DNA from: an uncultured Verrucomicrobiae bacterium
GTDB lineage: Bacteria > Verrucomicrobiota > Verrucomicrobiia > Chthoniobacterales > JAFAMB01
Assembly: GCA_963762565.1 (NCBI GenBank)
Contig: CAVXLD010000010.1
Coordinates: 192,001-256,000 of the forward strand
DNA length: 64,000 bases
Reading direction: 5' to 3'
In this document: in pieces, positions 1-64,000 of the stretch
How positions within the stretch are numbered: the first letter of the stretch is position 1
Layout: each line of letters begins with the position of its first letter
Notes under the pieces: model-generated
Seen by the model: the letters and a program-made list of their open reading frames with translations, nothing else
Told to the model about the DNA's origin: nothing
The model's database searches: none
Made by a program: the position numbers and the translations under genes

Positions 1-430
1 TTCCAAAGCGGCGCAGGCTTACAACTATATCGGCTACATGTGGGTAGACCGAAACATGAACCTGGAAGATGGCGGCACCATGATCAGGAAAGCGTTGGAG
101 TTAGAGCCAAACAACGCCGCTTATATAGATAGCCTTGGATGGTACTATTACCATGTGGGCGACTACAACAAGGCCCTGACCGAGCTGATGCGAGCAGCAG
201 ATAACCTAAAACCTGAAGACCCCGTCGTTTTTGAACACGTTGGAGACACTTTTCAAGCTTTGGGAAAAACGGGCGAAGCCCAAGTGTATTGGCAGAAAGC
301 GCTTAAGTTGGATCCGAACAACCAAAAACTGGCTAACAAGCTCGAAGAATCCAAAGCCAAGCTAACTGCAAACCCGTCGCCCGTTAGTTCTCCTTTGCCT
401 CAGGCCAAGGCAAGTCCGTCGGCGCAATAA
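1..430 (+). CDS. TPR-repeat protein, C-terminal part (5' truncated by window edge)
   Basis: Frame is open from base 2 (SKAAQAYNYIGYMW...); TPR motifs ALELEPNNAAYIDSLGW and ALKLDPNN. Confidence 0.9.
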   Translation, partial: SKAAQAYNYIGYMWVDRNMNLEDGGTMIRKALELEPNNAAYIDSLGWYYYHVGDYNKALTELMRAADNLKPEDPVVFEHVGDTFQALGKTGEAQVYWQKALKLDPNNQKLANKLEESKAKLTANPSPVSSPLPQAKASPSAQ

Positions 431-846
431 AGGGCTGTAAGCCCAATCGTTCTCGTTCTCGTCGTCGTCCTCGAACGATTCGGGGATGGCGCGTGTAGAC
501 CCCCAGGACCTGGAGGGGAGCCGCTTTGGGACGTGCGAGGCGACCTCACGATATTCATCTCAGGGCAGGATCTGGTCGACAAACGTTGCTAGCAGGCGGC
601 TCCCGAGAATAGCCCAGCGTGATATTTTTCCCCATCGTATCTGTCGGTTGCAGTGAGAATGCGACAGCCGATAGAACTACATCACGTGGAGACGTTCTCG
701 GGAGCCGCCTGCTGCCAACCGATAGAGCTTCAATATTATAAAGCGGCTCCCCTCCAGACGCTGGGTGCGTCAATACCTTCATACCACCCTCCCTTCGATT
801 CGAGGACGACGACCGAGGACGAGGACGATTGGGCTTACAGCCCTTA
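428..846. repeat. Nested inverted-repeat element, family A copy 1, with CTCGTY shell
   Basis: Outer arms AAGGGCTGTAAGCCCAATCGT...CCTCGAA (430-475) and TTCGAGG...ACGATTGGGCTTACAGCCCTT (799-845); inner motifs GGAGGGGAGCCGC 512-524, GCGGCTCCC 596-604, GGGAGCCGC 700-708, GCGGCTCCCCTCC 743-755. Confidence 0.9.
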
Positions 847-2130
847 TACCGCTTGAGGTTGCTGATTCACCAAGAAAGGTTGAACCCGGGCGAAGACCTT
901 GGGCGACACGAGCGCTACTACTGAGGCGACCCGCTCACCATACTCTAGCCGTAAGACTCTTCCGGTGCGATGTAACAGAGACAAGAGCTCGGTTCTATCT
1001 AAAGGTAGGGCGAGCTCTACTTTGGTCGATCGGTCGCTCAGTTTTTCGGCAAACCGTTCCAAGAGGTCGTCCAACCCCGCTCCTGTGTGCACGGAGACGA
1101 AAGCTGCGTCCGGAAAATGCAAACGTAAAGCGTGAATTGTGGCGGGGTCCTCTAGGCGGTCGATCTTGTTCAGGACAGTAATTGCCCTCAAAGTGTCCGC
1201 CCCTAATTCATCCAAGACTCGCTTGGTCGTGTCGTAAAAGTCGTACACCCGCGGATGGCTTGCATCCAGGACATGAACCAGGAAGTCGGCCCGAGCGGCT
1301 TCTTCCAAAGTTGCTTTGAACGCCTCGATCAACCGGTGCGGCAAATTGCGGACAAAACCCACCGTATCAGTTAATAGGAGCGGCTGACCGTTCCCAAGGT
1401 CGACCCGGCGAGTCGTCGGGTCCAGCGTCGAGAACAACTTGTCCGCCACCAACACCTCTGCGCCAGTCAGCCGCCGAAGCAGAGAAGATTTGCCCGCATT
1501 GGTATATCCAACGATTGCGGCATGCGGCAGCGGAAGACGTTCGCGTTGTTTCCTCTGCGTCGCCCGCCGGGAACGAACCAACTCCAGATCCGCTTTGACC
1601 GCGTCGATATGCCGCCTGACAATTCGGCGGTCGGTCTCAAGCTGGGTTTCACCTTCACCTCTTCCGCCGACGCCGCCAGCCTGGCGGCTCAGGTGGCCCC
1701 ACGCCCGTGTCAACCGGGGCAGCGAGTATTCCAATCTTGCCAACTCTACCTGTAGCCTCGCTTCTTTGGTCTGAGCGCGCTGGGCAAAAATATCCAGGAT
1801 GACTTCTTGGCGGTCGATCACTGGCAAATTGGAAAGTGCCTCCCAATTTCGCTGTTGCGCGGGTGTAAGATCGTTGTCGAAAACAATCAAATCGGCGCCG
1901 AGTTGTTGCACCTCCGCTACGATCCCTTCGGCGCGTCCTGAGCCCAGGAAATATCTCGAGGTAGCCTCTTGAATCTTGACGAGCTCTTTGTGAACAACCG
2001 CAATTCCCAAGGTCTGGACGAGTAGCTTCAGCTCGTCTAGCAGGCTGCTCGCTTCGTCTTTAGCGTGTTGATCTCGATAAACTCCGACCAAATATGCAGT
2101 CCTGCTACTTCTAACGTTGGTGTCTGTCAT
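844..2130 (-). CDS. hflX: GTPase HflX
   Basis: ILDIFAQRAQTKEARLQVELARLEY, GEGETQLETDRR, G1 GYTNAGKS, LFSTLDPTTR, DTVGF, NKID; start may be 2145. Confidence 0.97.
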   Translation of the reverse strand: MTDTNVRSSRTAYLVGVYRDQHAKDEASSLLDELKLLVQTLGIAVVHKELVKIQEATSRYFLGSGRAEGIVAEVQQLGADLIVFDNDLTPAQQRNWEALSNLPVIDRQEVILDIFAQRAQTKEARLQVELARLEYSLPRLTRAWGHLSRQAGGVGGRGEGETQLETDRRIVRRHIDAVKADLELVRSRRATQRKQRERLPLPHAAIVGYTNAGKSSLLRRLTGAEVLVADKLFSTLDPTTRRVDLGNGQPLLLTDTVGFVRNLPHRLIEAFKATLEEAARADFLVHVLDASHPRVYDFYDTTKRVLDELGADTLRAITVLNKIDRLEDPATIHALRLHFPDAAFVSVHTGAGLDDLLERFAEKLSDRSTKVELALPLDRTELLSLLHRTGRVLRLEYGERVASVVALVSPKVFARVQPFLVNQQPQAV

Positions 2131-2134
2131 TCGG

Positions 2135-3313
2135 TTAGCTTGCAAAAAACTCCCTAATCCTGAGGATCACGAGTGCCTGTTCCTCATCGGTCAGTTCCGG
2201 AAAAATAGGCAAAGCTAGACACTCCTTAGCCGTTTGTTCGACGACCGGGAAATCGCCCGTTCGATAGCCAAGGTTTTGGAAGCATCGCTGCTCGTGCAAC
2301 GGGAGTGGATAGTAGATCTCCGTTCCAATACCTTGCTCATTCAATGCCGCCCGTAGCTGGTCGCGCAGCGCTGTCCGTATCACAAACTGATGATAAATAT
2401 GACCGCGCCAGCCGCACGATTCGTGATACGGCTCCATCGGAAGCCCAATCCCTAAACCCTTCAACCCGCTGTGGTATCGCTGAGCGATGGACCATCTTCT
2501 CTTCGACCAATTTTCGAGGTGACTAAGCTTACGCAATAAAACGGCGGCTTGCAACGCATCCATGCGAAAATTTCCGCCAACTACCTCATGATAGTACTTG
2601 GGCTCCATCCCATGATTTCTCAGGATCTGCAATTTTTTGGCCAGATCCGGATCGCTCGTTACCACAAGGCCCGCGTCTCCAAACGCACCGAGATTCTTAG
2701 TCGGGTAAAAACTGAAAAAACCTGCGGCGCCCACGCTTCCTGCGTGTACGTGGTGGTCTCCATCCGGGAATAACGCCCCCAAGGCCTGAGCCGCGTCCTC
2801 GATCAGAGTCAGCTTCCACTCGTCGCAAACCCGGCGAAGTCCGGCCAGATCACTGCATAGCCCGAACAGATGAACCGGTATTACGGCGCGTACGTTGAGC
2901 CCCTCACGGGTTTTAACTCCGGATTCGGTGGTTACGCATTCTCTTTTCAGGAATTCTTCAAGCTTCGGCACGGAAAGATTCAGCGTTGCCGGGTCGATAT
3001 CGACAAAAAGAGGTTTAGCACCGACTCGAACCACGGTACCGGCCGTCGCAAAAAAGGTAAACGGCGTGGTGATGACAGCGTCTCCCGGTCCAATCCCCAG
3101 TGCCATCAGAATCAACAACTGCGCATCCGTCCCTGAAGACGTGCCTATTCCAAATCTCGCACCGGAGAAACCGGCAATCCGCTCTTCAAGCTCCGCTACT
3201 TTCGGTCCGAGGATAAAAGCCTGCGACTCACAAACCTGCGCCAAGTCAGCTAGAATCTCCGCCCGGAGCGTCTGAAACTGGCGATGCAGGTCAAAAAAAG
3301 GTATCTTTGTCAC
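2135..3313 (-). CDS. DegT/DnrJ/EryC1/StrS family PLP-dependent aminotransferase
   Basis: IEDAAQALGA, FSFYPTKNLGAFGDAG, GGNFRMDALQAA. Confidence 0.95.
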   Translation of the reverse strand: MTKIPFFDLHRQFQTLRAEILADLAQVCESQAFILGPKVAELEERIAGFSGARFGIGTSSGTDAQLLILMALGIGPGDAVITTPFTFFATAGTVVRVGAKPLFVDIDPATLNLSVPKLEEFLKRECVTTESGVKTREGLNVRAVIPVHLFGLCSDLAGLRRVCDEWKLTLIEDAAQALGALFPDGDHHVHAGSVGAAGFFSFYPTKNLGAFGDAGLVVTSDPDLAKKLQILRNHGMEPKYYHEVVGGNFRMDALQAAVLLRKLSHLENWSKRRWSIAQRYHSGLKGLGIGLPMEPYHESCGWRGHIYHQFVIRTALRDQLRAALNEQGIGTEIYYPLPLHEQRCFQNLGYRTGDFPVVEQTAKECLALPIFPELTDEEQALVILRIREFFAS

Positions 3314-4749
3314 TCTTCCGATACGGTTCCTCGCAGGTCGTATACCTGAGTTCCAGTAATCTTCACCGTAGCAAACTGCCCGACAGGCAATGGCTTCTCC
3401 AGCAGCACCCGTGGATCAACTTCCGGGGCGTCACCTTCGGTCCTGCCTATAAGCGGTTGTTCCACTAAGACTTGCCTGGTGAGTCCTACCTGCGATTGCG
3501 CCCACTCGGCAGCGATTCGTTGCTGTAGCGCCATGGCCGTTCGATACCGTTTTTGTTTCACGGTCTTAGCAATCTGATCCGGCAGTTTCCCCGCGCGTGA
3601 CCCTTGTTCCTGGGAGTATTGGAAAACACCCAGGCGTTCAAACCGCGTCCGTTCGATGAAGTCGAGCAAAACCGCAAACTGTTCGTCTGTCTCACCAGGG
3701 AACCCAACGATAAAGGTAGTCCGAAGGAAAACGCCCGGGATTCGCTGTCTCATTTCCGCTAGCAGGTCCTCAATATGTTGGCGGGAAGTTTCACGCCTCA
3801 TGATTTGCAAAACCTGCTCGTCGATGTGTTGCAGCGGGATATCGATATACTTCGCTACCTTCGGGTTAGCGGCGACGGCGTCCATCAACTCGCGGCTCCA
3901 GTGTGCCGGATGCGTGTATAGAAGCCGGATCCAAAATTGGCCATCAATCATTGCCAAACGATCAAGCAACTTAGTCAACGTAGGTCCACGTCCCGAGTCT
4001 ACCGGCTGACGCGGGCCCGCCTTGGCCGCCCACAAATCCATCCCATAATAGGTCGTGTCCTGGCTGATCAGGTTGATCTCTTTAACGCCGGCGCCAACCA
4101 ACCTTTTCACCTCTTCTTCAATTGACTCAATACTCCGGCTCCGGTGCCGGCCCCGCATCTGGGGAATCACACAGAAGCTGCACGGATGATTGCACCCTTC
4201 AGCAATTTTTACATAAGCGAAATGCGAAGGAGTCAGTTGGAACCGAGGCGTATCAAAATCAGGGATGAACCTGGATCGGCCGCCCACCAAATTGACGGGC
4301 GCCGAACTCGATTCGCTCTGCAATAATCGTTCGATGATTTCTCCGGCGTCAGCAACTTGATCCAGGCCGATAAACGCATCGACTTCGGGAATTTCAGCTG
4401 CCAACTCATTGGCAAAACGCTGAGATAAACATCCGCTCACGATGAGCCTCTGGCGTCCTCCTTTCCGGGAGAGACGTTGCTCATGGGCGTTCAAAATCGC
4501 CTCGATCGATTCCTCCTTAGCCGCATCGATAAAGCCACAGGTATTGACGATCATGACATCGGCTTCCTCGGCGGAGCGGGTGATTTCCATCCCCTTGGCC
4601 CGGACACCTCCCAACATGATCTCTGCATCCACCAGATTCTTGGCACAACCAAGACTGATCATCCCAACCCGGATCGGCTGCGGTTTAGCGGAGGAGCCTG
4701 TACTCGACTCTGTTCGTACCTGAGTCTCAGCGGTCATAGCATTACTCAC
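3310..4749 (-). CDS. rimO: Ribosomal protein S12 methylthiotransferase
   Basis: SLGCAKNLVDAE, VNTCGFI, radical SAM motif EGCNHPCSFC, C-terminal TRAM domain; alternative ATG start at 4737. Confidence 0.96.
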   Translation of the reverse strand: MSNAMTAETQVRTESSTGSSAKPQPIRVGMISLGCAKNLVDAEIMLGGVRAKGMEITRSAEEADVMIVNTCGFIDAAKEESIEAILNAHEQRLSRKGGRQRLIVSGCLSQRFANELAAEIPEVDAFIGLDQVADAGEIIERLLQSESSSAPVNLVGGRSRFIPDFDTPRFQLTPSHFAYVKIAEGCNHPCSFCVIPQMRGRHRSRSIESIEEEVKRLVGAGVKEINLISQDTTYYGMDLWAAKAGPRQPVDSGRGPTLTKLLDRLAMIDGQFWIRLLYTHPAHWSRELMDAVAANPKVAKYIDIPLQHIDEQVLQIMRRETSRQHIEDLLAEMRQRIPGVFLRTTFIVGFPGETDEQFAVLLDFIERTRFERLGVFQYSQEQGSRAGKLPDQIAKTVKQKRYRTAMALQQRIAAEWAQSQVGLTRQVLVEQPLIGRTEGDAPEVDPRVLLEKPLPVGQFATVKITGTQVYDLRGTVSEE

Positions 4750-5675
4750 TCGATTACAATATCACTGTCTTGACCGCTTACCGCCTGGCCGTTCTTGCGC
4801 AGCTCTAGCGCGCTCTTGTCGAGGGCTTTAAGCCAGAACCGTTTCCCTTGGATCACAATGGCTGGACTATTTGGCCCAATGAAATCATTAAAGACCGGTT
4901 CCGAATTCTCCTGGTCTTTGGTGACTCGAAGCCAGGTTCGTTCTTTAACCTTTATCTCAAGCTTCTGAGACGGCGCGGCGCTTGGACTTGAGGCCGGCGA
5001 CGCATCAGCGGTGTCTTTATCCGCTGAGGTTACCGGCAGTGCTCGCCTGACCTCGACCGACGGCTCCGGAGTCGCGGATGCCGTTGTTTGCGGGTTTGTG
5101 GAGACCTGAGAGGGGCCGGTTGCCGAGGCTGCTGGCTGTCTGGAAGGTTGCGGTACCGCAATCGCTAACGGTGACGAGGCCGTTAAAGGTGTTGCCGATT
5201 GTCGTAGACCCGATGCCGGCGTTGTCCCGGTCGTCTTATTTTGTCCATCCTCAGTGGGGTTCAATCGGGAAAGGTTGACCGCGAAAAAAGCGACCAATGG
5301 CACCCCGATCAAAATTAGAACTGCAATAACCGCAAGTACTAGAGGCGGCGCCAAGCTCTTCTTTGGCTGGTTAAACCGCGGCTCCGGACGGAATTTAGGT
5401 GGAGGTCCGGCCGTCAGGTATTTGAACTCACCGAACCCAACTGCCCGGTTTACCTGAAAATTTTCTAAATCGTCCTGAATATCCAGGCCAAGAAAGCGGG
5501 CATATTTAACCAGAAAGCTACGGGCGTACACCAAGCTAGGAAAATGAGTGAGGTCATCAGCCTCCAGATCGACGATTCGCTCCGGCCTTATCTTGGTGGC
5601 CGCTGCGACCTCGTCGATCGTCAACTTCTTTTCCTGTCTCGCCTTCTGAAGCCTTCTGCCAACTGTCTCAACCAT
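4746..5675 (-). CDS. rodZ: RodZ-like HTH membrane protein
   Basis: N-terminal HTH (YARSFLVKYARFLGLD), one TM helix, Pro/Ser/Thr linker, C-terminal beta domain (TWLRV); ftsK-rodZ-rimO synteny. Confidence 0.85.
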   Translation of the reverse strand: MVETVGRRLQKARQEKKLTIDEVAAATKIRPERIVDLEADDLTHFPSLVYARSFLVKYARFLGLDIQDDLENFQVNRAVGFGEFKYLTAGPPPKFRPEPRFNQPKKSLAPPLVLAVIAVLILIGVPLVAFFAVNLSRLNPTEDGQNKTTGTTPASGLRQSATPLTASSPLAIAVPQPSRQPAASATGPSQVSTNPQTTASATPEPSVEVRRALPVTSADKDTADASPASSPSAAPSQKLEIKVKERTWLRVTKDQENSEPVFNDFIGPNSPAIVIQGKRFWLKALDKSALELRKNGQAVSGQDSDIVIE

Positions 5676-5709
5676 CCGCAAAAAAAAATTTGACAACTAG
5701 AACGAAGTG

Positions 5710-8092
5710 TTAACCCCCGAAGAGATGGCCGCGATCCACGCCGGATTCACCAACCAGAGCGTCGAGAGGAACCAGGATTTGTCTTGGTTTAGCCCCTTCG
5801 CCAGGGCCCAAAATGCCTCTGCGTTCAAGAATGTCAACTACCCTGGCTGCTCGGGTATAGCCGAGACGCAAACGCCGTTGTAACATCGAAGTAGAAGCCC
5901 TTTTTTCTTGGTGGATAATTTCCAAGCAGCGTTTGACTAGTTCTTCGTCCTCCTCAGTAACATCATCATCAGGCGACGAACTCGATTCTAGCTGCGTCTG
6001 GACCTCTGCGTCGAACGATGGCTGAGCCTGCGCCGCAACAAAGCTAACTAGCCGATGAATCTCGTCATCGGTTACCAGCACTCCTTGGGATCGAACCAAC
6101 CTCGAGGTCCCCGGAGGCCGATAAAACATGTCGCCCTGTCCGAGCAATCGTTCTGCCCCGTTTTCGTCCAGAATCACCCGGCTATCGAGACCAGAAGCAA
6201 CTTGAAACGCGATCCGAGTGGGAATGTTCGCCTTAATAACTCCAGTGATGATATCCGCTCGCGGCGTTTGAGTTGCTACGATCATGTGGATTCCGGCTGC
6301 TCGCGCCATTTGGGTGATTCTGGCAATAGCGCTCTCCACATCCGCAGGAGCCGTCTGCATTAGATCGGCAAGTTCATCAATGATAACCACAATGTAGGGC
6401 AGCTTTGCAGGAATGATCAAATCTTCATCCCGAGCATTGCGCGCGCCGTCGGGAACCTGAGGCTGTCTTTGATCTCGGCCGGAATCAGCTTCCAGATCTA
6501 ACTCTCGTTGGGACTTCGATTTAGGCCGAGCGTTAAAACCGGCAACATTCCGTACCCCGGTTTGCGCAAAAATCCGGTATCGTTTCTCCATCTCGGAAAT
6601 AACCCAGCGCAGTGCCAGCAGAACCTTTTTCGGGTCAGTGACGACCGGGATTTTTAAGTGGGGCAGCGAGTTATACATCTGCATCTCCACTACCTTGGGG
6701 TCGATCATCACGAATTGAAGATCGGCCGGGGAAAAGCGGATCAGGATGCTGGCGATAACTGCATTGATGCAAACGCTCTTCCCGCTGCCGGTTGTACCGG
6801 CTACCAGACAGTGCGGCATCTGCGCTAGATCACCCAAAATGATCTTCCCATACACATCCTTGCCCAGGACGATGGGAATCTTCATCTTGGTTTGCGCCCA
6901 GTCCGGCGATTCCAAGATCTCTCGCAGCGCCACCTTAACTTTCTTTGTGTTGGCGATCTCGATTCCCACTGTGTCTTTGCCCGGGATAGGGGCGAGAATA
7001 TGGATCCGCTCCGCTCGGGTCGCCCTGGCCAAATCGCGCTCCAAGCTGGTAATTCTATCGACTCGCACTCCGCGGGCCGGATAGACCTCGTATCGGGTGA
7101 TCGTAGGGCCCCGGGTAATGTCTCCCGGGGCAACCTCGATATTGAATTGTTTCAGCGTATCGACCAGGACCGCTTGCGTCTCTTTTAATTCAGCCGGATC
7201 ACTCGCTTTTCGGCTTTCAAGCTCAAGGGGATCGAACAGGTCTATGCCCGGTAGCTGGTAGTCTTCACTCACCGGCTCAGGCAAACGGGCCGGACGGCTT
7301 GGTTTTTTCGAAGGAACCGGCGGCGCCAAAGTATCGACCACTCTTGGCTCAGGGCGCGCGACCGACGCTTCCTCTGGCAAAGAAACCCCTTTTTTCTTGA
7401 GTTCTCGCTCTTGCCTTTTGATCTCTTTCTCGATTTTTCTTTGATCCAAATCGAGGCGCTCGCGTTCGTCCGCGGCAGCCAGGCGCTTCTGCTCGCGATC
7501 CGTCGCTGCCTTGCGAGCAAGCGCACGCATTCCCAAGAAAATCTGTTTCACGATCGTCACCGGCCGGATTCCGGTCAGCCAAACTAAACTCACCAGATAG
7601 ATGCAGATTAAGGCTACAATCGAGCCGATCTTACCGAGAGCGTTCTCCAGCAACCCCGCTCCCACCCAATAACCGAGCATTCCCGCCGGGGCCGAGCAAT
7701 TTGAACTGCTGTTCCCAACTTCGCAGAAACCAAGGTTGAAGCTGGGTCAGCGCTGAACCGCTTACGACAAATAATAACGCCCAAGGTAATCTCTTGAAAA
7801 TGCGAAACCCAGGCAGGAAAAGCTTAGCAACTCCGAATCCGAGAAGCAAAGAAGCGACCAGGTACGCCGCCGCGCCCAGCGTAAGATACAAAAATCCAGC
7901 CAAGATGGCTCCGGTCGGACCGATAAAGTTCTGGGTTGGATTATTTGGCGGACTCTTATAACTGAACCAAACCCAAGACGGAACATCCCCCGGGTTGTAA
8001 GAGATCAGTGCCAGAAAAACCACGGTTCCGATCCCAAGAGCGGCTAGCCCGACTACTTCGTTCCATGGGTTTTGCCGGCGGGATCTGGGCAT
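5710..8092 (-). CDS. ftsK: DNA translocase FtsK, split by a single extra base near 7681-7684
   Basis: TM region starts at 8092 (MPRSRRQ...NFIGPTGA...LLGPGG) and continues in another frame as MLGYWVG...; Walker A GTTGSGKS, IIDELADLM, gamma domain RASTSMLQRRLRLGYTRAAR. Confidence 0.93.
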
Positions 8093-8100
8093 TGCCGGGC

Positions 8101-8128
8101 ATTTTAGTTCCTTCAGCGGCGCTTTCAA
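8101..8128 (-). promoter_or_regulatory. Putative sigma70 promoter of the ftsK operon
   Basis: Minus strand TTGAAA-16 nt-TAAAAT, 8 nt upstream of the ATG at 8092. Confidence 0.55.
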
Positions 8129-8143
8129 AGCGGAAAGGATGAT

Positions 8144-8351
8144 GGGGCGAGGCAGGATTTTTTCGTTCTCGTCCTCGTCGTCGAAGAGCCAGGCGGTCGA
8201 GAAAGTGATCAGTAGTGTTTGTTCCCAACGATCTCGTGACACCTACACCGTACGTTCGGAGGACGAGGACGAACAACAATCTCCCGGCATCGCCCCTCGC
8301 CCGACTACGGCCCTAGAAAACACGCGCCAGCGCTCTCGCCTCGACCCTACC
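8144..8351. repeat. Imperfect inverted repeat with CTCGTC shell and a REP-like end
   Basis: GGGGCGAGGC..TTCGTTCTCGTCCTC pairs with GAGGACGAGGACGAA..GCATCGCCCC; TCGACCCTACC at 8341-8351. Confidence 0.65.
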
Positions 8352-8396
8352 AATTTTGTCGCGACTCCATCGGCATCTTGGATAAAATCAGCTCCG

Positions 8397-9344
8397 ATGG
8401 AGCATTACATGACGTTTGAGCCGATTTATCAGGAACGGGTCTGGGGTGGTCAATCGCTCTGCTCTGCTTTTGGACGCAAGTTGCCGGATGGCTGCCTAAT
8501 CGGTGAGTCCTGGGAATTGGTTGACCGAGAGGAAGCACAGAGTGTGGTTCAAGATGGACCTTTTAGAGGTTGGACGCTGCACCGGCTATGGACTGAGCAG
8601 CGAGAACAACTGTTTGGACCGGGCTTCGACGATCCCCGGTTTCCGATCTTGATCAAAATCCTCGATGCCACGGATAGGCTTTCGATTCAGGTGCACCCAC
8701 CGGCACCGTTAGCGGACCAGTTGCAGGGACAACCAAAGACCGAAGTCTGGTATTTTGTTCAGACGCAGCCCGGAGCCCAGGTTTATGCAGGTCTTAAAAA
8801 GGGTGTTACCCGGGACCACCTTCAACAGGCATTAGTAGAAGGGGTGGTAGAAGACCTTGTCCATGCTTTGCCAACGCAAACCGATGCCTTCATTTTCATC
8901 CCCAGCGGTCGAATTCATGCCATCGACCGCGGCAATCTGATTTTCGAGATTCAACAGAACAGCGATACCACGTACCGCTTATTTGATTGGAATCGGGTGG
9001 ACTCGAACGGAAAACCGCGCAAACTCCACGTTTCTGAATCGCTTGCTTGTACAGACTATGAAGATATCGAACCCGCCTTGGGAGTTGCCGAGGGTGAGGT
9101 TCTCGCGTCCTGCCCGCATTTTCATGTCGAACGTTGGGAATTGCATGAAGCCCGAAAGGCGAATAGCCTTCCGCGGTTCGCGGTTTTCCAAACCGTTGCC
9201 GGAACGGTTCGGTACGATGATGCGACCTTTAAACCAGGAGATCTCTTTTTGATTCCAGCCTCTGCTCACGATCAACTCATCGAACCCGCACAAGAAGGAA
9301 CTGTAATATTGCGAACGACATTGCCCGCAGAAGACGTTTCATAA
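8397..9344 (+). CDS. manA: Type I mannose-6-phosphate isomerase
   Basis: RVWGG, IGESWE, FPILIKILDA, LSIQVHP, KTEVWY, EIQQNSDTTYRLFDW. Confidence 0.92.
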   Translation: MEHYMTFEPIYQERVWGGQSLCSAFGRKLPDGCLIGESWELVDREEAQSVVQDGPFRGWTLHRLWTEQREQLFGPGFDDPRFPILIKILDATDRLSIQVHPPAPLADQLQGQPKTEVWYFVQTQPGAQVYAGLKKGVTRDHLQQALVEGVVEDLVHALPTQTDAFIFIPSGRIHAIDRGNLIFEIQQNSDTTYRLFDWNRVDSNGKPRKLHVSESLACTDYEDIEPALGVAEGEVLASCPHFHVERWELHEARKANSLPRFAVFQTVAGTVRYDDATFKPGDLFLIPASAHDQLIEPAQEGTVILRTTLPAEDVS

Positions 9345-9357
9345 GCGGTCGCCGGCG

Positions 9358-10431
9358 GTGAGCAACATTGACGAGAACACTAACCCGAACCATGGTCAGC
9401 TTGTGAAATTTTTCACAAAGGCCGCCCACCGTGCGTTGGCGGCCTCCAAAATCCAGCCCGCACTCGAGTTGATCAATCCCTACCTCTATGCCGTAGAGGA
9501 GCGGATTAAGGAGCAAGCTCGCGCCTTTGATCCCGCGATCGAAGGGTACGTGGCTTATGCTTGTGGAAGCAGCGGTAAACGATTGCGCCCGGCCCTTGTG
9601 CTGTTGGCCGGCGGCGCGGCCGGTGATATCACGCCCGGTCATGTCGATCTCGCGGTCGCGATCGAGCTAGTCCATCTGGCTTCGCTTGTTCACGATGATA
9701 TTATGGACGGCGCAGAACTGCGACGGGACCAACCTACAGCCTGCGCCAAGTGGGGAAATTCCTTGGCCGTGCTACTTGGCGACGCGCTCTTTGCTCATGC
9801 GCTAAAATTAACGACCAGTTTCTCCAACCAAGAAATCTGTCGTCGGGTGGCCAGTGCAGCCCGTGACGTTTGTACGGGCGAAATCATCCAGACGCAGCGA
9901 CGCAACGACGTCAACCTGTCGATCTCAGAGTATCTGAGAATCATCGAGCTGAAAACGGCGGCTCTCTTTGCCGCTGCCGGAGAGTTGGGCGCCCTGCTCA
10001 GCGGAGCGGCGCCCGAAATCATTACAGCGCTTAAATTCTACGGCAGCCGGTTAGGAACTGCTTATCAAGTGTACGACGATTGCCTTGACTTAGCGGGGTC
10101 TACGGAAACTGCGGGTAAGGATCTTGGAACTGACCTCAGAAAGGGCAAACTAACTTTGCCGCTGCTTTACCTGGTGCAGGACACGGACCCGAGCCAGCAC
10201 GGGCAGCTCAACGAAGTCCTTTTGCGCGGCGATGAGAAGGAATTGATTCAGATTGAGCAGGAGGTTGTAGCCAAAGGATGTTTGAAGCGGGCCGTGGAAA
10301 CCACCAAGCAGATGGTCCTGGAAGCGCAAACCGAGCTGCAAAAACTGCCGGTCAACAAATACACTTTAGCGTTACACGCAGTGGGCGATTTCGTGGCTAA
10401 TACCGTCGATCAGTTTGCCGTGGCCGCGTGA
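9358..10431 (+). CDS. Polyprenyl diphosphate synthase
   Basis: GKRLRP, first Asp-rich motif LVHDDIMD..RR, second motif YQVYDDCLD, GKLTLP. Confidence 0.93.
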   Translation: MSNIDENTNPNHGQLVKFFTKAAHRALAASKIQPALELINPYLYAVEERIKEQARAFDPAIEGYVAYACGSSGKRLRPALVLLAGGAAGDITPGHVDLAVAIELVHLASLVHDDIMDGAELRRDQPTACAKWGNSLAVLLGDALFAHALKLTTSFSNQEICRRVASAARDVCTGEIIQTQRRNDVNLSISEYLRIIELKTAALFAAAGELGALLSGAAPEIITALKFYGSRLGTAYQVYDDCLDLAGSTETAGKDLGTDLRKGKLTLPLLYLVQDTDPSQHGQLNEVLLRGDEKELIQIEQEVVAKGCLKRAVETTKQMVLEAQTELQKLPVNKYTLALHAVGDFVANTVDQFAVAA

Positions 10432-10491
10432 TTTAGCGTTTGGCGTTTGGCGTTCCGTTCTGTTCTCCTCCTTGAATCAAGCTCATGCGCT

Positions 10492-10672
10492 GGGAGGGAT
10501 CGCGTCCTCGCGATCCATTTTTACCGAAGCCGAGGGCGCGTTGTAATCTAAGACGAAAATACCCCTGGGATGGTGGCACGTCCTCTCAGCGCGCGGGGAT
10601 CCGACTTCGCCGAACAAATCAGAAAACACGCGAAAGACAACAGGCTACGTCGGACAGGCTGCGCGCCCTCCC
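10492..10672. repeat. REP-like element, family C copy 1
   Basis: GGGAGGGATCGCGTCCTCGCGATCC ... GCGCGCGGGGATCCGAC ... GTCGGACAGGCTGCGCGCCCTCCC; same layout as 21323-21506. Confidence 0.85.
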
Positions 10673-10752
10673 CGATTTGCACCCTGCGACTTTCGGGGGG
10701 TAGGCCGCAACGCTCATTGCAACTCCTTAAACAATTGTTGTATTATTAACTG

Positions 10753-11463
10753 GTGGACAACGATGCTCCTGGGCCAACCATCCGTGAATTACCTTCCGAG
10801 CAACGGCCGCGGGAGAAGCTTTTGCAGCGTGGTCCGGCCTTTCTCACTGATGCCGAATTGATCGCCATTCTGCTTCGCACGGGCACGAAAGGGGTGAACG
10901 CGATCGCACTAGCCGATCGAGTCCTTCAGAAATTCGGCTCCTTCGCCGGCGTGGCGCGTGCATCCGTTCAAGAATTAGCGAAGGTTCACGGAGTCGGCTT
11001 GACTAAAGCGATTCAACTGGCCGCATCTTTTGCACTCGGTGTCCGTTTGGCGCAGGAACGTTTCGCTGCATCAACCGTGGATTCACCGGCGGTCATAGAA
11101 GAATTGCTGGGACCGGAACTCCGTCTTTTGGACCGCGAATCGCTCCGCGTGGTCCTTCTCGACGCCAAGCAACGCCTGCTGGCAGTTCACGAGATATCGA
11201 AAGGAAGTCTGAATGAAAGCCTGGCTCATCCGCGAGAGATCTTTAAACCGGCTATCGCCCATTCTGCCTATTCCTTCATTTTGGTGCATAACCATCCATC
11301 CGGTGATCCCAGCCCGAGCGAGGCCGATCTTCGTTTGACCAGACGCCTAATAGAAGCAGCGCGGATCTTGCAGCTCAACTTGCTCGACCACGTAATTATT
11401 GGTCTTCCCCTTCCGGGTCGCTGCGGGTATTTCAGCTTTAAGGAAGCGGGGGTGATTGGGTAG
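10753..11463 (+). CDS. radC: RadC/JAB domain protein
   Basis: RPREKL, ELIAILLRTG, HPREIFK, VHNHPSGDPSPSEAD, LLDHVII. Confidence 0.96.
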   Translation: MDNDAPGPTIRELPSEQRPREKLLQRGPAFLTDAELIAILLRTGTKGVNAIALADRVLQKFGSFAGVARASVQELAKVHGVGLTKAIQLAASFALGVRLAQERFAASTVDSPAVIEELLGPELRLLDRESLRVVLLDAKQRLLAVHEISKGSLNESLAHPREIFKPAIAHSAYSFILVHNHPSGDPSPSEADLRLTRRLIEAARILQLNLLDHVIIGLPLPGRCGYFSFKEAGVIG

Positions 11464-11665
11464 GGCGAGGCTCCGGAATAGCCAGGAGGGCGTCGCAAAG
11501 GGAAAATGGCGTAGCGTCAGTCTATGGCATGCACCGCCTAAACGCTGCCGAGCCGTGGGTTGCGCGCCCCCGGCTCGGCAGTTCTCCAGCGTTGCACCCG
11601 ATATACCAACGAAATACCATTTCGCGTCGCGACCCATTCCGGCTGGTCCGGAGCCTCGCCCTACC
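11459..11665. repeat. Split-REP inverted doublet, family B copy 1
   Basis: GGTAGGGCGAGGCTCC-72 nt-GCCGAGCCG-15 nt-CGGCTCGGC-70 nt-GGAGCCTCGCCCTACC. Confidence 0.92.
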
Positions 11666-12551
11666 GTGGCTTGAACTGCTGCTTCACGTACTCAACAAAA
11701 CGCGCTACAACTTCTTCCGCACCTTTTCTCCAGGCCATGCCATAGCGCATCTTCTCCACCGGCGGAGACAAAGGAACGAAGCGTACTCCGGGAGCAGGCA
11801 GCCGGCTGATATGTTCTGCGAAGATGGAGATACCAAAGCCCGCGGCGACGTATTGGACGCCGGTTCGGGCCCGGTCGACCTCCTGCACTACTCTTGGAAC
11901 GAAGCCGGCCTTTTCACACATTCGCGCGATCTGCGATCGGTAATTGGGCGAATTTTTTTCGGAAGTAAAAATGAACGGCTCGTCTTTGAGCTGAACCAAA
12001 GAAACCTTGGGCAGACGGGCAAAGCGATGATCGCTGGGCATTCCTACGAATGGCGATTCTTCAGAGAAACATTCTACACAAAGCCCGGGCGGCGGTTTCC
12101 CGGCGATCGGTCCGACCAACCCCACATCCAATTTCCGAGCCAGAAGCGCCTCAAGCTGCTGCGACGGGTGTATTTCAGTCAGGGTTACCTCGACCTCCGG
12201 ATACTTGGCCCGAAACCGCTTCAGCACTCGTGGCATCCATTCGTGGCTCTGCGATCCAATGAAACCGATTGCCAGCGTGCCGTATTCTCCTTGGCCAATC
12301 CGCCTGGCTTGGCGAGACGCTTCTTCGACCGAGCGTATGATCCGTTCCGCGGATTCAAGAAACGCTTCGCCTGCCGCCGTTAACCTTACCCGGCGCCGGC
12401 TCCGCTCAAGCAGGACAACTCCGAGCTCGTTTTCAAGGTCTTGAATCTGGGAGCTGACGGCCGATTGCGCCACGTGCAACCGGGTAGCTGCTCGAGTAAA
12501 ACTCAGCTCTCCCGCAACTGCTTTAAAGTAGCGCAAGTGTCGCAATTCCAT
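11661..12551 (-). CDS. LysR family transcriptional regulator
   Basis: MELRHLRYFKAVAGELSFTRAATRLHVAQSAVSSQIQDLE; divergent from the MFS gene. Confidence 0.96.
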   Translation of the reverse strand: MELRHLRYFKAVAGELSFTRAATRLHVAQSAVSSQIQDLENELGVVLLERSRRRVRLTAAGEAFLESAERIIRSVEEASRQARRIGQGEYGTLAIGFIGSQSHEWMPRVLKRFRAKYPEVEVTLTEIHPSQQLEALLARKLDVGLVGPIAGKPPPGLCVECFSEESPFVGMPSDHRFARLPKVSLVQLKDEPFIFTSEKNSPNYRSQIARMCEKAGFVPRVVQEVDRARTGVQYVAAGFGISIFAEHISRLPAPGVRFVPLSPPVEKMRYGMAWRKGAEEVVARFVEYVKQQFKPR

Positions 12552-12644
12552 TCTACCTCTTAACCTATTAATCTGAAAAAGAGATAACTGCTAACGTTAT
12601 AAGCTATTTCATTTATCACCAAGAGCCGTCTACTTTGAGTCATC

Positions 12645-14189
12645 ATGAGTAGCACTTCATCGGTCCAATGGCTTCAAAAGGCGGACCGAGGCTCCACTCG
12701 CAGATTGCCGCGCGGGCCTGTCCTTAACCGGGAAGGTTCAACGGCAAAACGTTCCCCGGGGGTGAATCGTTGGCTGGCACTCGCCGTGATGCTGGTGGGG
12801 CCGTTGCTTGGTGTTATCGACTTTTTTATCGCAAACATCGGCATCAACAGCATCCGGACCTCTCTGCACGCCGGTTTCGGAGAAATTGAGCTGGTGGTTG
12901 CTGGATATGGATTGACCTACGCGGTGTGTCTGATCACCGGAGGCCGCCTGGGCGACATCTACGGACGCAAGAAGATCTTCATTCTTGGATTGATCGGATT
13001 CACCAGTACGTCGGCCCTATGCGGTCTAGCGGCGAACGCAACTTCGTTAGTGATCTGGCGCTTGCTTCAAGGTTGCACAGCGGCCGTCATGTTCCCACAG
13101 GCGCTCTCATTCATTCATGTCAATTTTTCGGCTTCGGCGAAGCGACTCGCCTTCAGCATCTATGGAGCAGCGATCGGCTTCGGCTCCATTCTCGGCCAGA
13201 TTCTCGGAGGATTTCTGATCCAGGCTAATCTCTTCGGTCTAGGATGGCGGCCAATCTTTTTGATAAATGTCCCTATCGGTCTGGCAACGGTAGCGGCAGC
13301 ATGGCTGGTGCTGCGAGAATCACATTCCGAAAAGCCTCCCCGATTGGATCCAATCGGTACGGTACTTTTGTCGGTCGCACTTTTTCTATTTTCATTCCCT
13401 TTCATGGAAGGGCGAGACGCTGGCTGGCCTGCCTGGGCATGGATCGCCCTGGCGGCCAGCGTCCCTCTTTTTGCGGTCTTTTTGCGCTGGGAAAATCACC
13501 TCGCGCGCATTGGCACAACTCCTTTGGTCGAACCCCGACTTCTACGGGACCGGGGTTTCCTCGTCGGCATCGGCGTGACGTGCATCTATTTCGCCGGACA
13601 CACTTCGATGCTGCTGGTCCTGTGCCTCTTTCTGCAGCTCAGCCTGAACCTCAACCCCTTCCAGGCGGGACTTTCGCTGGCGCCATTCTCCTTTGGGTTT
13701 CTGCTGGGCTCAGCCTTCTCGGGCAAACTCAATGGTTATCTCGGTCGGAAGTCCTTGCACGTCGGAGCTGCGGTGTTGGGGGTAATGCTAGCCGCCTTGG
13801 CTTTAGAAGCTTCTAGCATCCACGGCCAACAAAACTTTCTTTTTCTCTTCTCCTGCTTTCTTTACGGGATCGGACGAGGTCTGGTGACTACCCCTCTCTT
13901 CAACACGGTGCTCAGTGGTGTGCCGGCCCAAGATGCAGGTGCGGCGGCGGGAATCGTCTCGACGGCTCAACAGGTTGCAAATTCGGTTGGTATCGCGGTG
14001 CTTGGCGCGATTGCGTTCTCCGTTATCCCGCATCGCGCTACGGCGGCGGATTATGCTCACGGTTTCGTATTATCAAGCGTCGTAAACCTATTCATGGTTG
14101 GCGCCGCATCGGTCTTGCTGTTTCTCATTCCCAAAAAACGTGGTCATGAAGCCACGCCAGCGGGCGAACCTTCGCTAGAAGCGGCTTAA
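12645..14189 (+). CDS. MFS efflux transporter, DHA2 (EmrB/QacA-like)
   Basis: GGRLGDIYGRK motif A, WRPIFLINVPIG, many hydrophobic segments. Confidence 0.93.
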   Translation: MSSTSSVQWLQKADRGSTRRLPRGPVLNREGSTAKRSPGVNRWLALAVMLVGPLLGVIDFFIANIGINSIRTSLHAGFGEIELVVAGYGLTYAVCLITGGRLGDIYGRKKIFILGLIGFTSTSALCGLAANATSLVIWRLLQGCTAAVMFPQALSFIHVNFSASAKRLAFSIYGAAIGFGSILGQILGGFLIQANLFGLGWRPIFLINVPIGLATVAAAWLVLRESHSEKPPRLDPIGTVLLSVALFLFSFPFMEGRDAGWPAWAWIALAASVPLFAVFLRWENHLARIGTTPLVEPRLLRDRGFLVGIGVTCIYFAGHTSMLLVLCLFLQLSLNLNPFQAGLSLAPFSFGFLLGSAFSGKLNGYLGRKSLHVGAAVLGVMLAALALEASSIHGQQNFLFLFSCFLYGIGRGLVTTPLFNTVLSGVPAQDAGAAAGIVSTAQQVANSVGIAVLGAIAFSVIPHRATAADYAHGFVLSSVVNLFMVGAASVLLFLIPKKRGHEATPAGEPSLEAA

Positions 14190-14214
14190 GGCGCCGCACG
14201 CCGCTGGCCTGTCG

Positions 14215-14562
14215 TAATCGTCCTCGTCGTCGTTCTCGTCCTCGATTCGACGGGTTCCCAAAAAAACGTGGTAGAACCCAACGTCTGGAGGGGAGCCGCT
14301 TTGTCAGTCGCTAGTTCTGTAGGTCGGCAGGAAGCGGCTACCGAGAATGACCGAGCGTGACGCAAATTCTATCGGTCGGCGCTCAAATCGATTGGCTCTG
14401 GAACAACGGCGTTGGGCAGCAGCGCAGCGTTGGGCTATTCGCGGGAGCCGCCTGCTGCCGACTGATAGAGCTGCCAACCGACAAAGCGGCTCCCCTCCAG
14501 GCGCTGGGTTCTGCCACGCTTTCTAGGAGAAACCCGCTCGAGTACGAGTACGAGGACGATTA
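14215..14562. repeat. Nested inverted-repeat element, family A copy 2, with CTCGTY shell
   Basis: TAATCGTCCTCG.. / ..CGAGGACGATTA shell; CGTGGTAGAACCCA / TGGGTTCTGCCACG layer; GGAGGGGAGCCGC at 14287 and GCGGCTCCCCTCC at 14486. Confidence 0.9.
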
Positions 14563-14578
14563 GGAAGAGCGTTTAGCT

Positions 14579-15085
14579 CTATATTTCAGTTTCGAGATCC
14601 CGGACCATGCGCCGGACATAAGTAATCCGGGAACGCGGCTTGAGAATCTTCAGACTCTGCTGATACGAACCCACCTCCAAGAGTTCAATAGTGACTCGGC
14701 GAGCGCCCCAGCTAACCATTTCCCGACGAGACGGCATATAGAGATCGATAGTGTTTGTGCCCACTAACGCCGAACCGTAGTCATCGACCACATAAAGCCG
14801 ATTCGAACCCACGACGCGAAACTTTGTTCCAACTGGAAACCGCGACCAATCCGCTGCTGCACTATTCAATTCAGCGGCAGCCAAGCGGCCATCAACAGCG
14901 TTACTCTTCCCGTATCGCCTATGTGCCCTTTCTGTATGGCAATACGCAGTCGTTTTTACCTGGACCAGTTTGTGAAGAGACGCTTTGCCTTGGAGTGCCG
15001 TACCATTTTTGAGCTGGCTTACGTCCTGGGAGCAACCAACCACAAAAATTGACACTCCCAACGACACGGCGTGGAAGGTTCTCAT
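14579..15085 (-). CDS. 3D-domain (MltA-like) putative lipoprotein
   Basis: Lipobox-like FVVGC; TTAY, AAADWSRFPVGT, VDDYGSAL, TIDLY. Confidence 0.85.
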   Translation of the reverse strand: MRTFHAVSLGVSIFVVGCSQDVSQLKNGTALQGKASLHKLVQVKTTAYCHTERAHRRYGKSNAVDGRLAAAELNSAAADWSRFPVGTKFRVVGSNRLYVVDDYGSALVGTNTIDLYMPSRREMVSWGARRVTIELLEVGSYQQSLKILKPRSRITYVRRMVRDLETEI

Positions 15086-15141
15086 CTAGACAACGCTCTG
15101 CCAAGTGTCCTGATAAGTTCCATAATGTCAATGCAAAAGGC

Positions 15142-15370
15142 GGTAGGGCGAAAAACTCGGCGCGCCGATCGTATCGCTAACCGCTAGAACTTCTCCGCGC
15201 CGGTTTTGAGCCGGCCGTACGTGATACAGCCCCCAAAACATTCGCAGACTTCGGCGTCGCAAATATCGAACACACAGGTTCATGGTTGTCGCACGGAACG
15301 GCTCAAAACCAGCGCGGATGGCCTGTGCGAGCAAAGACTGTGCTCGGCGCGCTGAGTTTTTCGCCCTACC
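15142..15370. repeat. Split-REP inverted doublet, family B2
   Basis: GGTAGGGCGAAAAACTCGGCGCG-31 nt-CGCGCCGGTTTTGAGCCG ... CGGCTCAAAACCAGCGCG-31 nt-CGCGCTGAGTTTTTCGCCCTACC. Confidence 0.88.
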
Positions 15371-15382
15371 AAATCGTCCTCG

Positions 15383-16195
15383 CTACTCGCCTTCGGACGT
15401 ACTCTCCCCCTTCACACCGCTCCAGCGAACAAAGGCGCAAATTCCTCGTTTTGACTCTTTCACAAACTCCCAAAACGGCTGGATTTCCGGGCTCCACTTT
15501 TCCTCAGCGGCCCTGGCAACAGCTTGTGAAGGATTCAGTCCTTCGTGATACAGAATGTGAAAAGCCCGCTTTACTTCCAACCGCAGACTTGGCCCAAAGC
15601 CCGCCCGGCGAAGAGCCACCACATTGATACCAACGATACTGTTTCTTCCGGCTGCGGTACCAAACGGAGGCACATCTTTGCCGACCGCCGAACCACCCTG
15701 CATGATTGACATGCTGCCCAGGCGGGTGTGTTGATGCACCAACGAGCCGCCTCCCAGGAAAGCTTTGTCGTGGATCTGAACGTATCCGCCAAGAAGCACA
15801 TTATTCGCCAAAATCACCTGGTTGCCTAGGTGCGAATTGTGACCAAGATGCGCGCCCACCATTAAGAGACACTGATTCCCGATGATGGTTACAGTGTTGG
15901 GTTTAGTCCCGCGATGAATGGTGCAGTATTCTCGGAGAACATTATCGTTGCCGATCTCAACCCCGCTGGGGCTGTCCGGCTGATAGGACAGATCTTGTGG
16001 GTATCCGCCGACCACACTTCCATAGCCAATCGTGTTGCCAGATCCGATCTTTACTTGGCCCACAATGATGGCGCCTGCTTGAACTTTGGTTTTAGCCCCG
16101 ATAAACACCGGCCCTTCAATCACAACATTTGGTCCAATTTCCACATCGGGCTCAAGATGGGCGCGTGGGTCGATGACAGCGGAGGAATGAATCAT
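15383..16195 (-). CDS. lpxA: Acyl-ACP--UDP-N-acetylglucosamine O-acyltransferase
   Basis: Hexapeptide repeats, PQDL, REYCTIHRGT, HLGHN, HQ, KDVPPF, GINVVALRR. Confidence 0.9.
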   Translation of the reverse strand: MIHSSAVIDPRAHLEPDVEIGPNVVIEGPVFIGAKTKVQAGAIIVGQVKIGSGNTIGYGSVVGGYPQDLSYQPDSPSGVEIGNDNVLREYCTIHRGTKPNTVTIIGNQCLLMVGAHLGHNSHLGNQVILANNVLLGGYVQIHDKAFLGGGSLVHQHTRLGSMSIMQGGSAVGKDVPPFGTAAGRNSIVGINVVALRRAGFGPSLRLEVKRAFHILYHEGLNPSQAVARAAEEKWSPEIQPFWEFVKESKRGICAFVRWSGVKGESTSEGE

Positions 16196-16209
16196 GGTAC
16201 GAGGACTAA

Positions 16210-16321
16210 AAATGACAGATGACAGATGACAGATTGCGATGGCTCATTCCATCAAGGGAATCGATCAAGCTCTTTATTTGTCATTTGTCATTTGTCATCT
16301 GTCATTTGTCATCTGTCATTT
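16210..16321. repeat. Inverted arrays of a heptamer (ATGACAR / YTGTCAT)
   Basis: AATGACAGATGACAGATGACAG followed by six YTGTCAT units. Confidence 0.9.
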
Positions 16322-16399
16322 CTAATGCTCGCACCTTCGAAAGCACATTCCGCGAACGTCTTGCGAGACAGTGGAAGTAATTCACGCTAGGATCGGGCC

Positions 16400-17371
16400 G
16401 TGAGAATTCTTGTTACAGGAGGCGCCGGGTATATCGGCAGCGTTTGCGTTGAGGATCTACTAAATCGGGGACACAACGTGACCGTGTTCGATAACCTCAC
16501 GGAGGGGCACAGAAAGGCGGTCGACGGCCGCGCGAAATTTGTGGAAGGCGATCTGGCAGATCAACCCGCTGTATCAGACCTGATTCGCATGGAAGGGCCC
16601 GAAGCGGTGATGCACTTTGCCGCAAACGCGCTGGTAGGCGAATCGATGCAGAACCCTTACAAATACTTTTATAATAATGTCTCCTGCGGGCTGAACCTAT
16701 TGCACGCAATGGTGGAAAACGGTGTAAAACGGTTCGTCTTCTCATCCACCTGCGCAACTTACGGGATACCGGAGACCGTGCCGATCGATGAGCTAGCTCC
16801 CCAAAAGCCAGTCAATCCGTACGGTGAGTCAAAATTGATTTTCGAGAAGATCCTCCGCTGGTTCGACCAAATTCATGGCGTCACTTTTGCCTCGCTGCGT
16901 TACTTTAACGCTGCCGGCGCCACGGAGGCCTTCGGTGAAGATCACCGGGTCGAGACCCACCTTATTCCCTGCGTGCTACAAGTGCCTCTAGGGAAACGGA
17001 AACATGCCGAGGTATTCGGAACGGATTATCCCACCCCCGACGGTAGTTGTATCCGGGATTACATTCATGTGACTGACCTGGCCCAAGCCCACGCGCTGGC
17101 TCTGGAGGTGAAAGAAAGCGATTTTTTCAACCTCGGCATTGGTGGCGGTGTCTCTGTCTTGGAGGTGATCGATGCCTGTAAAAAAGTGACGGAAAAGGAC
17201 ATACCGACCTTGATGCAACCACGGCGGCCTGGAGATCCTCCCCGGCTGATTGCTTCCGCTGGCAAGGCACGGGAGGTTTTAGGTTGGCGCCCGCAGTTCG
17301 ATCGAATCGAAGACATCGTCAGCAGCGCCTGGAGCTGGCATCTTCGCCATCCCAACGGATACGGTGACTGA
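16400..17371 (+). CDS. galE: UDP-glucose 4-epimerase
   Basis: GGAGYIGS, FSSTCATYG, NPYGESK, LRYFNAAGA, RDYIHV. Confidence 0.97.
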   Translation: MRILVTGGAGYIGSVCVEDLLNRGHNVTVFDNLTEGHRKAVDGRAKFVEGDLADQPAVSDLIRMEGPEAVMHFAANALVGESMQNPYKYFYNNVSCGLNLLHAMVENGVKRFVFSSTCATYGIPETVPIDELAPQKPVNPYGESKLIFEKILRWFDQIHGVTFASLRYFNAAGATEAFGEDHRVETHLIPCVLQVPLGKRKHAEVFGTDYPTPDGSCIRDYIHVTDLAQAHALALEVKESDFFNLGIGGGVSVLEVIDACKKVTEKDIPTLMQPRRPGDPPRLIASAGKAREVLGWRPQFDRIEDIVSSAWSWHLRHPNGYGD

Positions 17372-17547
17372 TTATTGGTCACCATTCGGGGTCACGAGAC
17401 GTCTGTAAACAAAATGCGCAGGATCGATCCCCCTTCCACTCTTCGGAACCTTCGAACTGCTGCAGATCGCCGAAACCCGGATTCTCCTTGCAAATTAACG
17501 ACTCAAGCGATTCGGTGTACGACGGTCTCACGCTCCCAAAACGGAAG

Positions 17548-19836
17548 ATGATCTGCCGGCTCTTCGTCTCTTTACTGCTAGTGTTTCTGCCGGTCTCTCT
17601 TTACGCCCAGGCGAATCCGTCGAGTTCGCCGAAGCCGTCGAGTTCGTCGAATCCGTTGGAGGACTTAAGCGAGCCGGGAGGCAAGTTCGGGCAAGCCCCA
17701 GTCGAAATTACTTCCGAAGGCCAGACCCGCTATGAGGGCGGACTCGCCATTGCTGAAAACCACGTGGTTATTCACTACGGCGACGTCGCCATCTATTGCG
17801 AGTACGCGGAATATAACACCGAGACACACGACGTCTTTGTCAAGGAACGCGTCCGGCTTTATCGCGGAGATTACGCCTTTGTTTGCGACCGGGCGGTCTA
17901 CAATCTAGAGACGAAACGGTTGTATATGGCGGATTTCGCCGGAGCGAAGCTCCCTTTCGAGATCACAGGGACCAATCTGACTTCGTTTTCGTCAGACGAA
18001 TACCAGATCTATGACGGAAGCTTTACTACGAGCGATTCGTCGCAGCCCGATTACCGGATCCAAGCCAAGGGGATTCGGATCTATCCCAATGACCGGATCA
18101 TTTTCACAAACGCCTGGGTGTACGTGAAAGATGTTCCGATTTTCTGGTTCCCATATCTGTATCAATCGTTGAACAACCAGCACGTCCTGTTGATCAGTCC
18201 GGGCTATAACAGCACCTACGGGGAGTATGTGGTCACCGATATCGGCTTTCCTATTTTTGACCATTTTGATGCGATCCTGCACCTGAACGCGTACTCGCTT
18301 CGAGGGCCGGCCCTCGGGATTGATATCAATTACGATCTTGGTCTTCCTGAGCAAGATCAGCAAGACACCCTCAAAATGAAAACCTTTTTCATTGAGGACA
18401 AAGGGGCGAACATCAACCAGACGTCGCTTGGTCGGGAACAGATTGACGCTGGGCGCTACCGGATTAGCTATCAGTCGCGTACCTTTCTGGCGAGCGACAC
18501 ATCGCTGGTCATGGATGTGAACAAATTCAGCGACTTCTATTTAATGGAGGATTTTTTTCCTTATGAGTTCCAGATCGACCCGCAGCCGCAGACCTACTTC
18601 GAGCTAATCAAAGCGGGCGATGCTTATGCGCTCAGCCTGTTCGCCCGGTATCAAGTCAATGATTTCTTTCAGACGACCGAGAAACTGCCGGAGGGGTCGT
18701 GGGAGGTGGTGCGCACGCCTCTCTTTAACTCCCCGATCTACTACGAAGCCACCACGACCGCGGGCTGGTACCAGCTTGCTCAGCCGGTTGGCAGTTTTTT
18801 CAACCCCACTTTGAATCCGGACTATTCCTCGTTCCGGTTCGATACCTTTCATCAGCTGACTTATCCAAATATGTATTTTGGATTCCTTTCCTTCGTGCCA
18901 CGCGCCGGTTTCCGGACCACCTATTATAGCCGGACCGGGGACGTGACCGCAGGGGATCCAAGCCTAGGCATCCCCTTTGGCTCCGTGGTTTATGAGCCGG
19001 GAGGAACTCGATTTGTTTTCAATGCCGGCTTCGACGCCTCATTCAAGCTCTCTCATATCTACGAAGGGGTCCAGGCGCACTGGCTTGGTCTCGACGGCCT
19101 CTTGCACGTTATCCAGCCGTATGCCGATTACTCCTGGGTCTCCACCCCAAATATTGGCCCCGGTCAGGTTCTTCCTTACGATCGATATCTGACCAGCACC
19201 TATTTACCACCCATCGATTTCCCTGAGTTTACCGCCACCGACTCGATCGGACACCTGTCGGTTTTGCGGCTCGGCGTACTGAACAAATTCGAGACTCGGC
19301 GGGATAACGCCACCCTTCAATGGCTGACGGCGGACACCTTTTTCGACATCAATTTCAAGAATCCTTACGAGCAGACTTATTATTCCGATATTCAAGAGCA
19401 AATCCGCTTCAATCCGGTCCCTTGGCTCAGTCTCACAGAGGAGGCCCAGATCCCTTGGATCGATAAGAAACAGTTCTGGGAGTTTAACACGGTTGTGACC
19501 TGGACCATTACTCCGAACATCGACCTCACGTTGTTGCATTCTTACCTGAATCACAATCCGCTCGAGCCGAAGACCAACAGCACTTATCTGCAGACCTACT
19601 TCAGGATCAATTCCAACTGGGGTTTCAGTATCCTGGAGGAATATGATCAAACGACCGGACGATTGGGCGTGCAAAAGTACACGTTCCACCGGGACCTCAG
19701 CAGCTGGGTCGCGTCGCTGGGACTTTACGAAGACAATAACGGCGGAGGCAAAACCACCTACGGCGTGGAGTTAATTCTAACTCTTAAAGATCTGCCAAAA
19801 TACGGCTTCCCGGTGAACCTCAGCCCTGGATTATAG
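17548..19836 (+). CDS. lptD: LPS assembly outer-membrane protein LptD
   Basis: Signal peptide, OstA-like N domain, VPIFWFPY motif, aromatic-rich beta-barrel pattern. Confidence 0.85.
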   Translation: MICRLFVSLLLVFLPVSLYAQANPSSSPKPSSSSNPLEDLSEPGGKFGQAPVEITSEGQTRYEGGLAIAENHVVIHYGDVAIYCEYAEYNTETHDVFVKERVRLYRGDYAFVCDRAVYNLETKRLYMADFAGAKLPFEITGTNLTSFSSDEYQIYDGSFTTSDSSQPDYRIQAKGIRIYPNDRIIFTNAWVYVKDVPIFWFPYLYQSLNNQHVLLISPGYNSTYGEYVVTDIGFPIFDHFDAILHLNAYSLRGPALGIDINYDLGLPEQDQQDTLKMKTFFIEDKGANINQTSLGREQIDAGRYRISYQSRTFLASDTSLVMDVNKFSDFYLMEDFFPYEFQIDPQPQTYFELIKAGDAYALSLFARYQVNDFFQTTEKLPEGSWEVVRTPLFNSPIYYEATTTAGWYQLAQPVGSFFNPTLNPDYSSFRFDTFHQLTYPNMYFGFLSFVPRAGFRTTYYSRTGDVTAGDPSLGIPFGSVVYEPGGTRFVFNAGFDASFKLSHIYEGVQAHWLGLDGLLHVIQPYADYSWVSTPNIGPGQVLPYDRYLTSTYLPPIDFPEFTATDSIGHLSVLRLGVLNKFETRRDNATLQWLTADTFFDINFKNPYEQTYYSDIQEQIRFNPVPWLSLTEEAQIPWIDKKQFWEFNTVVTWTITPNIDLTLLHSYLNHNPLEPKTNSTYLQTYFRINSNWGFSILEEYDQTTGRLGVQKYTFHRDLSSWVASLGLYEDNNGGGKTTYGVELILTLKDLPKYGFPVNLSPGL

Positions 19837-19955
19837 TCTGCCGCGCCGTTGTCCCGCGGCGGCGGGAGAAGGCGGGTCGTCGCCCTGATCGAGAGCTTTC
19901 ACTGGACAAGAGGCGAAAGCTTCCGTATCTGGGGACCTTTGTAACATTAGGATGT

Positions 19956-21263
19956 ATGGAAATTGCCATTATTGGATCGGGATACGTGGGACTGGTGACT
20001 GGAACGTGTTTTGCGGAAGTAGGACATGAGGTCATCTGTGTCGATAATGACGAGAGGAAAGTAAAATCGCTGCAGAACGGTACGATTCCTATTTATGAGC
20101 CAGGCCTCGACGACTTGGTTCATCGAAATGTGGCTGCGCGCCGGCTGCGTTTCACTACCAGCATCGAGGAGGGCGTTGATAACTCGCAGGTCGTTTTTAT
20201 TGCTGTGCCCACCCCACCGCAACCTGACGGAAGCGTAGATCTTACCTATATTGAACGGGTCGCTCGCGAGATCGCTTCCGTGATCAAAAGCTATCGCGTG
20301 ATCGTCGACAAGAGCACCGTACCGGTTAAGACAGGCGAGAAAGTTGCCGATACCATCCGGCGATACAATAAGGCCGGCGTAGAATTCGATGTGGTCAGCA
20401 ATCCCGAGTTCCTGCGAGAAGGATGCGCCGTCGACGATCTGATGCACCCGGATCGGATCGTCGTTGGAACAAACAGCGACCGCGCTTTAGCGCTGATGCG
20501 CAAAATTTACGAGCCGTTTATGGCCCCTGTCATGGTGACAGACATAAACAGCGCCGAACTGATCAAGCACGCGGCCAATTCTTTCCTGGCGCTTAAGATC
20601 TCCTACATCAATGCCATTTCGGGCATTTGCGAAGCCAGCGGCGCCGACGTTGAAAAAGTCGCTGCCGGTATCGGAGCTGATAAACGCATCGGTCGTAGTT
20701 TCCTCAACGCCGGGCTCGGTTACGGAGGATCATGTTTCCCGAAGGATATCGCGGCTTTTATCGCCATTAGCGAGCAGCTGGGTACGCCCTTTAGCCTTTT
20801 GAAGGAAGTCCAGCGAATCAATCAGAATCAACGAGAACGTTTTGTAAAAAAGCTGCGGGAAACTCTTTGGGTCTTGAAAGAGAAACGGCTAGCCGTGTGG
20901 GGTCTCACCTTCAAGCCGGATACGGACGATGTCCGTAACTCGGTCGCAATCGAGTTGGTAGACGACCTTTGCCGGGAAGGCGCAAATGTAGTCGCCTACG
21001 ATCCGAAGGGAATGTCAAAAGTGCGGGAGTTCAAACTCTGCCCGGACGCGGTACTGGCCTCATCTCCGCTGGAAGCCGTTCGAGACGCGGAGGCGCTCAT
21101 CATCGCCACCGAATGGAGCGAGTTCGAGAACGTCGACTTTTCCGAAGTGAGACGCCTGATGCACACCCCACTGATCTTTGATGGCCGTAATCTACTCGAT
21201 CCTAAGACCATGCGAGATTTCGGTTTTCAGTATCATGGGATCGGCCGAGGCCCTGTTGGTTAG
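19956..21263 (+). CDS. ugd: UDP-glucose 6-dehydrogenase
   Basis: GSGYVGL, KSTVP, SNPEFLREG, GYGGSCFPKD, FKPDTDDVR. Confidence 0.97.
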   Translation: MEIAIIGSGYVGLVTGTCFAEVGHEVICVDNDERKVKSLQNGTIPIYEPGLDDLVHRNVAARRLRFTTSIEEGVDNSQVVFIAVPTPPQPDGSVDLTYIERVAREIASVIKSYRVIVDKSTVPVKTGEKVADTIRRYNKAGVEFDVVSNPEFLREGCAVDDLMHPDRIVVGTNSDRALALMRKIYEPFMAPVMVTDINSAELIKHAANSFLALKISYINAISGICEASGADVEKVAAGIGADKRIGRSFLNAGLGYGGSCFPKDIAAFIAISEQLGTPFSLLKEVQRINQNQRERFVKKLRETLWVLKEKRLAVWGLTFKPDTDDVRNSVAIELVDDLCREGANVVAYDPKGMSKVREFKLCPDAVLASSPLEAVRDAEALIIATEWSEFENVDFSEVRRLMHTPLIFDGRNLLDPKTMRDFGFQYHGIGRGPVG

Positions 21264-21322
21264 CCGCGAAGCGGCTTAAGAGAGGCGCTTCGTGCTTGAA
21301 TTGAGTGGACGCCCATCAGCCT

Positions 21323-21506
21323 GGGAGGGATCGCGTCCTCGCGATCCGTGGTTACCGAAGCCGAGGACGTGTTGTCATCGCGGTTGAAAATAGACCTTTA
21401 GGTTGTGGCACGTCCTCGCGGCGCGCGGGGATCCGACGTCGCCCCGTGTTGGCAGAAAAATCGATCGGATGCCTTAGGCTATGTCGGACAGGCAGCGCGC
21501 CCTCCC
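21323..21506. repeat. REP-like element, family C copy 2
   Basis: Same motifs in the same order as 10492-10672, with diverged loops. Confidence 0.85.
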
Positions 21507-21605
21507 TGCGAACGCGGCGCGACACAACCCCATCGCGAAACTGCTGGCTGCTCGACCTCTGACGTGGAAGATTTTACACGTTCTCTCTGAGAATGCTGTG
21601 CAACC

Positions 21606-22877
21606 GTGACAGCTGGAGTGAACAAACGGTTAACGGTTATGGTAGGTGACAATCCACGGCACAGTTGCCTCAGAGCCTTGCAGCAATGGGAGTCGTCCAG
21701 GACATTCGCAGACGATGTCCTCCACCGGACACTGGAAGGATGCCGCTTAACCCAGGTCAACCGGGCTTTTGTAACCGAGGCCTTCTACGGTGTCATCCGT
21801 AATCGTTCCTTGTTAGACTTCATTATTGAACGGTTTCGTCCGTCAAAACTGGATAGCAAAACTCGCTTAGTGCTGCAGCTCGGGCTTTACCAGTTGTACA
21901 AAATGCGGGTCGCACCCCACGCCGCAGTTTATGAAACGGTGAACTTGGCCGGACCTGCCAGGTCGTTGGTGAATGCCATACTCAGAAAAGCGATTAACGA
22001 AAGAGAGGCCGTTTTCTCTGACGTCGAGAGCGCGCCGGCTTATATTCGCTGGTCGCACCCGGAGTTTCTCTATTCGCGCTGGAGCGAAGAGCTCGGCTCA
22101 GGCGGTGCAGAAGGCCTCTGCCGATGGAACAACGAACCGGCCAAGATCTATGTTCGGGCCAATCATCTGCTCTCCACCAAAGAAACCCTTCTGGAGAACG
22201 CCGGTGGAGCGCGGCAGTCGGTTTTACATACCGACTGCTTGGAGGTCGATCATTTGCCTGCAAGCTGGATTGCATCGGGCGTGGTGTACGTTCAGGATCC
22301 AAGCACTCTGCTGGCCTGCGAAGTTCTGAACCCGCACCCGGGCGAGAAAGTCTTGGATGCGTGCGCAGCGCCCGGCGGAAAAACCGGCTATCTGGCGCAG
22401 CTAATGGCAAATTCAGGGTCAGTGCTGGCTTGCGATTATGAACCGTCACGGTTAACTCGATTGCGAGAGAACCTAGCCAGGCTAGGCGTTTCCAATACCA
22501 CCGTTATGAGGGTTGATTGGTTACAAGGGCCGCCTTCTCTACCGGACACAAGTTTTGATGCCATTCTGCTCGATGTGCCTTGCACTAACACCGGGGTAAT
22601 TCGTCGCCGGACCGATGTACGCTGGCGGCTTACTCCCGATGATTTCCGGCGGATGCCGAAGTTGCAGACCCGGATCGTTGAGAACGTGGTTCCCTTCCTT
22701 CGCAACGGCGGACGTTTGGTTTACAGCACTTGTAGCGTCGAACCGGAAGAGAACGAGGATGTGGTAAGCCATATCCGAGAGACCATCCCCTGTCTACGGC
22801 TCGTCAGCACCAAAAGCATCCTGCCAACCCGCGATGGGATGGACGGCGCCTTCGTGGCGTTATTCAGCAGAGACTAG
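21606..22877 (+). CDS. rsmB: 16S rRNA m5C967 methyltransferase (Sun/RsmB)
   Basis: NusB-like N-terminus, VQD, LDACAAPGGKT, DVPCT, YSTCS; alternative ATG at 21639. Confidence 0.93.
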   Translation: MTAGVNKRLTVMVGDNPRHSCLRALQQWESSRTFADDVLHRTLEGCRLTQVNRAFVTEAFYGVIRNRSLLDFIIERFRPSKLDSKTRLVLQLGLYQLYKMRVAPHAAVYETVNLAGPARSLVNAILRKAINEREAVFSDVESAPAYIRWSHPEFLYSRWSEELGSGGAEGLCRWNNEPAKIYVRANHLLSTKETLLENAGGARQSVLHTDCLEVDHLPASWIASGVVYVQDPSTLLACEVLNPHPGEKVLDACAAPGGKTGYLAQLMANSGSVLACDYEPSRLTRLRENLARLGVSNTTVMRVDWLQGPPSLPDTSFDAILLDVPCTNTGVIRRRTDVRWRLTPDDFRRMPKLQTRIVENVVPFLRNGGRLVYSTCSVEPEENEDVVSHIRETIPCLRLVSTKSILPTRDGMDGAFVALFSRD

Positions 22878-22885
22878 CCACGCTA

Positions 22886-22959
22886 TTTATGAGACAGGAC
22901 ACTAACGCTGGCCGCGCCGAGTTTTTCGCCCTACCGACCGCCCGGAGCCTCGCCCTACC
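22886..22959. repeat. Stack of three orphan element ends
   Basis: TTTATGAGACAGGACACTAA, then CGCGCCGAGTTTTTCGCCCTACC, then GGAGCCTCGCCCTACC. Confidence 0.8.
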
Positions 22960-22960
22960 A

Positions 22961-23623
22961 TCAACCCATCTTTTGATAGAAACGCAGCGCTTCGATTTTC
23001 TCGGTCAATTCATCCAGCGGATAGATTCCCTGTTCACCGCCCGATCCAGGATCTTGAATCAGATAATGAAACCCGCGTTTGCCAACAATTACTACGAAGT
23101 GAGTGACGCGGCCAGGCAGCCATAACCGAATAATTACCGGGTTACCTTGAAGGAGATTGCTATCGATCAAAAAAAAGGAAGGAAGGTCTTCATAAACCTT
23201 TTTCGCTTTCCCGGGAGTAAAATCCGCTGCTTTCTCCCAGCGTATCCAACCTTCGGGTGTATATCCGTCATGACCGATCAAGAATTGGTTCAGCTGGCCA
23301 GGGTCTAGCTCTAGACCGTAAAACGCCAGAACCATCGCCGCGGAACTCACGGCACAACCTTCCGCAGCCATTGTTCCTTGAGTCCCCGCTAAAGAATCAC
23401 TTGCCCATCTCGGGTCGCCTTGCGCAAATCGGGGTACGGTCAGTCGCACCGGGTAGGGAAAGTACAGGCCCCCATATGCTGCGATTTGGCGAGGCCAGAA
23501 GTAATACCAACTTAGAGCCGATAAGAGAATCACGGCGCCAAAACTGGTAAGCCAAAACCAACCACGTTTTCTAACTCTCCGGTTTACGGCCGGTTTTGAA
23601 TTATCTTTTGTGATGACTGGCAT
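22961..23623 (-). CDS. C39-like peptidase family membrane protein
   Basis: TM helix, FAQGDPRW, GCAVSSAAM (Cys), HFVVIVG (His), IQDPG (Asp). Confidence 0.85.
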   Translation of the reverse strand: MPVITKDNSKPAVNRRVRKRGWFWLTSFGAVILLSALSWYYFWPRQIAAYGGLYFPYPVRLTVPRFAQGDPRWASDSLAGTQGTMAAEGCAVSSAAMVLAFYGLELDPGQLNQFLIGHDGYTPEGWIRWEKAADFTPGKAKKVYEDLPSFFLIDSNLLQGNPVIIRLWLPGRVTHFVVIVGKRGFHYLIQDPGSGGEQGIYPLDELTEKIEALRFYQKMG

Positions 23624-23715
23624 CAGCTGAACTGTTTCGAGTTTAGCACGTTTCTATCACCGCCCGGCGAATTTATTAAATTTGCCCCCAGGCCGGCCTC
23701 ACCTATCGTATTGCT

Positions 23716-24621
23716 GTGAGCGGCACTGCCACGGCGGTCGGGAAACCAATGAAAGGGGGTTCCCTCAAGTACAATCGCCGCGTTCTTATCTTCGTAGTGA
23801 TCGCGATTCCGGTTCTCATAGCGGGGCTTTTTTTCTTCGTTTCAAGACAGCTCCGCCGCGACGAAGGTCTTGGGCTGGAGATTGTGGGGCGGATGCATGT
23901 TGCACGCGAGCAATTGTTCGTGATCCAAGATCTGCTTGATCAAGCAGACAACGCTCAGCGCGGTTACCTTCTAACCGGACAATTAAGTAACCTATTACCC
24001 TTTTGGCTGGCAAAAGCTGAACTGCCCCCGCAATTGTTGAATCTTCGCCAAGTTTTGGCGGCAGACCCGCGGCAACTTGCCGAAGTCGCGCGTTTAACCA
24101 GCGCCATCCAAAGAAAATTCGATGAGTTTAGCCAAAGTATTGCTCTAAAAGAGAACGGAAATACAACCGAAGCAATCGCTATGCTGCTTTCACCAGGGGG
24201 TGGATCACTACTCAGCGAGATTCACTCAGCGATCTTTGCACTGCAGGCCTACGAAAATACCGTTCTGGCTGAACGTAACGCAAACAACGATGCTCAATTG
24301 GATTTGCGGGATGATATTTCCACGATCCTGTTGGCGACCAGCACGTTGGTAGTCGTCGGAGCTGGCATCCTGTTTTTACGGATACTACAACTTCAGAACA
24401 TTATAACAGTCTGCGCTTGGACCCAACGGGTAAACTACCGAGGCAAGTGGATGCGCATGGAGGAGTTTCTCTGGCAAAGGTTCCGCGTTAAGGTTTCCCA
24501 CGGTATTTCGGAAGAGGCTTTTGATGGGGTAATGGGCCTCGTGGGAAAGAATCTAACAATTCCCGATAATCGCGGCGACCGGACGCCCCTCGGCGGTACT
24601 GATGGACCAAAAACCAAGTAG
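23716..24621 (+). CDS. CHASE3-domain membrane sensor without a kinase domain
   Basis: TM - ADNAQRGYLLTG (CHASE3) - TM - short tail CAWT...W...SHGIS. Confidence 0.85.
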   Translation: MSGTATAVGKPMKGGSLKYNRRVLIFVVIAIPVLIAGLFFFVSRQLRRDEGLGLEIVGRMHVAREQLFVIQDLLDQADNAQRGYLLTGQLSNLLPFWLAKAELPPQLLNLRQVLAADPRQLAEVARLTSAIQRKFDEFSQSIALKENGNTTEAIAMLLSPGGGSLLSEIHSAIFALQAYENTVLAERNANNDAQLDLRDDISTILLATSTLVVVGAGILFLRILQLQNIITVCAWTQRVNYRGKWMRMEEFLWQRFRVKVSHGISEEAFDGVMGLVGKNLTIPDNRGDRTPLGGTDGPKTK

Positions 24622-25507
24622 CAAGTTCTTTCGATCCGTTGGACTCGTCTCGCTAGCGCTGAGCTCGGCACTGCTGTTCAACGCGTGTTCCACCTGGCCG
24701 GGGTCTGGCAGCAAGAGTACGCTTTGGCAGATCACGGGCGCACACAATTCCGTGTACCTGATGGGATCGATCCATGTCCTCCCTGCGTCCGCTTACCCTT
24801 TGCGCCCGGCTCTGCAAGTCGCGTTCAATAAATCGCAGCGCGTCGTATTCGAAGTCGATTTAAACACGGTTTCTCAACAGGCAGTGTTGCGCGAGTTCGA
24901 AGAAGTCGGCGTCTACCCGCCTGGCGATAGCCTGGAGCATCATGTTTCCCGGCAAACCATTAAGCTAGTCAAGCAAGTGCTGGCAAATCTCGGTATCTCC
25001 TACCAGAAAGCGAAGCGCTTCAAACCGGCGCTGCTGGGAGAGCTGATCACGAGCCGATACACAGAGTTAGCCGGGTTTAGAGAGGATCTCGGGGTTGATC
25101 GATACTTTTACTACCAGGCGAAGAATACTCGTAAACCGGTATTGGGTTTGGAAACGATCCGGGACCAAGCCCGAGTCCTTTCAGACGACTCCTCAGGCGA
25201 AGCCCGCTTGGTAGAGGCAATTGCCTCGTTACCGGCGGCAAAAGAAGTCCTCGACCAACTGGTGGACGCCTGGAAGGACGGCCGGATCAATACCCTGGAT
25301 CGCTTGTTGAATCAGGATGAATGGAGCGATCCCAAGAGTTTCGAATCGATGTTTTTAACCCGAAACCAGAAGTGGTTGCCGCAGATAGAACGCTTCCTCA
25401 CGGGCGACAGCAATTACCTGGTGATCGTTGGCTCAGGACATCTGGTTGGTGATCACGGTCTGGTCAGAGCTTTGCAGGAACGGGGTTATCAGGTCAAACA
25501 GCTGTAA
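24602..25507 (+). CDS. TraB/GumN family putative lipoprotein
   Basis: LFNAC lipobox-like motif, YLMGSIH, GVD, GLET, RNQKW, VGSGHLVG. Confidence 0.9.
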   Translation: MDQKPSSKFFRSVGLVSLALSSALLFNACSTWPGSGSKSTLWQITGAHNSVYLMGSIHVLPASAYPLRPALQVAFNKSQRVVFEVDLNTVSQQAVLREFEEVGVYPPGDSLEHHVSRQTIKLVKQVLANLGISYQKAKRFKPALLGELITSRYTELAGFREDLGVDRYFYYQAKNTRKPVLGLETIRDQARVLSDDSSGEARLVEAIASLPAAKEVLDQLVDAWKDGRINTLDRLLNQDEWSDPKSFESMFLTRNQKWLPQIERFLTGDSNYLVIVGSGHLVGDHGLVRALQERGYQVKQL

Positions 25508-25525
25508 CCTGCAACGGCAGGATTT

Positions 25526-25736
25526 GGTGGGGCGAGGCTCCCGCGAAAGACTGCGGCTTCGCGACGCCCTCGGTTTTGCCTTAGGAACGGGCCGATTAGG
25601 ACTAAAAGCGCGCCGAGCCGTGGTCTATCGCTGGGTCACGGCTCGGCGCGCGCCACAGTCGAGCGGAGCTTTTCGGAGAGTCAGGATCATCCCCTTCCGC
25701 GAAATTTTAAAGGTCCGGCGGGAGCCTCGCCCCACC
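25526..25736. repeat. Split-REP inverted doublet, family B copy 2
   Basis: GGTGGGGCGAGGCTCC-70-GCCGAGCCG-18-CGGCTCGGC-73-GGAGCCTCGCCCCACC. Confidence 0.92.
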
Positions 25737-25761
25737 AAAGTTCCCGTCCATTCCGCTATCG

Positions 25762-27228
25762 TCACTCTCCGAACGTCTTCGCCTCGCCCTTGAGCCCGTC
25801 TTCTACTACCTCAATCTTTATCAGGTTGGTCTTGCCAGAAACGTTGTAGGGAGTGCCGGCAACGATCGTAAGGACGTCGCTGGGCTGCGCCTGCAGTACT
25901 TTCACCGCAGCTTCGGCGCTCATTTTCACCAGGTTTGCCGTTCCGCTAATCGCAGGGACCAAAACTGATTCGACACCCCAAATCAGACTCATCCGGCGGC
26001 AGGTCTCGGGAGACGAACAGAGCGCGATGACCGGCATCTTCGGCCGATGGCAAGCAACTCGGCGAACCGTCGTACCGGAGGTGGTAGCGGCTACGATCGC
26101 CCGAGCCGACACCGAGCTGGCGATCATCGCCGTCGCTTGTCCGACTGCGCCATCGAGATCAGCTACTCGACGTAATTCCCCGGAGCTTGGCAACTCGCCG
26201 CGCATCCAGGCCAATTCCGCTCGGCCAGCGATGGTCGCCATCGTGGCCACAACCTCTACCGGAAATTTACCGACCGCAGATTCTCCGGATAGCATCACTG
26301 CGTCCGTGCCATCCAAAATAGCGTTCGCCACGTCGGCAGCCTCGGCTCGGGTCGGCTTATGAAAGGTCGTCATCGACTCCAGCATTTGAGTCGCAGTAAT
26401 CACCGGAACCCCTGCTTGCCGGCAAACCGCGATAATTCGCTTCTGGGCAATAGGGACATCTTCGAAACTCATCTCCAAAGCCAAGTCGCCTCTAGCTACC
26501 ATCACCCCGAAGCATTCCTTGACGATATTTTCGATGTCTTCGAGTGCATTCTGTCTCTCGATCTTAGCTATTACGGGTATGCTGGATCCTCGTTCCGCCA
26601 GGGTTTGTTTCAGAAACCGGACATCGGCCGCAGACTGCACGAATGACAGGGCCAGAAAATCGAGTTCCTGCGACACGGCAAAATCCAGGTCCTGATAGTC
26701 TTTCGTCGTCAGAGAAGGTAAGGAGATAAGCCGATTTTTTAGGTTTACGCCTTTATTGCTCTTCAAGTCACCGCCGCGGGTCACCTCGCAAAGGACTTCC
26801 CCGCCAGCGAGGCGATCTAAGACCTGGAGCTCGATGTTGCCGTCATCTAATAAAACGATCGTCCCGTGGGCGACATCGTTTGCCAGGCCTCGGAAACTGA
26901 CTCCGATCTTTTCAGGCGTTCCGATGACCGGGCTCGGTGTGAGCACGATTTTTCCACCCTGTTCCAGATTAATAACGCCATCCTGCATTTCGCCCACTCG
27001 GATGCGAGGGCCGCGCAAATCCCCAAGAATCCCGACGAAGACCCCGAGCTCGTCGGCCACCTTCCGGATCCGCGCTACGAGCGGTTTGGCTTGCTCAGCC
27101 GAACGGTGGGAAAAGTTGAGCCGAACCACATCCATCCCGGCGTCGATCAGACGCCGGAGCATCTCTTCGCTATCGCTTGCTGGACCAATCGTTGCAACAA
27201 TCTTTGTTCGTTTAGCAGGTCGAGCCAT
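25762..27228 (-). CDS. pyk: Pyruvate kinase
   Basis: TKIVATIGPAS, RLNFSH, AKIER, MVARGDL, TATQMLESM, DAVMLSGES. Confidence 0.97.
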   Translation of the reverse strand: MARPAKRTKIVATIGPASDSEEMLRRLIDAGMDVVRLNFSHRSAEQAKPLVARIRKVADELGVFVGILGDLRGPRIRVGEMQDGVINLEQGGKIVLTPSPVIGTPEKIGVSFRGLANDVAHGTIVLLDDGNIELQVLDRLAGGEVLCEVTRGGDLKSNKGVNLKNRLISLPSLTTKDYQDLDFAVSQELDFLALSFVQSAADVRFLKQTLAERGSSIPVIAKIERQNALEDIENIVKECFGVMVARGDLALEMSFEDVPIAQKRIIAVCRQAGVPVITATQMLESMTTFHKPTRAEAADVANAILDGTDAVMLSGESAVGKFPVEVVATMATIAGRAELAWMRGELPSSGELRRVADLDGAVGQATAMIASSVSARAIVAATTSGTTVRRVACHRPKMPVIALCSSPETCRRMSLIWGVESVLVPAISGTANLVKMSAEAAVKVLQAQPSDVLTIVAGTPYNVSGKTNLIKIEVVEDGLKGEAKTFGE

Positions 27229-27468
27229 GGCACGCACAGTGTCCCATGGTTCTCTTGTGCGTCAAACGAACGGGCTGGCGGTTGGGGGCAGTCAGCCGAG
27301 TCGTCATCCAATACGCTTCGACAAAACACGGATGGGACCTATGGGACTTATGGGACCTCTATGACTACAGACTTATCGGGCGCGTAAGGTCGACTCGCGC
27401 GATTCTCTCTGCGTACCAGTCAACTCTTAGTGGCGCAAAGCCGCTCCCTCTGCAATGTTGTGGGTCCC

Positions 27469-27858
27469 ATGGAGGCACCAAGACTTCAATTATCGCTCCT
27501 GCCCGACGTGCTTGCCGTGTGCAGGTTAGAACCTTCTGACCCAATTCCGGAGTGGGCAACCCGTACCGGCTTCTTCTCCGTCTCGCGAAGCATGGATCAA
27601 CTTTCGATCGTTTGCGCGAATTCGGAGGTCGGCGATGATGTTCGGGCCAGTAAAGGTTGGCGCGCGATCAAGATTGAGGGACCTCTGGACCTCGATTTGG
27701 TAGGTATTCTTGTCTCAGTTGCTGTCCCGCTGGCTCATGCCGGCATCGGTATCCTACCAATTGGTACATTTGACACCGACTACATATTGGTACGTGACCG
27801 GCAGCTGACTCAAGCGATCAAGGCACTTCGCGCTACCGGCTTCCACATTGTGGATTGA
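27469..27858 (+). CDS. ACT-domain protein (CASTOR/ACT_7-like)
   Basis: LSIVC, WRAIKIEGPLDLDLVGIL, TFDTDYILV. Confidence 0.88.
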   Translation: MEAPRLQLSLLPDVLAVCRLEPSDPIPEWATRTGFFSVSRSMDQLSIVCANSEVGDDVRASKGWRAIKIEGPLDLDLVGILVSVAVPLAHAGIGILPIGTFDTDYILVRDRQLTQAIKALRATGFHIVD

Positions 27859-28064
27859 GTTCGGCGTTCGGCGTTCACCGTTTGGCGTTCGGCGTTCGCG
27901 GCAGCACGGTGGCCTATTAGTCCCATGTGTCTCATTGAGCCCGTGGCGCCGTAGGCTTTGCGAAGGCGCATCCCATCCGTTCGACCGCCCAACGATCACC
28001 ATTTCTCCCAGCCCGTGCTAACGGTGAACGCCAAACGCCAGAACGCCGAACGCCGAACGCGAAC
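27859..28064. repeat. Inverted arrays of the GGCGTTC heptamer
   Basis: GTTCGGCGTTCGGCGTTCACCGTTTGGCGTTC... / ...AACGCCGAACGCCGAAC. Confidence 0.88.
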
Positions 28065-28108
28065 CGTTTGCAAAACCGCCGAATAAATGCATGCTTGCCG
28101 TTCTTCAA

Positions 28109-29362
28109 ATGGAACTGCAGCGTCTGCCTGGCTTTCGCGACTTTTATCCCGAGGATAACGCCTGGCTAAATTACATTACTGACTCCTGGCGCACGACGGC
28201 CGCGAATTTCGGTTTCGCGGAGTACGATGGCCCTACTTTGGAGTCGACGGACCTTTACCGAAAAAAGAGCGGCGAGGAGCTAAAGTCGCAGTTATTCCGA
28301 TTCGTCGACCAAGGCGGCCGTGACGTTTGTCTCCGGCCTGAAATGACCCCTACGCTAGCGCGTCTGGTTGCAGCCAGGGAACGCGATTTTAAGAAGCCGA
28401 TAAAATGGTTCAGCATTTCTCCTTTTTTCCGGTTCGAGAAACCGCAGAAAGGGCGACTACGCGAATTCTATCAGATCAATTGCGATCTCATTGGTGACGA
28501 TTCACCGGCCGCCGACGCCGAATTGATCTCACTCGCTATTCATTTGCTGCGTGGATTCGGCTTAACCGAAAATGATTTCTCTGTCCGTCTAAGTAATCGC
28601 AATTTGTGGTCCGATTTTCTCAAGCGCCACAACCTACCCCTTGATCGAACGGCGGAATTTCTTGGCATCATCGACAAGCTCGGTCGCGAAGAGGAAAGCC
28701 GATTGTCCGAGAAGCTTACTGCCTTCAACCTGGACCTTGAGCAGATTCATACTTTCTTGGCCACACCCACTGAGCAGTTGCCTGGGTTCGAAGAACTGTT
28801 CCGCGAGCTTCGGTGGCGTGGGATCGAGGCGTTCTGTGAGCTGGATCTAACCATCGTACGGGGGCTGGATTATTACTCGGGCCTGGTATTTGAACTGTTT
28901 GATCGCCGGCAGGAAAATCGCGCCATCGCCGGCGGAGGGCGTTATGACAAACTGATCGAGGTTATCAGCGATGCATCCGTCGATCTGCCTGCGGCTGGTT
29001 TCGCCATCGGCGACGTTGTTTTACGAAATTTCTTGGAAGAATTGCCGCACACCCGAGCATTAGCAACGGAACGGATGGCTAGACGTTCTTTGCGAGGATA
29101 CATTGTCATCGCAAGTGAGTCTCAAAGAGCGGAAGCGATCAGACTCGCGACCCGACTAAGAGAAGCCGGGATATCGGTCGATTTCCCGCTTCAAGCGGCA
29201 AAAGTAGCTAAACAATTTCAAACCGCTGAATCACTGGGCGCCCAATACGCGGTGGTGGTCGGACAAGAGTGGCCACAGATTCGACTGAAGAACTTGCGTA
29301 CGCGAGCGGAATCCGTGGTGCTAGAAACGGAGCTTGAAACTAACCTAAAATTGGAAAACTGA
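28109..29362 (+). CDS. hisS: Histidine--tRNA ligase
   Basis: [44 protein letters not shown], anticodon domain present. Confidence 0.95.
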
Positions 29363-29364
29363 CC

Positions 29365-31128
29365 ATGTATCGGACGCACCATTGCAACCAATTGCGAGCT
29401 GCCGATGAAGGGCAAACGGTCACATTGTCTGGCTGGGTTGCTTCTCAGCGGGACCACGGAGGCGTGATCTTTATCGATCTACGAGACCGGGAGGGTATCA
29501 CCCAGATCGTCTTTCGGCCTGAGGATTATCCCGCGATCGCCAAGGAAGCACAGACTTTGCACGACGAGGACGTTATCCAGATAAAAGGCAAAGTAGCGCC
29601 TCGTCTGGAAGGGACGATCAACCCAAAACTGCCGACCGGAGAAATTGAGGTAGTGGTTTCAGAGTTAAATATTTTGAACCATTGCGCGCCGCTGCCGTTC
29701 CAGCTGGATGCCAACCTCAGCAATGAAGATCTTCGGTTGACCTACCGCTACCTTGACTTGCGGCGACCAGCTATGGTCCGCCAGCTATGGGCTAGACACA
29801 TTCTCAACCGAACAACAAGAACCTATCTGGATCGCGAGGGCTTCTTGGAAATTGAGACCCCAATTCTCTCGAAAAGCACACCGGAAGGAGCCAGAGAATT
29901 CTTGGTACCGAGCCGGGTTATGCCGGGCTCGTTCTATGCGTTGGCCCAATCACCTCAGCAATACAAGCAGTTGTTGATGGTGGCAGGCGCAGAAAAGTAT
30001 TTCCAGATTGCTAAATGCTTTCGGGATGAAGATCCACGCGCCGACCGAATCACGGAGCTTACCCAAGTTGACATCGAGGCTTCGTTCATCACCCCAGAGG
30101 ATATCTTCCGCTTGGTCGAAGGTCTGCTAAAAGAGATTTTCGTTGCTACCAGAGAGGTAAACATCCCGACGCCATTCTTAAGGTTGAGTTACCAGGAAGC
30201 GATGGATCGTTTTGGCAGCGACAAACCTGACATGCGATTTGGGACAGAGCTGATTGATCTCAGTGATTCATTCAAGAACACTCAATTCAAAGTATTCAGA
30301 ACCGCTCTGGATCAGAAAGGCGTGGTAAAGGCAATCAATGCAAAAGGATTTGCTAACATCACGACCGGCCAGATAGAGGAAGTAACCAACGTAGCTAAGC
30401 AAGCGGGTGCTAAAGGATTAGCCTTTATCAAAGTCGAAAACGGAGAATGGAAGTCGCCTATCGTCAAGTTTTTCTCCGAGTCGGAACGAGAGGCCCTTAC
30501 CACGAAAATGGGGATCGAAGAGGGCGATCTTATCCTTTTCGCGGCAGATAGCCGGGATGTGGTTAGTACCGTGCTCGGGCGACTTCGGTTAAAGGTAGCC
30601 GAATTCACCAAGTTAGTTACGGATCCGGACGAATTAAAATTTCTCTGGGTGACTGACTTCCCCTTGATGTCATTTGACCCCGCCGAGAATAAATGGAATG
30701 CCATGCATCATCCATTTACTCGTCCCAAAACGGAGGATATCCCGTTCCTGGAGCAGGGTGAATTTGGGAAAGTCCGAGCGGTCGCTTACGATGTGGTGTT
30801 AAACGGTGTCGAAATCGGCGGAGGCAGCCTGCGTATTCATGAGCCGGCGCTTCAGCAGAAGGTTTTTTCCGCTCTGGGCATCAGCCCGCAACAGCAGCAG
30901 AAACTGTTTCCACATTTGTTGAGCGCGTTTTCTTTCGGTGCCCCGCCCCACGGCGGGATCGCTCTGGGAATCGATCGGCTTTTGATGCTAATCACGGGCA
31001 CCACGAACATTCGGGACGTAATCGCCTTCCCGAAAAACAGTCGCGGTCAGGACTTGATGATGGACGCGCCGACCGAGGTCCCCGACAAACAGCTGCGCGA
31101 ACTCAATTTAACGATCCGTAAAGTGTGA
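29365..31128 (+). CDS. aspS: Aspartate--tRNA ligase
   Basis: [44 protein letters not shown]. Confidence 0.98.
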
Positions 31129-31151
31129 TTTTGGGGCGTCGCCAAGGAAGG

Positions 31152-31441
31152 AATAGCCGCAAAAGAACGCAGAGAACGCAAAGAAAACAAACTTGGTGGG
31201 GCGAGGCTCCGGAACGTTCGAGAAACTTTCGCAGCGCGAAATACTTTGCATTGGTATATGGGATGCAACCCCTGAAAACTGCCGAGCCGCGGGTTGCGTG
31301 ACCCACGGCTCGGCAGCTATTAGACGATGCACCCTAGATACCGGCGAAACGTCATCTCTCCCTGCGAGCTCTTTCCGGTCTTTCCTGAGCCTCGCCCCAC
31401 CAAAAGCTTTTCTGCGTTCCTTGCGCTCTTTTGTGGCTATT
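31152..31441. repeat. Family B copy 3 (31195-31401) inside a GAACGCAAA-type inverted shell
   Basis: Core spacing 70/16/71 nt; shell ATAGCCGCAAAAGAACGCAGAGAACGCAAAG / TCTGCGTTCCTTGCGCTCTTTTGTGGCTAT. Confidence 0.92.
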
Positions 31442-31453
31442 TCCTCTTAGATG

Positions 31454-32254
31454 CTACTGCGACTTCGGGGTCGCTTGAGCTGGAGCCTGTTTGTCGTCCT
31501 TTTTGATCCCTAGTAGTTCGACTTCGAAAACCAGGGTTGAACCCGGCGCAATATCGTCCCCTTCGCCCTCGTCGCCATAGGCCAACTCAGGTGGGAGATA
31601 AAGTTGCCACTTCGAGCCAACCGGCATCAGCTTCAGGGCCTCGGACCAACCCTTGATCACTTCATTCACTGGAAACGAAACCGGACCGCCGTTCTTCGAG
31701 GAACTGTCAAACTCTTTGCCGTCGATCAAAGTGCCCCGATAATTCACCTCTACGACGTCTGTATCCTTCGGTTTCTCGCCGTTGCCGTTCTTGACTACCT
31801 TATACTGAAGTCCATCGGCTAAGGTGGTCACGCCGGGCTGTTTACCGTTTGAATCCAAGAACTTCTTGCCGTCGACCTTGTTCTTTTCGGCCGTGACTTT
31901 CATGTCCTGTTGTTTTTGTACCATGGCCTCCTCGCGCTGTTGGGCGAGCTTTTGCTGGAACCCCTGCATCACCTGTTGGAGCTCAGCATCGGAAAGGGCC
32001 TTAGGCTTATTTCCGAGCACATCTGTTATTCCCTGAGTTAAAGCGCTCTGATTTAGCTCCGCCGGAATCCGCTGAAGGGTTTTACCGATGTCGACACCAA
32101 TCGTGTAGCTAAGTTTGTCCTTGTCGTCCTTGAAGGCGCTACTGGACGATGGCTGGCTGGCGGCAGGAGACGGGCTGGGCTTCGCGTCTTCCGCATAGAC
32201 ACTCGGCGCCAACGCCAGAACGGCTATAAGTATAGGGGTCCGTTTCATAAACAT
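31454..32254 (-). CDS. FKBP-type peptidyl-prolyl isomerase (Mip/FkpA-like)
   Basis: Signal peptide, LSYTIG, GLQYKV, YRGTLIDGKEFDSS, VIKGWSEAL, LVFEVEL. Confidence 0.96.
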   Translation of the reverse strand: MFMKRTPILIAVLALAPSVYAEDAKPSPSPAASQPSSSSAFKDDKDKLSYTIGVDIGKTLQRIPAELNQSALTQGITDVLGNKPKALSDAELQQVMQGFQQKLAQQREEAMVQKQQDMKVTAEKNKVDGKKFLDSNGKQPGVTTLADGLQYKVVKNGNGEKPKDTDVVEVNYRGTLIDGKEFDSSSKNGGPVSFPVNEVIKGWSEALKLMPVGSKWQLYLPPELAYGDEGEGDDIAPGSTLVFEVELLGIKKDDKQAPAQATPKSQ

Positions 32255-32350
32255 CGCAGGAGACTCTACGCAAAGGGTTCAGCCCGCAAGGGGAAAACTA
32301 GGAAATGCCGGTAACGCGTTGAGTCAGGGAACGCCCTCGGCCCATGCGAG

Positions 32351-32576
32351 AAGGAGCTAGGAGCTAGGAGCTAGAATTTAGGAGGGGCACACGCTGGGCG
32401 CATGGCCAATCGATCTCATGCAAATCGGTGGGCTCTGCGACTGGATGCGACTTATCGGGCCCATGGGTCTTCAGTGTCAGGTCTCATAGATCACGCATGT
32501 CTTGATCCCGAGCGCCACTATATGCCGCAAGCCCCAGATGCCCAGCGCGGGTACGCCTCCTAGCTCCTAGCTCCTT
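32351..32576. repeat. Inverted GGAGCTA arrays enclosing a further inverted repeat
   Basis: AAGGAGCTAGGAGCTAGGAGCTAG / CTCCTAGCTCCTAGCTCCTT; inner CGCTGGGC / GCCCAGCG. Confidence 0.85.
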
Positions 32577-32581
32577 CCGCT

Positions 32582-34450
32582 CTAATCGCTCTCATCCGTA
32601 TCGTCGTCCTGATCGTTGTGTTCGTTGTTGTCTTTACCGGAGGATTTTTTCTGAACGTCTTTGAATAATTCTCGGAGCAGTTCGCCGATCATCGGGGCTG
32701 CTTTACTCCCGCCATGGACTGCCTCGCCCACGGCTCCTTCGTACACGGCAGCAAAAGCATATTGAGGGTTATCTGCAGGCGCGAATCCAGCGAACCAGGC
32801 CGCAGTTCGTTCTCGCTTTTTCGGTCCCCACTGCGCGGTTCCCGTTTTTCCGGCGACCTTCACGTTATCCAAACTGGCTGCACCGCCGGTTCCGTTCTTG
32901 CTGTTCACAGCTCCGAGCATCCCTTCTTTCAACTCTTCCCGAGTAACCGCCCCAAGCTTTAACAAATCCTTCGCTCGCGGGCTGTACGTATATACAACCT
33001 CGCCGCTCAAGGTTTGGACCTGTCTAACGATTCTGGACTGATACAAGGTCCCGCCGTTAGCAATTGTGGCCATTGCTTGCGCCATCTGCAACGGCGTCAC
33101 CAAGATGTCCCCTTGGCCAATAGAGAAATTTGCCAGATCACCCGGCAAAAAGTGTCGCTTATAGGTAACCTTCATGTATTGATCAGTGGGAATTCGCCCT
33201 TCGGCTTCGCTATTCAGTAAAATCCCCGTGCGTTGCCCGAGCCCCAGTCGCTGGGCCCATTCAACCATAGTGGATGCTCCTAACTTCATCCCCAATTGAT
33301 AGAACCATGTATCGCAAGACTGCGTTAGCGCTTCCCGAAAATTGAGGTCTCCCTCGTCGCTCTTCCGCCAATTATGAAAAACCAGGTTCCCGATATCCAG
33401 GGCGGACGGGCAACCGAATTCGTCATCTGGGGCAAGTTTATGACTTTCAAATGCTGCAATCCCAACAAATACCTTAAATGTAGAACCCGCCGGATAAGCG
33501 GACCGGAAAGCTCGAGGCAGAAGCGGAATGTTCGGGTCTGCATTTAGCTTTTCAAACTTCTCCGCTGAGATGGCAGGAACAAAATCATTCGGATTGATTG
33601 TGGGCCACGATGCCAACGCCAAGACCTCGCCGGTGTGCGGATCGATCACCACGATTGCGCCACGCTTGCATCGCTTTTGAAGAATTTTCTCGGCCAACCT
33701 CTGCATATCTAAATCCAGAGTCGTGACGACGTTGTAGCCGGGCTCTGGAGCCACCGCTATATTTTGCCCGGTCACCCGGCCGCCCTTGTCGAAGATCAAA
33801 TGCAGTTGCCCCATTTTGCCTCGGAGCTGATCGTCGAAGGTTAGCTCAAGGCCTTCTCGACCTTCACTGTCCGGCCAAAGCAGATCGGCATTCTGCAGGG
33901 CCTTGGTATTGCTGCCGCTGGTTCTACCCGTATAACCGATTACATGCCCGGCCAGCTGGCCCTGGGGATAGTAGCGAACGTAGGTCCCCCGCAAGGTTAG
34001 CCCGTCCGGCAGCTTCTTTTTTAGGTTCTGTACTTCGGCGTCTGGCAAATCCGTAGCGATATCGAAGGGAATAACGCCTCGGTTCCGATAGTGTTGAATC
34101 GCCGCTTCCGGGGTCCAATTCACCGGACGTGAAGTTAACCTTTTTGCCAATGAGCCCTGTTGGTTGACGTACTGGATTACCTGGTCGTCCGTGAAATCCA
34201 GGGGCGTAGAGAAAACCACACTGAGATTGTAGCTGACCCGATTCTGAGCCAGAGCCTGGCCATTGCGATCGGTGATCTGTCCCCGCGGGGCCGGTATCGA
34301 CAACGCGTATTCAGCGACTTGTTTTTGCGTCTCCCAACTCGGCTTAATGTCCGGCGACTCCTCTGGAGTTGGCCGGAGTTCCTGGGCTCGCGCTGAAGAA
34401 ACTAAAACAATGCCTGTGAATAATATCCACCGGCTGGGCAGCAACCTCAT
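32582..34450 (-). CDS. mrdA: Class B penicillin-binding protein (PBP2-like)
   Basis: APRGQITDRNG, RYYPQG, STFK (SxxK), SCD, KTG. Confidence 0.88.
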   Translation of the reverse strand: MRLLPSRWILFTGIVLVSSARAQELRPTPEESPDIKPSWETQKQVAEYALSIPAPRGQITDRNGQALAQNRVSYNLSVVFSTPLDFTDDQVIQYVNQQGSLAKRLTSRPVNWTPEAAIQHYRNRGVIPFDIATDLPDAEVQNLKKKLPDGLTLRGTYVRYYPQGQLAGHVIGYTGRTSGSNTKALQNADLLWPDSEGREGLELTFDDQLRGKMGQLHLIFDKGGRVTGQNIAVAPEPGYNVVTTLDLDMQRLAEKILQKRCKRGAIVVIDPHTGEVLALASWPTINPNDFVPAISAEKFEKLNADPNIPLLPRAFRSAYPAGSTFKVFVGIAAFESHKLAPDDEFGCPSALDIGNLVFHNWRKSDEGDLNFREALTQSCDTWFYQLGMKLGASTMVEWAQRLGLGQRTGILLNSEAEGRIPTDQYMKVTYKRHFLPGDLANFSIGQGDILVTPLQMAQAMATIANGGTLYQSRIVRQVQTLSGEVVYTYSPRAKDLLKLGAVTREELKEGMLGAVNSKNGTGGAASLDNVKVAGKTGTAQWGPKKRERTAAWFAGFAPADNPQYAFAAVYEGAVGEAVHGGSKAAPMIGELLRELFKDVQKKSSGKDNNEHNDQDDDTDESD

Positions 34451-34498
34451 TGACCGATTAAAAACCACTAGACCGCCAGTTACGCAATAGGTTTTCTT

Positions 34499-34697
34499 GT
34501 GTCCTGTCCCATAAATAGCGTATCGGCGTGTGGGCGTATCGGGGTATCGGCGCGTGGGCCGAGTGGACACACAGTACGCGGCCACCGCAAAAGCGGAGCG
34601 TAAGGACGTCCACTACGTCGACTCAGTCCACTCCGTCCACTTACGCCGACACGCCGACACGCCCACACGCCAATACGTTATTTATGGGACAGGACAC
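34499..34697. mobile_element. MITE-like element with 17-bp terminal inverted repeats
   Basis: GTGTCCTGTCCCATAAA (34499-34515) and TTTATGGGACAGGACAC (34681-34697) enclose inverted GGCGTRTS arrays and GAGTGGAC/GTCCACTC; mobility is inferred. Confidence 0.6.
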
Positions 34698-36376
34698 TAA
34701 CGGTTCAAAAACCGCCAGATCGTTTCTGCCAGTTTTTCACTGATCCCGTCCACCGCTGCGATATCTTCGACAGAGGCCTTCCGCAGCCGTTCCACCGATC
34801 CGAATTTCGATAACAGAGCTTGTTTCCGGCTATCACTAACGCCAGGACATTCATCCAGAATGCTTTCGGCAATTCTTTTCTTCATTAACAGCTGGTGATA
34901 GCTGTTGGCAAACCGGTGAGCCTCGTCCCGGATTCGTTGCAAAAGCTGCAACGCGCCAGAATCCTCAGGCAGCCGGAGCGGTAGCGGCCGGCTAGGCCGA
35001 TAAATTTCTTCGAACTCTTTGGCTAAGCCAATAATCGGCCGCTCACTCAACCCGAGTCGCTGTAGTTCACGGCAAGCCGCACTAAGTTGGCCCTTGCCTC
35101 CATCCACGATGATCAAATCCGGCAAGCGCACAAATCTTTCTGAGCCGAGATGCGGTAGGGATGAGCTCCCGCTAATCTGTTTTTCGAGACCGCCCTCCTC
35201 CGGATTTTCGGGAAGAGCCGTCTCGAGCTTGTCGAGAGTACCCGTCTCGAGCCTGTCGAGAGATTGCGCCCGCTTTACCGCATCCTCGACCGGCTCTTGA
35301 TTGAATTCCGCCAGATCAGGCGCGACTTCCTTGGTCTCCAGTAAAATCCGGGAATAACGCCGGCGAACAACCTCTGCCATACTCGCAAAATCGTCTTGCC
35401 CAGCAACGGTTCGGATTCGATATCGCCGGTAGTTCGATTTGTCCGGCACGCCGTCTTTGAAACAGACCATCGATGCGACCACGTGAGTCGTGGAAATGTT
35501 CGAGATATCGAAACATTCCATGATGTGTGGCGGGCCAGGCAGGAGCAAAGCATCAGCTAAAGCCTGTAAATCTGCCGCTGGATCGACCGCACTGGGAAGC
35601 GAACCCCGAGTAAATCGGCGCGCCGGTTTGGTGGTACGTCGCAGATCCTCCAGCATATTTCGAATCTGGGCCGCCCGCTCAAAATCGAGCTTCTCAGCTG
35701 CCGATTTCATCTCGGATTCAAGTTGTTCTAACAGTTCCCGGCTTTCGCCGTCCAAAAACTCACAGGCCTCCAAGACCCGTTCCCGGTATTCCTCCAGCGA
35801 AACCTTCCGGATACAGGGGGCAGAACAGTTCTTAATTATGTGGTCCAAGCAGCGCCGGTAATCCGGCTCTCCAGGTTCTGGAGTCCGGCAGGACCGGATT
35901 CCAAATCGTTTCCGCATCCAGCTTAAGGTCGAACGCAACGCTCCAGCGTGAGCAAACGGACCAAAGTAGCGACACCCGTCGTCTTTCTTTAATCGCGTCA
36001 ATTGAAAGCGCGGGATCGGATCTGATAGATTCACTTTTACCAACAAGAACCTTTTGTCGTCGCGGAAACTGATGTTGTACTTCGGGCGAAACTCCTTGAT
36101 CAGCTTGCCCTCCAGCAGCAGTGCCTCTGGTTCGTTACGCACTTCATGGATTTCAAAATCCCAAACGCTATCGAGCAGAGCCCGAGTCTTTAAGTCGGCA
36201 TTCGCTCGCCGAGAAGGCATGAAATGCTGCCCCAGCCGTTTCCTGAGGTCCCGGGCCTTTCCCACGTAAATGATTCGATTCAGGCGGTCCTTCATCAGAT
36301 AGACGCCCGGCTTATGGGGAACATCCCTAAGCTTCTCCAGCAGATCAGATTTTTTCTGTAAAACCGACGGTTGCAT
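34697..36376 (-). CDS. uvrC: Excinuclease ABC subunit C
   Basis: GIY-YIG PGVYLM..YVGKA, UVR domain FERAAQIR, ECFDIS, DDFASM, DGGKGQL, RDEAHRFA, HhH. Confidence 0.97.
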   Translation of the reverse strand: MQPSVLQKKSDLLEKLRDVPHKPGVYLMKDRLNRIIYVGKARDLRKRLGQHFMPSRRANADLKTRALLDSVWDFEIHEVRNEPEALLLEGKLIKEFRPKYNISFRDDKRFLLVKVNLSDPIPRFQLTRLKKDDGCRYFGPFAHAGALRSTLSWMRKRFGIRSCRTPEPGEPDYRRCLDHIIKNCSAPCIRKVSLEEYRERVLEACEFLDGESRELLEQLESEMKSAAEKLDFERAAQIRNMLEDLRRTTKPARRFTRGSLPSAVDPAADLQALADALLLPGPPHIMECFDISNISTTHVVASMVCFKDGVPDKSNYRRYRIRTVAGQDDFASMAEVVRRRYSRILLETKEVAPDLAEFNQEPVEDAVKRAQSLDRLETGTLDKLETALPENPEEGGLEKQISGSSSLPHLGSERFVRLPDLIIVDGGKGQLSAACRELQRLGLSERPIIGLAKEFEEIYRPSRPLPLRLPEDSGALQLLQRIRDEAHRFANSYHQLLMKKRIAESILDECPGVSDSRKQALLSKFGSVERLRKASVEDIAAVDGISEKLAETIWRFLNR

Positions 36377-36443
36377 ACGCGCTGACAGGGCCGCTGAGTA
36401 TCATATCGTCTTTCACCCAATTCGTCGAACAGACGTGGAGCCT

Positions 36444-36720
36444 GGAGGGGAGCCGCTTTTGCGTGTTATGACGGGAAACAAGTGTTGCCTGGAATTTTAA
36501 CACGATCCTGACCCAGCTTGTGGTCCAGCAGGCGGCTCCCGCGAATAACCAGCGCGCTTTTCGCTAAAAGCTTTCGATAGCAACGACGAAACGGTTCGGG
36601 CCAAGGAGACATATGTCAGGGGTCGTTCGCGGGAGCCGCCTGCTGCCTCACGAGTCGGCATCATACACGATGAAAGGAATATGCGGGGCGTATTGCAACA
36701 GGCCGAAGCGGCTCCCCTCC
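36444..36720. repeat. Family A copy 3
   Basis: GGAGGGGAGCCGC-75-GCGGCTCCC ... GGGAGCCGC-68-GCGGCTCCCCTCC; followed by unpaired TTTCACC and TCCTAGC arrays (36751-36872). Confidence 0.9.
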
Positions 36721-36918
36721 AAAGATGCCTACGCCCGTTCATGGCGCCGCTTTTCACCTTTCACCTATCACTTTTCACCTTTCACACCAGGCCGGCCCGC
36801 GATCCCTTTAAAATGCGCGGCACACCTAACGCCAGATTCTCCTAGCTCCTAGATTCTAGCTCCTAGCTCCTTCCCTTGCACTCGAAGACATCGTGCGGTT
36901 TAATAAACCCCGATCTGC

Positions 36919-37668
36919 ATGAACTCGTTTGTCTTTTTGGCACAGCCCATTCTCGCCCAGATCGCGCAAGCTACCCCAACCGGAAGCCGGACTCAGGAAA
37001 CGCTTCTGAGACTACTGCAGGCAGGCGGTTGGGTCATGATTCCGCTTATCGGCGCATCGATTATCACACTGACTCTGGTTCTAGCTTGCCTATTTACCCT
37101 CAGGCGCGGCGCCGTCGTGACCCGTCGCTACATGGAAACTGCCGAAGCTCTGTTGCGGAAACGGGACTATGTGGCGTTGATCACGGTCTCAAACCGTCAT
37201 TCCAGCGCCATCGCCCGGATTACCGCGCGTACATTGGACTTCGCCACCAAGCACCCCTCTGCACCCCCCTCCGCGATTCGAGAAGTAGCGGAGACAGAAG
37301 GCACGCGGTTCGGCAGCAGCCTGCAACAGCGAGTTGTTTATTTGGCCGACCTGGCAACGCTCGCTCCCATGCTTGGTTTGCTTGGCACGGTGGTCGGTAT
37401 TATCAACTCCTTCGGCTTGCTGGCAGGGAACACCACGCAGCCGCGCGCAGTCCTTCTCGCTGGAGGCGTATCTCAAGCTTTAGTCGCAACTGCCGCCGGC
37501 CTCATCGTCGGTATCGCTGCGATGGCTTTCTACTCGTTGTTCAGAGGAAAAGTCTCTTCGATGATTTCTGACCTGGAAGCCGCTACGACCCATATCGTCA
37601 ACATCCTGGCCACTCAGCGTTCTCGCCGGATCGAACCTTCCGGAGTTCTGGAAAACGATGATATTTAA
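36919..37668 (+). CDS. MotA/TolQ/ExbB proton channel protein
   Basis: GGWVMIPL, LAPMLGLLGTVVGII, GVSQALVATAAGL. Confidence 0.95.
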   Translation: MNSFVFLAQPILAQIAQATPTGSRTQETLLRLLQAGGWVMIPLIGASIITLTLVLACLFTLRRGAVVTRRYMETAEALLRKRDYVALITVSNRHSSAIARITARTLDFATKHPSAPPSAIREVAETEGTRFGSSLQQRVVYLADLATLAPMLGLLGTVVGIINSFGLLAGNTTQPRAVLLAGGVSQALVATAAGLIVGIAAMAFYSLFRGKVSSMISDLEAATTHIVNILATQRSRRIEPSGVLENDDI

Positions 37669-37674
37669 AGACAA

Positions 37675-38091
37675 ATGAATTTTCGCAACCAGGCTGAGCC
37701 TCGAGTGCTCGGATTCATGATCGCCCCAATGGTCGATATCCTATTGGTGATCCTCTGTTTCTTCATCGTAACTTGGAATTTCGCTCTGGCCGAGAACGAG
37801 CTCGATGTTCGCGTGCCAAGCGCAACCAAAGCAAACGAACCACAACCGTATGTCGGGCAAGTGGTGATTAACGTGAAAGCGGACGGAACGGTGATCGTGA
37901 ATCATCAACCCAAATCGTCCGAGGAGCTGCTGGATCAGCTCAAAAAGCTGTCCCAATTGTATCCGGACCAGGCGGTGATCGTGCGAGGTGATGAGGCGGT
38001 TGATTATAAGCATATTGTCGAGGTACTGGATGTCTGCCGCCAAGCGGATATCTGGAACGTGGCCTTCGCCACGGGCAAACCCGAACAATGA
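37675..38091 (+). CDS. ExbD/TolR family protein
   Basis: IAPMVDILLVIL, VIVRGD. Confidence 0.95.
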   Translation: MNFRNQAEPRVLGFMIAPMVDILLVILCFFIVTWNFALAENELDVRVPSATKANEPQPYVGQVVINVKADGTVIVNHQPKSSEELLDQLKKLSQLYPDQAVIVRGDEAVDYKHIVEVLDVCRQADIWNVAFATGKPEQ

Positions 38092-40838
38092 ATCGAGGTA
38101 ACCAATGCGGTCACCTGTGCTCCAGGTTTTGGATCACAAAAGGATCCGCCGGTGCGTGGATATGGCGTAACAGGTCGAGCGGTATTACGTCAATTGGTAG
38201 GCCGCGGGAAAGAAGTAAAATGCACGTCACAAATTTTGGCCGGTTAGCCGCCGGGATAATCTGCGCAGGCTTAATCGGACAAACTACTGTCGGAATCGCT
38301 CAAGAAGTGCGGAGGGCGTTACCGGCAACCCCAACTCCCGGTGAGACGGCGGCGCCACGGGCGCTTCCGGTAAATCCAACACCAACGCCGGTGCTGCGGG
38401 CGCGCCCGGTAAATCCAACACCGGCGCCAGTAACGGGGCAATCCATTTTAGACGAAAGGATCGATAGCCGCGGCTCCGAAACTCAGAACAACAGCGCGAA
38501 TTCTCGCGGTAGCTCTGCCGAACCAGACAATCGGACCCGCGATCAAATCGCAAATGATGAGATCCGCTTGGCTCCCGAGGGTAACACCGAGAACGCCGAA
38601 GACCCCGCCAAAGCGCAACTCGCGATCGCGGACGGGCTATATGTCCGGAAACTTTACGATTTGGCCGCGCCCGAATACGAAAAATTTCTAGGCCGGTACC
38701 AGGATGACTCTGGACGCGCCGCCGCGATGTATCGGTTAGCAGATTGCTATTCGAAAACGGGCCAGGAATCGCCGGCTGTCAATACTTATCGGATGTTGCT
38801 CACTGAAATACAGACGGGCGAATTCGTCGGCAGTGCCGCCTTCCGCCTAGCCTCGCGGGCTTTCGATCAGAAAGATTATGGGAGCGCCTCGAGCTTGTAC
38901 GAAAAAGCGTACAACAATAGCAAGTCTTCCGAAGTTAAGATCACCGCTCTGTACTACGAGGCCAAGAGCTTGGAATTAATGAACCGGAAGAGTGAAGCTC
39001 GCCCGATTTACGAAGAGGTGGCTAAGACGGGAGAGAACAACCCATTCCGGGACGCGGCCCGTTTGTCCGTCGCTTATTTCGCGTTGGAAAATGGCCAGAA
39101 AGAATCTGCCTACGATCTCTTTCGTAGCCTTGGCGCCGATGCCGTCAAGCCGGCCGTTCGCGTCGAATCGCTAGTTCGTGCCGGTATTCTGGGCGAGGAC
39201 TTGAAGAAACGCGACGAGGCCGAGCAATTGTTCAAGACGGCGATTAGCACAAGCGCCGAAGGAAAATGGAAGCAAATCGCTCAGCTTGAACTAATGAAAC
39301 TCGAGTACGACGGCGACAAGTTCGCTCAAGTGCTTGATACCTACGCCAAGAATTTGAATGCGTTAGGCGAAGAGACCAAACCGAGTGTGTTGTTGATCGT
39401 AGCAAACTCGTACCGACAGCTGGGTAAACAATCAAAAGCGCTCGATTTTTATAATCTGCTGATCCGCCAATATCCAAGCACTCAAGAGGCCGCAGATGGC
39501 CGTTATCAACGACTGGTTTCATTGGATCAATTGAAAGATCCAAGTCTGTCCCACGAGGTGGATGCCTATCTCTTGATGAATCCACCGAAAGAACGGGCAG
39601 ACAAAGCTCTGCTGTTGAAAGCTCAGGCCCTGCTTCAACAGAATCAGTATGCCATCGCCGCCAAGCTCTATCTGCAGCTAACTAACTCGACCCTGCCGGA
39701 TACATATAAACCAGACTGTTATTACGCCGCCGGCTATGGCTTTAGTCAGGTGCACAATAATTCCCCGGCCATCGAAGCCTTCTCCGGGCTAATCCAGAAC
39801 TATCCCCAGTATAAACTGGTAGTGAAGGCCTTGCTGAAACGGGCGTTACTTTATCAAGAAGGAAAAAATTATACCGCCGCGCTTACCGACTTTTCTAAGA
39901 TCATCGAACAATATCCGACCGCGGCCGAATGCGAGACCGCGCTATTGGAGAAAGGGCTCACCTTAGGACAACAGGGGGAGTATCAGCAAATGACGGACAC
40001 ATTCCATCAATTGCTGCAAAAGTTCCCCAATAGCTCCGGCGCTGCCCAAGCCAATTTCTGGATAGGTTGGGCAGACTTTGAAGCCAAGCGTTATGCCGAG
40101 GCGATCGGGCCTCTGTCCGCCGCCCGGCAAAAGAATCCCGGTGAGTACGGCGATCGAGTGACCCTTCGGCTGATTTTCTGCCAACAAACGCTTGGTCATT
40201 TGGATGACGCCGCAACTGAGGTTTCTAACTTCGTCCAGTCCGATATAAAGCGGGTCAGCCTGGTCGCAGACGCGTGTGCCTGGCTTGGCCAGCGTTACTT
40301 CGAGGCAAAACAATACGAAAAGTCAGAGAAATTCCTGTCATTGCTGACCAAGAATGTTTCGGCTGACAAATTCGACAAAGGCGTGTGGTTGACCCTTGGA
40401 CACAACCAAATCGAGCTCCAACACTATCCTGAGGCGACCGCGTCGATTAACTCATACCTTCAGTCCGCCACTGATGCTGCGGATCGCGCCAAAGCCTTTG
40501 TTGCTTTGTCTGCCGCTCAATTGGGCGCGAAACAGTATGATGATGCCACCAAATCCGCAGAACAAGCAATGACGTTACAGCCGGAAGGTCGCACCAATGC
40601 AGAAGCCCGGTTAGCTGTCGGTGATGTTGAGTCCGGCCGTGGCAACTACGAGAATGCAGCCAAATCTTACCTCAGTGTTGCGGTCCTTTACGAAGACCCC
40701 GAAGTGACACCATTGGCTCTGGAGAAGGCATACATGGCCTTCCACCAATCCGGCAACGAGACTGAAGCTAACAAAACGTTGACCGAACTGAGAACCCGCT
40801 TCCCGAACTACCAGCTAAAGACAGCTAATGCCGGCTGA
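38088..40838 (+). CDS. Large exported TPR protein (CpoB/BamD-like repeats)
   Basis: Many TPRs ending in YP/FP; Pro-rich N-terminus; ATGA overlap with the exbD stop; alternative start 38220 gives a cleaner signal peptide. Confidence 0.88.
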   Translation: MNRGNQCGHLCSRFWITKGSAGAWIWRNRSSGITSIGRPRERSKMHVTNFGRLAAGIICAGLIGQTTVGIAQEVRRALPATPTPGETAAPRALPVNPTPTPVLRARPVNPTPAPVTGQSILDERIDSRGSETQNNSANSRGSSAEPDNRTRDQIANDEIRLAPEGNTENAEDPAKAQLAIADGLYVRKLYDLAAPEYEKFLGRYQDDSGRAAAMYRLADCYSKTGQESPAVNTYRMLLTEIQTGEFVGSAAFRLASRAFDQKDYGSASSLYEKAYNNSKSSEVKITALYYEAKSLELMNRKSEARPIYEEVAKTGENNPFRDAARLSVAYFALENGQKESAYDLFRSLGADAVKPAVRVESLVRAGILGEDLKKRDEAEQLFKTAISTSAEGKWKQIAQLELMKLEYDGDKFAQVLDTYAKNLNALGEETKPSVLLIVANSYRQLGKQSKALDFYNLLIRQYPSTQEAADGRYQRLVSLDQLKDPSLSHEVDAYLLMNPPKERADKALLLKAQALLQQNQYAIAAKLYLQLTNSTLPDTYKPDCYYAAGYGFSQVHNNSPAIEAFSGLIQNYPQYKLVVKALLKRALLYQEGKNYTAALTDFSKIIEQYPTAAECETALLEKGLTLGQQGEYQQMTDTFHQLLQKFPNSSGAAQANFWIGWADFEAKRYAEAIGPLSAARQKNPGEYGDRVTLRLIFCQQTLGHLDDAATEVSNFVQSDIKRVSLVADACAWLGQRYFEAKQYEKSEKFLSLLTKNVSADKFDKGVWLTLGHNQIELQHYPEATASINSYLQSATDAADRAKAFVALSAAQLGAKQYDDATKSAEQAMTLQPEGRTNAEARLAVGDVESGRGNYENAAKSYLSVAVLYEDPEVTPLALEKAYMAFHQSGNETEANKTLTELRTRFPNYQLKTANAG

Positions 40839-40840
40839 TA

Positions 40841-40956
40841 GCGAATGGGCGAAACGGCGAATGGGCGAAGGGGCGATCGGAGGCGTGGACTGTTGATTGG
40901 CCCTATCGATCATGGGCGCTCCCATTCGCCGTATCGCCGTATCGCCGTATCGCCCC
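40841..40956. repeat. Inverted octamer arrays (GGCGAAWS / GTATCGCC)
   Basis: GCGAATGGGCGAAACGGCGAATGGGCGAA / CCCATTCGCCGTATCGCCGTATCGCCGTATCGCC. Confidence 0.85.
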
Positions 40957-41005
40957 ATAGACATCCCCACCACCCCAGACTAGTGTCCCCAGACCGCAAC
41001 GTTCC

Positions 41006-42121
41006 ATGACTTTTGCAGACGTTTTGAAATCCAGTTCAGGGCCGAGCACGAAGACCTTGGCTGACTTTGCTAAATTGCTCGAACCGATGGACGATCGGGT
41101 GCTCACTCAACTGGCGGCGAGCGCGAAAAAAATAACCCATCGGTTCTTCGGGCGGACGATGCGGTTGTTCGCCCCCCTCTATTTTTCGAACGAATGCGTT
41201 AATAGCTGTTCTTACTGCGGTTTTTCTCGCGACAACCCGATCCTCCGAGTCACCCTAACTCTCGACCAGGTCGAACGTGAGGCGCGCTTTCTCGCCGGTC
41301 TGGGCTTTCGCAGCCTGCTCTTGGTTTCGGGTGAACATCCCAAGTTCATTTCGAACCAATATTTGGTCGATGTCGTACGCAAGGTCAGCCAAATCGTTCC
41401 TTCGGTGTCGCTGGAAGTAGCACCACTGGAGACGGATGAGTACCGGATGATGATCGGGGCAGGGGCCGAAGGCCTGATTGTGTATCAAGAGACTTATGAT
41501 CGGGCGATTTACGAGACCTTGCACACCGCCGGCCCAAAAAAGGATTTCTTCTGGCGTTTGGAAACACCGGCGCGGGCTTATGCAGCCGGATTTCGTCGTC
41601 TGGGACTCGGCGCTCTTTTCGGACTCGCGCCTTGGAGACAGGAAGCGATCGCTCTTGCCGGCCACATCGAATTCCTGCTCAAGCGATGTTGGCGGTCACA
41701 ACTTACCGTCGCGTTCCCCCGGTTACGACCCGCAGCCGGCGGCTTTCACCCTCAGCACGTATTAAATGACCGGGAACTGATCCAACTAGTCTGCGCATTC
41801 CGCGTTACCTTTCCTCAAGTCGGTATTGTGCTTAGTACTCGAGAACCGATTTGGCTGCGTGATACCCTCGTTCATTTGGGTGTAACCACGATGAGTGCCG
41901 GCAGCCGGACTTCTCCAGGCGGCTATACTGGTCAGGGAAGTGAGTCGCTACACCTAACCGTGCGAGGCCGGATCCAAAATGTGAGTGACACTAACGGTGG
42001 AGCTGAACCCCAATTCGAGATCGAGGACCACCGATCACCAAACGAAGTCGCCGAAGCTTTGGTTAAAGCCGGGATCGATCCCGTTTGGAAAGATTGGGAC
42101 GCCGCCATCTTGAATGTATGA
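41006..42121 (+). CDS. thiH: 2-iminoacetate synthase (radical SAM)
   Basis: APLYFSNECVNSCSYCGF, YQETY, FPRLRP, LSTRE, SAGSRTSPGGY, WKDWD. Confidence 0.95.
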   Translation: MTFADVLKSSSGPSTKTLADFAKLLEPMDDRVLTQLAASAKKITHRFFGRTMRLFAPLYFSNECVNSCSYCGFSRDNPILRVTLTLDQVEREARFLAGLGFRSLLLVSGEHPKFISNQYLVDVVRKVSQIVPSVSLEVAPLETDEYRMMIGAGAEGLIVYQETYDRAIYETLHTAGPKKDFFWRLETPARAYAAGFRRLGLGALFGLAPWRQEAIALAGHIEFLLKRCWRSQLTVAFPRLRPAAGGFHPQHVLNDRELIQLVCAFRVTFPQVGIVLSTREPIWLRDTLVHLGVTTMSAGSRTSPGGYTGQGSESLHLTVRGRIQNVSDTNGGAEPQFEIEDHRSPNEVAEALVKAGIDPVWKDWDAAILNV

Positions 42122-42318
42122 CCGCCAGAATAAACGGCGAAGCGCGGGCGATGCCGGACGGATCAACGATCTCGGATCTGTTACAAACCTTTGGTTTGCC
42201 CGCCAAGAATGTATTGGTGGAACGCAACGGTGAACCAGTTCGGCGGGATGATTTTGGCTGCCAGCACATCCAAGACGATGACTGCATCGAGATCATCAGC
42301 ATGGTCGCCGGTGGTTAA
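42118..42318 (+). CDS. thiS: Sulfur carrier protein ThiS
   Basis: 66 aa, INGE, VERNG, C-terminal VAGG; overlaps the thiH stop. Confidence 0.93.
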   Translation: MTARINGEARAMPDGSTISDLLQTFGLPAKNVLVERNGEPVRRDDFGCQHIQDDDCIEIISMVAGG

Positions 42319-42381
42319 CCCGGCGCGATCACACCATGGAAGGTGGCGTCCTTTTGAGCGCGCCGAGGTTTTCGCCCTACC
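42319..42381. repeat. Single family B2 unit
   Basis: CGGCGCG-31 nt-CGCGCCGAGGTTTTCGCCCTACC. Confidence 0.75.
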
Positions 42382-42457
42382 GAAACCGTCACATTCAAAT
42401 CTCGTCGTGCGCTTATCCTTCCATTTCGGTTATTATTGGTTGTCACTGGTTGCCAAG

Positions 42458-44251
42458 ATGCCGCGAATTTCGCCTGAAACGATCCAGCAGGTCGCTGCCG
42501 CCCTGAACATTGTTGATGTCGTGGGCAGCTATTTCCCTCTGAAAAAGTCGGGCATCGAGTTCCGAGCACTCTGTCCGTTTCACCAGGAGAAGACCCCGTC
42601 GTTTTACGTAAACCCAGACAAACAGACCTTTTATTGCTTTGGCTGTGGCCGGGGAGGAACCGTTTTCCAGTTCGTTCAGGAATATGAACACGTAGATTTC
42701 CCTGAGGCCGTGCGACGTTTAGCGCATCGCGCTGCTATTCCGATTATCGAGGCGGAGCCGAGTCCAGAAGAACAAGAAAAACAAAACCAGAGGAAACGCC
42801 TGCTTCGTTTGCATTTCGAAGCGGCCGATTGGTTTCATCGGAATCTGCTTCGCACCAAGGCCGGTGAAATCGCTCGCGATTACATGCGCGGGCGTCAACT
42901 TAATATCGATATTGCACGCCAATGGCGGATCGGCTATGCGCCAAATTCTTGGAACGCTTTCCGGAGTTGGGCGATTCAAGTTGGTTTTAGTAAAGAAGAA
43001 TTGGTTCTCAGCGGCCTAGTAAAGCTCCGGGACGAAGGCAACCCGCGGTCTGATGTCTACGATCGGTTCCGTGACCGTTTGATGTTTCCCATCACCAATG
43101 AGCTGGGCGAGGTGGTTGCTTTTAGCGGCCGGGTGCTGCAGCCGAAAGCAGCCGGTGGAAAATACATCAATTCTCCAGAATCGCCGTTGTTCTCGAAGGG
43201 CAATCTGTTGTTCGGGTTAGAAAAATCAAAACGAACGATCGCTCAAAGCCGACAAGCCGTGGTGTTAGAGGGTCAGGTCGATTTGATAGTCGCGTTCGCA
43301 GCCGGGATCGAAAACGTCGTGGCTCCACTTGGGACCGCCCTGACCGAACGACACGCCGCGCTGCTGAAACGATTTGCAACCGAGGTGGTCCTTTTCTTTG
43401 ATGCTGATGCTGCCGGTGAACGAGCGGCGGAGCGGGCCATCGAAGTCTTGTACGCCGCCGGTTTACAGGTTCGCCTCGGTAAGTTGCCTTCCGGTGAAGA
43501 TCCTGACTCGCTGGTGCGCAAAGAAGGAGCAGAGCAGTTTCGGCTCCGGATCAATGAGGCAAAGGATTTCCTCGAACATGAACTGGAGCGAAGCGCAACC
43601 AGGGACCAGAGCGTGGCTCAACGCGTCGAATCGGCCCATCGCATCGCGCGGTTCATCGGTCTAATATCAGAACCGGTCTTGCGTGACACCACCATCAGTC
43701 GAGTAATGGCACGGCTATCGCTGTCGCGGGAGGCGGTTGAACAGGCTATTGCCAGCCATCGGAAAGGAACCGGCAGAAACAGCTTGCTAGAACCGGTAGA
43801 AACCGGCATTGCGCAGCCCGAACACAAAATATCCGCCTTCTGCAATATCTTCATGACCGATGTCGCTACTTTGCAATGGGTCCGGAGCCAGCCGTGGAAG
43901 GAGATCCTCGCCGGTGTAGCCGGGACCGAGATTCTGATAAAAATTTTAGACTCTGATTTGCAATCGGATAACCCGGCTTCGGTATCTGCTTTTTTAGCAA
44001 CGTTGGAAGCAACCGATGCCGCGATCTTGTCTAGCGCGCTTGCCCTAAAACCAATTGAGCCGGGGCGCGCATACTGGTCCGGCTTAGTCCAAGAGGAGTT
44101 GCGCCTCCGAAAAAGCCGCATCAAAGCCGCCCTGCGCCTCAACTCAGACAAACCCGAAGCCTGTGCGCAAGCCCAGGCCGAGCTAAATCGAGTGCTAGAG
44201 CTCGAATCCCATTTCACAGCCGCCTTCAAGAACCTCGAACCGGGCTCCTAG
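42458..44251 (+). CDS. dnaG: DNA primase
   Basis: Zn finger CPFHQEKTPSF..CFGC, DRFRDRLMFPI, KYINSPE, Toprim EG..D and DADAAG. Confidence 0.97.
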   Translation: MPRISPETIQQVAAALNIVDVVGSYFPLKKSGIEFRALCPFHQEKTPSFYVNPDKQTFYCFGCGRGGTVFQFVQEYEHVDFPEAVRRLAHRAAIPIIEAEPSPEEQEKQNQRKRLLRLHFEAADWFHRNLLRTKAGEIARDYMRGRQLNIDIARQWRIGYAPNSWNAFRSWAIQVGFSKEELVLSGLVKLRDEGNPRSDVYDRFRDRLMFPITNELGEVVAFSGRVLQPKAAGGKYINSPESPLFSKGNLLFGLEKSKRTIAQSRQAVVLEGQVDLIVAFAAGIENVVAPLGTALTERHAALLKRFATEVVLFFDADAAGERAAERAIEVLYAAGLQVRLGKLPSGEDPDSLVRKEGAEQFRLRINEAKDFLEHELERSATRDQSVAQRVESAHRIARFIGLISEPVLRDTTISRVMARLSLSREAVEQAIASHRKGTGRNSLLEPVETGIAQPEHKISAFCNIFMTDVATLQWVRSQPWKEILAGVAGTEILIKILDSDLQSDNPASVSAFLATLEATDAAILSSALALKPIEPGRAYWSGLVQEELRLRKSRIKAALRLNSDKPEACAQAQAELNRVLELESHFTAAFKNLEPGS

Positions 44252-44292
44252 TAGCAGAAGAGTTAGGCAACGCCGCACTTTTCTGCTACTAT

Positions 44293-44374
44293 AGCCTGGG
44301 TTACTCGCAACCGGCCGAGCCGCAAGGACTCGCATAGGCGGATGCGGCTCGGCCGGTTGCGAGTAATCCAGGCT
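44293..44374. repeat. Near-perfect hairpin with a stem of about 32 bp between dnaG and rpoD
   Basis: AGCCTGGGTTACTCGCAACCGGCCGAGCCGCA / TGCGGCTCGGCCGGTTGCGAGTAATCCAGGCT, one G-T pair. Confidence 0.9.
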
Positions 44375-44526
44375 TCGTAGAAAGTAATCCTTGACCTGCG
44401 AAAGGTGTTCACAGATATTTTGCGCGCCTTTGGGTCGAGTGTCGTTAACTTGTGTCTTACCATCGCAACCATCGCGCAACTACTCCGCTCCGGCCTGGTT
44501 AATTGTTCTGACGAGCGCAGGTGCAT

Positions 44527-46413
44527 ATGCCGAGAGTCACAACTTCTAATCCGGATAAAGTTCAAACTGCTGCTCATAAAGCTCAACCGGTTGCTCTAAA
44601 GAGAGCCAAGAACGGTTCAGCCCCGCAGAAATCTAACGGTGACGCGCCAGGAGCCCTGAGCAAAAACGGCGCGTCTAAATCCAGCCGGAAAGCTGCTAAA
44701 GGACAGGCATTGCTTGCGGTTCCAACCCCTGAACCAGAATCACCTCCTGCGAACGGAGAGCACGCCGCCTCTCCGCGCATCAGCCACACCGAAACGAGTT
44801 TCGACTTGCAAGAACGTCTCCGCGAACTGGTCAAGCTAGCAAAGGAACAGGGCTATCTCACCTACGACGATATCAACGAAGCATTGCCGGAGGGAATGGC
44901 TGATCCGGACGAGATGGACCAGATCTTCGCTCAGCTTCGGTCCATGGAAGTCGATATCATCGAGGCCTCGGAGGTTGATCGGTACAAAGACGGCAAAAAA
45001 GATCTCGATGACGAAGAGGACGAGAAAGACCAAAAGCTAGACATCCTGGACGATCCGGTTCGGATGTATCTCAAACAAATGGGTCAGGTCCCGCTGCTGA
45101 CTCGCGAACAGGAGGTTGAGATTTCGAAGCGAATCGAAAATGCCGAGTTGATGGTTCAAAAGTTCATCAATCGATTCGGTTTTATTTCAGCGGCCCATAT
45201 TCAGCTGGCGCAAAAATTAATAGATGGCCGTGAACGTTTCGATCGGGTCATTTTAGATAAGAAAATTGAGAGCCGGGAACGGTACATGAAGGGTTTGGCT
45301 CGACTTTGCGCCGTGGTTGAAAAAGCAAGCAAGGACACCGCGGAATTCTACCGTAAATGGTTGAGCGCCCGCGGAACTCCGAAAGAGAACAGCGCCAAAG
45401 TCGAGTTCCAGAAAGCGCACACGGCCCTGATGAAGCTCTATCCGCGTTTCTACTTTAAGCAGAGGGTCACCGAAGAGTTCGTCCAATTGGCCGACGAGAA
45501 ACAGCGTTTAATTACTAACCTGCTCGCGGAAATCGCCCGCGCCGAGAATGCGACCGGATCGGTCAAAGAGAAATTAGCGCTCTGTAAAGGCAGGTTACTC
45601 GAGGTCGAATGCACGATCTGGCAAAAGGCCGATGATTTTGTGACCTGCCATCGGGAACTCAAAGATTGGCTAAAGAGGGCTTTGCGGGCAAAGACCGAGA
45701 TGGTTGAGGCCAACCTGCGTTTGGTCATTTCGATCGCAAAGAAGTATACCAACCGCGGCCTATCGTTTCTTGATCTTATTCAAGAAGGAAACATGGGCCT
45801 GATGAAAGCAGTGGAGAAGTTCGAGTACCGCCGCGGCTACAAGTTTTCCACCTACGCCACATGGTGGATCCGCCAGGCGATTACCCGCTCGATTGCCGAT
45901 CAAGCACGCACGATCCGTATTCCGGTGCACATGATCGAGACCATTAACAAGCTGATGCGAGTACAGAAACAGCTTGTTCAGGAATACGGCCGGGAACCCA
46001 CTCCGGAAGAGGTCGCAGAGGAGATCCAACTACCGGTCGAACGCGTACGCGCCGTGCTAAAAATGGCGCAGCAGCCTATTTCTCTGCAATCACCCGTTGG
46101 GGACAGCGAGGATACGAGTTTCGGCGATTTCATTGAGGACAAGGGGGCAGAGAATCCCAGCGATATGACGGCCGTGGTGTTGCTGCGCGAGAAGATCCGC
46201 GACGTCCTGGACACGCTCACCGAACGGGAGCGGCAAGTGCTCGAACAACGCTTTGGTCTGGTAGACGGGTACAGCCGTACCCTCGAAGAAGTCGGCCGCC
46301 AATTTAAAGTCACCCGGGAACGCATCCGCCAAATAGAAGCCAAGGCTCTCCGCAAGATGAGACATCCCACTCGGATTCGCCAGCTAGAAGGCTTTTTGGA
46401 GGCGGGTGACTAG
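44527..46413 (+). CDS. rpoD: RNA polymerase primary sigma factor
   Basis: Region 1.1 [66 protein letters not shown]. Confidence 0.98.
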
Positions 46414-46486
46414 TACCAGACTCCTCTTTGAACTAAGCTGGTCCTGAACGAAACTTTTTGGTGTACCGAGAGTTTAATCAACAGCG

Positions 46487-46831
46487 ATGAAGGACCAGGA
46501 ACACGACAATCTATGGGCCTTATTGGGGAGGGCGAAGAGGTCCGAGCCCTCTCCATTCTTCGTCGCTAAGGTCGTTACGGCTGTCCGGCATGGACACGAG
46601 AAACGAATCGCTGTGTGGCGAAACTGGTTGCGATACGGTTTACCCAGCGCCTTGGCCGGCGCATTGGCGGTGATTCTGGCTCATTTTTCCCTTCTTCCCC
46701 ATCATAGTGTAGACCGTAGACTCATTGTGGTCGCACAGACTGAGCCAGGTGACCTCGACGTTATCGCCGATCTCGACGTCGCGATGTCGTCCGAAGAGTC
46801 CTCCGTATGGCTCGATTCTTCGGCGCACTGA
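46487..46831 (+). CDS. Small single-pass membrane protein, anti-sigma-like
   Basis: LWALLG..EPSPFFVAKV, one TM helix, acidic tail DLDVIADLD; anti-sigma role is inferred. Confidence 0.6.
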   Translation: MKDQEHDNLWALLGRAKRSEPSPFFVAKVVTAVRHGHEKRIAVWRNWLRYGLPSALAGALAVILAHFSLLPHHSVDRRLIVVAQTEPGDLDVIADLDVAMSSEESSVWLDSSAH

Positions 46832-47289
46832 TTTTAGCGTTGGTCGCTGGAGGAGCGTTAGCGGACACCCCTACTCCTCAGCCTTCCGCCACGACTCAAC
46901 CGGCCTCTTCCGCCCGGATAGAGGAGATACGGAAATCGATCGAACAGTTGCCGCCGGAGCAACAAGAAAAGGTGCTGAAAAATCTGCATCGCTGGCAATC
47001 TCTGAGCCCGGAAGAGCGCGATTATCTTCGCCAGCAGGAGCGGGTACGAATCCAGAAGCAAGAAGAGTCTGTCACCGAAGCCTACCAGAAGTCAGGCTTA
47101 CATCTCACTGAGGCCCAGCGAATCCAATTTCGGAAACGGTACGTGGAAGAACGCCGGAAATTGGAAGAAGAACTCGCTAAGGAGAGCCAGGAACGGCGAA
47201 CTGTCGGCAACACCACCATCATCGAGCAATTAAAGAAAGAATTCTCGACGCCGAAACCATCTCCGACGCCGAGTGTAGCGCTGCACTGA
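46807..47289 (+). CDS. Exported helical protein (DUF3106-like)
   Basis: Signal peptide; LPPEQQ, RWQSLSPEER and LTEAQR repeats. Confidence 0.7.
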   Translation: MARFFGALILALVAGGALADTPTPQPSATTQPASSARIEEIRKSIEQLPPEQQEKVLKNLHRWQSLSPEERDYLRQQERVRIQKQEESVTEAYQKSGLHLTEAQRIQFRKRYVEERRKLEEELAKESQERRTVGNTTIIEQLKKEFSTPKPSPTPSVALH

Positions 47290-47291
47290 AA

Positions 47292-47643
47292 GCGAATCGG
47301 CGAGAGGGCGAAACGGCGAAAGGGCCGATCGAAGCCCGGTGTTGGGTGGGGCGAGGCTCCGGAACCACCGACTGTATTCCCAAAGCCTGTTGTGGATTCC
47401 AACGATATCGTAAGCAAGGTCGATTCGCCGCCGAGCCGCAACCCAGCGCTATGCAGTCGAACCAAGCCTTCGATTTATCGGTGGTTTTTTTGGAGTGGTG
47501 AATCGAGGGTCACGGCTCGGCAGCGCACAGGCCTAACCCGCAACAGCCGAGGCGAATACCATTCGCTTTGGCCCGGCGTTTGAGTCCATTCCGAAGCCTC
47601 GCCCCACCGACGCTGGGCTTCGGTCGCCCATTCGCCGTTTCGC
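47292..47643. repeat. Family B copy 4 (47345-47608) inside a GGCGAAAC-type shell
   Basis: Core spacing 69/74/71 nt; layer CGAAGCCC / GGGCTTCG; shell GCGAAACGGCGAA / TTCGCCGTTTCGC. Confidence 0.9.
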
Positions 47644-47646
47644 AAA

Positions 47647-48411
47647 TCACCCCTGATCCGAAACTTCACTTGCCGTAAACGAAATCGACTGTACCGGCTC
47701 AGCGGGCACCCGTTGAGTCAGATGTTTCGATAGCACTTGGAAGTAACCCAGTGTGTCGCGAGCCGGACGAATTTTGCTCTGCTCCGCTCGGTAGATCGTT
47801 CGAATCGGGACGAAATCGATTGAGAACCCGCTACGAGCAGCCAACAACAAGCATTCGGTCTCGAAAGCGAATCCATCGCTGGACTGGAGCAGCACCGAAA
47901 GTAGACGCCGATGTGCCATTCGGTAACCGCATTGGCTATCGGGCAGTTTGCGCCGGCACAAGTTTCCGATTTGCCAGGACATGAATCGATTCGTCCAGCG
48001 ACGAACCCATGGCATTGTGGCCGGATTAATCATCCGGTTGCCCACCACCAGATCGGTCTTCGATTGTGAGGCTTTGTCTACGAATTTCGGGATCTCGCTG
48101 GGATCGTGCTGGCCATCTCCATCCAGAAAAAGGAAGTATTGATAGTTCTCCGCTGCCGCCCTTCGCAGGCCGGTCTTGATGGCCGCACCTTTTCCCAAAC
48201 GTTGCGGATGTCGGATCACAGTGGCTCCGGCCATTGCCGCCGCTGTGCCGGTGTTATCGAGGGAGTGATCATCGATCACGATGATCTTTTCTACGTGCGC
48301 TCTTACACCGCGAACGACTCCGGCGATAAAACGTTCCTCTTCATGGGCCGGAATAATGGCGCAAACCGTATCCGCAAGAGGCTCAATCATGAACTCGCGT
48401 TCAAGATTCAA
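47647..48411 (-). CDS. Glycosyltransferase family 2
   Basis: IIPAHEE, IDDHSLD, GKGAA, LDGDGQHDP, DSQCGYR; alternative ATG at 48390. Confidence 0.92.
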   Translation of the reverse strand: MNLEREFMIEPLADTVCAIIPAHEEERFIAGVVRGVRAHVEKIIVIDDHSLDNTGTAAAMAGATVIRHPQRLGKGAAIKTGLRRAAAENYQYFLFLDGDGQHDPSEIPKFVDKASQSKTDLVVGNRMINPATMPWVRRWTNRFMSWQIGNLCRRKLPDSQCGYRMAHRRLLSVLLQSSDGFAFETECLLLAARSGFSIDFVPIRTIYRAEQSKIRPARDTLGYFQVLSKHLTQRVPAEPVQSISFTASEVSDQG

Positions 48412-49310
48412 GTGCCCGACTGCCGGCGGGCGGTGGGATGATAGTCCGATGCATGATAGGAGCTCCTTACCAACGGACCGGAAGCCACATACTCAAAACC
48501 TTTGCTCAACCCGATCTCCCGATACGTTGCGAAGGTTTCCGGAGAAATATATTCCACCACAGGGAGATGCTGTGGCGTTGGCCGCAGATACTGGCCAAGT
48601 GTGAGCACTCGCACTCCGGATTCGCGCAGGTCGTCCATTGCTTGAAAAAGTTCGGGCTCGGTTTCGCCCAGACCTAGCATGATTCCGCTCTTGGTGACTA
48701 CTTCGGGGTCGATCTCTTTCGCTCGTCTCAACACCGACAAAGACAACCGATACTTGGCTCTCGACCGGACAAAAGGCGTTAGCCTTTCTACGGTTTCCAG
48801 ATTGTGATTAAAGATGTCAGGTTTGGCAGCCAACACCTCGGCCAGCGATTCCTCTCTCCCGTTGAAATCCGGAACTAGTACTTCGATAACGATGCTCGGA
48901 TCAGCGTTTCGGATTCCGTTAATCGTTCGGGCAAAATGATTTGCTCCCCCGTCCTTAAGATCGTCCCGAGCGACAGCGGTAATTACGACGTGTCTTAGTT
49001 TGAGCCGGAGCACTCCTTCAACGACGCGTTCGGGTTCGTCAGCTTCCAGGGCAAACGGCTTAGCCGTGGATACGGCACAGAATCCACACGCTCGCGTGCA
49101 TCGTTCCCCCGCGATCATGAACGTTGCAGTACCTTGGCTCCAACATTCCCAACGATTGGGGCACTGAGCTGACTCGCAGACTGTATGAAGCCGCAGATCC
49201 GAAATCAGCGCTTTGGTTGAGAAAAAAACCGGATTGGATGGCAGCCTAACCTTTATCCAGCTTGGCTTCCTGGCCTGGTGTAGGGCTGGATCAATTTTTG
49301 AACAAGACAT
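48408..49310 (-). CDS. lipA: Lipoyl synthase
   Basis: TVCESAQCPNRWECW, CTRACGFC, HNLETV, GQYLRP, PLVRSSY. Confidence 0.97.
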   Translation of the reverse strand: MSCSKIDPALHQARKPSWIKVRLPSNPVFFSTKALISDLRLHTVCESAQCPNRWECWSQGTATFMIAGERCTRACGFCAVSTAKPFALEADEPERVVEGVLRLKLRHVVITAVARDDLKDGGANHFARTINGIRNADPSIVIEVLVPDFNGREESLAEVLAAKPDIFNHNLETVERLTPFVRSRAKYRLSLSVLRRAKEIDPEVVTKSGIMLGLGETEPELFQAMDDLRESGVRVLTLGQYLRPTPQHLPVVEYISPETFATYREIGLSKGFEYVASGPLVRSSYHASDYHPTARRQSGT

Positions 49311-49516
49311 CGCGTATGGCGCCAAATTAGCCTGCGCCGCCGGAAAATGCATACGCATTTTTCGGCAGCGCAGGCTGTGGCAGGAGAATATTCCGGCTAC
49401 GCCGGATCATTCTCCTGCTGGTTAAGATAATCGTTTCAAGGGTCGCCATTTATTCAGAGCCCCTCCTCAAAGACGAGCGCGAAACCGGAAGCGTTACGAA
49501 CGGTCGACGACCGCAC

Positions 49517-49560
49517 AAAAAAAGCCGCAGAATGTCCGGTGTAACCGGATATTCTGCGGC
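49517..49560 (-). terminator. Intrinsic terminator after rplM-rpsI
   Basis: Minus strand GCCGCAGAATATCCGG-ttaca-CCGGACATTCTGCGGC followed by T7. Confidence 0.85.
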
Positions 49561-49610
49561 CATAGCCTGGATCGCAGACAAATGCCTGACGCATTGTCTG
49601 CGAGACGGGC

Positions 49611-50000
49611 TTAACGCTTAGAAAACTGGAACCGCTTGCGTGCGCCGGGTTGGCCAGCTTTTTTCCGCTCTTTCATTCGCGGATCTCGCGTCAATAAGCC
49701 TTCCTCTTTCAAGACAGCGCGCATCGCGGCATCGACTTCGAGCAGCGCCCGAGCAATCCCAAGTCGAATCGCGCCTGCCTGACCGACAGGACCCCCACCA
49801 TGGGTTTTGGCCCTGACGTCGTAATTGTTCATTGTCTTGGTCACCTCGAAAGGCTTTAGAACCGTCAGCTGCAACGGGGCCGTTGGAAAATACTCCTCAA
49901 ATGGCCGACCATTGATCTCGATCACCCCGCTACCTCGCAGGAGCCTGACTCGGGCGACAGAGGTTTTGCGACGGCCTGTAGCAGTAAATGTATCCGACAT
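49611..50000 (-). CDS. rpsI: 30S ribosomal protein S9
   Basis: [35 protein letters not shown]. Confidence 0.99.
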
Positions 50001-50006
50001 GGCTAG

Positions 50007-50429
50007 CTAGATGGAAATGGGTTCTTGCGCCCCGTGCGGATGTTGGTCACCGCGGTAAACCTTTAACTTGGTGTAAATCGAACGCCCAAGACGATTGTGG
50101 GGAATCATGCCTTTGACCGCATGCTCAATCAACAGTTCCGGCCGACGAGCGCGCCGGCGTTGTACCGTTTCGGATTTGTGCCCACCCACGTAACCGGAGA
50201 AACTCATGTACTCCTTTTGCGTCTCTTTCTTACCGGTCAATCGCACCTTTTCAGCATTGATGACGACCACGAAATCCCCAGTATCAACATGTGGCGTAAA
50301 TATTGGCTTTTGCTTTCCACGCAACAAATTGGCAACCTTGACGGCCACCCGGCCCAAGGGCTGGTTGCTGGCGTCTACGATGTACCACTTCCTGTCAATA
50401 TCACTAGATTTTGCTGAGAACGTAGTCAT
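50007..50429 (-). CDS. rplM: 50S ribosomal protein L13
   Basis: WYIVDA..LGR, FTPHVDTGDFVVVINA, AVKGM, LKVY..HPH. Confidence 0.99.
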   Translation of the reverse strand: MTTFSAKSSDIDRKWYIVDASNQPLGRVAVKVANLLRGKQKPIFTPHVDTGDFVVVINAEKVRLTGKKETQKEYMSFSGYVGGHKSETVQRRRARRPELLIEHAVKGMIPHNRLGRSIYTKLKVYRGDQHPHGAQEPISI

Positions 50430-50453
50430 GCCGCTTTACCGAAAAGAGCGGGC

Positions 50454-50482
50454 AAAATAGGTGAATCCAATCCCAGTGTCAA
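50454..50482 (-). promoter_or_regulatory. sigma70 promoter of rplM-rpsI
   Basis: Minus strand TTGACA-17 nt-TATTTT. Confidence 0.75.
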
Positions 50483-51375
50483 CCAACAGTTTAACGAAAC
50501 TCCAGCAAAGGGAAGAGAAGTTCCCAAAGGGAAAAGAGGAATTCCCAAAGGGAAGGGAATTCCCAAAGGGAAGGGAATTCCCAAAGGGAAGGACATCGCT
50601 CGATGTACCACTGTGGTTGGTGATTCTGTTCGGAGTCCAGTTTGGACCAATTGCCCGCCTCTGCGCGGCCGATCCTGGAAACCTCTCCGTTCTGCTTCAA
50701 AGGGCGGATCACTTGGACGATACCGACCATTTTTTGGAAGCGATCGCCATCTTGAAAGAAGCAGAAAAAGGCGACCCAAAGGATGTCGAGATCCTCTACC
50801 GGATTTCGCGCGTGGAATCCGACCTGGTGGATGATCTATCCGATGAAGCCAAAAAAAAGCCCTACGCCACGGACTCCCTAGCCTATGCCAAACGCGCTAT
50901 AGAAGCCGACCCGCAAAACTCGGAAGCGCATCTTGCCGCCGCGATCGCTTACGGGGTAATGACCGATTTCGTCGATGATAGGACGAAGATGGAATACTCA
51001 AAGGTCATCAAATCGGAGGCCGAGAAAGCGATTGAGCTAGATCCGAAGAACGACTACGCCTATCTGGTCCTCGCCCGCTGGAACTTTGAAATGACGCAGC
51101 TGAACCCTTTCCTGAAGGGAATCGCCGAGATCCTTTATGGGCAAATGCCGCCGGCGTCACAGGAAAGGGCGCTCGAAGATTTCCAAAAAGCGATCGAGCT
51201 CGCTCCCGATAAGATGATTCACCATTTTTGCTATGGTGAAGCCCTGGCCAAACTCGGCCGCAAAGATCAGGCAAAGGCCGAATATCAAAAGGTACTTCGA
51301 TTGACTGCCACCTGCCGAGAGGAGCGCGGCTATCAACAGAAAGCGACCTCCGGCCTAAGAACGCTGGAGCGGTAA
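50461..51375 (+). CDS. TPR-like protein, paralogue 1 (start uncertain; may be near 50617)
   Basis: AIEADP, AIELDP and AIELAP TPR motifs; clearly similar to 51926-52699. Confidence 0.82.
   Translation: MNPIPVSTNSLTKLQQREEKFPKGKEEFPKGREFPKGREFPKGRTSLDVPLWLVILFGVQFGPIARLCAADPGNLSVLLQRADHLDDTDHFLEAIAILKEAEKGDPKDVEILYRISRVESDLVDDLSDEAKKKPYATDSLAYAKRAIEADPQNSEAHLAAAIAYGVMTDFVDDRTKMEYSKVIKSEAEKAIELDPKNDYAYLVLARWNFEMTQLNPFLKGIAEILYGQMPPASQERALEDFQKAIELAPDKMIHHFCYGEALAKLGRKDQAKAEYQKVLRLTATCREERGYQQKATSGLRTLER
50506..50592. repeat. Tandem array of TTCCCAAAGGGAA mini-palindromes
   Basis: Units at 50521, 50542, 50560 and 50578 (periods 21, 18, 18). Confidence 0.92.
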
Positions 51376-51400
51376 TGGTCGCCGCCGGGACTAGCCTCAG

Positions 51401-51470
51401 ATGGGACCTATGGGACACATGGGACCTATAAGTCCTATAGGTCGCATAAGTCCCATCCGTCTATGGTCCC
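51401..51470. repeat. ATGGGACCT-type nonamer inverted array
   Basis: ATGGGACCTATGGGACACATGGGACCTAT / ATAAGTCCCAT; related array at 27332-27358. Confidence 0.8.
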
Positions 51471-51530
51471 AAAGCTCATCACCACCACCAATCGCATATG
51501 CCCCCTCGACCACAGCCCACACGCCATTCG

Positions 51531-51893
51531 TCACGCCGTTTTGCGTTTGAAAGTGAGCGCGAGCCACCCACCCAACATTCCCAAACCTCCAAGGGGTGTA
51601 ATCGCTCCAATCCAAGGAATCTTCGTCAACGCCAGGAGATACAAAGAACCGCTAAAGAGAACAATACCGCCGAATATGAGCCAGAATGCTAGCCGCGGAA
51701 AGGGATCCCATCTGGAAATGACCAATAGGACAACCGCATGCACCAGATGATACAGCACGCCTGTTTGCCAGATCGAAAGCGTGCCCAGTGCATCCAACGT
51801 GGCGCGCAACGCGTGAGCCCCAAAAGCACCGCAAAAAACCGCAAAAAAGCCGCTCAGAGCCGCAACAGCCCTTGATAAATGATGATTCATCAT
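51531..51893 (-). CDS. DUF423 (YgdD/TMEM256) membrane protein
   Basis: GAFGAHAL, WQTGVLYHLVHA, FSGSLY, GAITPLGG. Confidence 0.93.
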   Translation of the reverse strand: MMNHHLSRAVAALSGFFAVFCGAFGAHALRATLDALGTLSIWQTGVLYHLVHAVVLLVISRWDPFPRLAFWLIFGGIVLFSGSLYLLALTKIPWIGAITPLGGLGMLGGWLALTFKRKTA

Positions 51894-51925
51894 AAATATG
51901 CTCTCATTCTTAGGAGAGGGAAGAA

Positions 51926-52699
51926 ATGAAGAAGATAGGAGTCCTGGTCATGATGACCCTGGTTTCAATGGTGTCGTTTGCATCCGATGTCGAGTCGGCG
52001 CTCGAACAGGCCGACAAACTCGAGTCGCAAGGCGAGACCGAGTCCGCCATCCGTGTCTTGAAAGACGCGGACACGGCTTCACCGGAAAATGGTGAGATCG
52101 AAAAACGGTTGGCCCGCCTTTACGCGCGCAGAATCCAGGAGATCTCCGACCAGACCGAGAAGAAAACCGACGCGACCCTCGCGGTCGAGCTTGGTAAGAA
52201 GGCCGTCGCCAAGTTGCCCAACGACTCACAGGCGCATATTGGATTAGCCGCGGCCTACGGTCAGCTCTGTTGGTTCGTGGACGACAAGACCCGGGTCGAA
52301 TATTCCAAAGCAATTTATCAGGAGGTCAACAAAGGACTCGCGCTCGATCCGGACAGCGATTACGGGCACTTGGTTCTAGCGCGTTGGAATTTTGAGATGG
52401 CGACTCTGAATCCGGTATTAAAGGGTATCGCCGAGCTCGTCTACGGGCAGTTCCCACCCGCCTCAACTCAGGCCGCGATCGCCAATTTCAAGAAAGCCAT
52501 CGAACTGAACCCGAGTCGAGTCATTCACCACGCCGAATACGCTAAAGCTCTGGAAGCGCTAGGTGAGAAAGAGAAGGCGCGAGAAGAATGGACCAAAGTG
52601 ATCGAGCTCAAGGCCGTTGACGCTCAAGACCGATTATATCAGCGGATCGCAGCGGAACATCTGCACGAGAAAGCTCCAGCCCAAGCCGCCAGGGGCTAA
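51926..52699 (+). CDS. Exported TPR-like protein, paralogue 2
   Basis: SD-like AGGAG, signal peptide, LVLARWNFEM..LNP.LKGIAE..YGQ.PPAS shared with paralogue 1. Confidence 0.88.
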   Translation: MKKIGVLVMMTLVSMVSFASDVESALEQADKLESQGETESAIRVLKDADTASPENGEIEKRLARLYARRIQEISDQTEKKTDATLAVELGKKAVAKLPNDSQAHIGLAAAYGQLCWFVDDKTRVEYSKAIYQEVNKGLALDPDSDYGHLVLARWNFEMATLNPVLKGIAELVYGQFPPASTQAAIANFKKAIELNPSRVIHHAEYAKALEALGEKEKAREEWTKVIELKAVDAQDRLYQRIAAEHLHEKAPAQAARG

Positions 52700-52719
52700 T
52701 CCGCAGAGGTTCCCGACCC

Positions 52720-52933
52720 AAGAAGGGATTATCCGCAGATTTCGCAGATTACGCAGATTTCGGTCTGAGGACTGCCGTACCGTGAGCTTCTTCAACACGC
52801 ACTGACAGGGAATGCTTTGAGAGGAATTGCCTCGAAAACGCTTGCTAAACAGGCGGCACCTTTGCTCTGCCACAGCGTAGTACCTCAAACCGAAATCTGC
52901 GTAATCTGCGTAATCTGCGGATAATCCCTTCTT
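52720..52933. repeat. Long inverted repeat built on CGCAGATTA nonamers
   Basis: AAGAAGGGATTATCCGCAGATTTCGCAGATTACGCAGATTTCGG / CCGAAATCTGCGTAATCTGCGTAATCTGCGGATAATCCCTTCTT. Confidence 0.92.
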
Positions 52934-52936
52934 AAC

Positions 52937-53857
52937 CTATTTGCGGATGAGCATATAAGCGCCCAGGATTCTTTCTCGAATTGGCTCTGCGGACCGGGCA
53001 ATCTCTCGTTGCAACCGGACATACTGAGCCCGCCCATCTGCGGTCTCGATTGGGATCGGCTCGAATCCAAACTTTGTTAGATCGTAAGGGCTGGCTCGCA
53101 TGTCGAGTTCTCGAGCTGAATGCGCCAGCGCGAATGCGTCCGTCAAAAGCTCCGACTCGATCCAAGGCGCAATTTTATAGCAGAAGCGGTAGAGATCCAT
53201 ATTCACATGGACGCAAGCCGGTTGATCCATTTCCGTCGTGAGCCCGCGCTCAAGCAGCACCGAATTCCGGGGTTTCGCCCCCTCACTAAAGAAACGGAAA
53301 GCGTCGAAATGCGTGCAAGAGAGCTGTTGTGATTCCACAAAGCTATCCAGATCGGACCGGCTCAATCGTAGAGGCACTCCTTGATGTCGAATCGCCGGTT
53401 CCCGATAGACCATCGCCCACTCGTGGAGACCAAAGCAGCTAAAATTGGGCGCGCGGTCCGCGGTAGTGCTCAAAAATTTGATCGCCCAATCAACAAAGGG
53501 CAGCCGGTTAGCAGGGAACGCTGTGAGTCGCTGGCCCCGGCCGGCGCTTTCCCAGACACCGGCATCGCCCGTCATGTCTGCGCCTTCCAAAATCACCCCC
53601 GGCCCTGGAGACCACCGGAGCAGCTGCCCGGGACGAAATGAATAATATTCAAACAAAAAATCGTACACCGGATGCCGGGCGTGGCGCGATCGTCGCTCGA
53701 GAAAGGGATCTACCCAGGTCGAAACACGGGCCTGATGTTTTCTCGCGCGCTCCTGCCAAACCTCTTTCGGTAGAAACCGCTCTTCTCTACAGACTCCGTT
53801 TTCAGGGCTGACACCGCCCGCGTTTGTCTCGGTCTCGCCCAAAATCAATTCGTTCAT
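52937..53857 (-). CDS. Conserved hypothetical protein (family often auto-labelled 3-methyladenine DNA glycosylase)
   Basis: HPVYDFLFEYY, CFGLHEWAMVY, CTHFDAFRFF, QPACVHVNMDLY, LDMRASPYDL. Confidence 0.8.
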   Translation of the reverse strand: MNELILGETETNAGGVSPENGVCREERFLPKEVWQERARKHQARVSTWVDPFLERRSRHARHPVYDFLFEYYSFRPGQLLRWSPGPGVILEGADMTGDAGVWESAGRGQRLTAFPANRLPFVDWAIKFLSTTADRAPNFSCFGLHEWAMVYREPAIRHQGVPLRLSRSDLDSFVESQQLSCTHFDAFRFFSEGAKPRNSVLLERGLTTEMDQPACVHVNMDLYRFCYKIAPWIESELLTDAFALAHSARELDMRASPYDLTKFGFEPIPIETADGRAQYVRLQREIARSAEPIRERILGAYMLIRK

Positions 53858-53879
53858 GCGCGCCAACAAAAACAGAGAA

Positions 53880-54040
53880 AAAATCTCACGCAAAGACCCA
53901 GCCTGCAACGCTTCGCGTGTCCTGTCCCATAAACAACGTGGCTGGGGCCAATGATCAGTCGTGGTCTTATCTTGGTGGCCTCCGTGATCTTGCTGTGAAC
54001 CTATCTGCCTTTGCGTCTTTGCGTCTTTGCGTGAGATTTT
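53880..54040. repeat. CGCAAAGA-type inverted shell containing an orphan MITE-like end
   Basis: AAAATCTCACGCAAAGAC / GTCTTTGCGTGAGATTTT; GTGTCCTGTCCCATAAA at 53917-53933. Confidence 0.85.
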
Positions 54041-54049
54041 GGTTTCCGC

Positions 54050-54676
54050 ATGAGCTTGTCAGTTTACTTTGCCGGTGAGCTTTTCAACGCCAAACATTTA
54101 GCCGGTAACGCCGGACTCGCCGCTGCCATCCAGCGCCATTCCGACGGGCGATTTGTTTGTGTCCTGCCACAGACTCTGGAAAACCGGGAAGAGGGCGCCC
54201 ATTTCATCCGGGACGAAGACCTCGAACACCTAGTCTCCTCAGATATCGCGCTCTTCAATTTCGACGGTTCTGAAATCGATTCGGGCACCGTCGTAGAATT
54301 CCTGGTGGCAAAGTTCGCTGATATCCCGGCCCTCCTGCTACGTACTGATTTTCGGCGCGGCGGCGACCAAGGCCAAGAGCCCTGGAACCTCATGCTTAGC
54401 TTTTACCCGAGAACCACAACCTGCTGTCTTGACAGCATGGCTCTGTATAAGACCGCTTTGTCCGAAGGCCTAGATCCGGTTGGCGCGGCCGATCGGATGC
54501 TGGACCAGATCGCAACCCAAGTGATCCCAGAGCTAGATGCGCTCGCTCAGTCCAAACCAATTCTCCCAACGGAGCTTACCGACCCCGTCCACGATTGGTT
54601 GGTCCAATTCCCCGGTTTTCGTTCCCCAGAATCGATAACTCGAATTCGCCAAGCGCTACATCGCAAACGTCCTTGA
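54050..54676 (+). CDS. Nucleoside 2-deoxyribosyltransferase family protein
   Basis: VYFAGELF, LPQ, D, DGSEIDSGTVVE, RTDFR, WNLM. Confidence 0.85.
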   Translation: MSLSVYFAGELFNAKHLAGNAGLAAAIQRHSDGRFVCVLPQTLENREEGAHFIRDEDLEHLVSSDIALFNFDGSEIDSGTVVEFLVAKFADIPALLLRTDFRRGGDQGQEPWNLMLSFYPRTTTCCLDSMALYKTALSEGLDPVGAADRMLDQIATQVIPELDALAQSKPILPTELTDPVHDWLVQFPGFRSPESITRIRQALHRKRP

Positions 54677-54737
54677 AATTCCCGCCGCCGTCCACCAATC
54701 ACCTCTCACCAATCACCTCCCCTTCCTCCCCCTCCCC

Positions 54738-55832
54738 GTGCGCTACTTAATCGCTCCCGACAAATTCAAAGGAACTTTGTCCGCTCAGGAAGTGGGCCGC
54801 ATCATAGCCGAAGTCGCTCGCCAGCAAGACCCCGAAGCGAAGGTGGACATCCTCCCGATTGCCGATGGCGGAGAAGGCACCGCTGCTCTTTTGGCCGTGC
54901 AACTCGGGGCTCAGCCAAGGAGCATGGAAACCGTAGACGCGCTGGGCCGGCCCATCTCAGCGCAATATTTTGTTTCTCAAACTGAGGCCTTCCTCGACAT
55001 GAGCGCCGCTTCCGGTTTATCGCAGATCACCAGGAACGACCGGCAACCGCTGCGCTCAAATACAGTCGGTACCGGCATGATCGTCCGAGAACTGATCGAT
55101 GCCGGCTTAGCTCCGATCTACGTTGGACTTGGCGGAAGTGCGACCGTTGATGCCGGGATCGGGATGGCCGCCGCTCTGGGATACAAATTTCGCGATGCAA
55201 ATGGCCGGTTGTTGAAGCCCGTCCCCGAGCACTTCGCTGAAATCGCAAGCATCCAGAGGCCGAGCTTCGCTGAAACACCCGAGGTTGTGGGATTGGCCGA
55301 CGTGGAGACCAGATTGTTGGGGCCAATCGGTGCGATCTATACCTTCGGACCACAAAAAGGATTGAGTCCGGAACAAGTTCAGAGCTTGGATCATGAGCTG
55401 GCCAAATTCGTCGATCTAGTTCAACGCGAGCTGGGCGTAAATCATGCCGGCGTTTCGCGGGCGGGGGCTGCCGGAGGGTTGGGATACGGCATCATGACTT
55501 TTCTTAACGGGACGCTGGTCTCCGGTTTCGCAGTGGTAGCCGAACGATTAAAGCTGAAAGAACGGATCGCTGCCGCAGATATCGTGATTACTGGAGAAGG
55601 TAAACTCGACTCGCAATCGTTAGAAGGAAAAGGCCCGTTCGGAGTTGCCACAGCCGCCAAAGAGGCGGAAAAACCGGTCTGGGTTATCGCCGGCACCATT
55701 GAGCAACACCCGGGGATGCAATCTTATTTTGATCGAATGGTCGCCGTCGTCGGCGACGACATCACATTGGAAGGGGCCATGGCCCAGCCTGAGGAAAGCC
55801 TACGCAAACAGGCCGCCGGCTTGTGGACTTGA
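54738..55832 (+). CDS. glxK: Glycerate kinase
   Basis: IAPDKFKGTL, ADGGEGT, GLGGSATVDAG, FGPQKG, GAAGGLG, ITGEGKLD. Confidence 0.94.
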   Translation: MRYLIAPDKFKGTLSAQEVGRIIAEVARQQDPEAKVDILPIADGGEGTAALLAVQLGAQPRSMETVDALGRPISAQYFVSQTEAFLDMSAASGLSQITRNDRQPLRSNTVGTGMIVRELIDAGLAPIYVGLGGSATVDAGIGMAAALGYKFRDANGRLLKPVPEHFAEIASIQRPSFAETPEVVGLADVETRLLGPIGAIYTFGPQKGLSPEQVQSLDHELAKFVDLVQRELGVNHAGVSRAGAAGGLGYGIMTFLNGTLVSGFAVVAERLKLKERIAAADIVITGEGKLDSQSLEGKGPFGVATAAKEAEKPVWVIAGTIEQHPGMQSYFDRMVAVVGDDITLEGAMAQPEESLRKQAAGLWT

Positions 55833-55846
55833 TAGTCGTCTGTTCG

Positions 55847-56245
55847 TTAAGTCTTCCTACCCTGTTCGGACATCAGTGCGAGAAGATGATGGTCCGGGTC
55901 ACGAAAAAACGCCATGTACAGATCGTGGTCAGGAAGTGACGCAACCAGATGCGCGTCCTGCTCAAAAGTCACGCCGCGCTTGGCGAGCACCTCAGCTGAC
56001 CGATGAATATCGGTGACTCGGAAATACAGTGTCGACGTCATTTTCTCCTCGGATCCACTCTGCGCGGCCGATCCCAGCATGATACGAACGGCGCCACATC
56101 GAAAGAAAGCCAAGCCCGGAGGCGCCGTAAAGAGAAGCGGCAATCCAAGCGCATCGCGATAGAACTTTATAGACCGATCAAGGTCGGCAACCGTCAGGGC
56201 AACCTGAGCAATTTCAATTAACTGCAAGTCGTCATTATTCGCCAT
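55847..56245 (-). CDS. VOC/glyoxalase family protein
   Basis: VADLDRSIKFYRDALGL, FFRDPD. Confidence 0.92.
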   Translation of the reverse strand: MANNDDLQLIEIAQVALTVADLDRSIKFYRDALGLPLLFTAPPGLAFFRCGAVRIMLGSAAQSGSEEKMTSTLYFRVTDIHRSAEVLAKRGVTFEQDAHLVASLPDHDLYMAFFRDPDHHLLALMSEQGRKT

Positions 56246-56255
56246 GAACCCGAGC

Positions 56256-57233
56256 TTATCGACCTATAGAAATCCCCGCTTCTTCAAAATTGCGAATTTG
56301 ACTGGGCTCTCGCCCATATTGCCGTAACGCGGAGGGAGAAAGCCCCGTAGCCTTTCTGAACAGAGAGCTGAAAGAACCAAGACTCTCAAACCCGACGCTG
56401 AAACAGATGTCAGTCACGCTTTGATTCGTTCTTTCGAGCAAAAACCTGGCTCGATCTAGCCGGCAACGAGTTAAGTACGCGTGCGGCGTCTCTCCGTAGC
56501 AGAGCTTGAAGACCCGGATGAAATGGTAGGGAGACAGGCAAGCTTCAGCCGCAATATCGTCTATACGGAGCCGTTGAGAGAGGCGGGCATGGATGATATC
56601 GCGCGCCCGGCTGATTCGGAGTCGAAGCTCGTGCCGAGTCGACGGCCGCAAGCTCGATAAAGCCAACGCTGCCGGATCGCGGTTGTCCTCGCTTCGCAGA
56701 AGTGTTTCCAACAAAAACCGCAATTTCTCCGCCAGTAGATTATCGGGTAGAGCGCCTTGCTTGTGCGCCCGTCTTAGGGCGAAGACCTCAGGCGAAACCA
56801 GTTCGTCATGCCTCGTCGTCCGGTCAAAGAAATGACACGCCTGACTCGATGACCTGCCTCCGCCCGGACTATCGAGGAGGCTGATCGCGCTGTTACGCAG
56901 GGTGTGCTGGACATCTTCTGCCCACCCGTTAGGGAACCAAATCACGAACGACTCCACCTGGGTGTTGGAATCGATGGCAATCGAGTAGGCTTGCCCCTCG
57001 TTCAAAACCAGATAGTTCGTCTCATCAACCGTGATTGCTCTCCTGCCCACGGTATATTGCGCGCATCCGTTGAACATCGTCTTCAGCGATAGAGGCGGAG
57101 CCTCTGACGAACCGAAATGCTGATATCCGCGAGCGGCCGTCAGGGTGTTCTTTTGCAGCTCTCCCTGCTGCCAGATCACTCGGAGCGGCTCTGCCAGGGG
57201 TGGCATCCGTTTCGCGTAGGAATAAGAATGCAT
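56256..57233 (-). CDS. AraC family transcriptional regulator
   Basis: C-terminal ACLSPYHFIRVFK...ICFSVGFESLGSFSSLFRK; start uncertain. Confidence 0.93.
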   Translation of the reverse strand: MHSYSYAKRMPPLAEPLRVIWQQGELQKNTLTAARGYQHFGSSEAPPLSLKTMFNGCAQYTVGRRAITVDETNYLVLNEGQAYSIAIDSNTQVESFVIWFPNGWAEDVQHTLRNSAISLLDSPGGGRSSSQACHFFDRTTRHDELVSPEVFALRRAHKQGALPDNLLAEKLRFLLETLLRSEDNRDPAALALSSLRPSTRHELRLRISRARDIIHARLSQRLRIDDIAAEACLSPYHFIRVFKLCYGETPHAYLTRCRLDRARFLLERTNQSVTDICFSVGFESLGSFSSLFRKATGLSPSALRQYGREPSQIRNFEEAGISIGR

Positions 57234-57393
57234 GTTCTTAGCTGACTGCTGATTAAACGGCCTTGAATTATTTGCAATCGCAACTGAACCGTCAATCCGA
57301 GATCCCGCGACAAGACTCTCATTTAGAACGATTTCTTTGCTGCTGAACAACGACAGAAGCGGCAAACTAGTCTTACATGTAGCGCCCACTGCT

Positions 57394-59190
57394 ATGAAAC
57401 CTGAATTTGTCGCTCTAGGTCTAATCTTAGCGGGCGCTCTTTATCTCTTTTGGACCCAGAAATTGCGCACCGACATCACCGCACTGTTGGTGATGTTGAG
57501 CTTGGCAATTCCCTGGCCTCACGCCGACGGCAAATGGTTGGGAGTTCTAACGCCCCAAGAGGCATTCGCCGGCTTTGGTAGCGTTGCCGTTATCATGGTC
57601 ACCGCCATGTTTGTTTTCAGTGCTGCCCTGGTCCGCACTGGTGTCGCTGAAATGATCGGGGGACGTTTGTTCAGAGCGGCAGCTAGCAACGAGCTCCTTC
57701 TTCAGATCGCGGTTTTCACGGTGGCCACCGCTTGTTCCATGTTCATAAATGAGACCACGATTGTTCTCGTGTTCATGCCGGTCGTTTTGGGCGTGTGCAA
57801 AGAGCGCAACCTTTCCCCGTCCCGCTATCTCATGTGCGCCGCCTACGGGGCCGCTCTCGGCGGTCAATGGACCCTGATCGGCACCCGCAGCAATGTGATT
57901 ATCAGTGAGTTCTTTCGCCAACGTACCGGGCACCCCATCGGGTTTTTTGATTTCACACCCGTTGCTGCCACCGTTTTCGTTGGTTGTTCCCTTTACTTTT
58001 TTCTGGTCGCGCGCCGATTCCTGCCGGCGGCCGATGTCCAGTCGTTGGAGCAGGAACTCGGCAAGGAATACCTGAGCGAGGTAATGATTACGCCGCATTC
58101 AGCCACCGTCGGCTTAACCCTGGATCAGCTCGAATGGGCCAAACGCCAGGATGCCACTATCGTCGGGGTCATCCGAGACGGTGAAAGGATGCCGCCCAAC
58201 GGGTGGATGAAATTGCATGCCGGTGATGCCCTGATCGTTCAAGGCGCCGTGCCAACGATCGGCAGCTTGCTGAAATCTCCCGACTTTCATTTCTTGGAAG
58301 AAGTCAAGATCGGCGAGAAAGCCTTGCGCAGCTTAGACCTGATTACAGTCGAAGCCTTATTATCTCCCAACTCCCGATATACCGGGCGCACGATGCAGGA
58401 TACTAACTTCGGCCGAGATTACGGTTTCAGCGTGCTCGGTATTTCGCGGCATGGACAAACAATTCAGGAACGGCCCTCCGCTACTCAACTTGAGTATGGT
58501 GACTCTCTCCTCTTGCTTGGCCACAACTCGAACCTCGAGCGCCTTGAGCGCAATCCGAACTTGATTGTGCTAAACCAACGCCACTTCCCGACCACCGGAA
58601 AAACGCAAGCCGTCATTACGATGCTTCTGTTGCTCGGCATTATTTTGTCAGCTGTTACTGGCGCGCTCACCCCGGCGCTTTCGATTCCGATCGCGGCAGC
58701 CGCGGTTTTACTATTCAAGGTCGTGAAGGTCACAGATACGTATAAGTCTGTCGATTGGCCGGCGGTCGCTACCGTTGGCGGCATGATCTCCTTTGGGTTC
58801 GCTCTCGAAAAGACTGGGGCAGCTGCCGCCTTGGCCCACGCCATCGTCAGCAATTTCCAATGGGCGGGACCAACCTTGATTCTCGGGGCAATGCTGTTAT
58901 TTACCGTGACCCTAACCCAAATCATCGAAAACGCGGCCGTAGCCATCATTTTAGCGCCGATTGCCTACCAAATTGCGCGCGAAAGCAATACCGATCCAAA
59001 GCCGTTCATGATCGGGTTAGCCGTTTGCATTTCCACTTCCTTCTGCACGCCCGTGGCCCATGAAACCACGATGCTGGTTATGGGTCCGGGCCGCTATCGT
59101 TTTAAGCATTATCTGACGATGGGGGTCGGGATGGCGATTGTCGCCTGGTTAATCGCAACTTACGCGACGCCGTTGATCTGGAGATTCTGA
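57394..59190 (+). CDS. SLC13/CitM-like permease with two TrkA-C (RCK_C) domains
   Basis: LGGQWTLIGTRSN, central soluble region, SFCTPVAH, VMGPGRY. Confidence 0.92.
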   Translation: MKPEFVALGLILAGALYLFWTQKLRTDITALLVMLSLAIPWPHADGKWLGVLTPQEAFAGFGSVAVIMVTAMFVFSAALVRTGVAEMIGGRLFRAAASNELLLQIAVFTVATACSMFINETTIVLVFMPVVLGVCKERNLSPSRYLMCAAYGAALGGQWTLIGTRSNVIISEFFRQRTGHPIGFFDFTPVAATVFVGCSLYFFLVARRFLPAADVQSLEQELGKEYLSEVMITPHSATVGLTLDQLEWAKRQDATIVGVIRDGERMPPNGWMKLHAGDALIVQGAVPTIGSLLKSPDFHFLEEVKIGEKALRSLDLITVEALLSPNSRYTGRTMQDTNFGRDYGFSVLGISRHGQTIQERPSATQLEYGDSLLLLGHNSNLERLERNPNLIVLNQRHFPTTGKTQAVITMLLLLGIILSAVTGALTPALSIPIAAAAVLLFKVVKVTDTYKSVDWPAVATVGGMISFGFALEKTGAAAALAHAIVSNFQWAGPTLILGAMLLFTVTLTQIIENAAVAIILAPIAYQIARESNTDPKPFMIGLAVCISTSFCTPVAHETTMLVMGPGRYRFKHYLTMGVGMAIVAWLIATYATPLIWRF

Positions 59191-59218
59191 GACAGCGTCC
59201 TTGCGATAGCGACAAAAG

Positions 59219-59575
59219 ATGAAAGCCCCCGCACCAAATAATGTCATCGAGATTCTCACGATCGATTTAAAGCCTGGCCGAAGGGATGAGTTTCATCGGC
59301 TCTACGTGAGCGAGGCTTTACCACTCCTGAAGAAATGGAATTTTGAAGTGTTGGCCCACGGTCCATCGCCGCACGACCAGAATAGTTATTATGTATTCAG
59401 GCAGTTCGAGAGCCTGGAAGAAAGGCAGCGATCCGAGGATGCGTTCTATAGCAGCGACGATTGGCAAAAAGGCCCTAGGAACCGCATGCTCGCCTTGGCA
59501 GATCATTTCGCTTATGCGGTTGTCTCTGCCACAACACTGATCGGGATCACGAGCGCCGCCGCTCAGAACCTTTGA
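59219..59575 (+). CDS. NIPSNAP family protein
   Basis: LKPG, FESLEER, FYSSDDW. Confidence 0.85.
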   Translation: MKAPAPNNVIEILTIDLKPGRRDEFHRLYVSEALPLLKKWNFEVLAHGPSPHDQNSYYVFRQFESLEERQRSEDAFYSSDDWQKGPRNRMLALADHFAYAVVSATTLIGITSAAAQNL

Positions 59576-59672
59576 CATAGCTCCAGTGTGAGCTTGTAAA
59601 TCGTCCAAGGCCCCACCCTTTCACCTTTCACCGGCCTTTTGCTCCTTTGACTGTTTGCTTCTAACTTTGTAA

Positions 59673-60722
59673 ATGCCGCGAAAGATCGTCCATCTCGATA
59701 TGGATTGTTTCTATGCGGCGATCGAGGTTCGTGATCACCCTGAGTTAGCCGGTAAGCCCGTTGCGGTCGGAGGCGCTCGAGATCGTCGAGGAGTATTGAC
59801 CACGTGCAACTACGAAGCGCGCGAGTTCGGGGTTCGTTCCGCCATGCCGACCTTCCAGGCGTTGCAGAAATGTCCGCACCTCATCGTCATGCCGACCCGG
59901 TTTGAGGTTTACCGGCGCGAATCAGCCAGGATTCGAGAGATCCTCCTGAAGTTCGCTCCCGTCATCGAGCCTCTCTCCTTGGACGAAGCTTTCCTCGACT
60001 TATCCGATCATCCCGGCGAAACCTCGGCGACCGTCGCCGTTATCCGACAATTGATCTGGCAAAAGACCCACCTGACCGCATCTGCAGGCGTTGCTCCCAA
60101 CAAAATGCTGGCGAAAATCGCCAGCGACTGGAAGAAGCCGAACGGCCAATTTGAGATCCGATCGGAGGATGTGTCCGAATTCATGGTCGAACTGCCCGTA
60201 AGACGTCTTTGGGGAATCGGACCAAAATCAGCAGAACGATTAGCTGAACTAGGCGTCAACACCTGCGGCGATCTGCAGCGCTATTCGCGGGTCGAATTGA
60301 TCGAGCAATTCGGTAAGTTCGGCCTCGAGCTCTTCTCGCTGTGCCGCGGGATCGATGATAGGCCGGTTACTCCGGATCGGATACGAAAGTCACTGAGCAG
60401 TGAACGCACCTTTCCTCACGACCTCACTTCCCTGGCCCAATGTGAGGCCAAAATTCCGGAGCTCTTTGAGGAGGTGATGGAGGACCTGAAAAAATCGGAG
60501 TCAACCGACCAAGTAAAATCCGCCTTTATCAAAATCCGATTCTCAGACTTCACCAGAACAACCGTCGAACGCGCCGGCTTGCCGTTAACCGTGGAGAATT
60601 TTCAAGCGCTACTCCGCCAGGGGCTAAGCCGTAAATCCCTGAACGTGAGATTGCTAGGTCTCGGAGTCCGGTTCCAAGAACCAGACTCCGAGGGCGCAAC
60701 CCAGCTGGAATTGCAGATCTGA
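59673..60722 (+). CDS. dinB: DNA polymerase IV
   Basis: HLDMDCFYAAIE, CNYEAREFGVRSAM, SLDEAFLD, KIASDWKKPNG. Confidence 0.98.
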   Translation: MPRKIVHLDMDCFYAAIEVRDHPELAGKPVAVGGARDRRGVLTTCNYEAREFGVRSAMPTFQALQKCPHLIVMPTRFEVYRRESARIREILLKFAPVIEPLSLDEAFLDLSDHPGETSATVAVIRQLIWQKTHLTASAGVAPNKMLAKIASDWKKPNGQFEIRSEDVSEFMVELPVRRLWGIGPKSAERLAELGVNTCGDLQRYSRVELIEQFGKFGLELFSLCRGIDDRPVTPDRIRKSLSSERTFPHDLTSLAQCEAKIPELFEEVMEDLKKSESTDQVKSAFIKIRFSDFTRTTVERAGLPLTVENFQALLRQGLSRKSLNVRLLGLGVRFQEPDSEGATQLELQI

Positions 60723-60850
60723 CCGAACTCGCCTTAGGCTCGCTCGGAATAGCCGATAGCCAATAGCCAAATGGCGCGCTCGAAAGCTCCGCTCATTGGC
60801 TATCGGCTATTGGCTATTGGTCATTCGTCGACGAGCCTAAGGCGAGTCGG
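60723..60850. repeat. Inverted repeat with ATAGCCR heptamer arrays
   Basis: ACTCGCCTTAGGCTCG..ATAGCCGATAGCCAATAGCCAA / TTGGCTATCGGCTATTGGCTAT..CGAGCCTAAGGCGAGT. Confidence 0.9.
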
Positions 60851-60890
60851 CGACTTGGCATTGCCTCCCAATCCATGACATTATCGGCCT

Positions 60891-62054
60891 ATGATTTCGC
60901 CGTATCCGTTCAAACCTCGAGGGCGGTTATTGGACGTCATGCGTCAGGTGGGCGATCCCGGCCTGATCAATCTGGCGGCCGGTTTGCCGTCCGTGCATTG
61001 TGTCCCTAAAGCCGACCTGACAGCAGCCTTTCTCGCCACTTTAGAAGAGAATGCGGACGAAGCACTCGGTTATCATGTACCGGATGGCGATCTACGGCTT
61101 CGCCAGCTTTTGGTTGATCGATTTCACCGGCGCGGAATCAATACGAGTGTCGATCAGATGGTCATCACCACGGGTTGCTCACAAGCTCTCCATGGGATGA
61201 TCCGGCTGCTCGCGAAGCCCGGTGATATCGTTGCCTGCGAAGCGCCGGCCTATTACTCCACGCTAGAGATTATGGGCGATCTAGGTCTGAAGGCTTTACC
61301 GGTTCCGGTTAAAGACATTGATGGAATCGATTTCGAGCTCGCTCAGGTCCTCTTCCGACGATATCAGCCAAAACTTTTCGCGATTTGCTCTTCTTTATCG
61401 AATCCTTCCGGCGCCACTATTCCAAGCGAGATTAGAAAAGCGTTGATCGAACTTTGCCGAGAGACCGGGACCCGAATCCTCGAGGACGACATCTATGGCG
61501 AGTTGTCGGAGATCTCGGACCTCAAACCGATCCGGGCTTTTGATGACGGATCCACTGTGAGTTACGTGACGAGCTTTTCGAAGACAGTAGCACCGGGGCT
61601 GCGCATTGGAGTTTGTTTACCAGGGTTAGATGCTAATCCCTTTGCTTTATTGAAGTGTCAGCAAGACATGCATTCAGCAACCCTCTGCGAGGTGGCGTTC
61701 CGCCGATACTTTGAGACCGGCCGGCTAGACGGCCACCTCGAGTACTTGCGACGGTTTAACCAGGAGCGGCGAGAACTGGCGCTAAGTGTCATTGAAGAAT
61801 GTTTTCCGGCTTCGGCCACGGTTTGGAAACCGGCCGGCGGATTCTTGTTATGGGTAGAGCTGCCCCCTGGCATTAAAGCGGAGCAAGTCTATCGAAGCGC
61901 GCTCAAGGAAAAGGTCGCCTTCTGTCCCGGTAGCGCCTTCTACACTTCAGACGAAAACGAAATCGGCGCAATGCGGCTCAACTGCTCGCGTCCCAGCGAG
62001 CAGGAGTTAGTGAAGGGTCTCAGGATCTTGGGACGGATTGTGAAACAAGCGTGA
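60891..62054 (+). CDS. Class I PLP-dependent aminotransferase (MocR-type AAT domain, no HTH)
   Basis: INLAAGLP, SNPSG, EDDIY, SFSKTVAPGLRIG, MRLN. Confidence 0.9.
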   Translation: MISPYPFKPRGRLLDVMRQVGDPGLINLAAGLPSVHCVPKADLTAAFLATLEENADEALGYHVPDGDLRLRQLLVDRFHRRGINTSVDQMVITTGCSQALHGMIRLLAKPGDIVACEAPAYYSTLEIMGDLGLKALPVPVKDIDGIDFELAQVLFRRYQPKLFAICSSLSNPSGATIPSEIRKALIELCRETGTRILEDDIYGELSEISDLKPIRAFDDGSTVSYVTSFSKTVAPGLRIGVCLPGLDANPFALLKCQQDMHSATLCEVAFRRYFETGRLDGHLEYLRRFNQERRELALSVIEECFPASATVWKPAGGFLLWVELPPGIKAEQVYRSALKEKVAFCPGSAFYTSDENEIGAMRLNCSRPSEQELVKGLRILGRIVKQA

Positions 62055-62075
62055 GCCCGGTAGGGCGTTTTTTTT

Positions 62076-62285
62076 GGTGGGGCGAGGCTCCCGAAGGAAC
62101 CTCGATTGGAACGAAGCTTGTAACGTTGCCCCACCGAACCCCATTGTTATGCCTTTGAACGCGCCGAGCCGTGGCCCACGATAGACCACGGCTCGGCGCG
62201 TTTATCGGCCTTGTTCATAATTTTGTTTGGGGTTCGCTTTACACCCTTGGTCGGTCGCCCAGTCTTTCGGGAGCCTCGCCCCACC
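62076..62285. repeat. Split-REP inverted doublet, family B copy 5
   Basis: GGTGGGGCGAGGCTCC-71-GCCGAGCCG-17-CGGCTCGGC-72-GGAGCCTCGCCCCACC. Confidence 0.92.
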
Positions 62286-62347
62286 AAAAGAGAGCAGCGC
62301 TTTAACCATTTGCATCTTTTCGGATTTTAGCCGTGTACTATCGTCAA

Positions 62348-64000
62348 ATGTTTGCGAAAGCCTTTTCTTTAGGCCAATGCCGCCGCTTCGCGTCGCGTGG
62401 ATTCATGGCCGCGATCACGTTGGGCGCAGTATTAGCCTGGCAAAATACATCGACTGCCGAGCCCCTCGGACCAGATAACACGCCGCTTTGGATGCGTTAC
62501 CCCGCTATCTCACCTGATGGTAAGACCATTGCGTTCAGTTTCGAAGGCCACCTTTTCGTAGTGCCATCGGCTGGCGGACTGGCGCAGCCGCTCACCGCCG
62601 GCGCCGCAGTAGATACCTCGCCGGTTTGGTCTCCCGATGGAAAGTCGATCGCTTTCGCTTCCGATCGATACGGCAACTTCGACGTTTTTCTGATCAGCGG
62701 CGACGGTGGACCTGCTCGCCGCCTCACCACGCATTCCTCCGACGACATACCCGTCTGTTTCACGCCAGACGGGCAATCAGTTGTATTCAACTCCCAGCGA
62801 ATGGTCTCAGCAGAAAGCTCAAAGTTCCCCGTTCCGAAACGTTTCCCTGAGCTTTACAAAGTGTCGATTGAAGGCGGCAAAGAGCCGGAAATGATCCTGG
62901 TAACACCCGCTCTCAATGCTCAGTACGACAAAAGCGGCCAGCATATCATTTACGATGATCAGAAAGGATATGAGGATCTCTGGCGCAAGCATCAAACGAG
63001 CGCTTTTGCCCATGATGTCTGGATCTATGATGCTAAGACCGGCGACCACACGAAACTCACGACCTACCTGGGTGAGGATCGGAACCCGGTCTGGGCGTCT
63101 GACGAAAATTCGATCTATTACCTATCAGAACAGAGCGGGTCGTTCAACGTCTGGCATCTGGCGTTGAGCCGCGGCCAGGCAGCCGGCGCGCCCCAGCAGA
63201 TCACCAAGTTCGAAAAGAATCCCGTTCGGTTCCTGAGCACGTCCAGGAGTGGTGACCTGTGCTTCGGATTTGATGGCGAAATTTATTTGCTGCCCGCCGG
63301 CGCCACCCAGCCTACCAAGGTGTCGATCCGAATCGCGATCGCAGACAATGCAGCTGAAGCCAAGACGATGCCAATGGCGGATGGCGCTACCGAAATGGTG
63401 GTTAGCCCGAATGGAAAAGAGATCGCTTTCGTCGTCCGCGGCGATATCTACGTCGCAGGAATTGAGCATGGGGATACTAAGCGGATAACCAACAAGCCCG
63501 CCCAAGCGCGTAATCTCAGTTTTAGCCCGGACGGTCGAAAGCTGGTGTTTGCGGCTGAGTACGACAAGGTCTGGAGTCTCTATGAAGCGGCCATTGTTCA
63601 GCCCAAGGAAAAAGAGCCTTATTTTTCCCTTTCAACTGTGATCGATGTTCATCCCATCCTCGAGAACGGTCAGGAAAATTTTCAGCCCAAATATTCTCCG
63701 GACGGCAAAGAAGTCGCCTATCTGGAAAATCGGACCACTTTGAAGGTCCTCAACCTGGAGACCAAGCAGACACGCCAGATATTGCCGGGGAAGGATAACT
63801 ATTCCTATGCGGATGGAGACCAATGGTTTGATTGGTCGCCCGACGGGAAATGGTTCCTGGTCGAAATCAACCAGCCGGAACGTTGGTCGGGTGAAGTTGG
63901 ACTAGTAGATGCCGCAGGACAGCAACAGGTGACCTATCTGACGAAGAGTGGATACTCGAGCTTTCACCCAATTTGGGCCGTCGACGGAAAAACCATGGTC
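62348..64000 (+). CDS. Tricorn-like (S41 family) protease, N-terminal beta-propeller region; runs off the window
   Basis: Absent from the ORF track (no stop in window); manual translation MFAKAF...PLWMRYPAISPDGKTIAF, PD40 repeats WSPDGK, FSPDGR, YSPDGK; catalytic domain not visible. Confidence 0.88.
   Translation, partial: MFAKAFSLGQCRRFASRGFMAAITLGAVLAWQNTSTAEPLGPDNTPLWMRYPAISPDGKTIAFSFEGHLFVVPSAGGLAQPLTAGAAVDTSPVWSPDGKSIAFASDRYGNFDVFLISGDGGPARRLTTHSSDDIPVCFTPDGQSVVFNSQRMVSAESSKFPVPKRFPELYKVSIEGGKEPEMILVTPALNAQYDKSGQHIIYDDQKGYEDLWRKHQTSAFAHDVWIYDAKTGDHTKLTTYLGEDRNPVWASDENSIYYLSEQSGSFNVWHLALSRGQAAGAPQQITKFEKNPVRFLSTSRSGDLCFGFDGEIYLLPAGATQPTKVSIRIAIADNAAEAKTMPMADGATEMVVSPNGKEIAFVVRGDIYVAGIEHGDTKRITNKPAQARNLSFSPDGRKLVFAAEYDKVWSLYEAAIVQPKEKEPYFSLSTVIDVHPILENGQENFQPKYSPDGKEVAYLENRTTLKVLNLETKQTRQILPGKDNYSYADGDQWFDWSPDGKWFLVEINQPERWSGEVGLVDAAGQQQVTYLTKSGYSSFHPIWAVDGKTMV

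Follow-up and report, generated by a model that had tools for sequence, protein, structure and literature searches.

The window analysed here, 64,000 nucleotides of one contig from an uncultured Verrucomicrobiae bacterium, carries five inverted REP doublets whose arms are each split by an insert. Motif scans place them where the preliminary description had them (11459, 25526, 31195, 47345 and 62076), and its ten insert lengths proved exact. The 16-nt head matches 13 times in the 64-kb window (1.09 expected by chance) and the 9-nt inner motif likewise 13 (1.48 expected), ten of each lying within doublets; the heads at 31386 and 47593 have one mismatch each. Convergent genes lie on either side of doublet 1 (radC-like and LysR), doublet 2 (TraB-family and pyruvate kinase) and doublet 3 (a class II tRNA synthetase with a GAD domain, aspS-like, and FKBP), while doublet 4 has a 160-aa ORF on one side and a convergent glycosyltransferase gene on the other. 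The features, in window coordinates, are:

11459..11665, unstranded: doublet 1, a head-out REPIN with a 15-nt centre (head 11459-11474, inner motif 11547-11555, inverted inner motif 11571-11579, inverted head 11650-11665)
11475..11546, plus strand: insert X1, 72 nt, CRRVG at position 22
11580..11649, minus strand: insert Y1, 70 nt, CRRVG at position 21
22944..22959, minus strand: lone head; 9 nt into its insert sits the nested head of a different REP family
25526..25736, unstranded: doublet 2, 18-nt centre
25542..25611, plus strand: insert X2, 70 nt
25648..25720, minus strand: insert Y2, 73 nt, no CRRVG at positions 20-24
31195..31401, unstranded: doublet 3, 16-nt centre
31211..31280, plus strand: insert X3, 70 nt
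31315..31385, minus strand: insert Y3, 71 nt
47345..47608, unstranded: doublet 4, 74-nt centre
47361..47429, plus strand: insert X4, 69 nt
47522..47592, minus strand: insert Y4, 71 nt
62076..62285, unstranded: doublet 5, 17-nt centre, 3' of an aminotransferase gene
62092..62162, plus strand: insert X5, 71 nt
62198..62269, minus strand: insert Y5, 72 nt

The four inserts of the 11459 and 31195 copies are the most alike (60-65%), as had been noticed, but the others are weakly related too, and nine of the ten share CRRVG at position 21-23. The TAG of the head supplies the stop codon of both genes at doublet 1, yet it does so in only 7/213 cases genome-wide against a background of 2.2%, and we discarded it as a general function.

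Each arm consists of GTRG and GGC-GA-GGC, then TCC and an insert of 67-74 nt, then GCC-GA-GCC. A typical REP is a short palindrome of 20-40 nt with a small loop; these arms measure 92-99 nt and their loop is about 74 nt. The stem had initially been drawn as GGCTC/GAGCC, probably wrongly; comparison favours the register GGC-GA-GGC/GCC-GA-GCC: across relatives of the associated RAYT the inner stem covaries while GGCGA/GAGCC is unchanged, and this register is the minimum-energy fold of the compact form described below. For an isolated arm the predicted pairing of the foot is only about 5%, and the preferred fold of a whole doublet, calculated for doublet 5, is a single long imperfect hairpin (z -11).

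The whole genome holds 445 arms with inserts of 67-74 nt, 361 of which sit in 181 head-out doublets. Among the 455 heads that have an inner motif downstream, 445 have it at 67-74 nt, compared with 34 of 5000 random positions having one within range. The length distribution is narrow genome-wide, where a broad one would have counted against the initial interpretation. Apparent helical-turn length classes (60 and 81) were on inspection mostly false early matches or tandem heads. The 5' foot is GT[AG]G, with GGTG in 225 and GGTA in 213 of 481 exact heads and the foot GGC directly after, and TT flanks both heads on the outside. Copies are extragenic (crude gene calls enclose just 3 of 181 doublets), frequently have their heads 10-50 nt past stop codons, and occupy gaps between convergent genes in 40 of 136 placed doublets, compared with 445 of 2124 background gaps. 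All six genomes of the genus, which probably belongs to the Chthoniobacterales, carry the family, and copies come and go between species: the source genome has no family member at 19 of 24 syntenic sites that are filled in relatives, with 9 of 33 loci giving no call. No clean empty site was found at syntenic loci in relatives or in the contigs of four sequencing runs; those contigs are mostly interrupted at repeats. No two inserts are identical (the maximum is 94%), so replication must be slow or have stopped.

The preliminary description had found no RAYT gene in the window, which is consistent with the position of the cognate gene elsewhere in the source genome (G000:C10:17378-17833). This gene of about 460 bp encodes a 152-aa protein, P0001, and is bracketed by two 69-nt split arms, the arrangement that had been proposed as a check. 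P0001 passes the NF047646 model (84.5 bits, cut-off 80) and aligns to its sole solved relative, PDB 4ER8 (E 6e-7), with H65/H67, W101-Q102 and Y122. Pfam Y1_Tnp (PF01797) misses this protein, which blastp and NF047646 recover, and none of the PF01797 genes (12 in the source genome, 23 in five congeners) is bracketed by arms; complete arms stand on both sides of 1 of the genome's 17 RAYT/IS200-like ORFs. The GT[AG]G foot, extragenic copies, inverted doublets, a flanked cognate RAYT and copy turnover all agree with a REPIN-RAYT system. MITEs of DDE transposases have terminal inverted repeats, a target-site duplication and a DDE partner; here the inverted ends are present, and the enzyme linked to the family belongs to the Y1 HUH proteins.

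The RAYT loci also bear on the origin of the split. A complete split arm occurs at 11 of 12 loci with a 77-100% identical RAYT (a count that includes the gene's own locus and one duplicate) and the compact arm at none, whereas a 62% identical RAYT has compact REPs on both sides. Those REPs share an identical head and inner motif, joined by a single pyrimidine; they differ in having a 4-nt loop, in often forming tandem arrays, and in being present as only one copy in the source genome. The compact form also occurs in Planctomycetota, other Verrucomicrobiota and a sister genus, which supports the earlier suggestion that this REPIN class arose from a compact GTAG/GTGG REP. Because close RAYT orthologues have split arms and more distant ones compact REPs, the split form is probably derived. 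On the favoured register the insert would enlarge the 4-nt hairpin loop to about 74 nt. In the RAYT tree the nine split-type proteins fall together on one side of a 99/99 branch; the compact 62% relative is not placed as their sister with support. Spacers between RAYT and arm are steady: those upstream measure 77-86 nt, and 8 of 9 downstream ones 29-31 nt. Some orthologous RAYTs carry stops or a frameshift-like stretch. Discordant arm distances in two RAYT locus pairs suggest arm replacement.

The inserts had been regarded as fast-diverging cargo. They are instead homologous to one another and match nothing else among the sequences tested: held-out inserts score 22.8 bits on the family profile against 9.5, and nearly all of them descend from one ancestor and retain the CRRVG motif. 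Mean pairwise identity is 38%, and 45% between partners of one doublet. Only 10 of 445 inserts match anything outside arms, and the best 25 of 206 matches are decayed arms or a nested REP. Nor is divergence unusually fast, with insert p-distances of 0.46 and 0.36 compared with 0.54 at four-fold sites and an ordinary, transition-rich substitution spectrum. Neither foreign inserts, as in CRISPR-like systems, nor targeted hypermutation, as in DGR-like ones, were found. The structural selection that had been proposed does not appear within the insert (folding z 0.08 ± 0.11 for 120 of the 445 inserts, no stem covariation). The top covarying pairs form no stem when lined up and resemble linkage within subfamilies, a mini-hairpin around CRRVG is contradicted by the lack of excess pairing there, the lengths are not multiples of three as a coding frame would require, and a profile search for an origin in other repeat families gave no match. 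IHF sites, a BIME-1 criterion, are not enriched (22 of 370 inserts match an IHF consensus, versus 19.7 shuffled ones), Rfam gave no match, and neither did a phage and plasmid search with doublet 5 alone. One ancestor and neutral decay, the outcome that was to mark an ordinary old element, thus describe the sequence of the insert, but not fully its length or its CRRVG motif.

The length is softly constrained. Single-base indels account for 337 of 367 in inserts versus 9 of 22 in long centres, and indels of at least 3 nt for 2 of 367 versus 5 of 22, a comparison made on non-independent pairs picked for likeness and length. Length shifts are partly compensated: regressing total on upstream length gives a slope of 0.50 (95% 0.14-0.86 by cluster bootstrap, 1 meaning no compensation), an estimate that replaces a segment-length covariance in which anchor errors create covariance. 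Centre lengths, unlike inserts, spread broadly. The extra constraint is nevertheless modest, and much of the spread is explained by a single-base walk, which at an indel rate of 0.056 per substitution predicts an SD of 1.6-2.0 (observed 1.45); the squared length difference climbs with divergence from 1.1 to 5.6. Of the length constraint proposed earlier, some selection therefore stands, through rare multi-base indels and partial compensation, and a ruler is one possible mechanism. Fixed intervals of 64-75 nt recur in the same genome, in the main insert, in an unrelated second insert type (64-69 nt, within identical ends), in the long loop of the GGAGCCGC family and in the spacer of a compact REPIN family, and two further loops cluster at 29-36 nt. 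The main-insert profile scores the other three 64-75-nt intervals within about 2 bits of shuffled sequence, and such recurrence in sequence-unrelated repeats suggests a shared single-strand ruler. However, type-2 inserts bear a weak resemblance to the long GGAGCCGC loop (13.5 vs 10.0 bits), so these two lengths may not be independent.

We consider it likely that the family consists of passenger DNA belonging to a single RAYT (TnpA-REP) whose gene lies elsewhere in the genome, with a span requirement on its copies. It is a long-loop variant of the REPIN-RAYT arrangement, not a DNA-capturing system. Specifically, the 4-nt loop of a compact REP would have gained about 70 nt before the genus radiated. 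The RAYT would bind, on single-stranded DNA, the GTRG tag and the GA-interrupted hairpin foot, by analogy with E. coli TnpA-REP, which in the covered text of PMC8266576 requires tag and bulge but not loop sequence, the role of the loop being non-specific. It would then cut and rejoin, copying doublets, and replication would continue only for copies with intact ends and roughly the right span, leaving the ends fixed, the insert sequence randomised and large indels purged. The likeliest basis of the span, held tentatively and at somewhat less than an even chance, is a sequence-independent geometry that joins two weak half-stems.

Alternatively, the same REPIN-RAYT pair may have merely inherited its length from one ancestral insertion with a low indel rate and no selection on span. 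The near agreement of the single-base walk with the observed SD, the still rising length differences and the likewise stable RAYT-to-arm spacers all fit, but the scarcity of longer indels compared with the centres, the broad variation of those centres, the partial compensation and the similar length of the unrelated type-2 inserts make this rather unlikely. A symmetry rule is unlikely as well: if the doublet has to fold as one hairpin, inserts must match their partners, and arm exchange would pin a common length. Doublet 5 does fold end to end, partners show a slightly higher similarity at variable columns (0.363 vs 0.302 ± 0.012), in 4 of 5 bins their lengths differ slightly less than those of random pairs matched for identity, the RAYT loci suggest arm replacement, and PMC3116915, in the text covered, calls spacer length and hairpin capacity critical. 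Yet partner inserts are just 45% alike, in each bin the length effect does not go beyond about 1-2 standard errors, the arms on either side of the 460-bp RAYT gene have the same length, and shared ancestry accounts equally for the likeness. More doubtful is the host SSB as the ruler, whereby an unstructured loop of 65-75 nt would wrap once round the tetramer, the half-stems would meet and the RAYT would bind; loops of 30-35 nt would fit the smaller binding mode. Both groups of fixed intervals agree with this, as do the unstructured inserts, the genome's one ordinary SSB gene, the 35- and 65-nt modes with close entry and exit given in the covered parts of PMC4582245 and 10.1101/2020.12.05.412478, and a co-complex of SSB with the related IS608 transposase suggested in that of PMC5027513. 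Against it, the agreement is a numerical coincidence only, two of the intervals are possibly not independent, the insert's conserved motifs are left unexplained, and in the literature covered SSB melts weak hairpins and has a variable footprint (about 30-70 nt), the mode values not coming from the host's own SSB. The broader claim that the size of giant REP loops follows the footprint of SSB or another single-strand wrap is doubtful to the same degree. So, taken jointly with it, is the idea that in several RAYT-REP pairs of the lineage, and perhaps in Poribacteria, loops lengthened independently to about 30-35 or 65-75 nt because wrapping would unite the halves of a weak hairpin foot.

Two further readings fare worse. 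A host-selected RNA element, either a terminator or a structured non-coding RNA, would suit the extragenic placement, the excess between convergent genes and the heads just beyond stop codons, but site turnover is high, the associated enzyme is a DNA transposase, and there is neither covarying structure nor an Rfam match; we consider it very unlikely, although the elements may have a secondary RNA effect. That the loop captures or hypermutates a variable cargo of measured length, spacer-like or DGR-like, could draw on the low mean identity and on the second insert type, which may stem from another REP family. The profile scores, the few outside matches, the missing phage or plasmid match for doublet 5, and an ordinary spectrum with divergence no higher than at four-fold sites have largely refuted this reading, which now seems barely credible.

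The preferred long-loop REPIN-RAYT reading has close counterparts. The covered text on P. fluorescens SBW25 (PMC3116915) describes extragenic inverted doublets with conserved ends, a RAYT flanked by its own REPs, and a variable spacer, its length described as critical, with GI doublets peaking at 71 bp start-to-start. In SBW25 the variable stretch separates two intact REPs, while here it lies inside each REP's hairpin loop, and the doublet has a separate centre. E. coli TnpA-REP (RAYT group 2, subclass 2.2; 4ER8; PMC8266576, PMC3333891, PMC6006769, in the parts covered) shares the GT[AG]G tag, the hairpin-bulge-hairpin, the unread loop sequence and the HUH, WQ and Y motifs, but its bulged REP has an AA/GC mismatch where ours has tandem GA/GA, a 3-bp upper stem and the loop of about 74 nt. 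The bulged REP and the 4ER8 alignment make P0001 a candidate member of this group. The GTAG complex-loop families, which include Verrucomicrobia and Planctomycetes members, likewise have GTRG-tagged stem-loops, dimers, loop variants within families and repeat-bracketed RAYTs; in the covered text of PMC3733652 their largest loops are 9-15 nt, or self-complementary to 27 bp, with no unstructured loop of a fixed 70 nt among them. Such loops are undescribed in the REP/RAYT text covered, and the figures and supplements of PMC3733652 and PMC6006769 could list compact or long-loop forms.

The family touches two open questions, how RAYTs copy REPINs and why REPIN spacers hold their length. It amounts to a natural experiment, in which identical ends enclose a 74-nt loop in one RAYT clade and a 4-nt loop in close relatives, and the family's hundreds of variants tell bases of importance (tag, GA-interrupted foot, CRRVG) from the others. 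If the SSB-footprint reading were true, a hairpin-melting host protein would have become the scaffold of a bipartite transposase site. A length set by a host protein would connect single-strand mobile DNA with the replication fork in a new way; if no host protein sets it, the family would be a striking yet ordinary drift variant.

The five doublets in the window, each two inverted arms (head, insert, inner motif) with heads outward around a centre, carry exactly the motifs and the ten insert lengths first claimed for them, with motif counts well beyond random expectation. Convergent genes flank four of the doublets, and the remaining one is downstream of an aminotransferase gene. Searching the source genome (G000, 6.1 Mb) with the head 12-mer at no more than one mismatch gave 567 heads. 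An inner motif follows 55-89 nt downstream of 455, at 67-74 nt in 445 (SD = 1.45), compared with 34 of 5000 random positions in that range, so that the narrow insert length holds genome-wide. Head-out doublets number 181 and take in 361 of the 445 arms; their centres are ≤25 nt in 89 and 26 to >140 nt in the others. The partner head, which was not a selection criterion, is perfect in 147/194 cases and has one mismatch in 20/194. In doublet 1 the head TAGs (window 11461-11463 and 11661-11663) are the stop codons of both flanking genes, an overlap with no enrichment across G000. A 32-bp near-perfect inverted repeat at window 44293-44374 contains the inner motif and lacks heads, and at four G000 heads (C1:66505, C1:301663, C11:82802, C12:257820) a near-identical long sequence interrupts the insert a few bases in.

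A RAYT flanked by split motifs was found by blastp and NF047646: the 152-aa P0001 (G000:C10:17378-17833), which a Pfam Y1_Tnp search missed. It scores above the NCBIfam cut-off and can be aligned to E. coli TnpA-REP, and its gene has one 69-nt split arm per side, heads pointing outward. Among 12 RAYT loci at 77-100% identity, counting its own and one duplicate, 11 have one or more complete split arms (67-72 nt), placed at a near-constant distance from the gene; the twelfth has only a head and the start of an insert. In a tree of 34 rows (duplicate and rows <130 aa excluded) all nine split-type RAYTs are on the same side of a 99/99 branch, with an unsupported sister. A relative at 62% identity has a compact REP, without insert, on each side, and 14 of 15 distant loci (38-45%) have short hairpins near the gene. 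Because these more distant RAYTs carry compact REPs or short hairpins, the compact state is probably ancestral. At locus pairs L204/L209 and L206/L207 the two arms depart in opposite directions from the RAYT synonymous distance, one being far more similar and the other far more diverged, which suggests replacement of whole arms.

The same relatives favour a different stem. GGCTC had been paired with GAGCC, but GGCGA and GAGCC stay constant across them while the inner stem varies on both sides (GGC/GCC, GAAT/ATTC, AAGCC/GGCTT, AAACC/GGTTT). The best compact-form fold is GGC-GA-GGC, a 4-nt loop and GCC-GA-GCC (-4.8 and -5.1 vs -4.6 kcal/mol), and in this register the insert is the apical loop enlarged to ~74 nt. 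Since E. coli TnpA-REP requires tag and bulge, the upper stem-loop having a structural, non-specific role (PMC8266576), such expansion may be tolerable in principle for a RAYT.

The inserts are neither cargo nor fast-diverging, as the preliminary description had them: they are nearly all homologous to one another, and no foreign sequence matched in Rfam or, for doublet 5, among phages and plasmids. Pairwise identity averages 38% (maximum 94%; 50% to the consensus), and a family profile scores held-out inserts at 22.8 bits vs 9.5 for shuffled ones. In RAYT-flanking orthologous arms the insert p-distance averages 0.46 and 0.36 (each over 36 non-independent pairs from 10 loci), and that of four-fold sites 0.54, showing drift at a neutral rate and no hypermutation. 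Among 43 mutual-nearest pairs inserts differ by 18% and ends by 2.6%, a lower bound since ends were selected for. Nearest neighbours are far more alike than under column shuffling, hence subfamilies arising by slow copying. We found no excess secondary structure in the inserts. A CRRVG motif occupies insert positions 20-24 in 390/445 arms (87% in this 5-position window vs 3-12% at others), with AG inside it in 356/390 vs 319 by column shuffle. The opposite strand reads CT, the usual RAYT cut site (PMC3333891), a weak hint on which CRRVG might, speculatively, be cut.

Spacers of fixed length and variable sequence between REPs were known before (PMC3116915). That selection holds insert length, as had been inferred, is borne out in part. 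Large indels are rare: 30/31 indels in close insert pairs are single-base, and those ≥3 nt number 2/367 in inserts vs 5/22 in long centres (from 166 doublet pairs, which are not independent and carry a bias because length and likeness governed their choice). Compensation is partial, the slope of total on upstream length being 0.50 (95% 0.14-0.86) or 0.40 (-0.07-0.83), not 1. Against selection, a random walk in single-base steps, taken at the rate measured, would give an SD of 1.6-2.0, near the observed 1.45, and RAYT-to-arm spacers keep their lengths likewise. The constraint is therefore soft and chiefly against large indels.

Other REP families in G000 also keep their intervals, unlike the broad centres: GGAGCCGC loops measure 34-36 nt in 130/351 and 67-73 nt in 196/351, GGCGAAAA loops 29-33 nt in 68/68, and compact-REPIN spacers 67-75 nt in 76/80, all essentially unrelated to the main insert by sequence. 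Ten G000 arms carry a type-2 insert of 65-69 nt, with the same ends as the main insert and unrelated sequence (its main-profile score is like that of shuffled sequence).

Window 585-766, 14258-14527 and 36517-36654: GGAGCCGC family
G000:C5:364596, C13:50702, C12:326301 and others; L015, L073, L079, L134: type-2 insert, AAAACGT...GCAGCATG, 64-69 nt

The type-2 insert weakly resembles the long GGAGCCGC loop, and a loop swap between REP families is possible from this likeness. Among GGAGCCGC loops, those of 34 nt form a young class and those of 70 nt an old one; a class at 57 nt resembles the 34-nt loop with a 22-nt hairpin added. A second RAYT (G000:C7:542253-542699, L162; 48% to P0001) is bracketed by GGCGAAAA REPs with 29-33-nt loops, and REPs at three related RAYT loci display stepwise stem extension; a third (G000:C1:579805-580266, L012) is flanked by the GGAG-tagged GGAGCCGC family. 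The two interval clusters coincide with the 35- and 65-nt binding modes of SSB, in the latter of which DNA entry and exit lie close (PMC4582245; 10.1101/2020.12.05.412478). On this numerical match SSB as a shared ruler would be a speculative and rather unlikely explanation.

The exact split pattern occurs at 34-383 copies in 6/6 genomes of the genus and at 1-3 copies in three other family genomes; it was not found in the remaining 34 of 43 searched. The same arms occur in loci titled Chthoniobacterales or Verrucomicrobiota, with flanks 76-88% identical to G000. The compact form, in which a single pyrimidine joins head and inner motif, is single-copy in G000 and present in 5/301 phylum genomes, G000 included, and in 4/5 family genomes picked for that test; it also occurs in loci whose titles name Planctomycetota and other groups. 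G006 and G007 have both forms. In G006, of a sister genus, L176:672 has the same ends around 88 nt, seemingly including a nested ~20-nt hairpin. Typical split arms on L090 and L122, titled Alphaproteobacteria and Actinomycetota, have 78-96% identity to G000 DNA, and these contigs are probably mis-binned.

Sites turn over. Of 33 relative loci, 24 have two-sided synteny with G000, where the family is present at 5 and absent at 19, several of the latter with some other repeat in its place; none of the 33 offered a clean empty site. Some intergenic slots are bordered by inverted arrays of 7-8-nt tandem units, and the REPIN family filling the middle of such a slot differs between species.

Window 27853-27897, 32350-32575, 34499-34697 and 40841-40882; L016, L048, L074 and G000 orthologues: 7-8-nt tandem-unit arrays

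Mechanistically, the RAYT would bind tag and foot on single-stranded DNA and copy doublets, with ends and span selected at the level of replication. Literature searches on REP/RAYT terms yielded no description of 70-nt REP loops. The split-REP family is a REPIN-RAYT system with an unusual ~74-nt loop.
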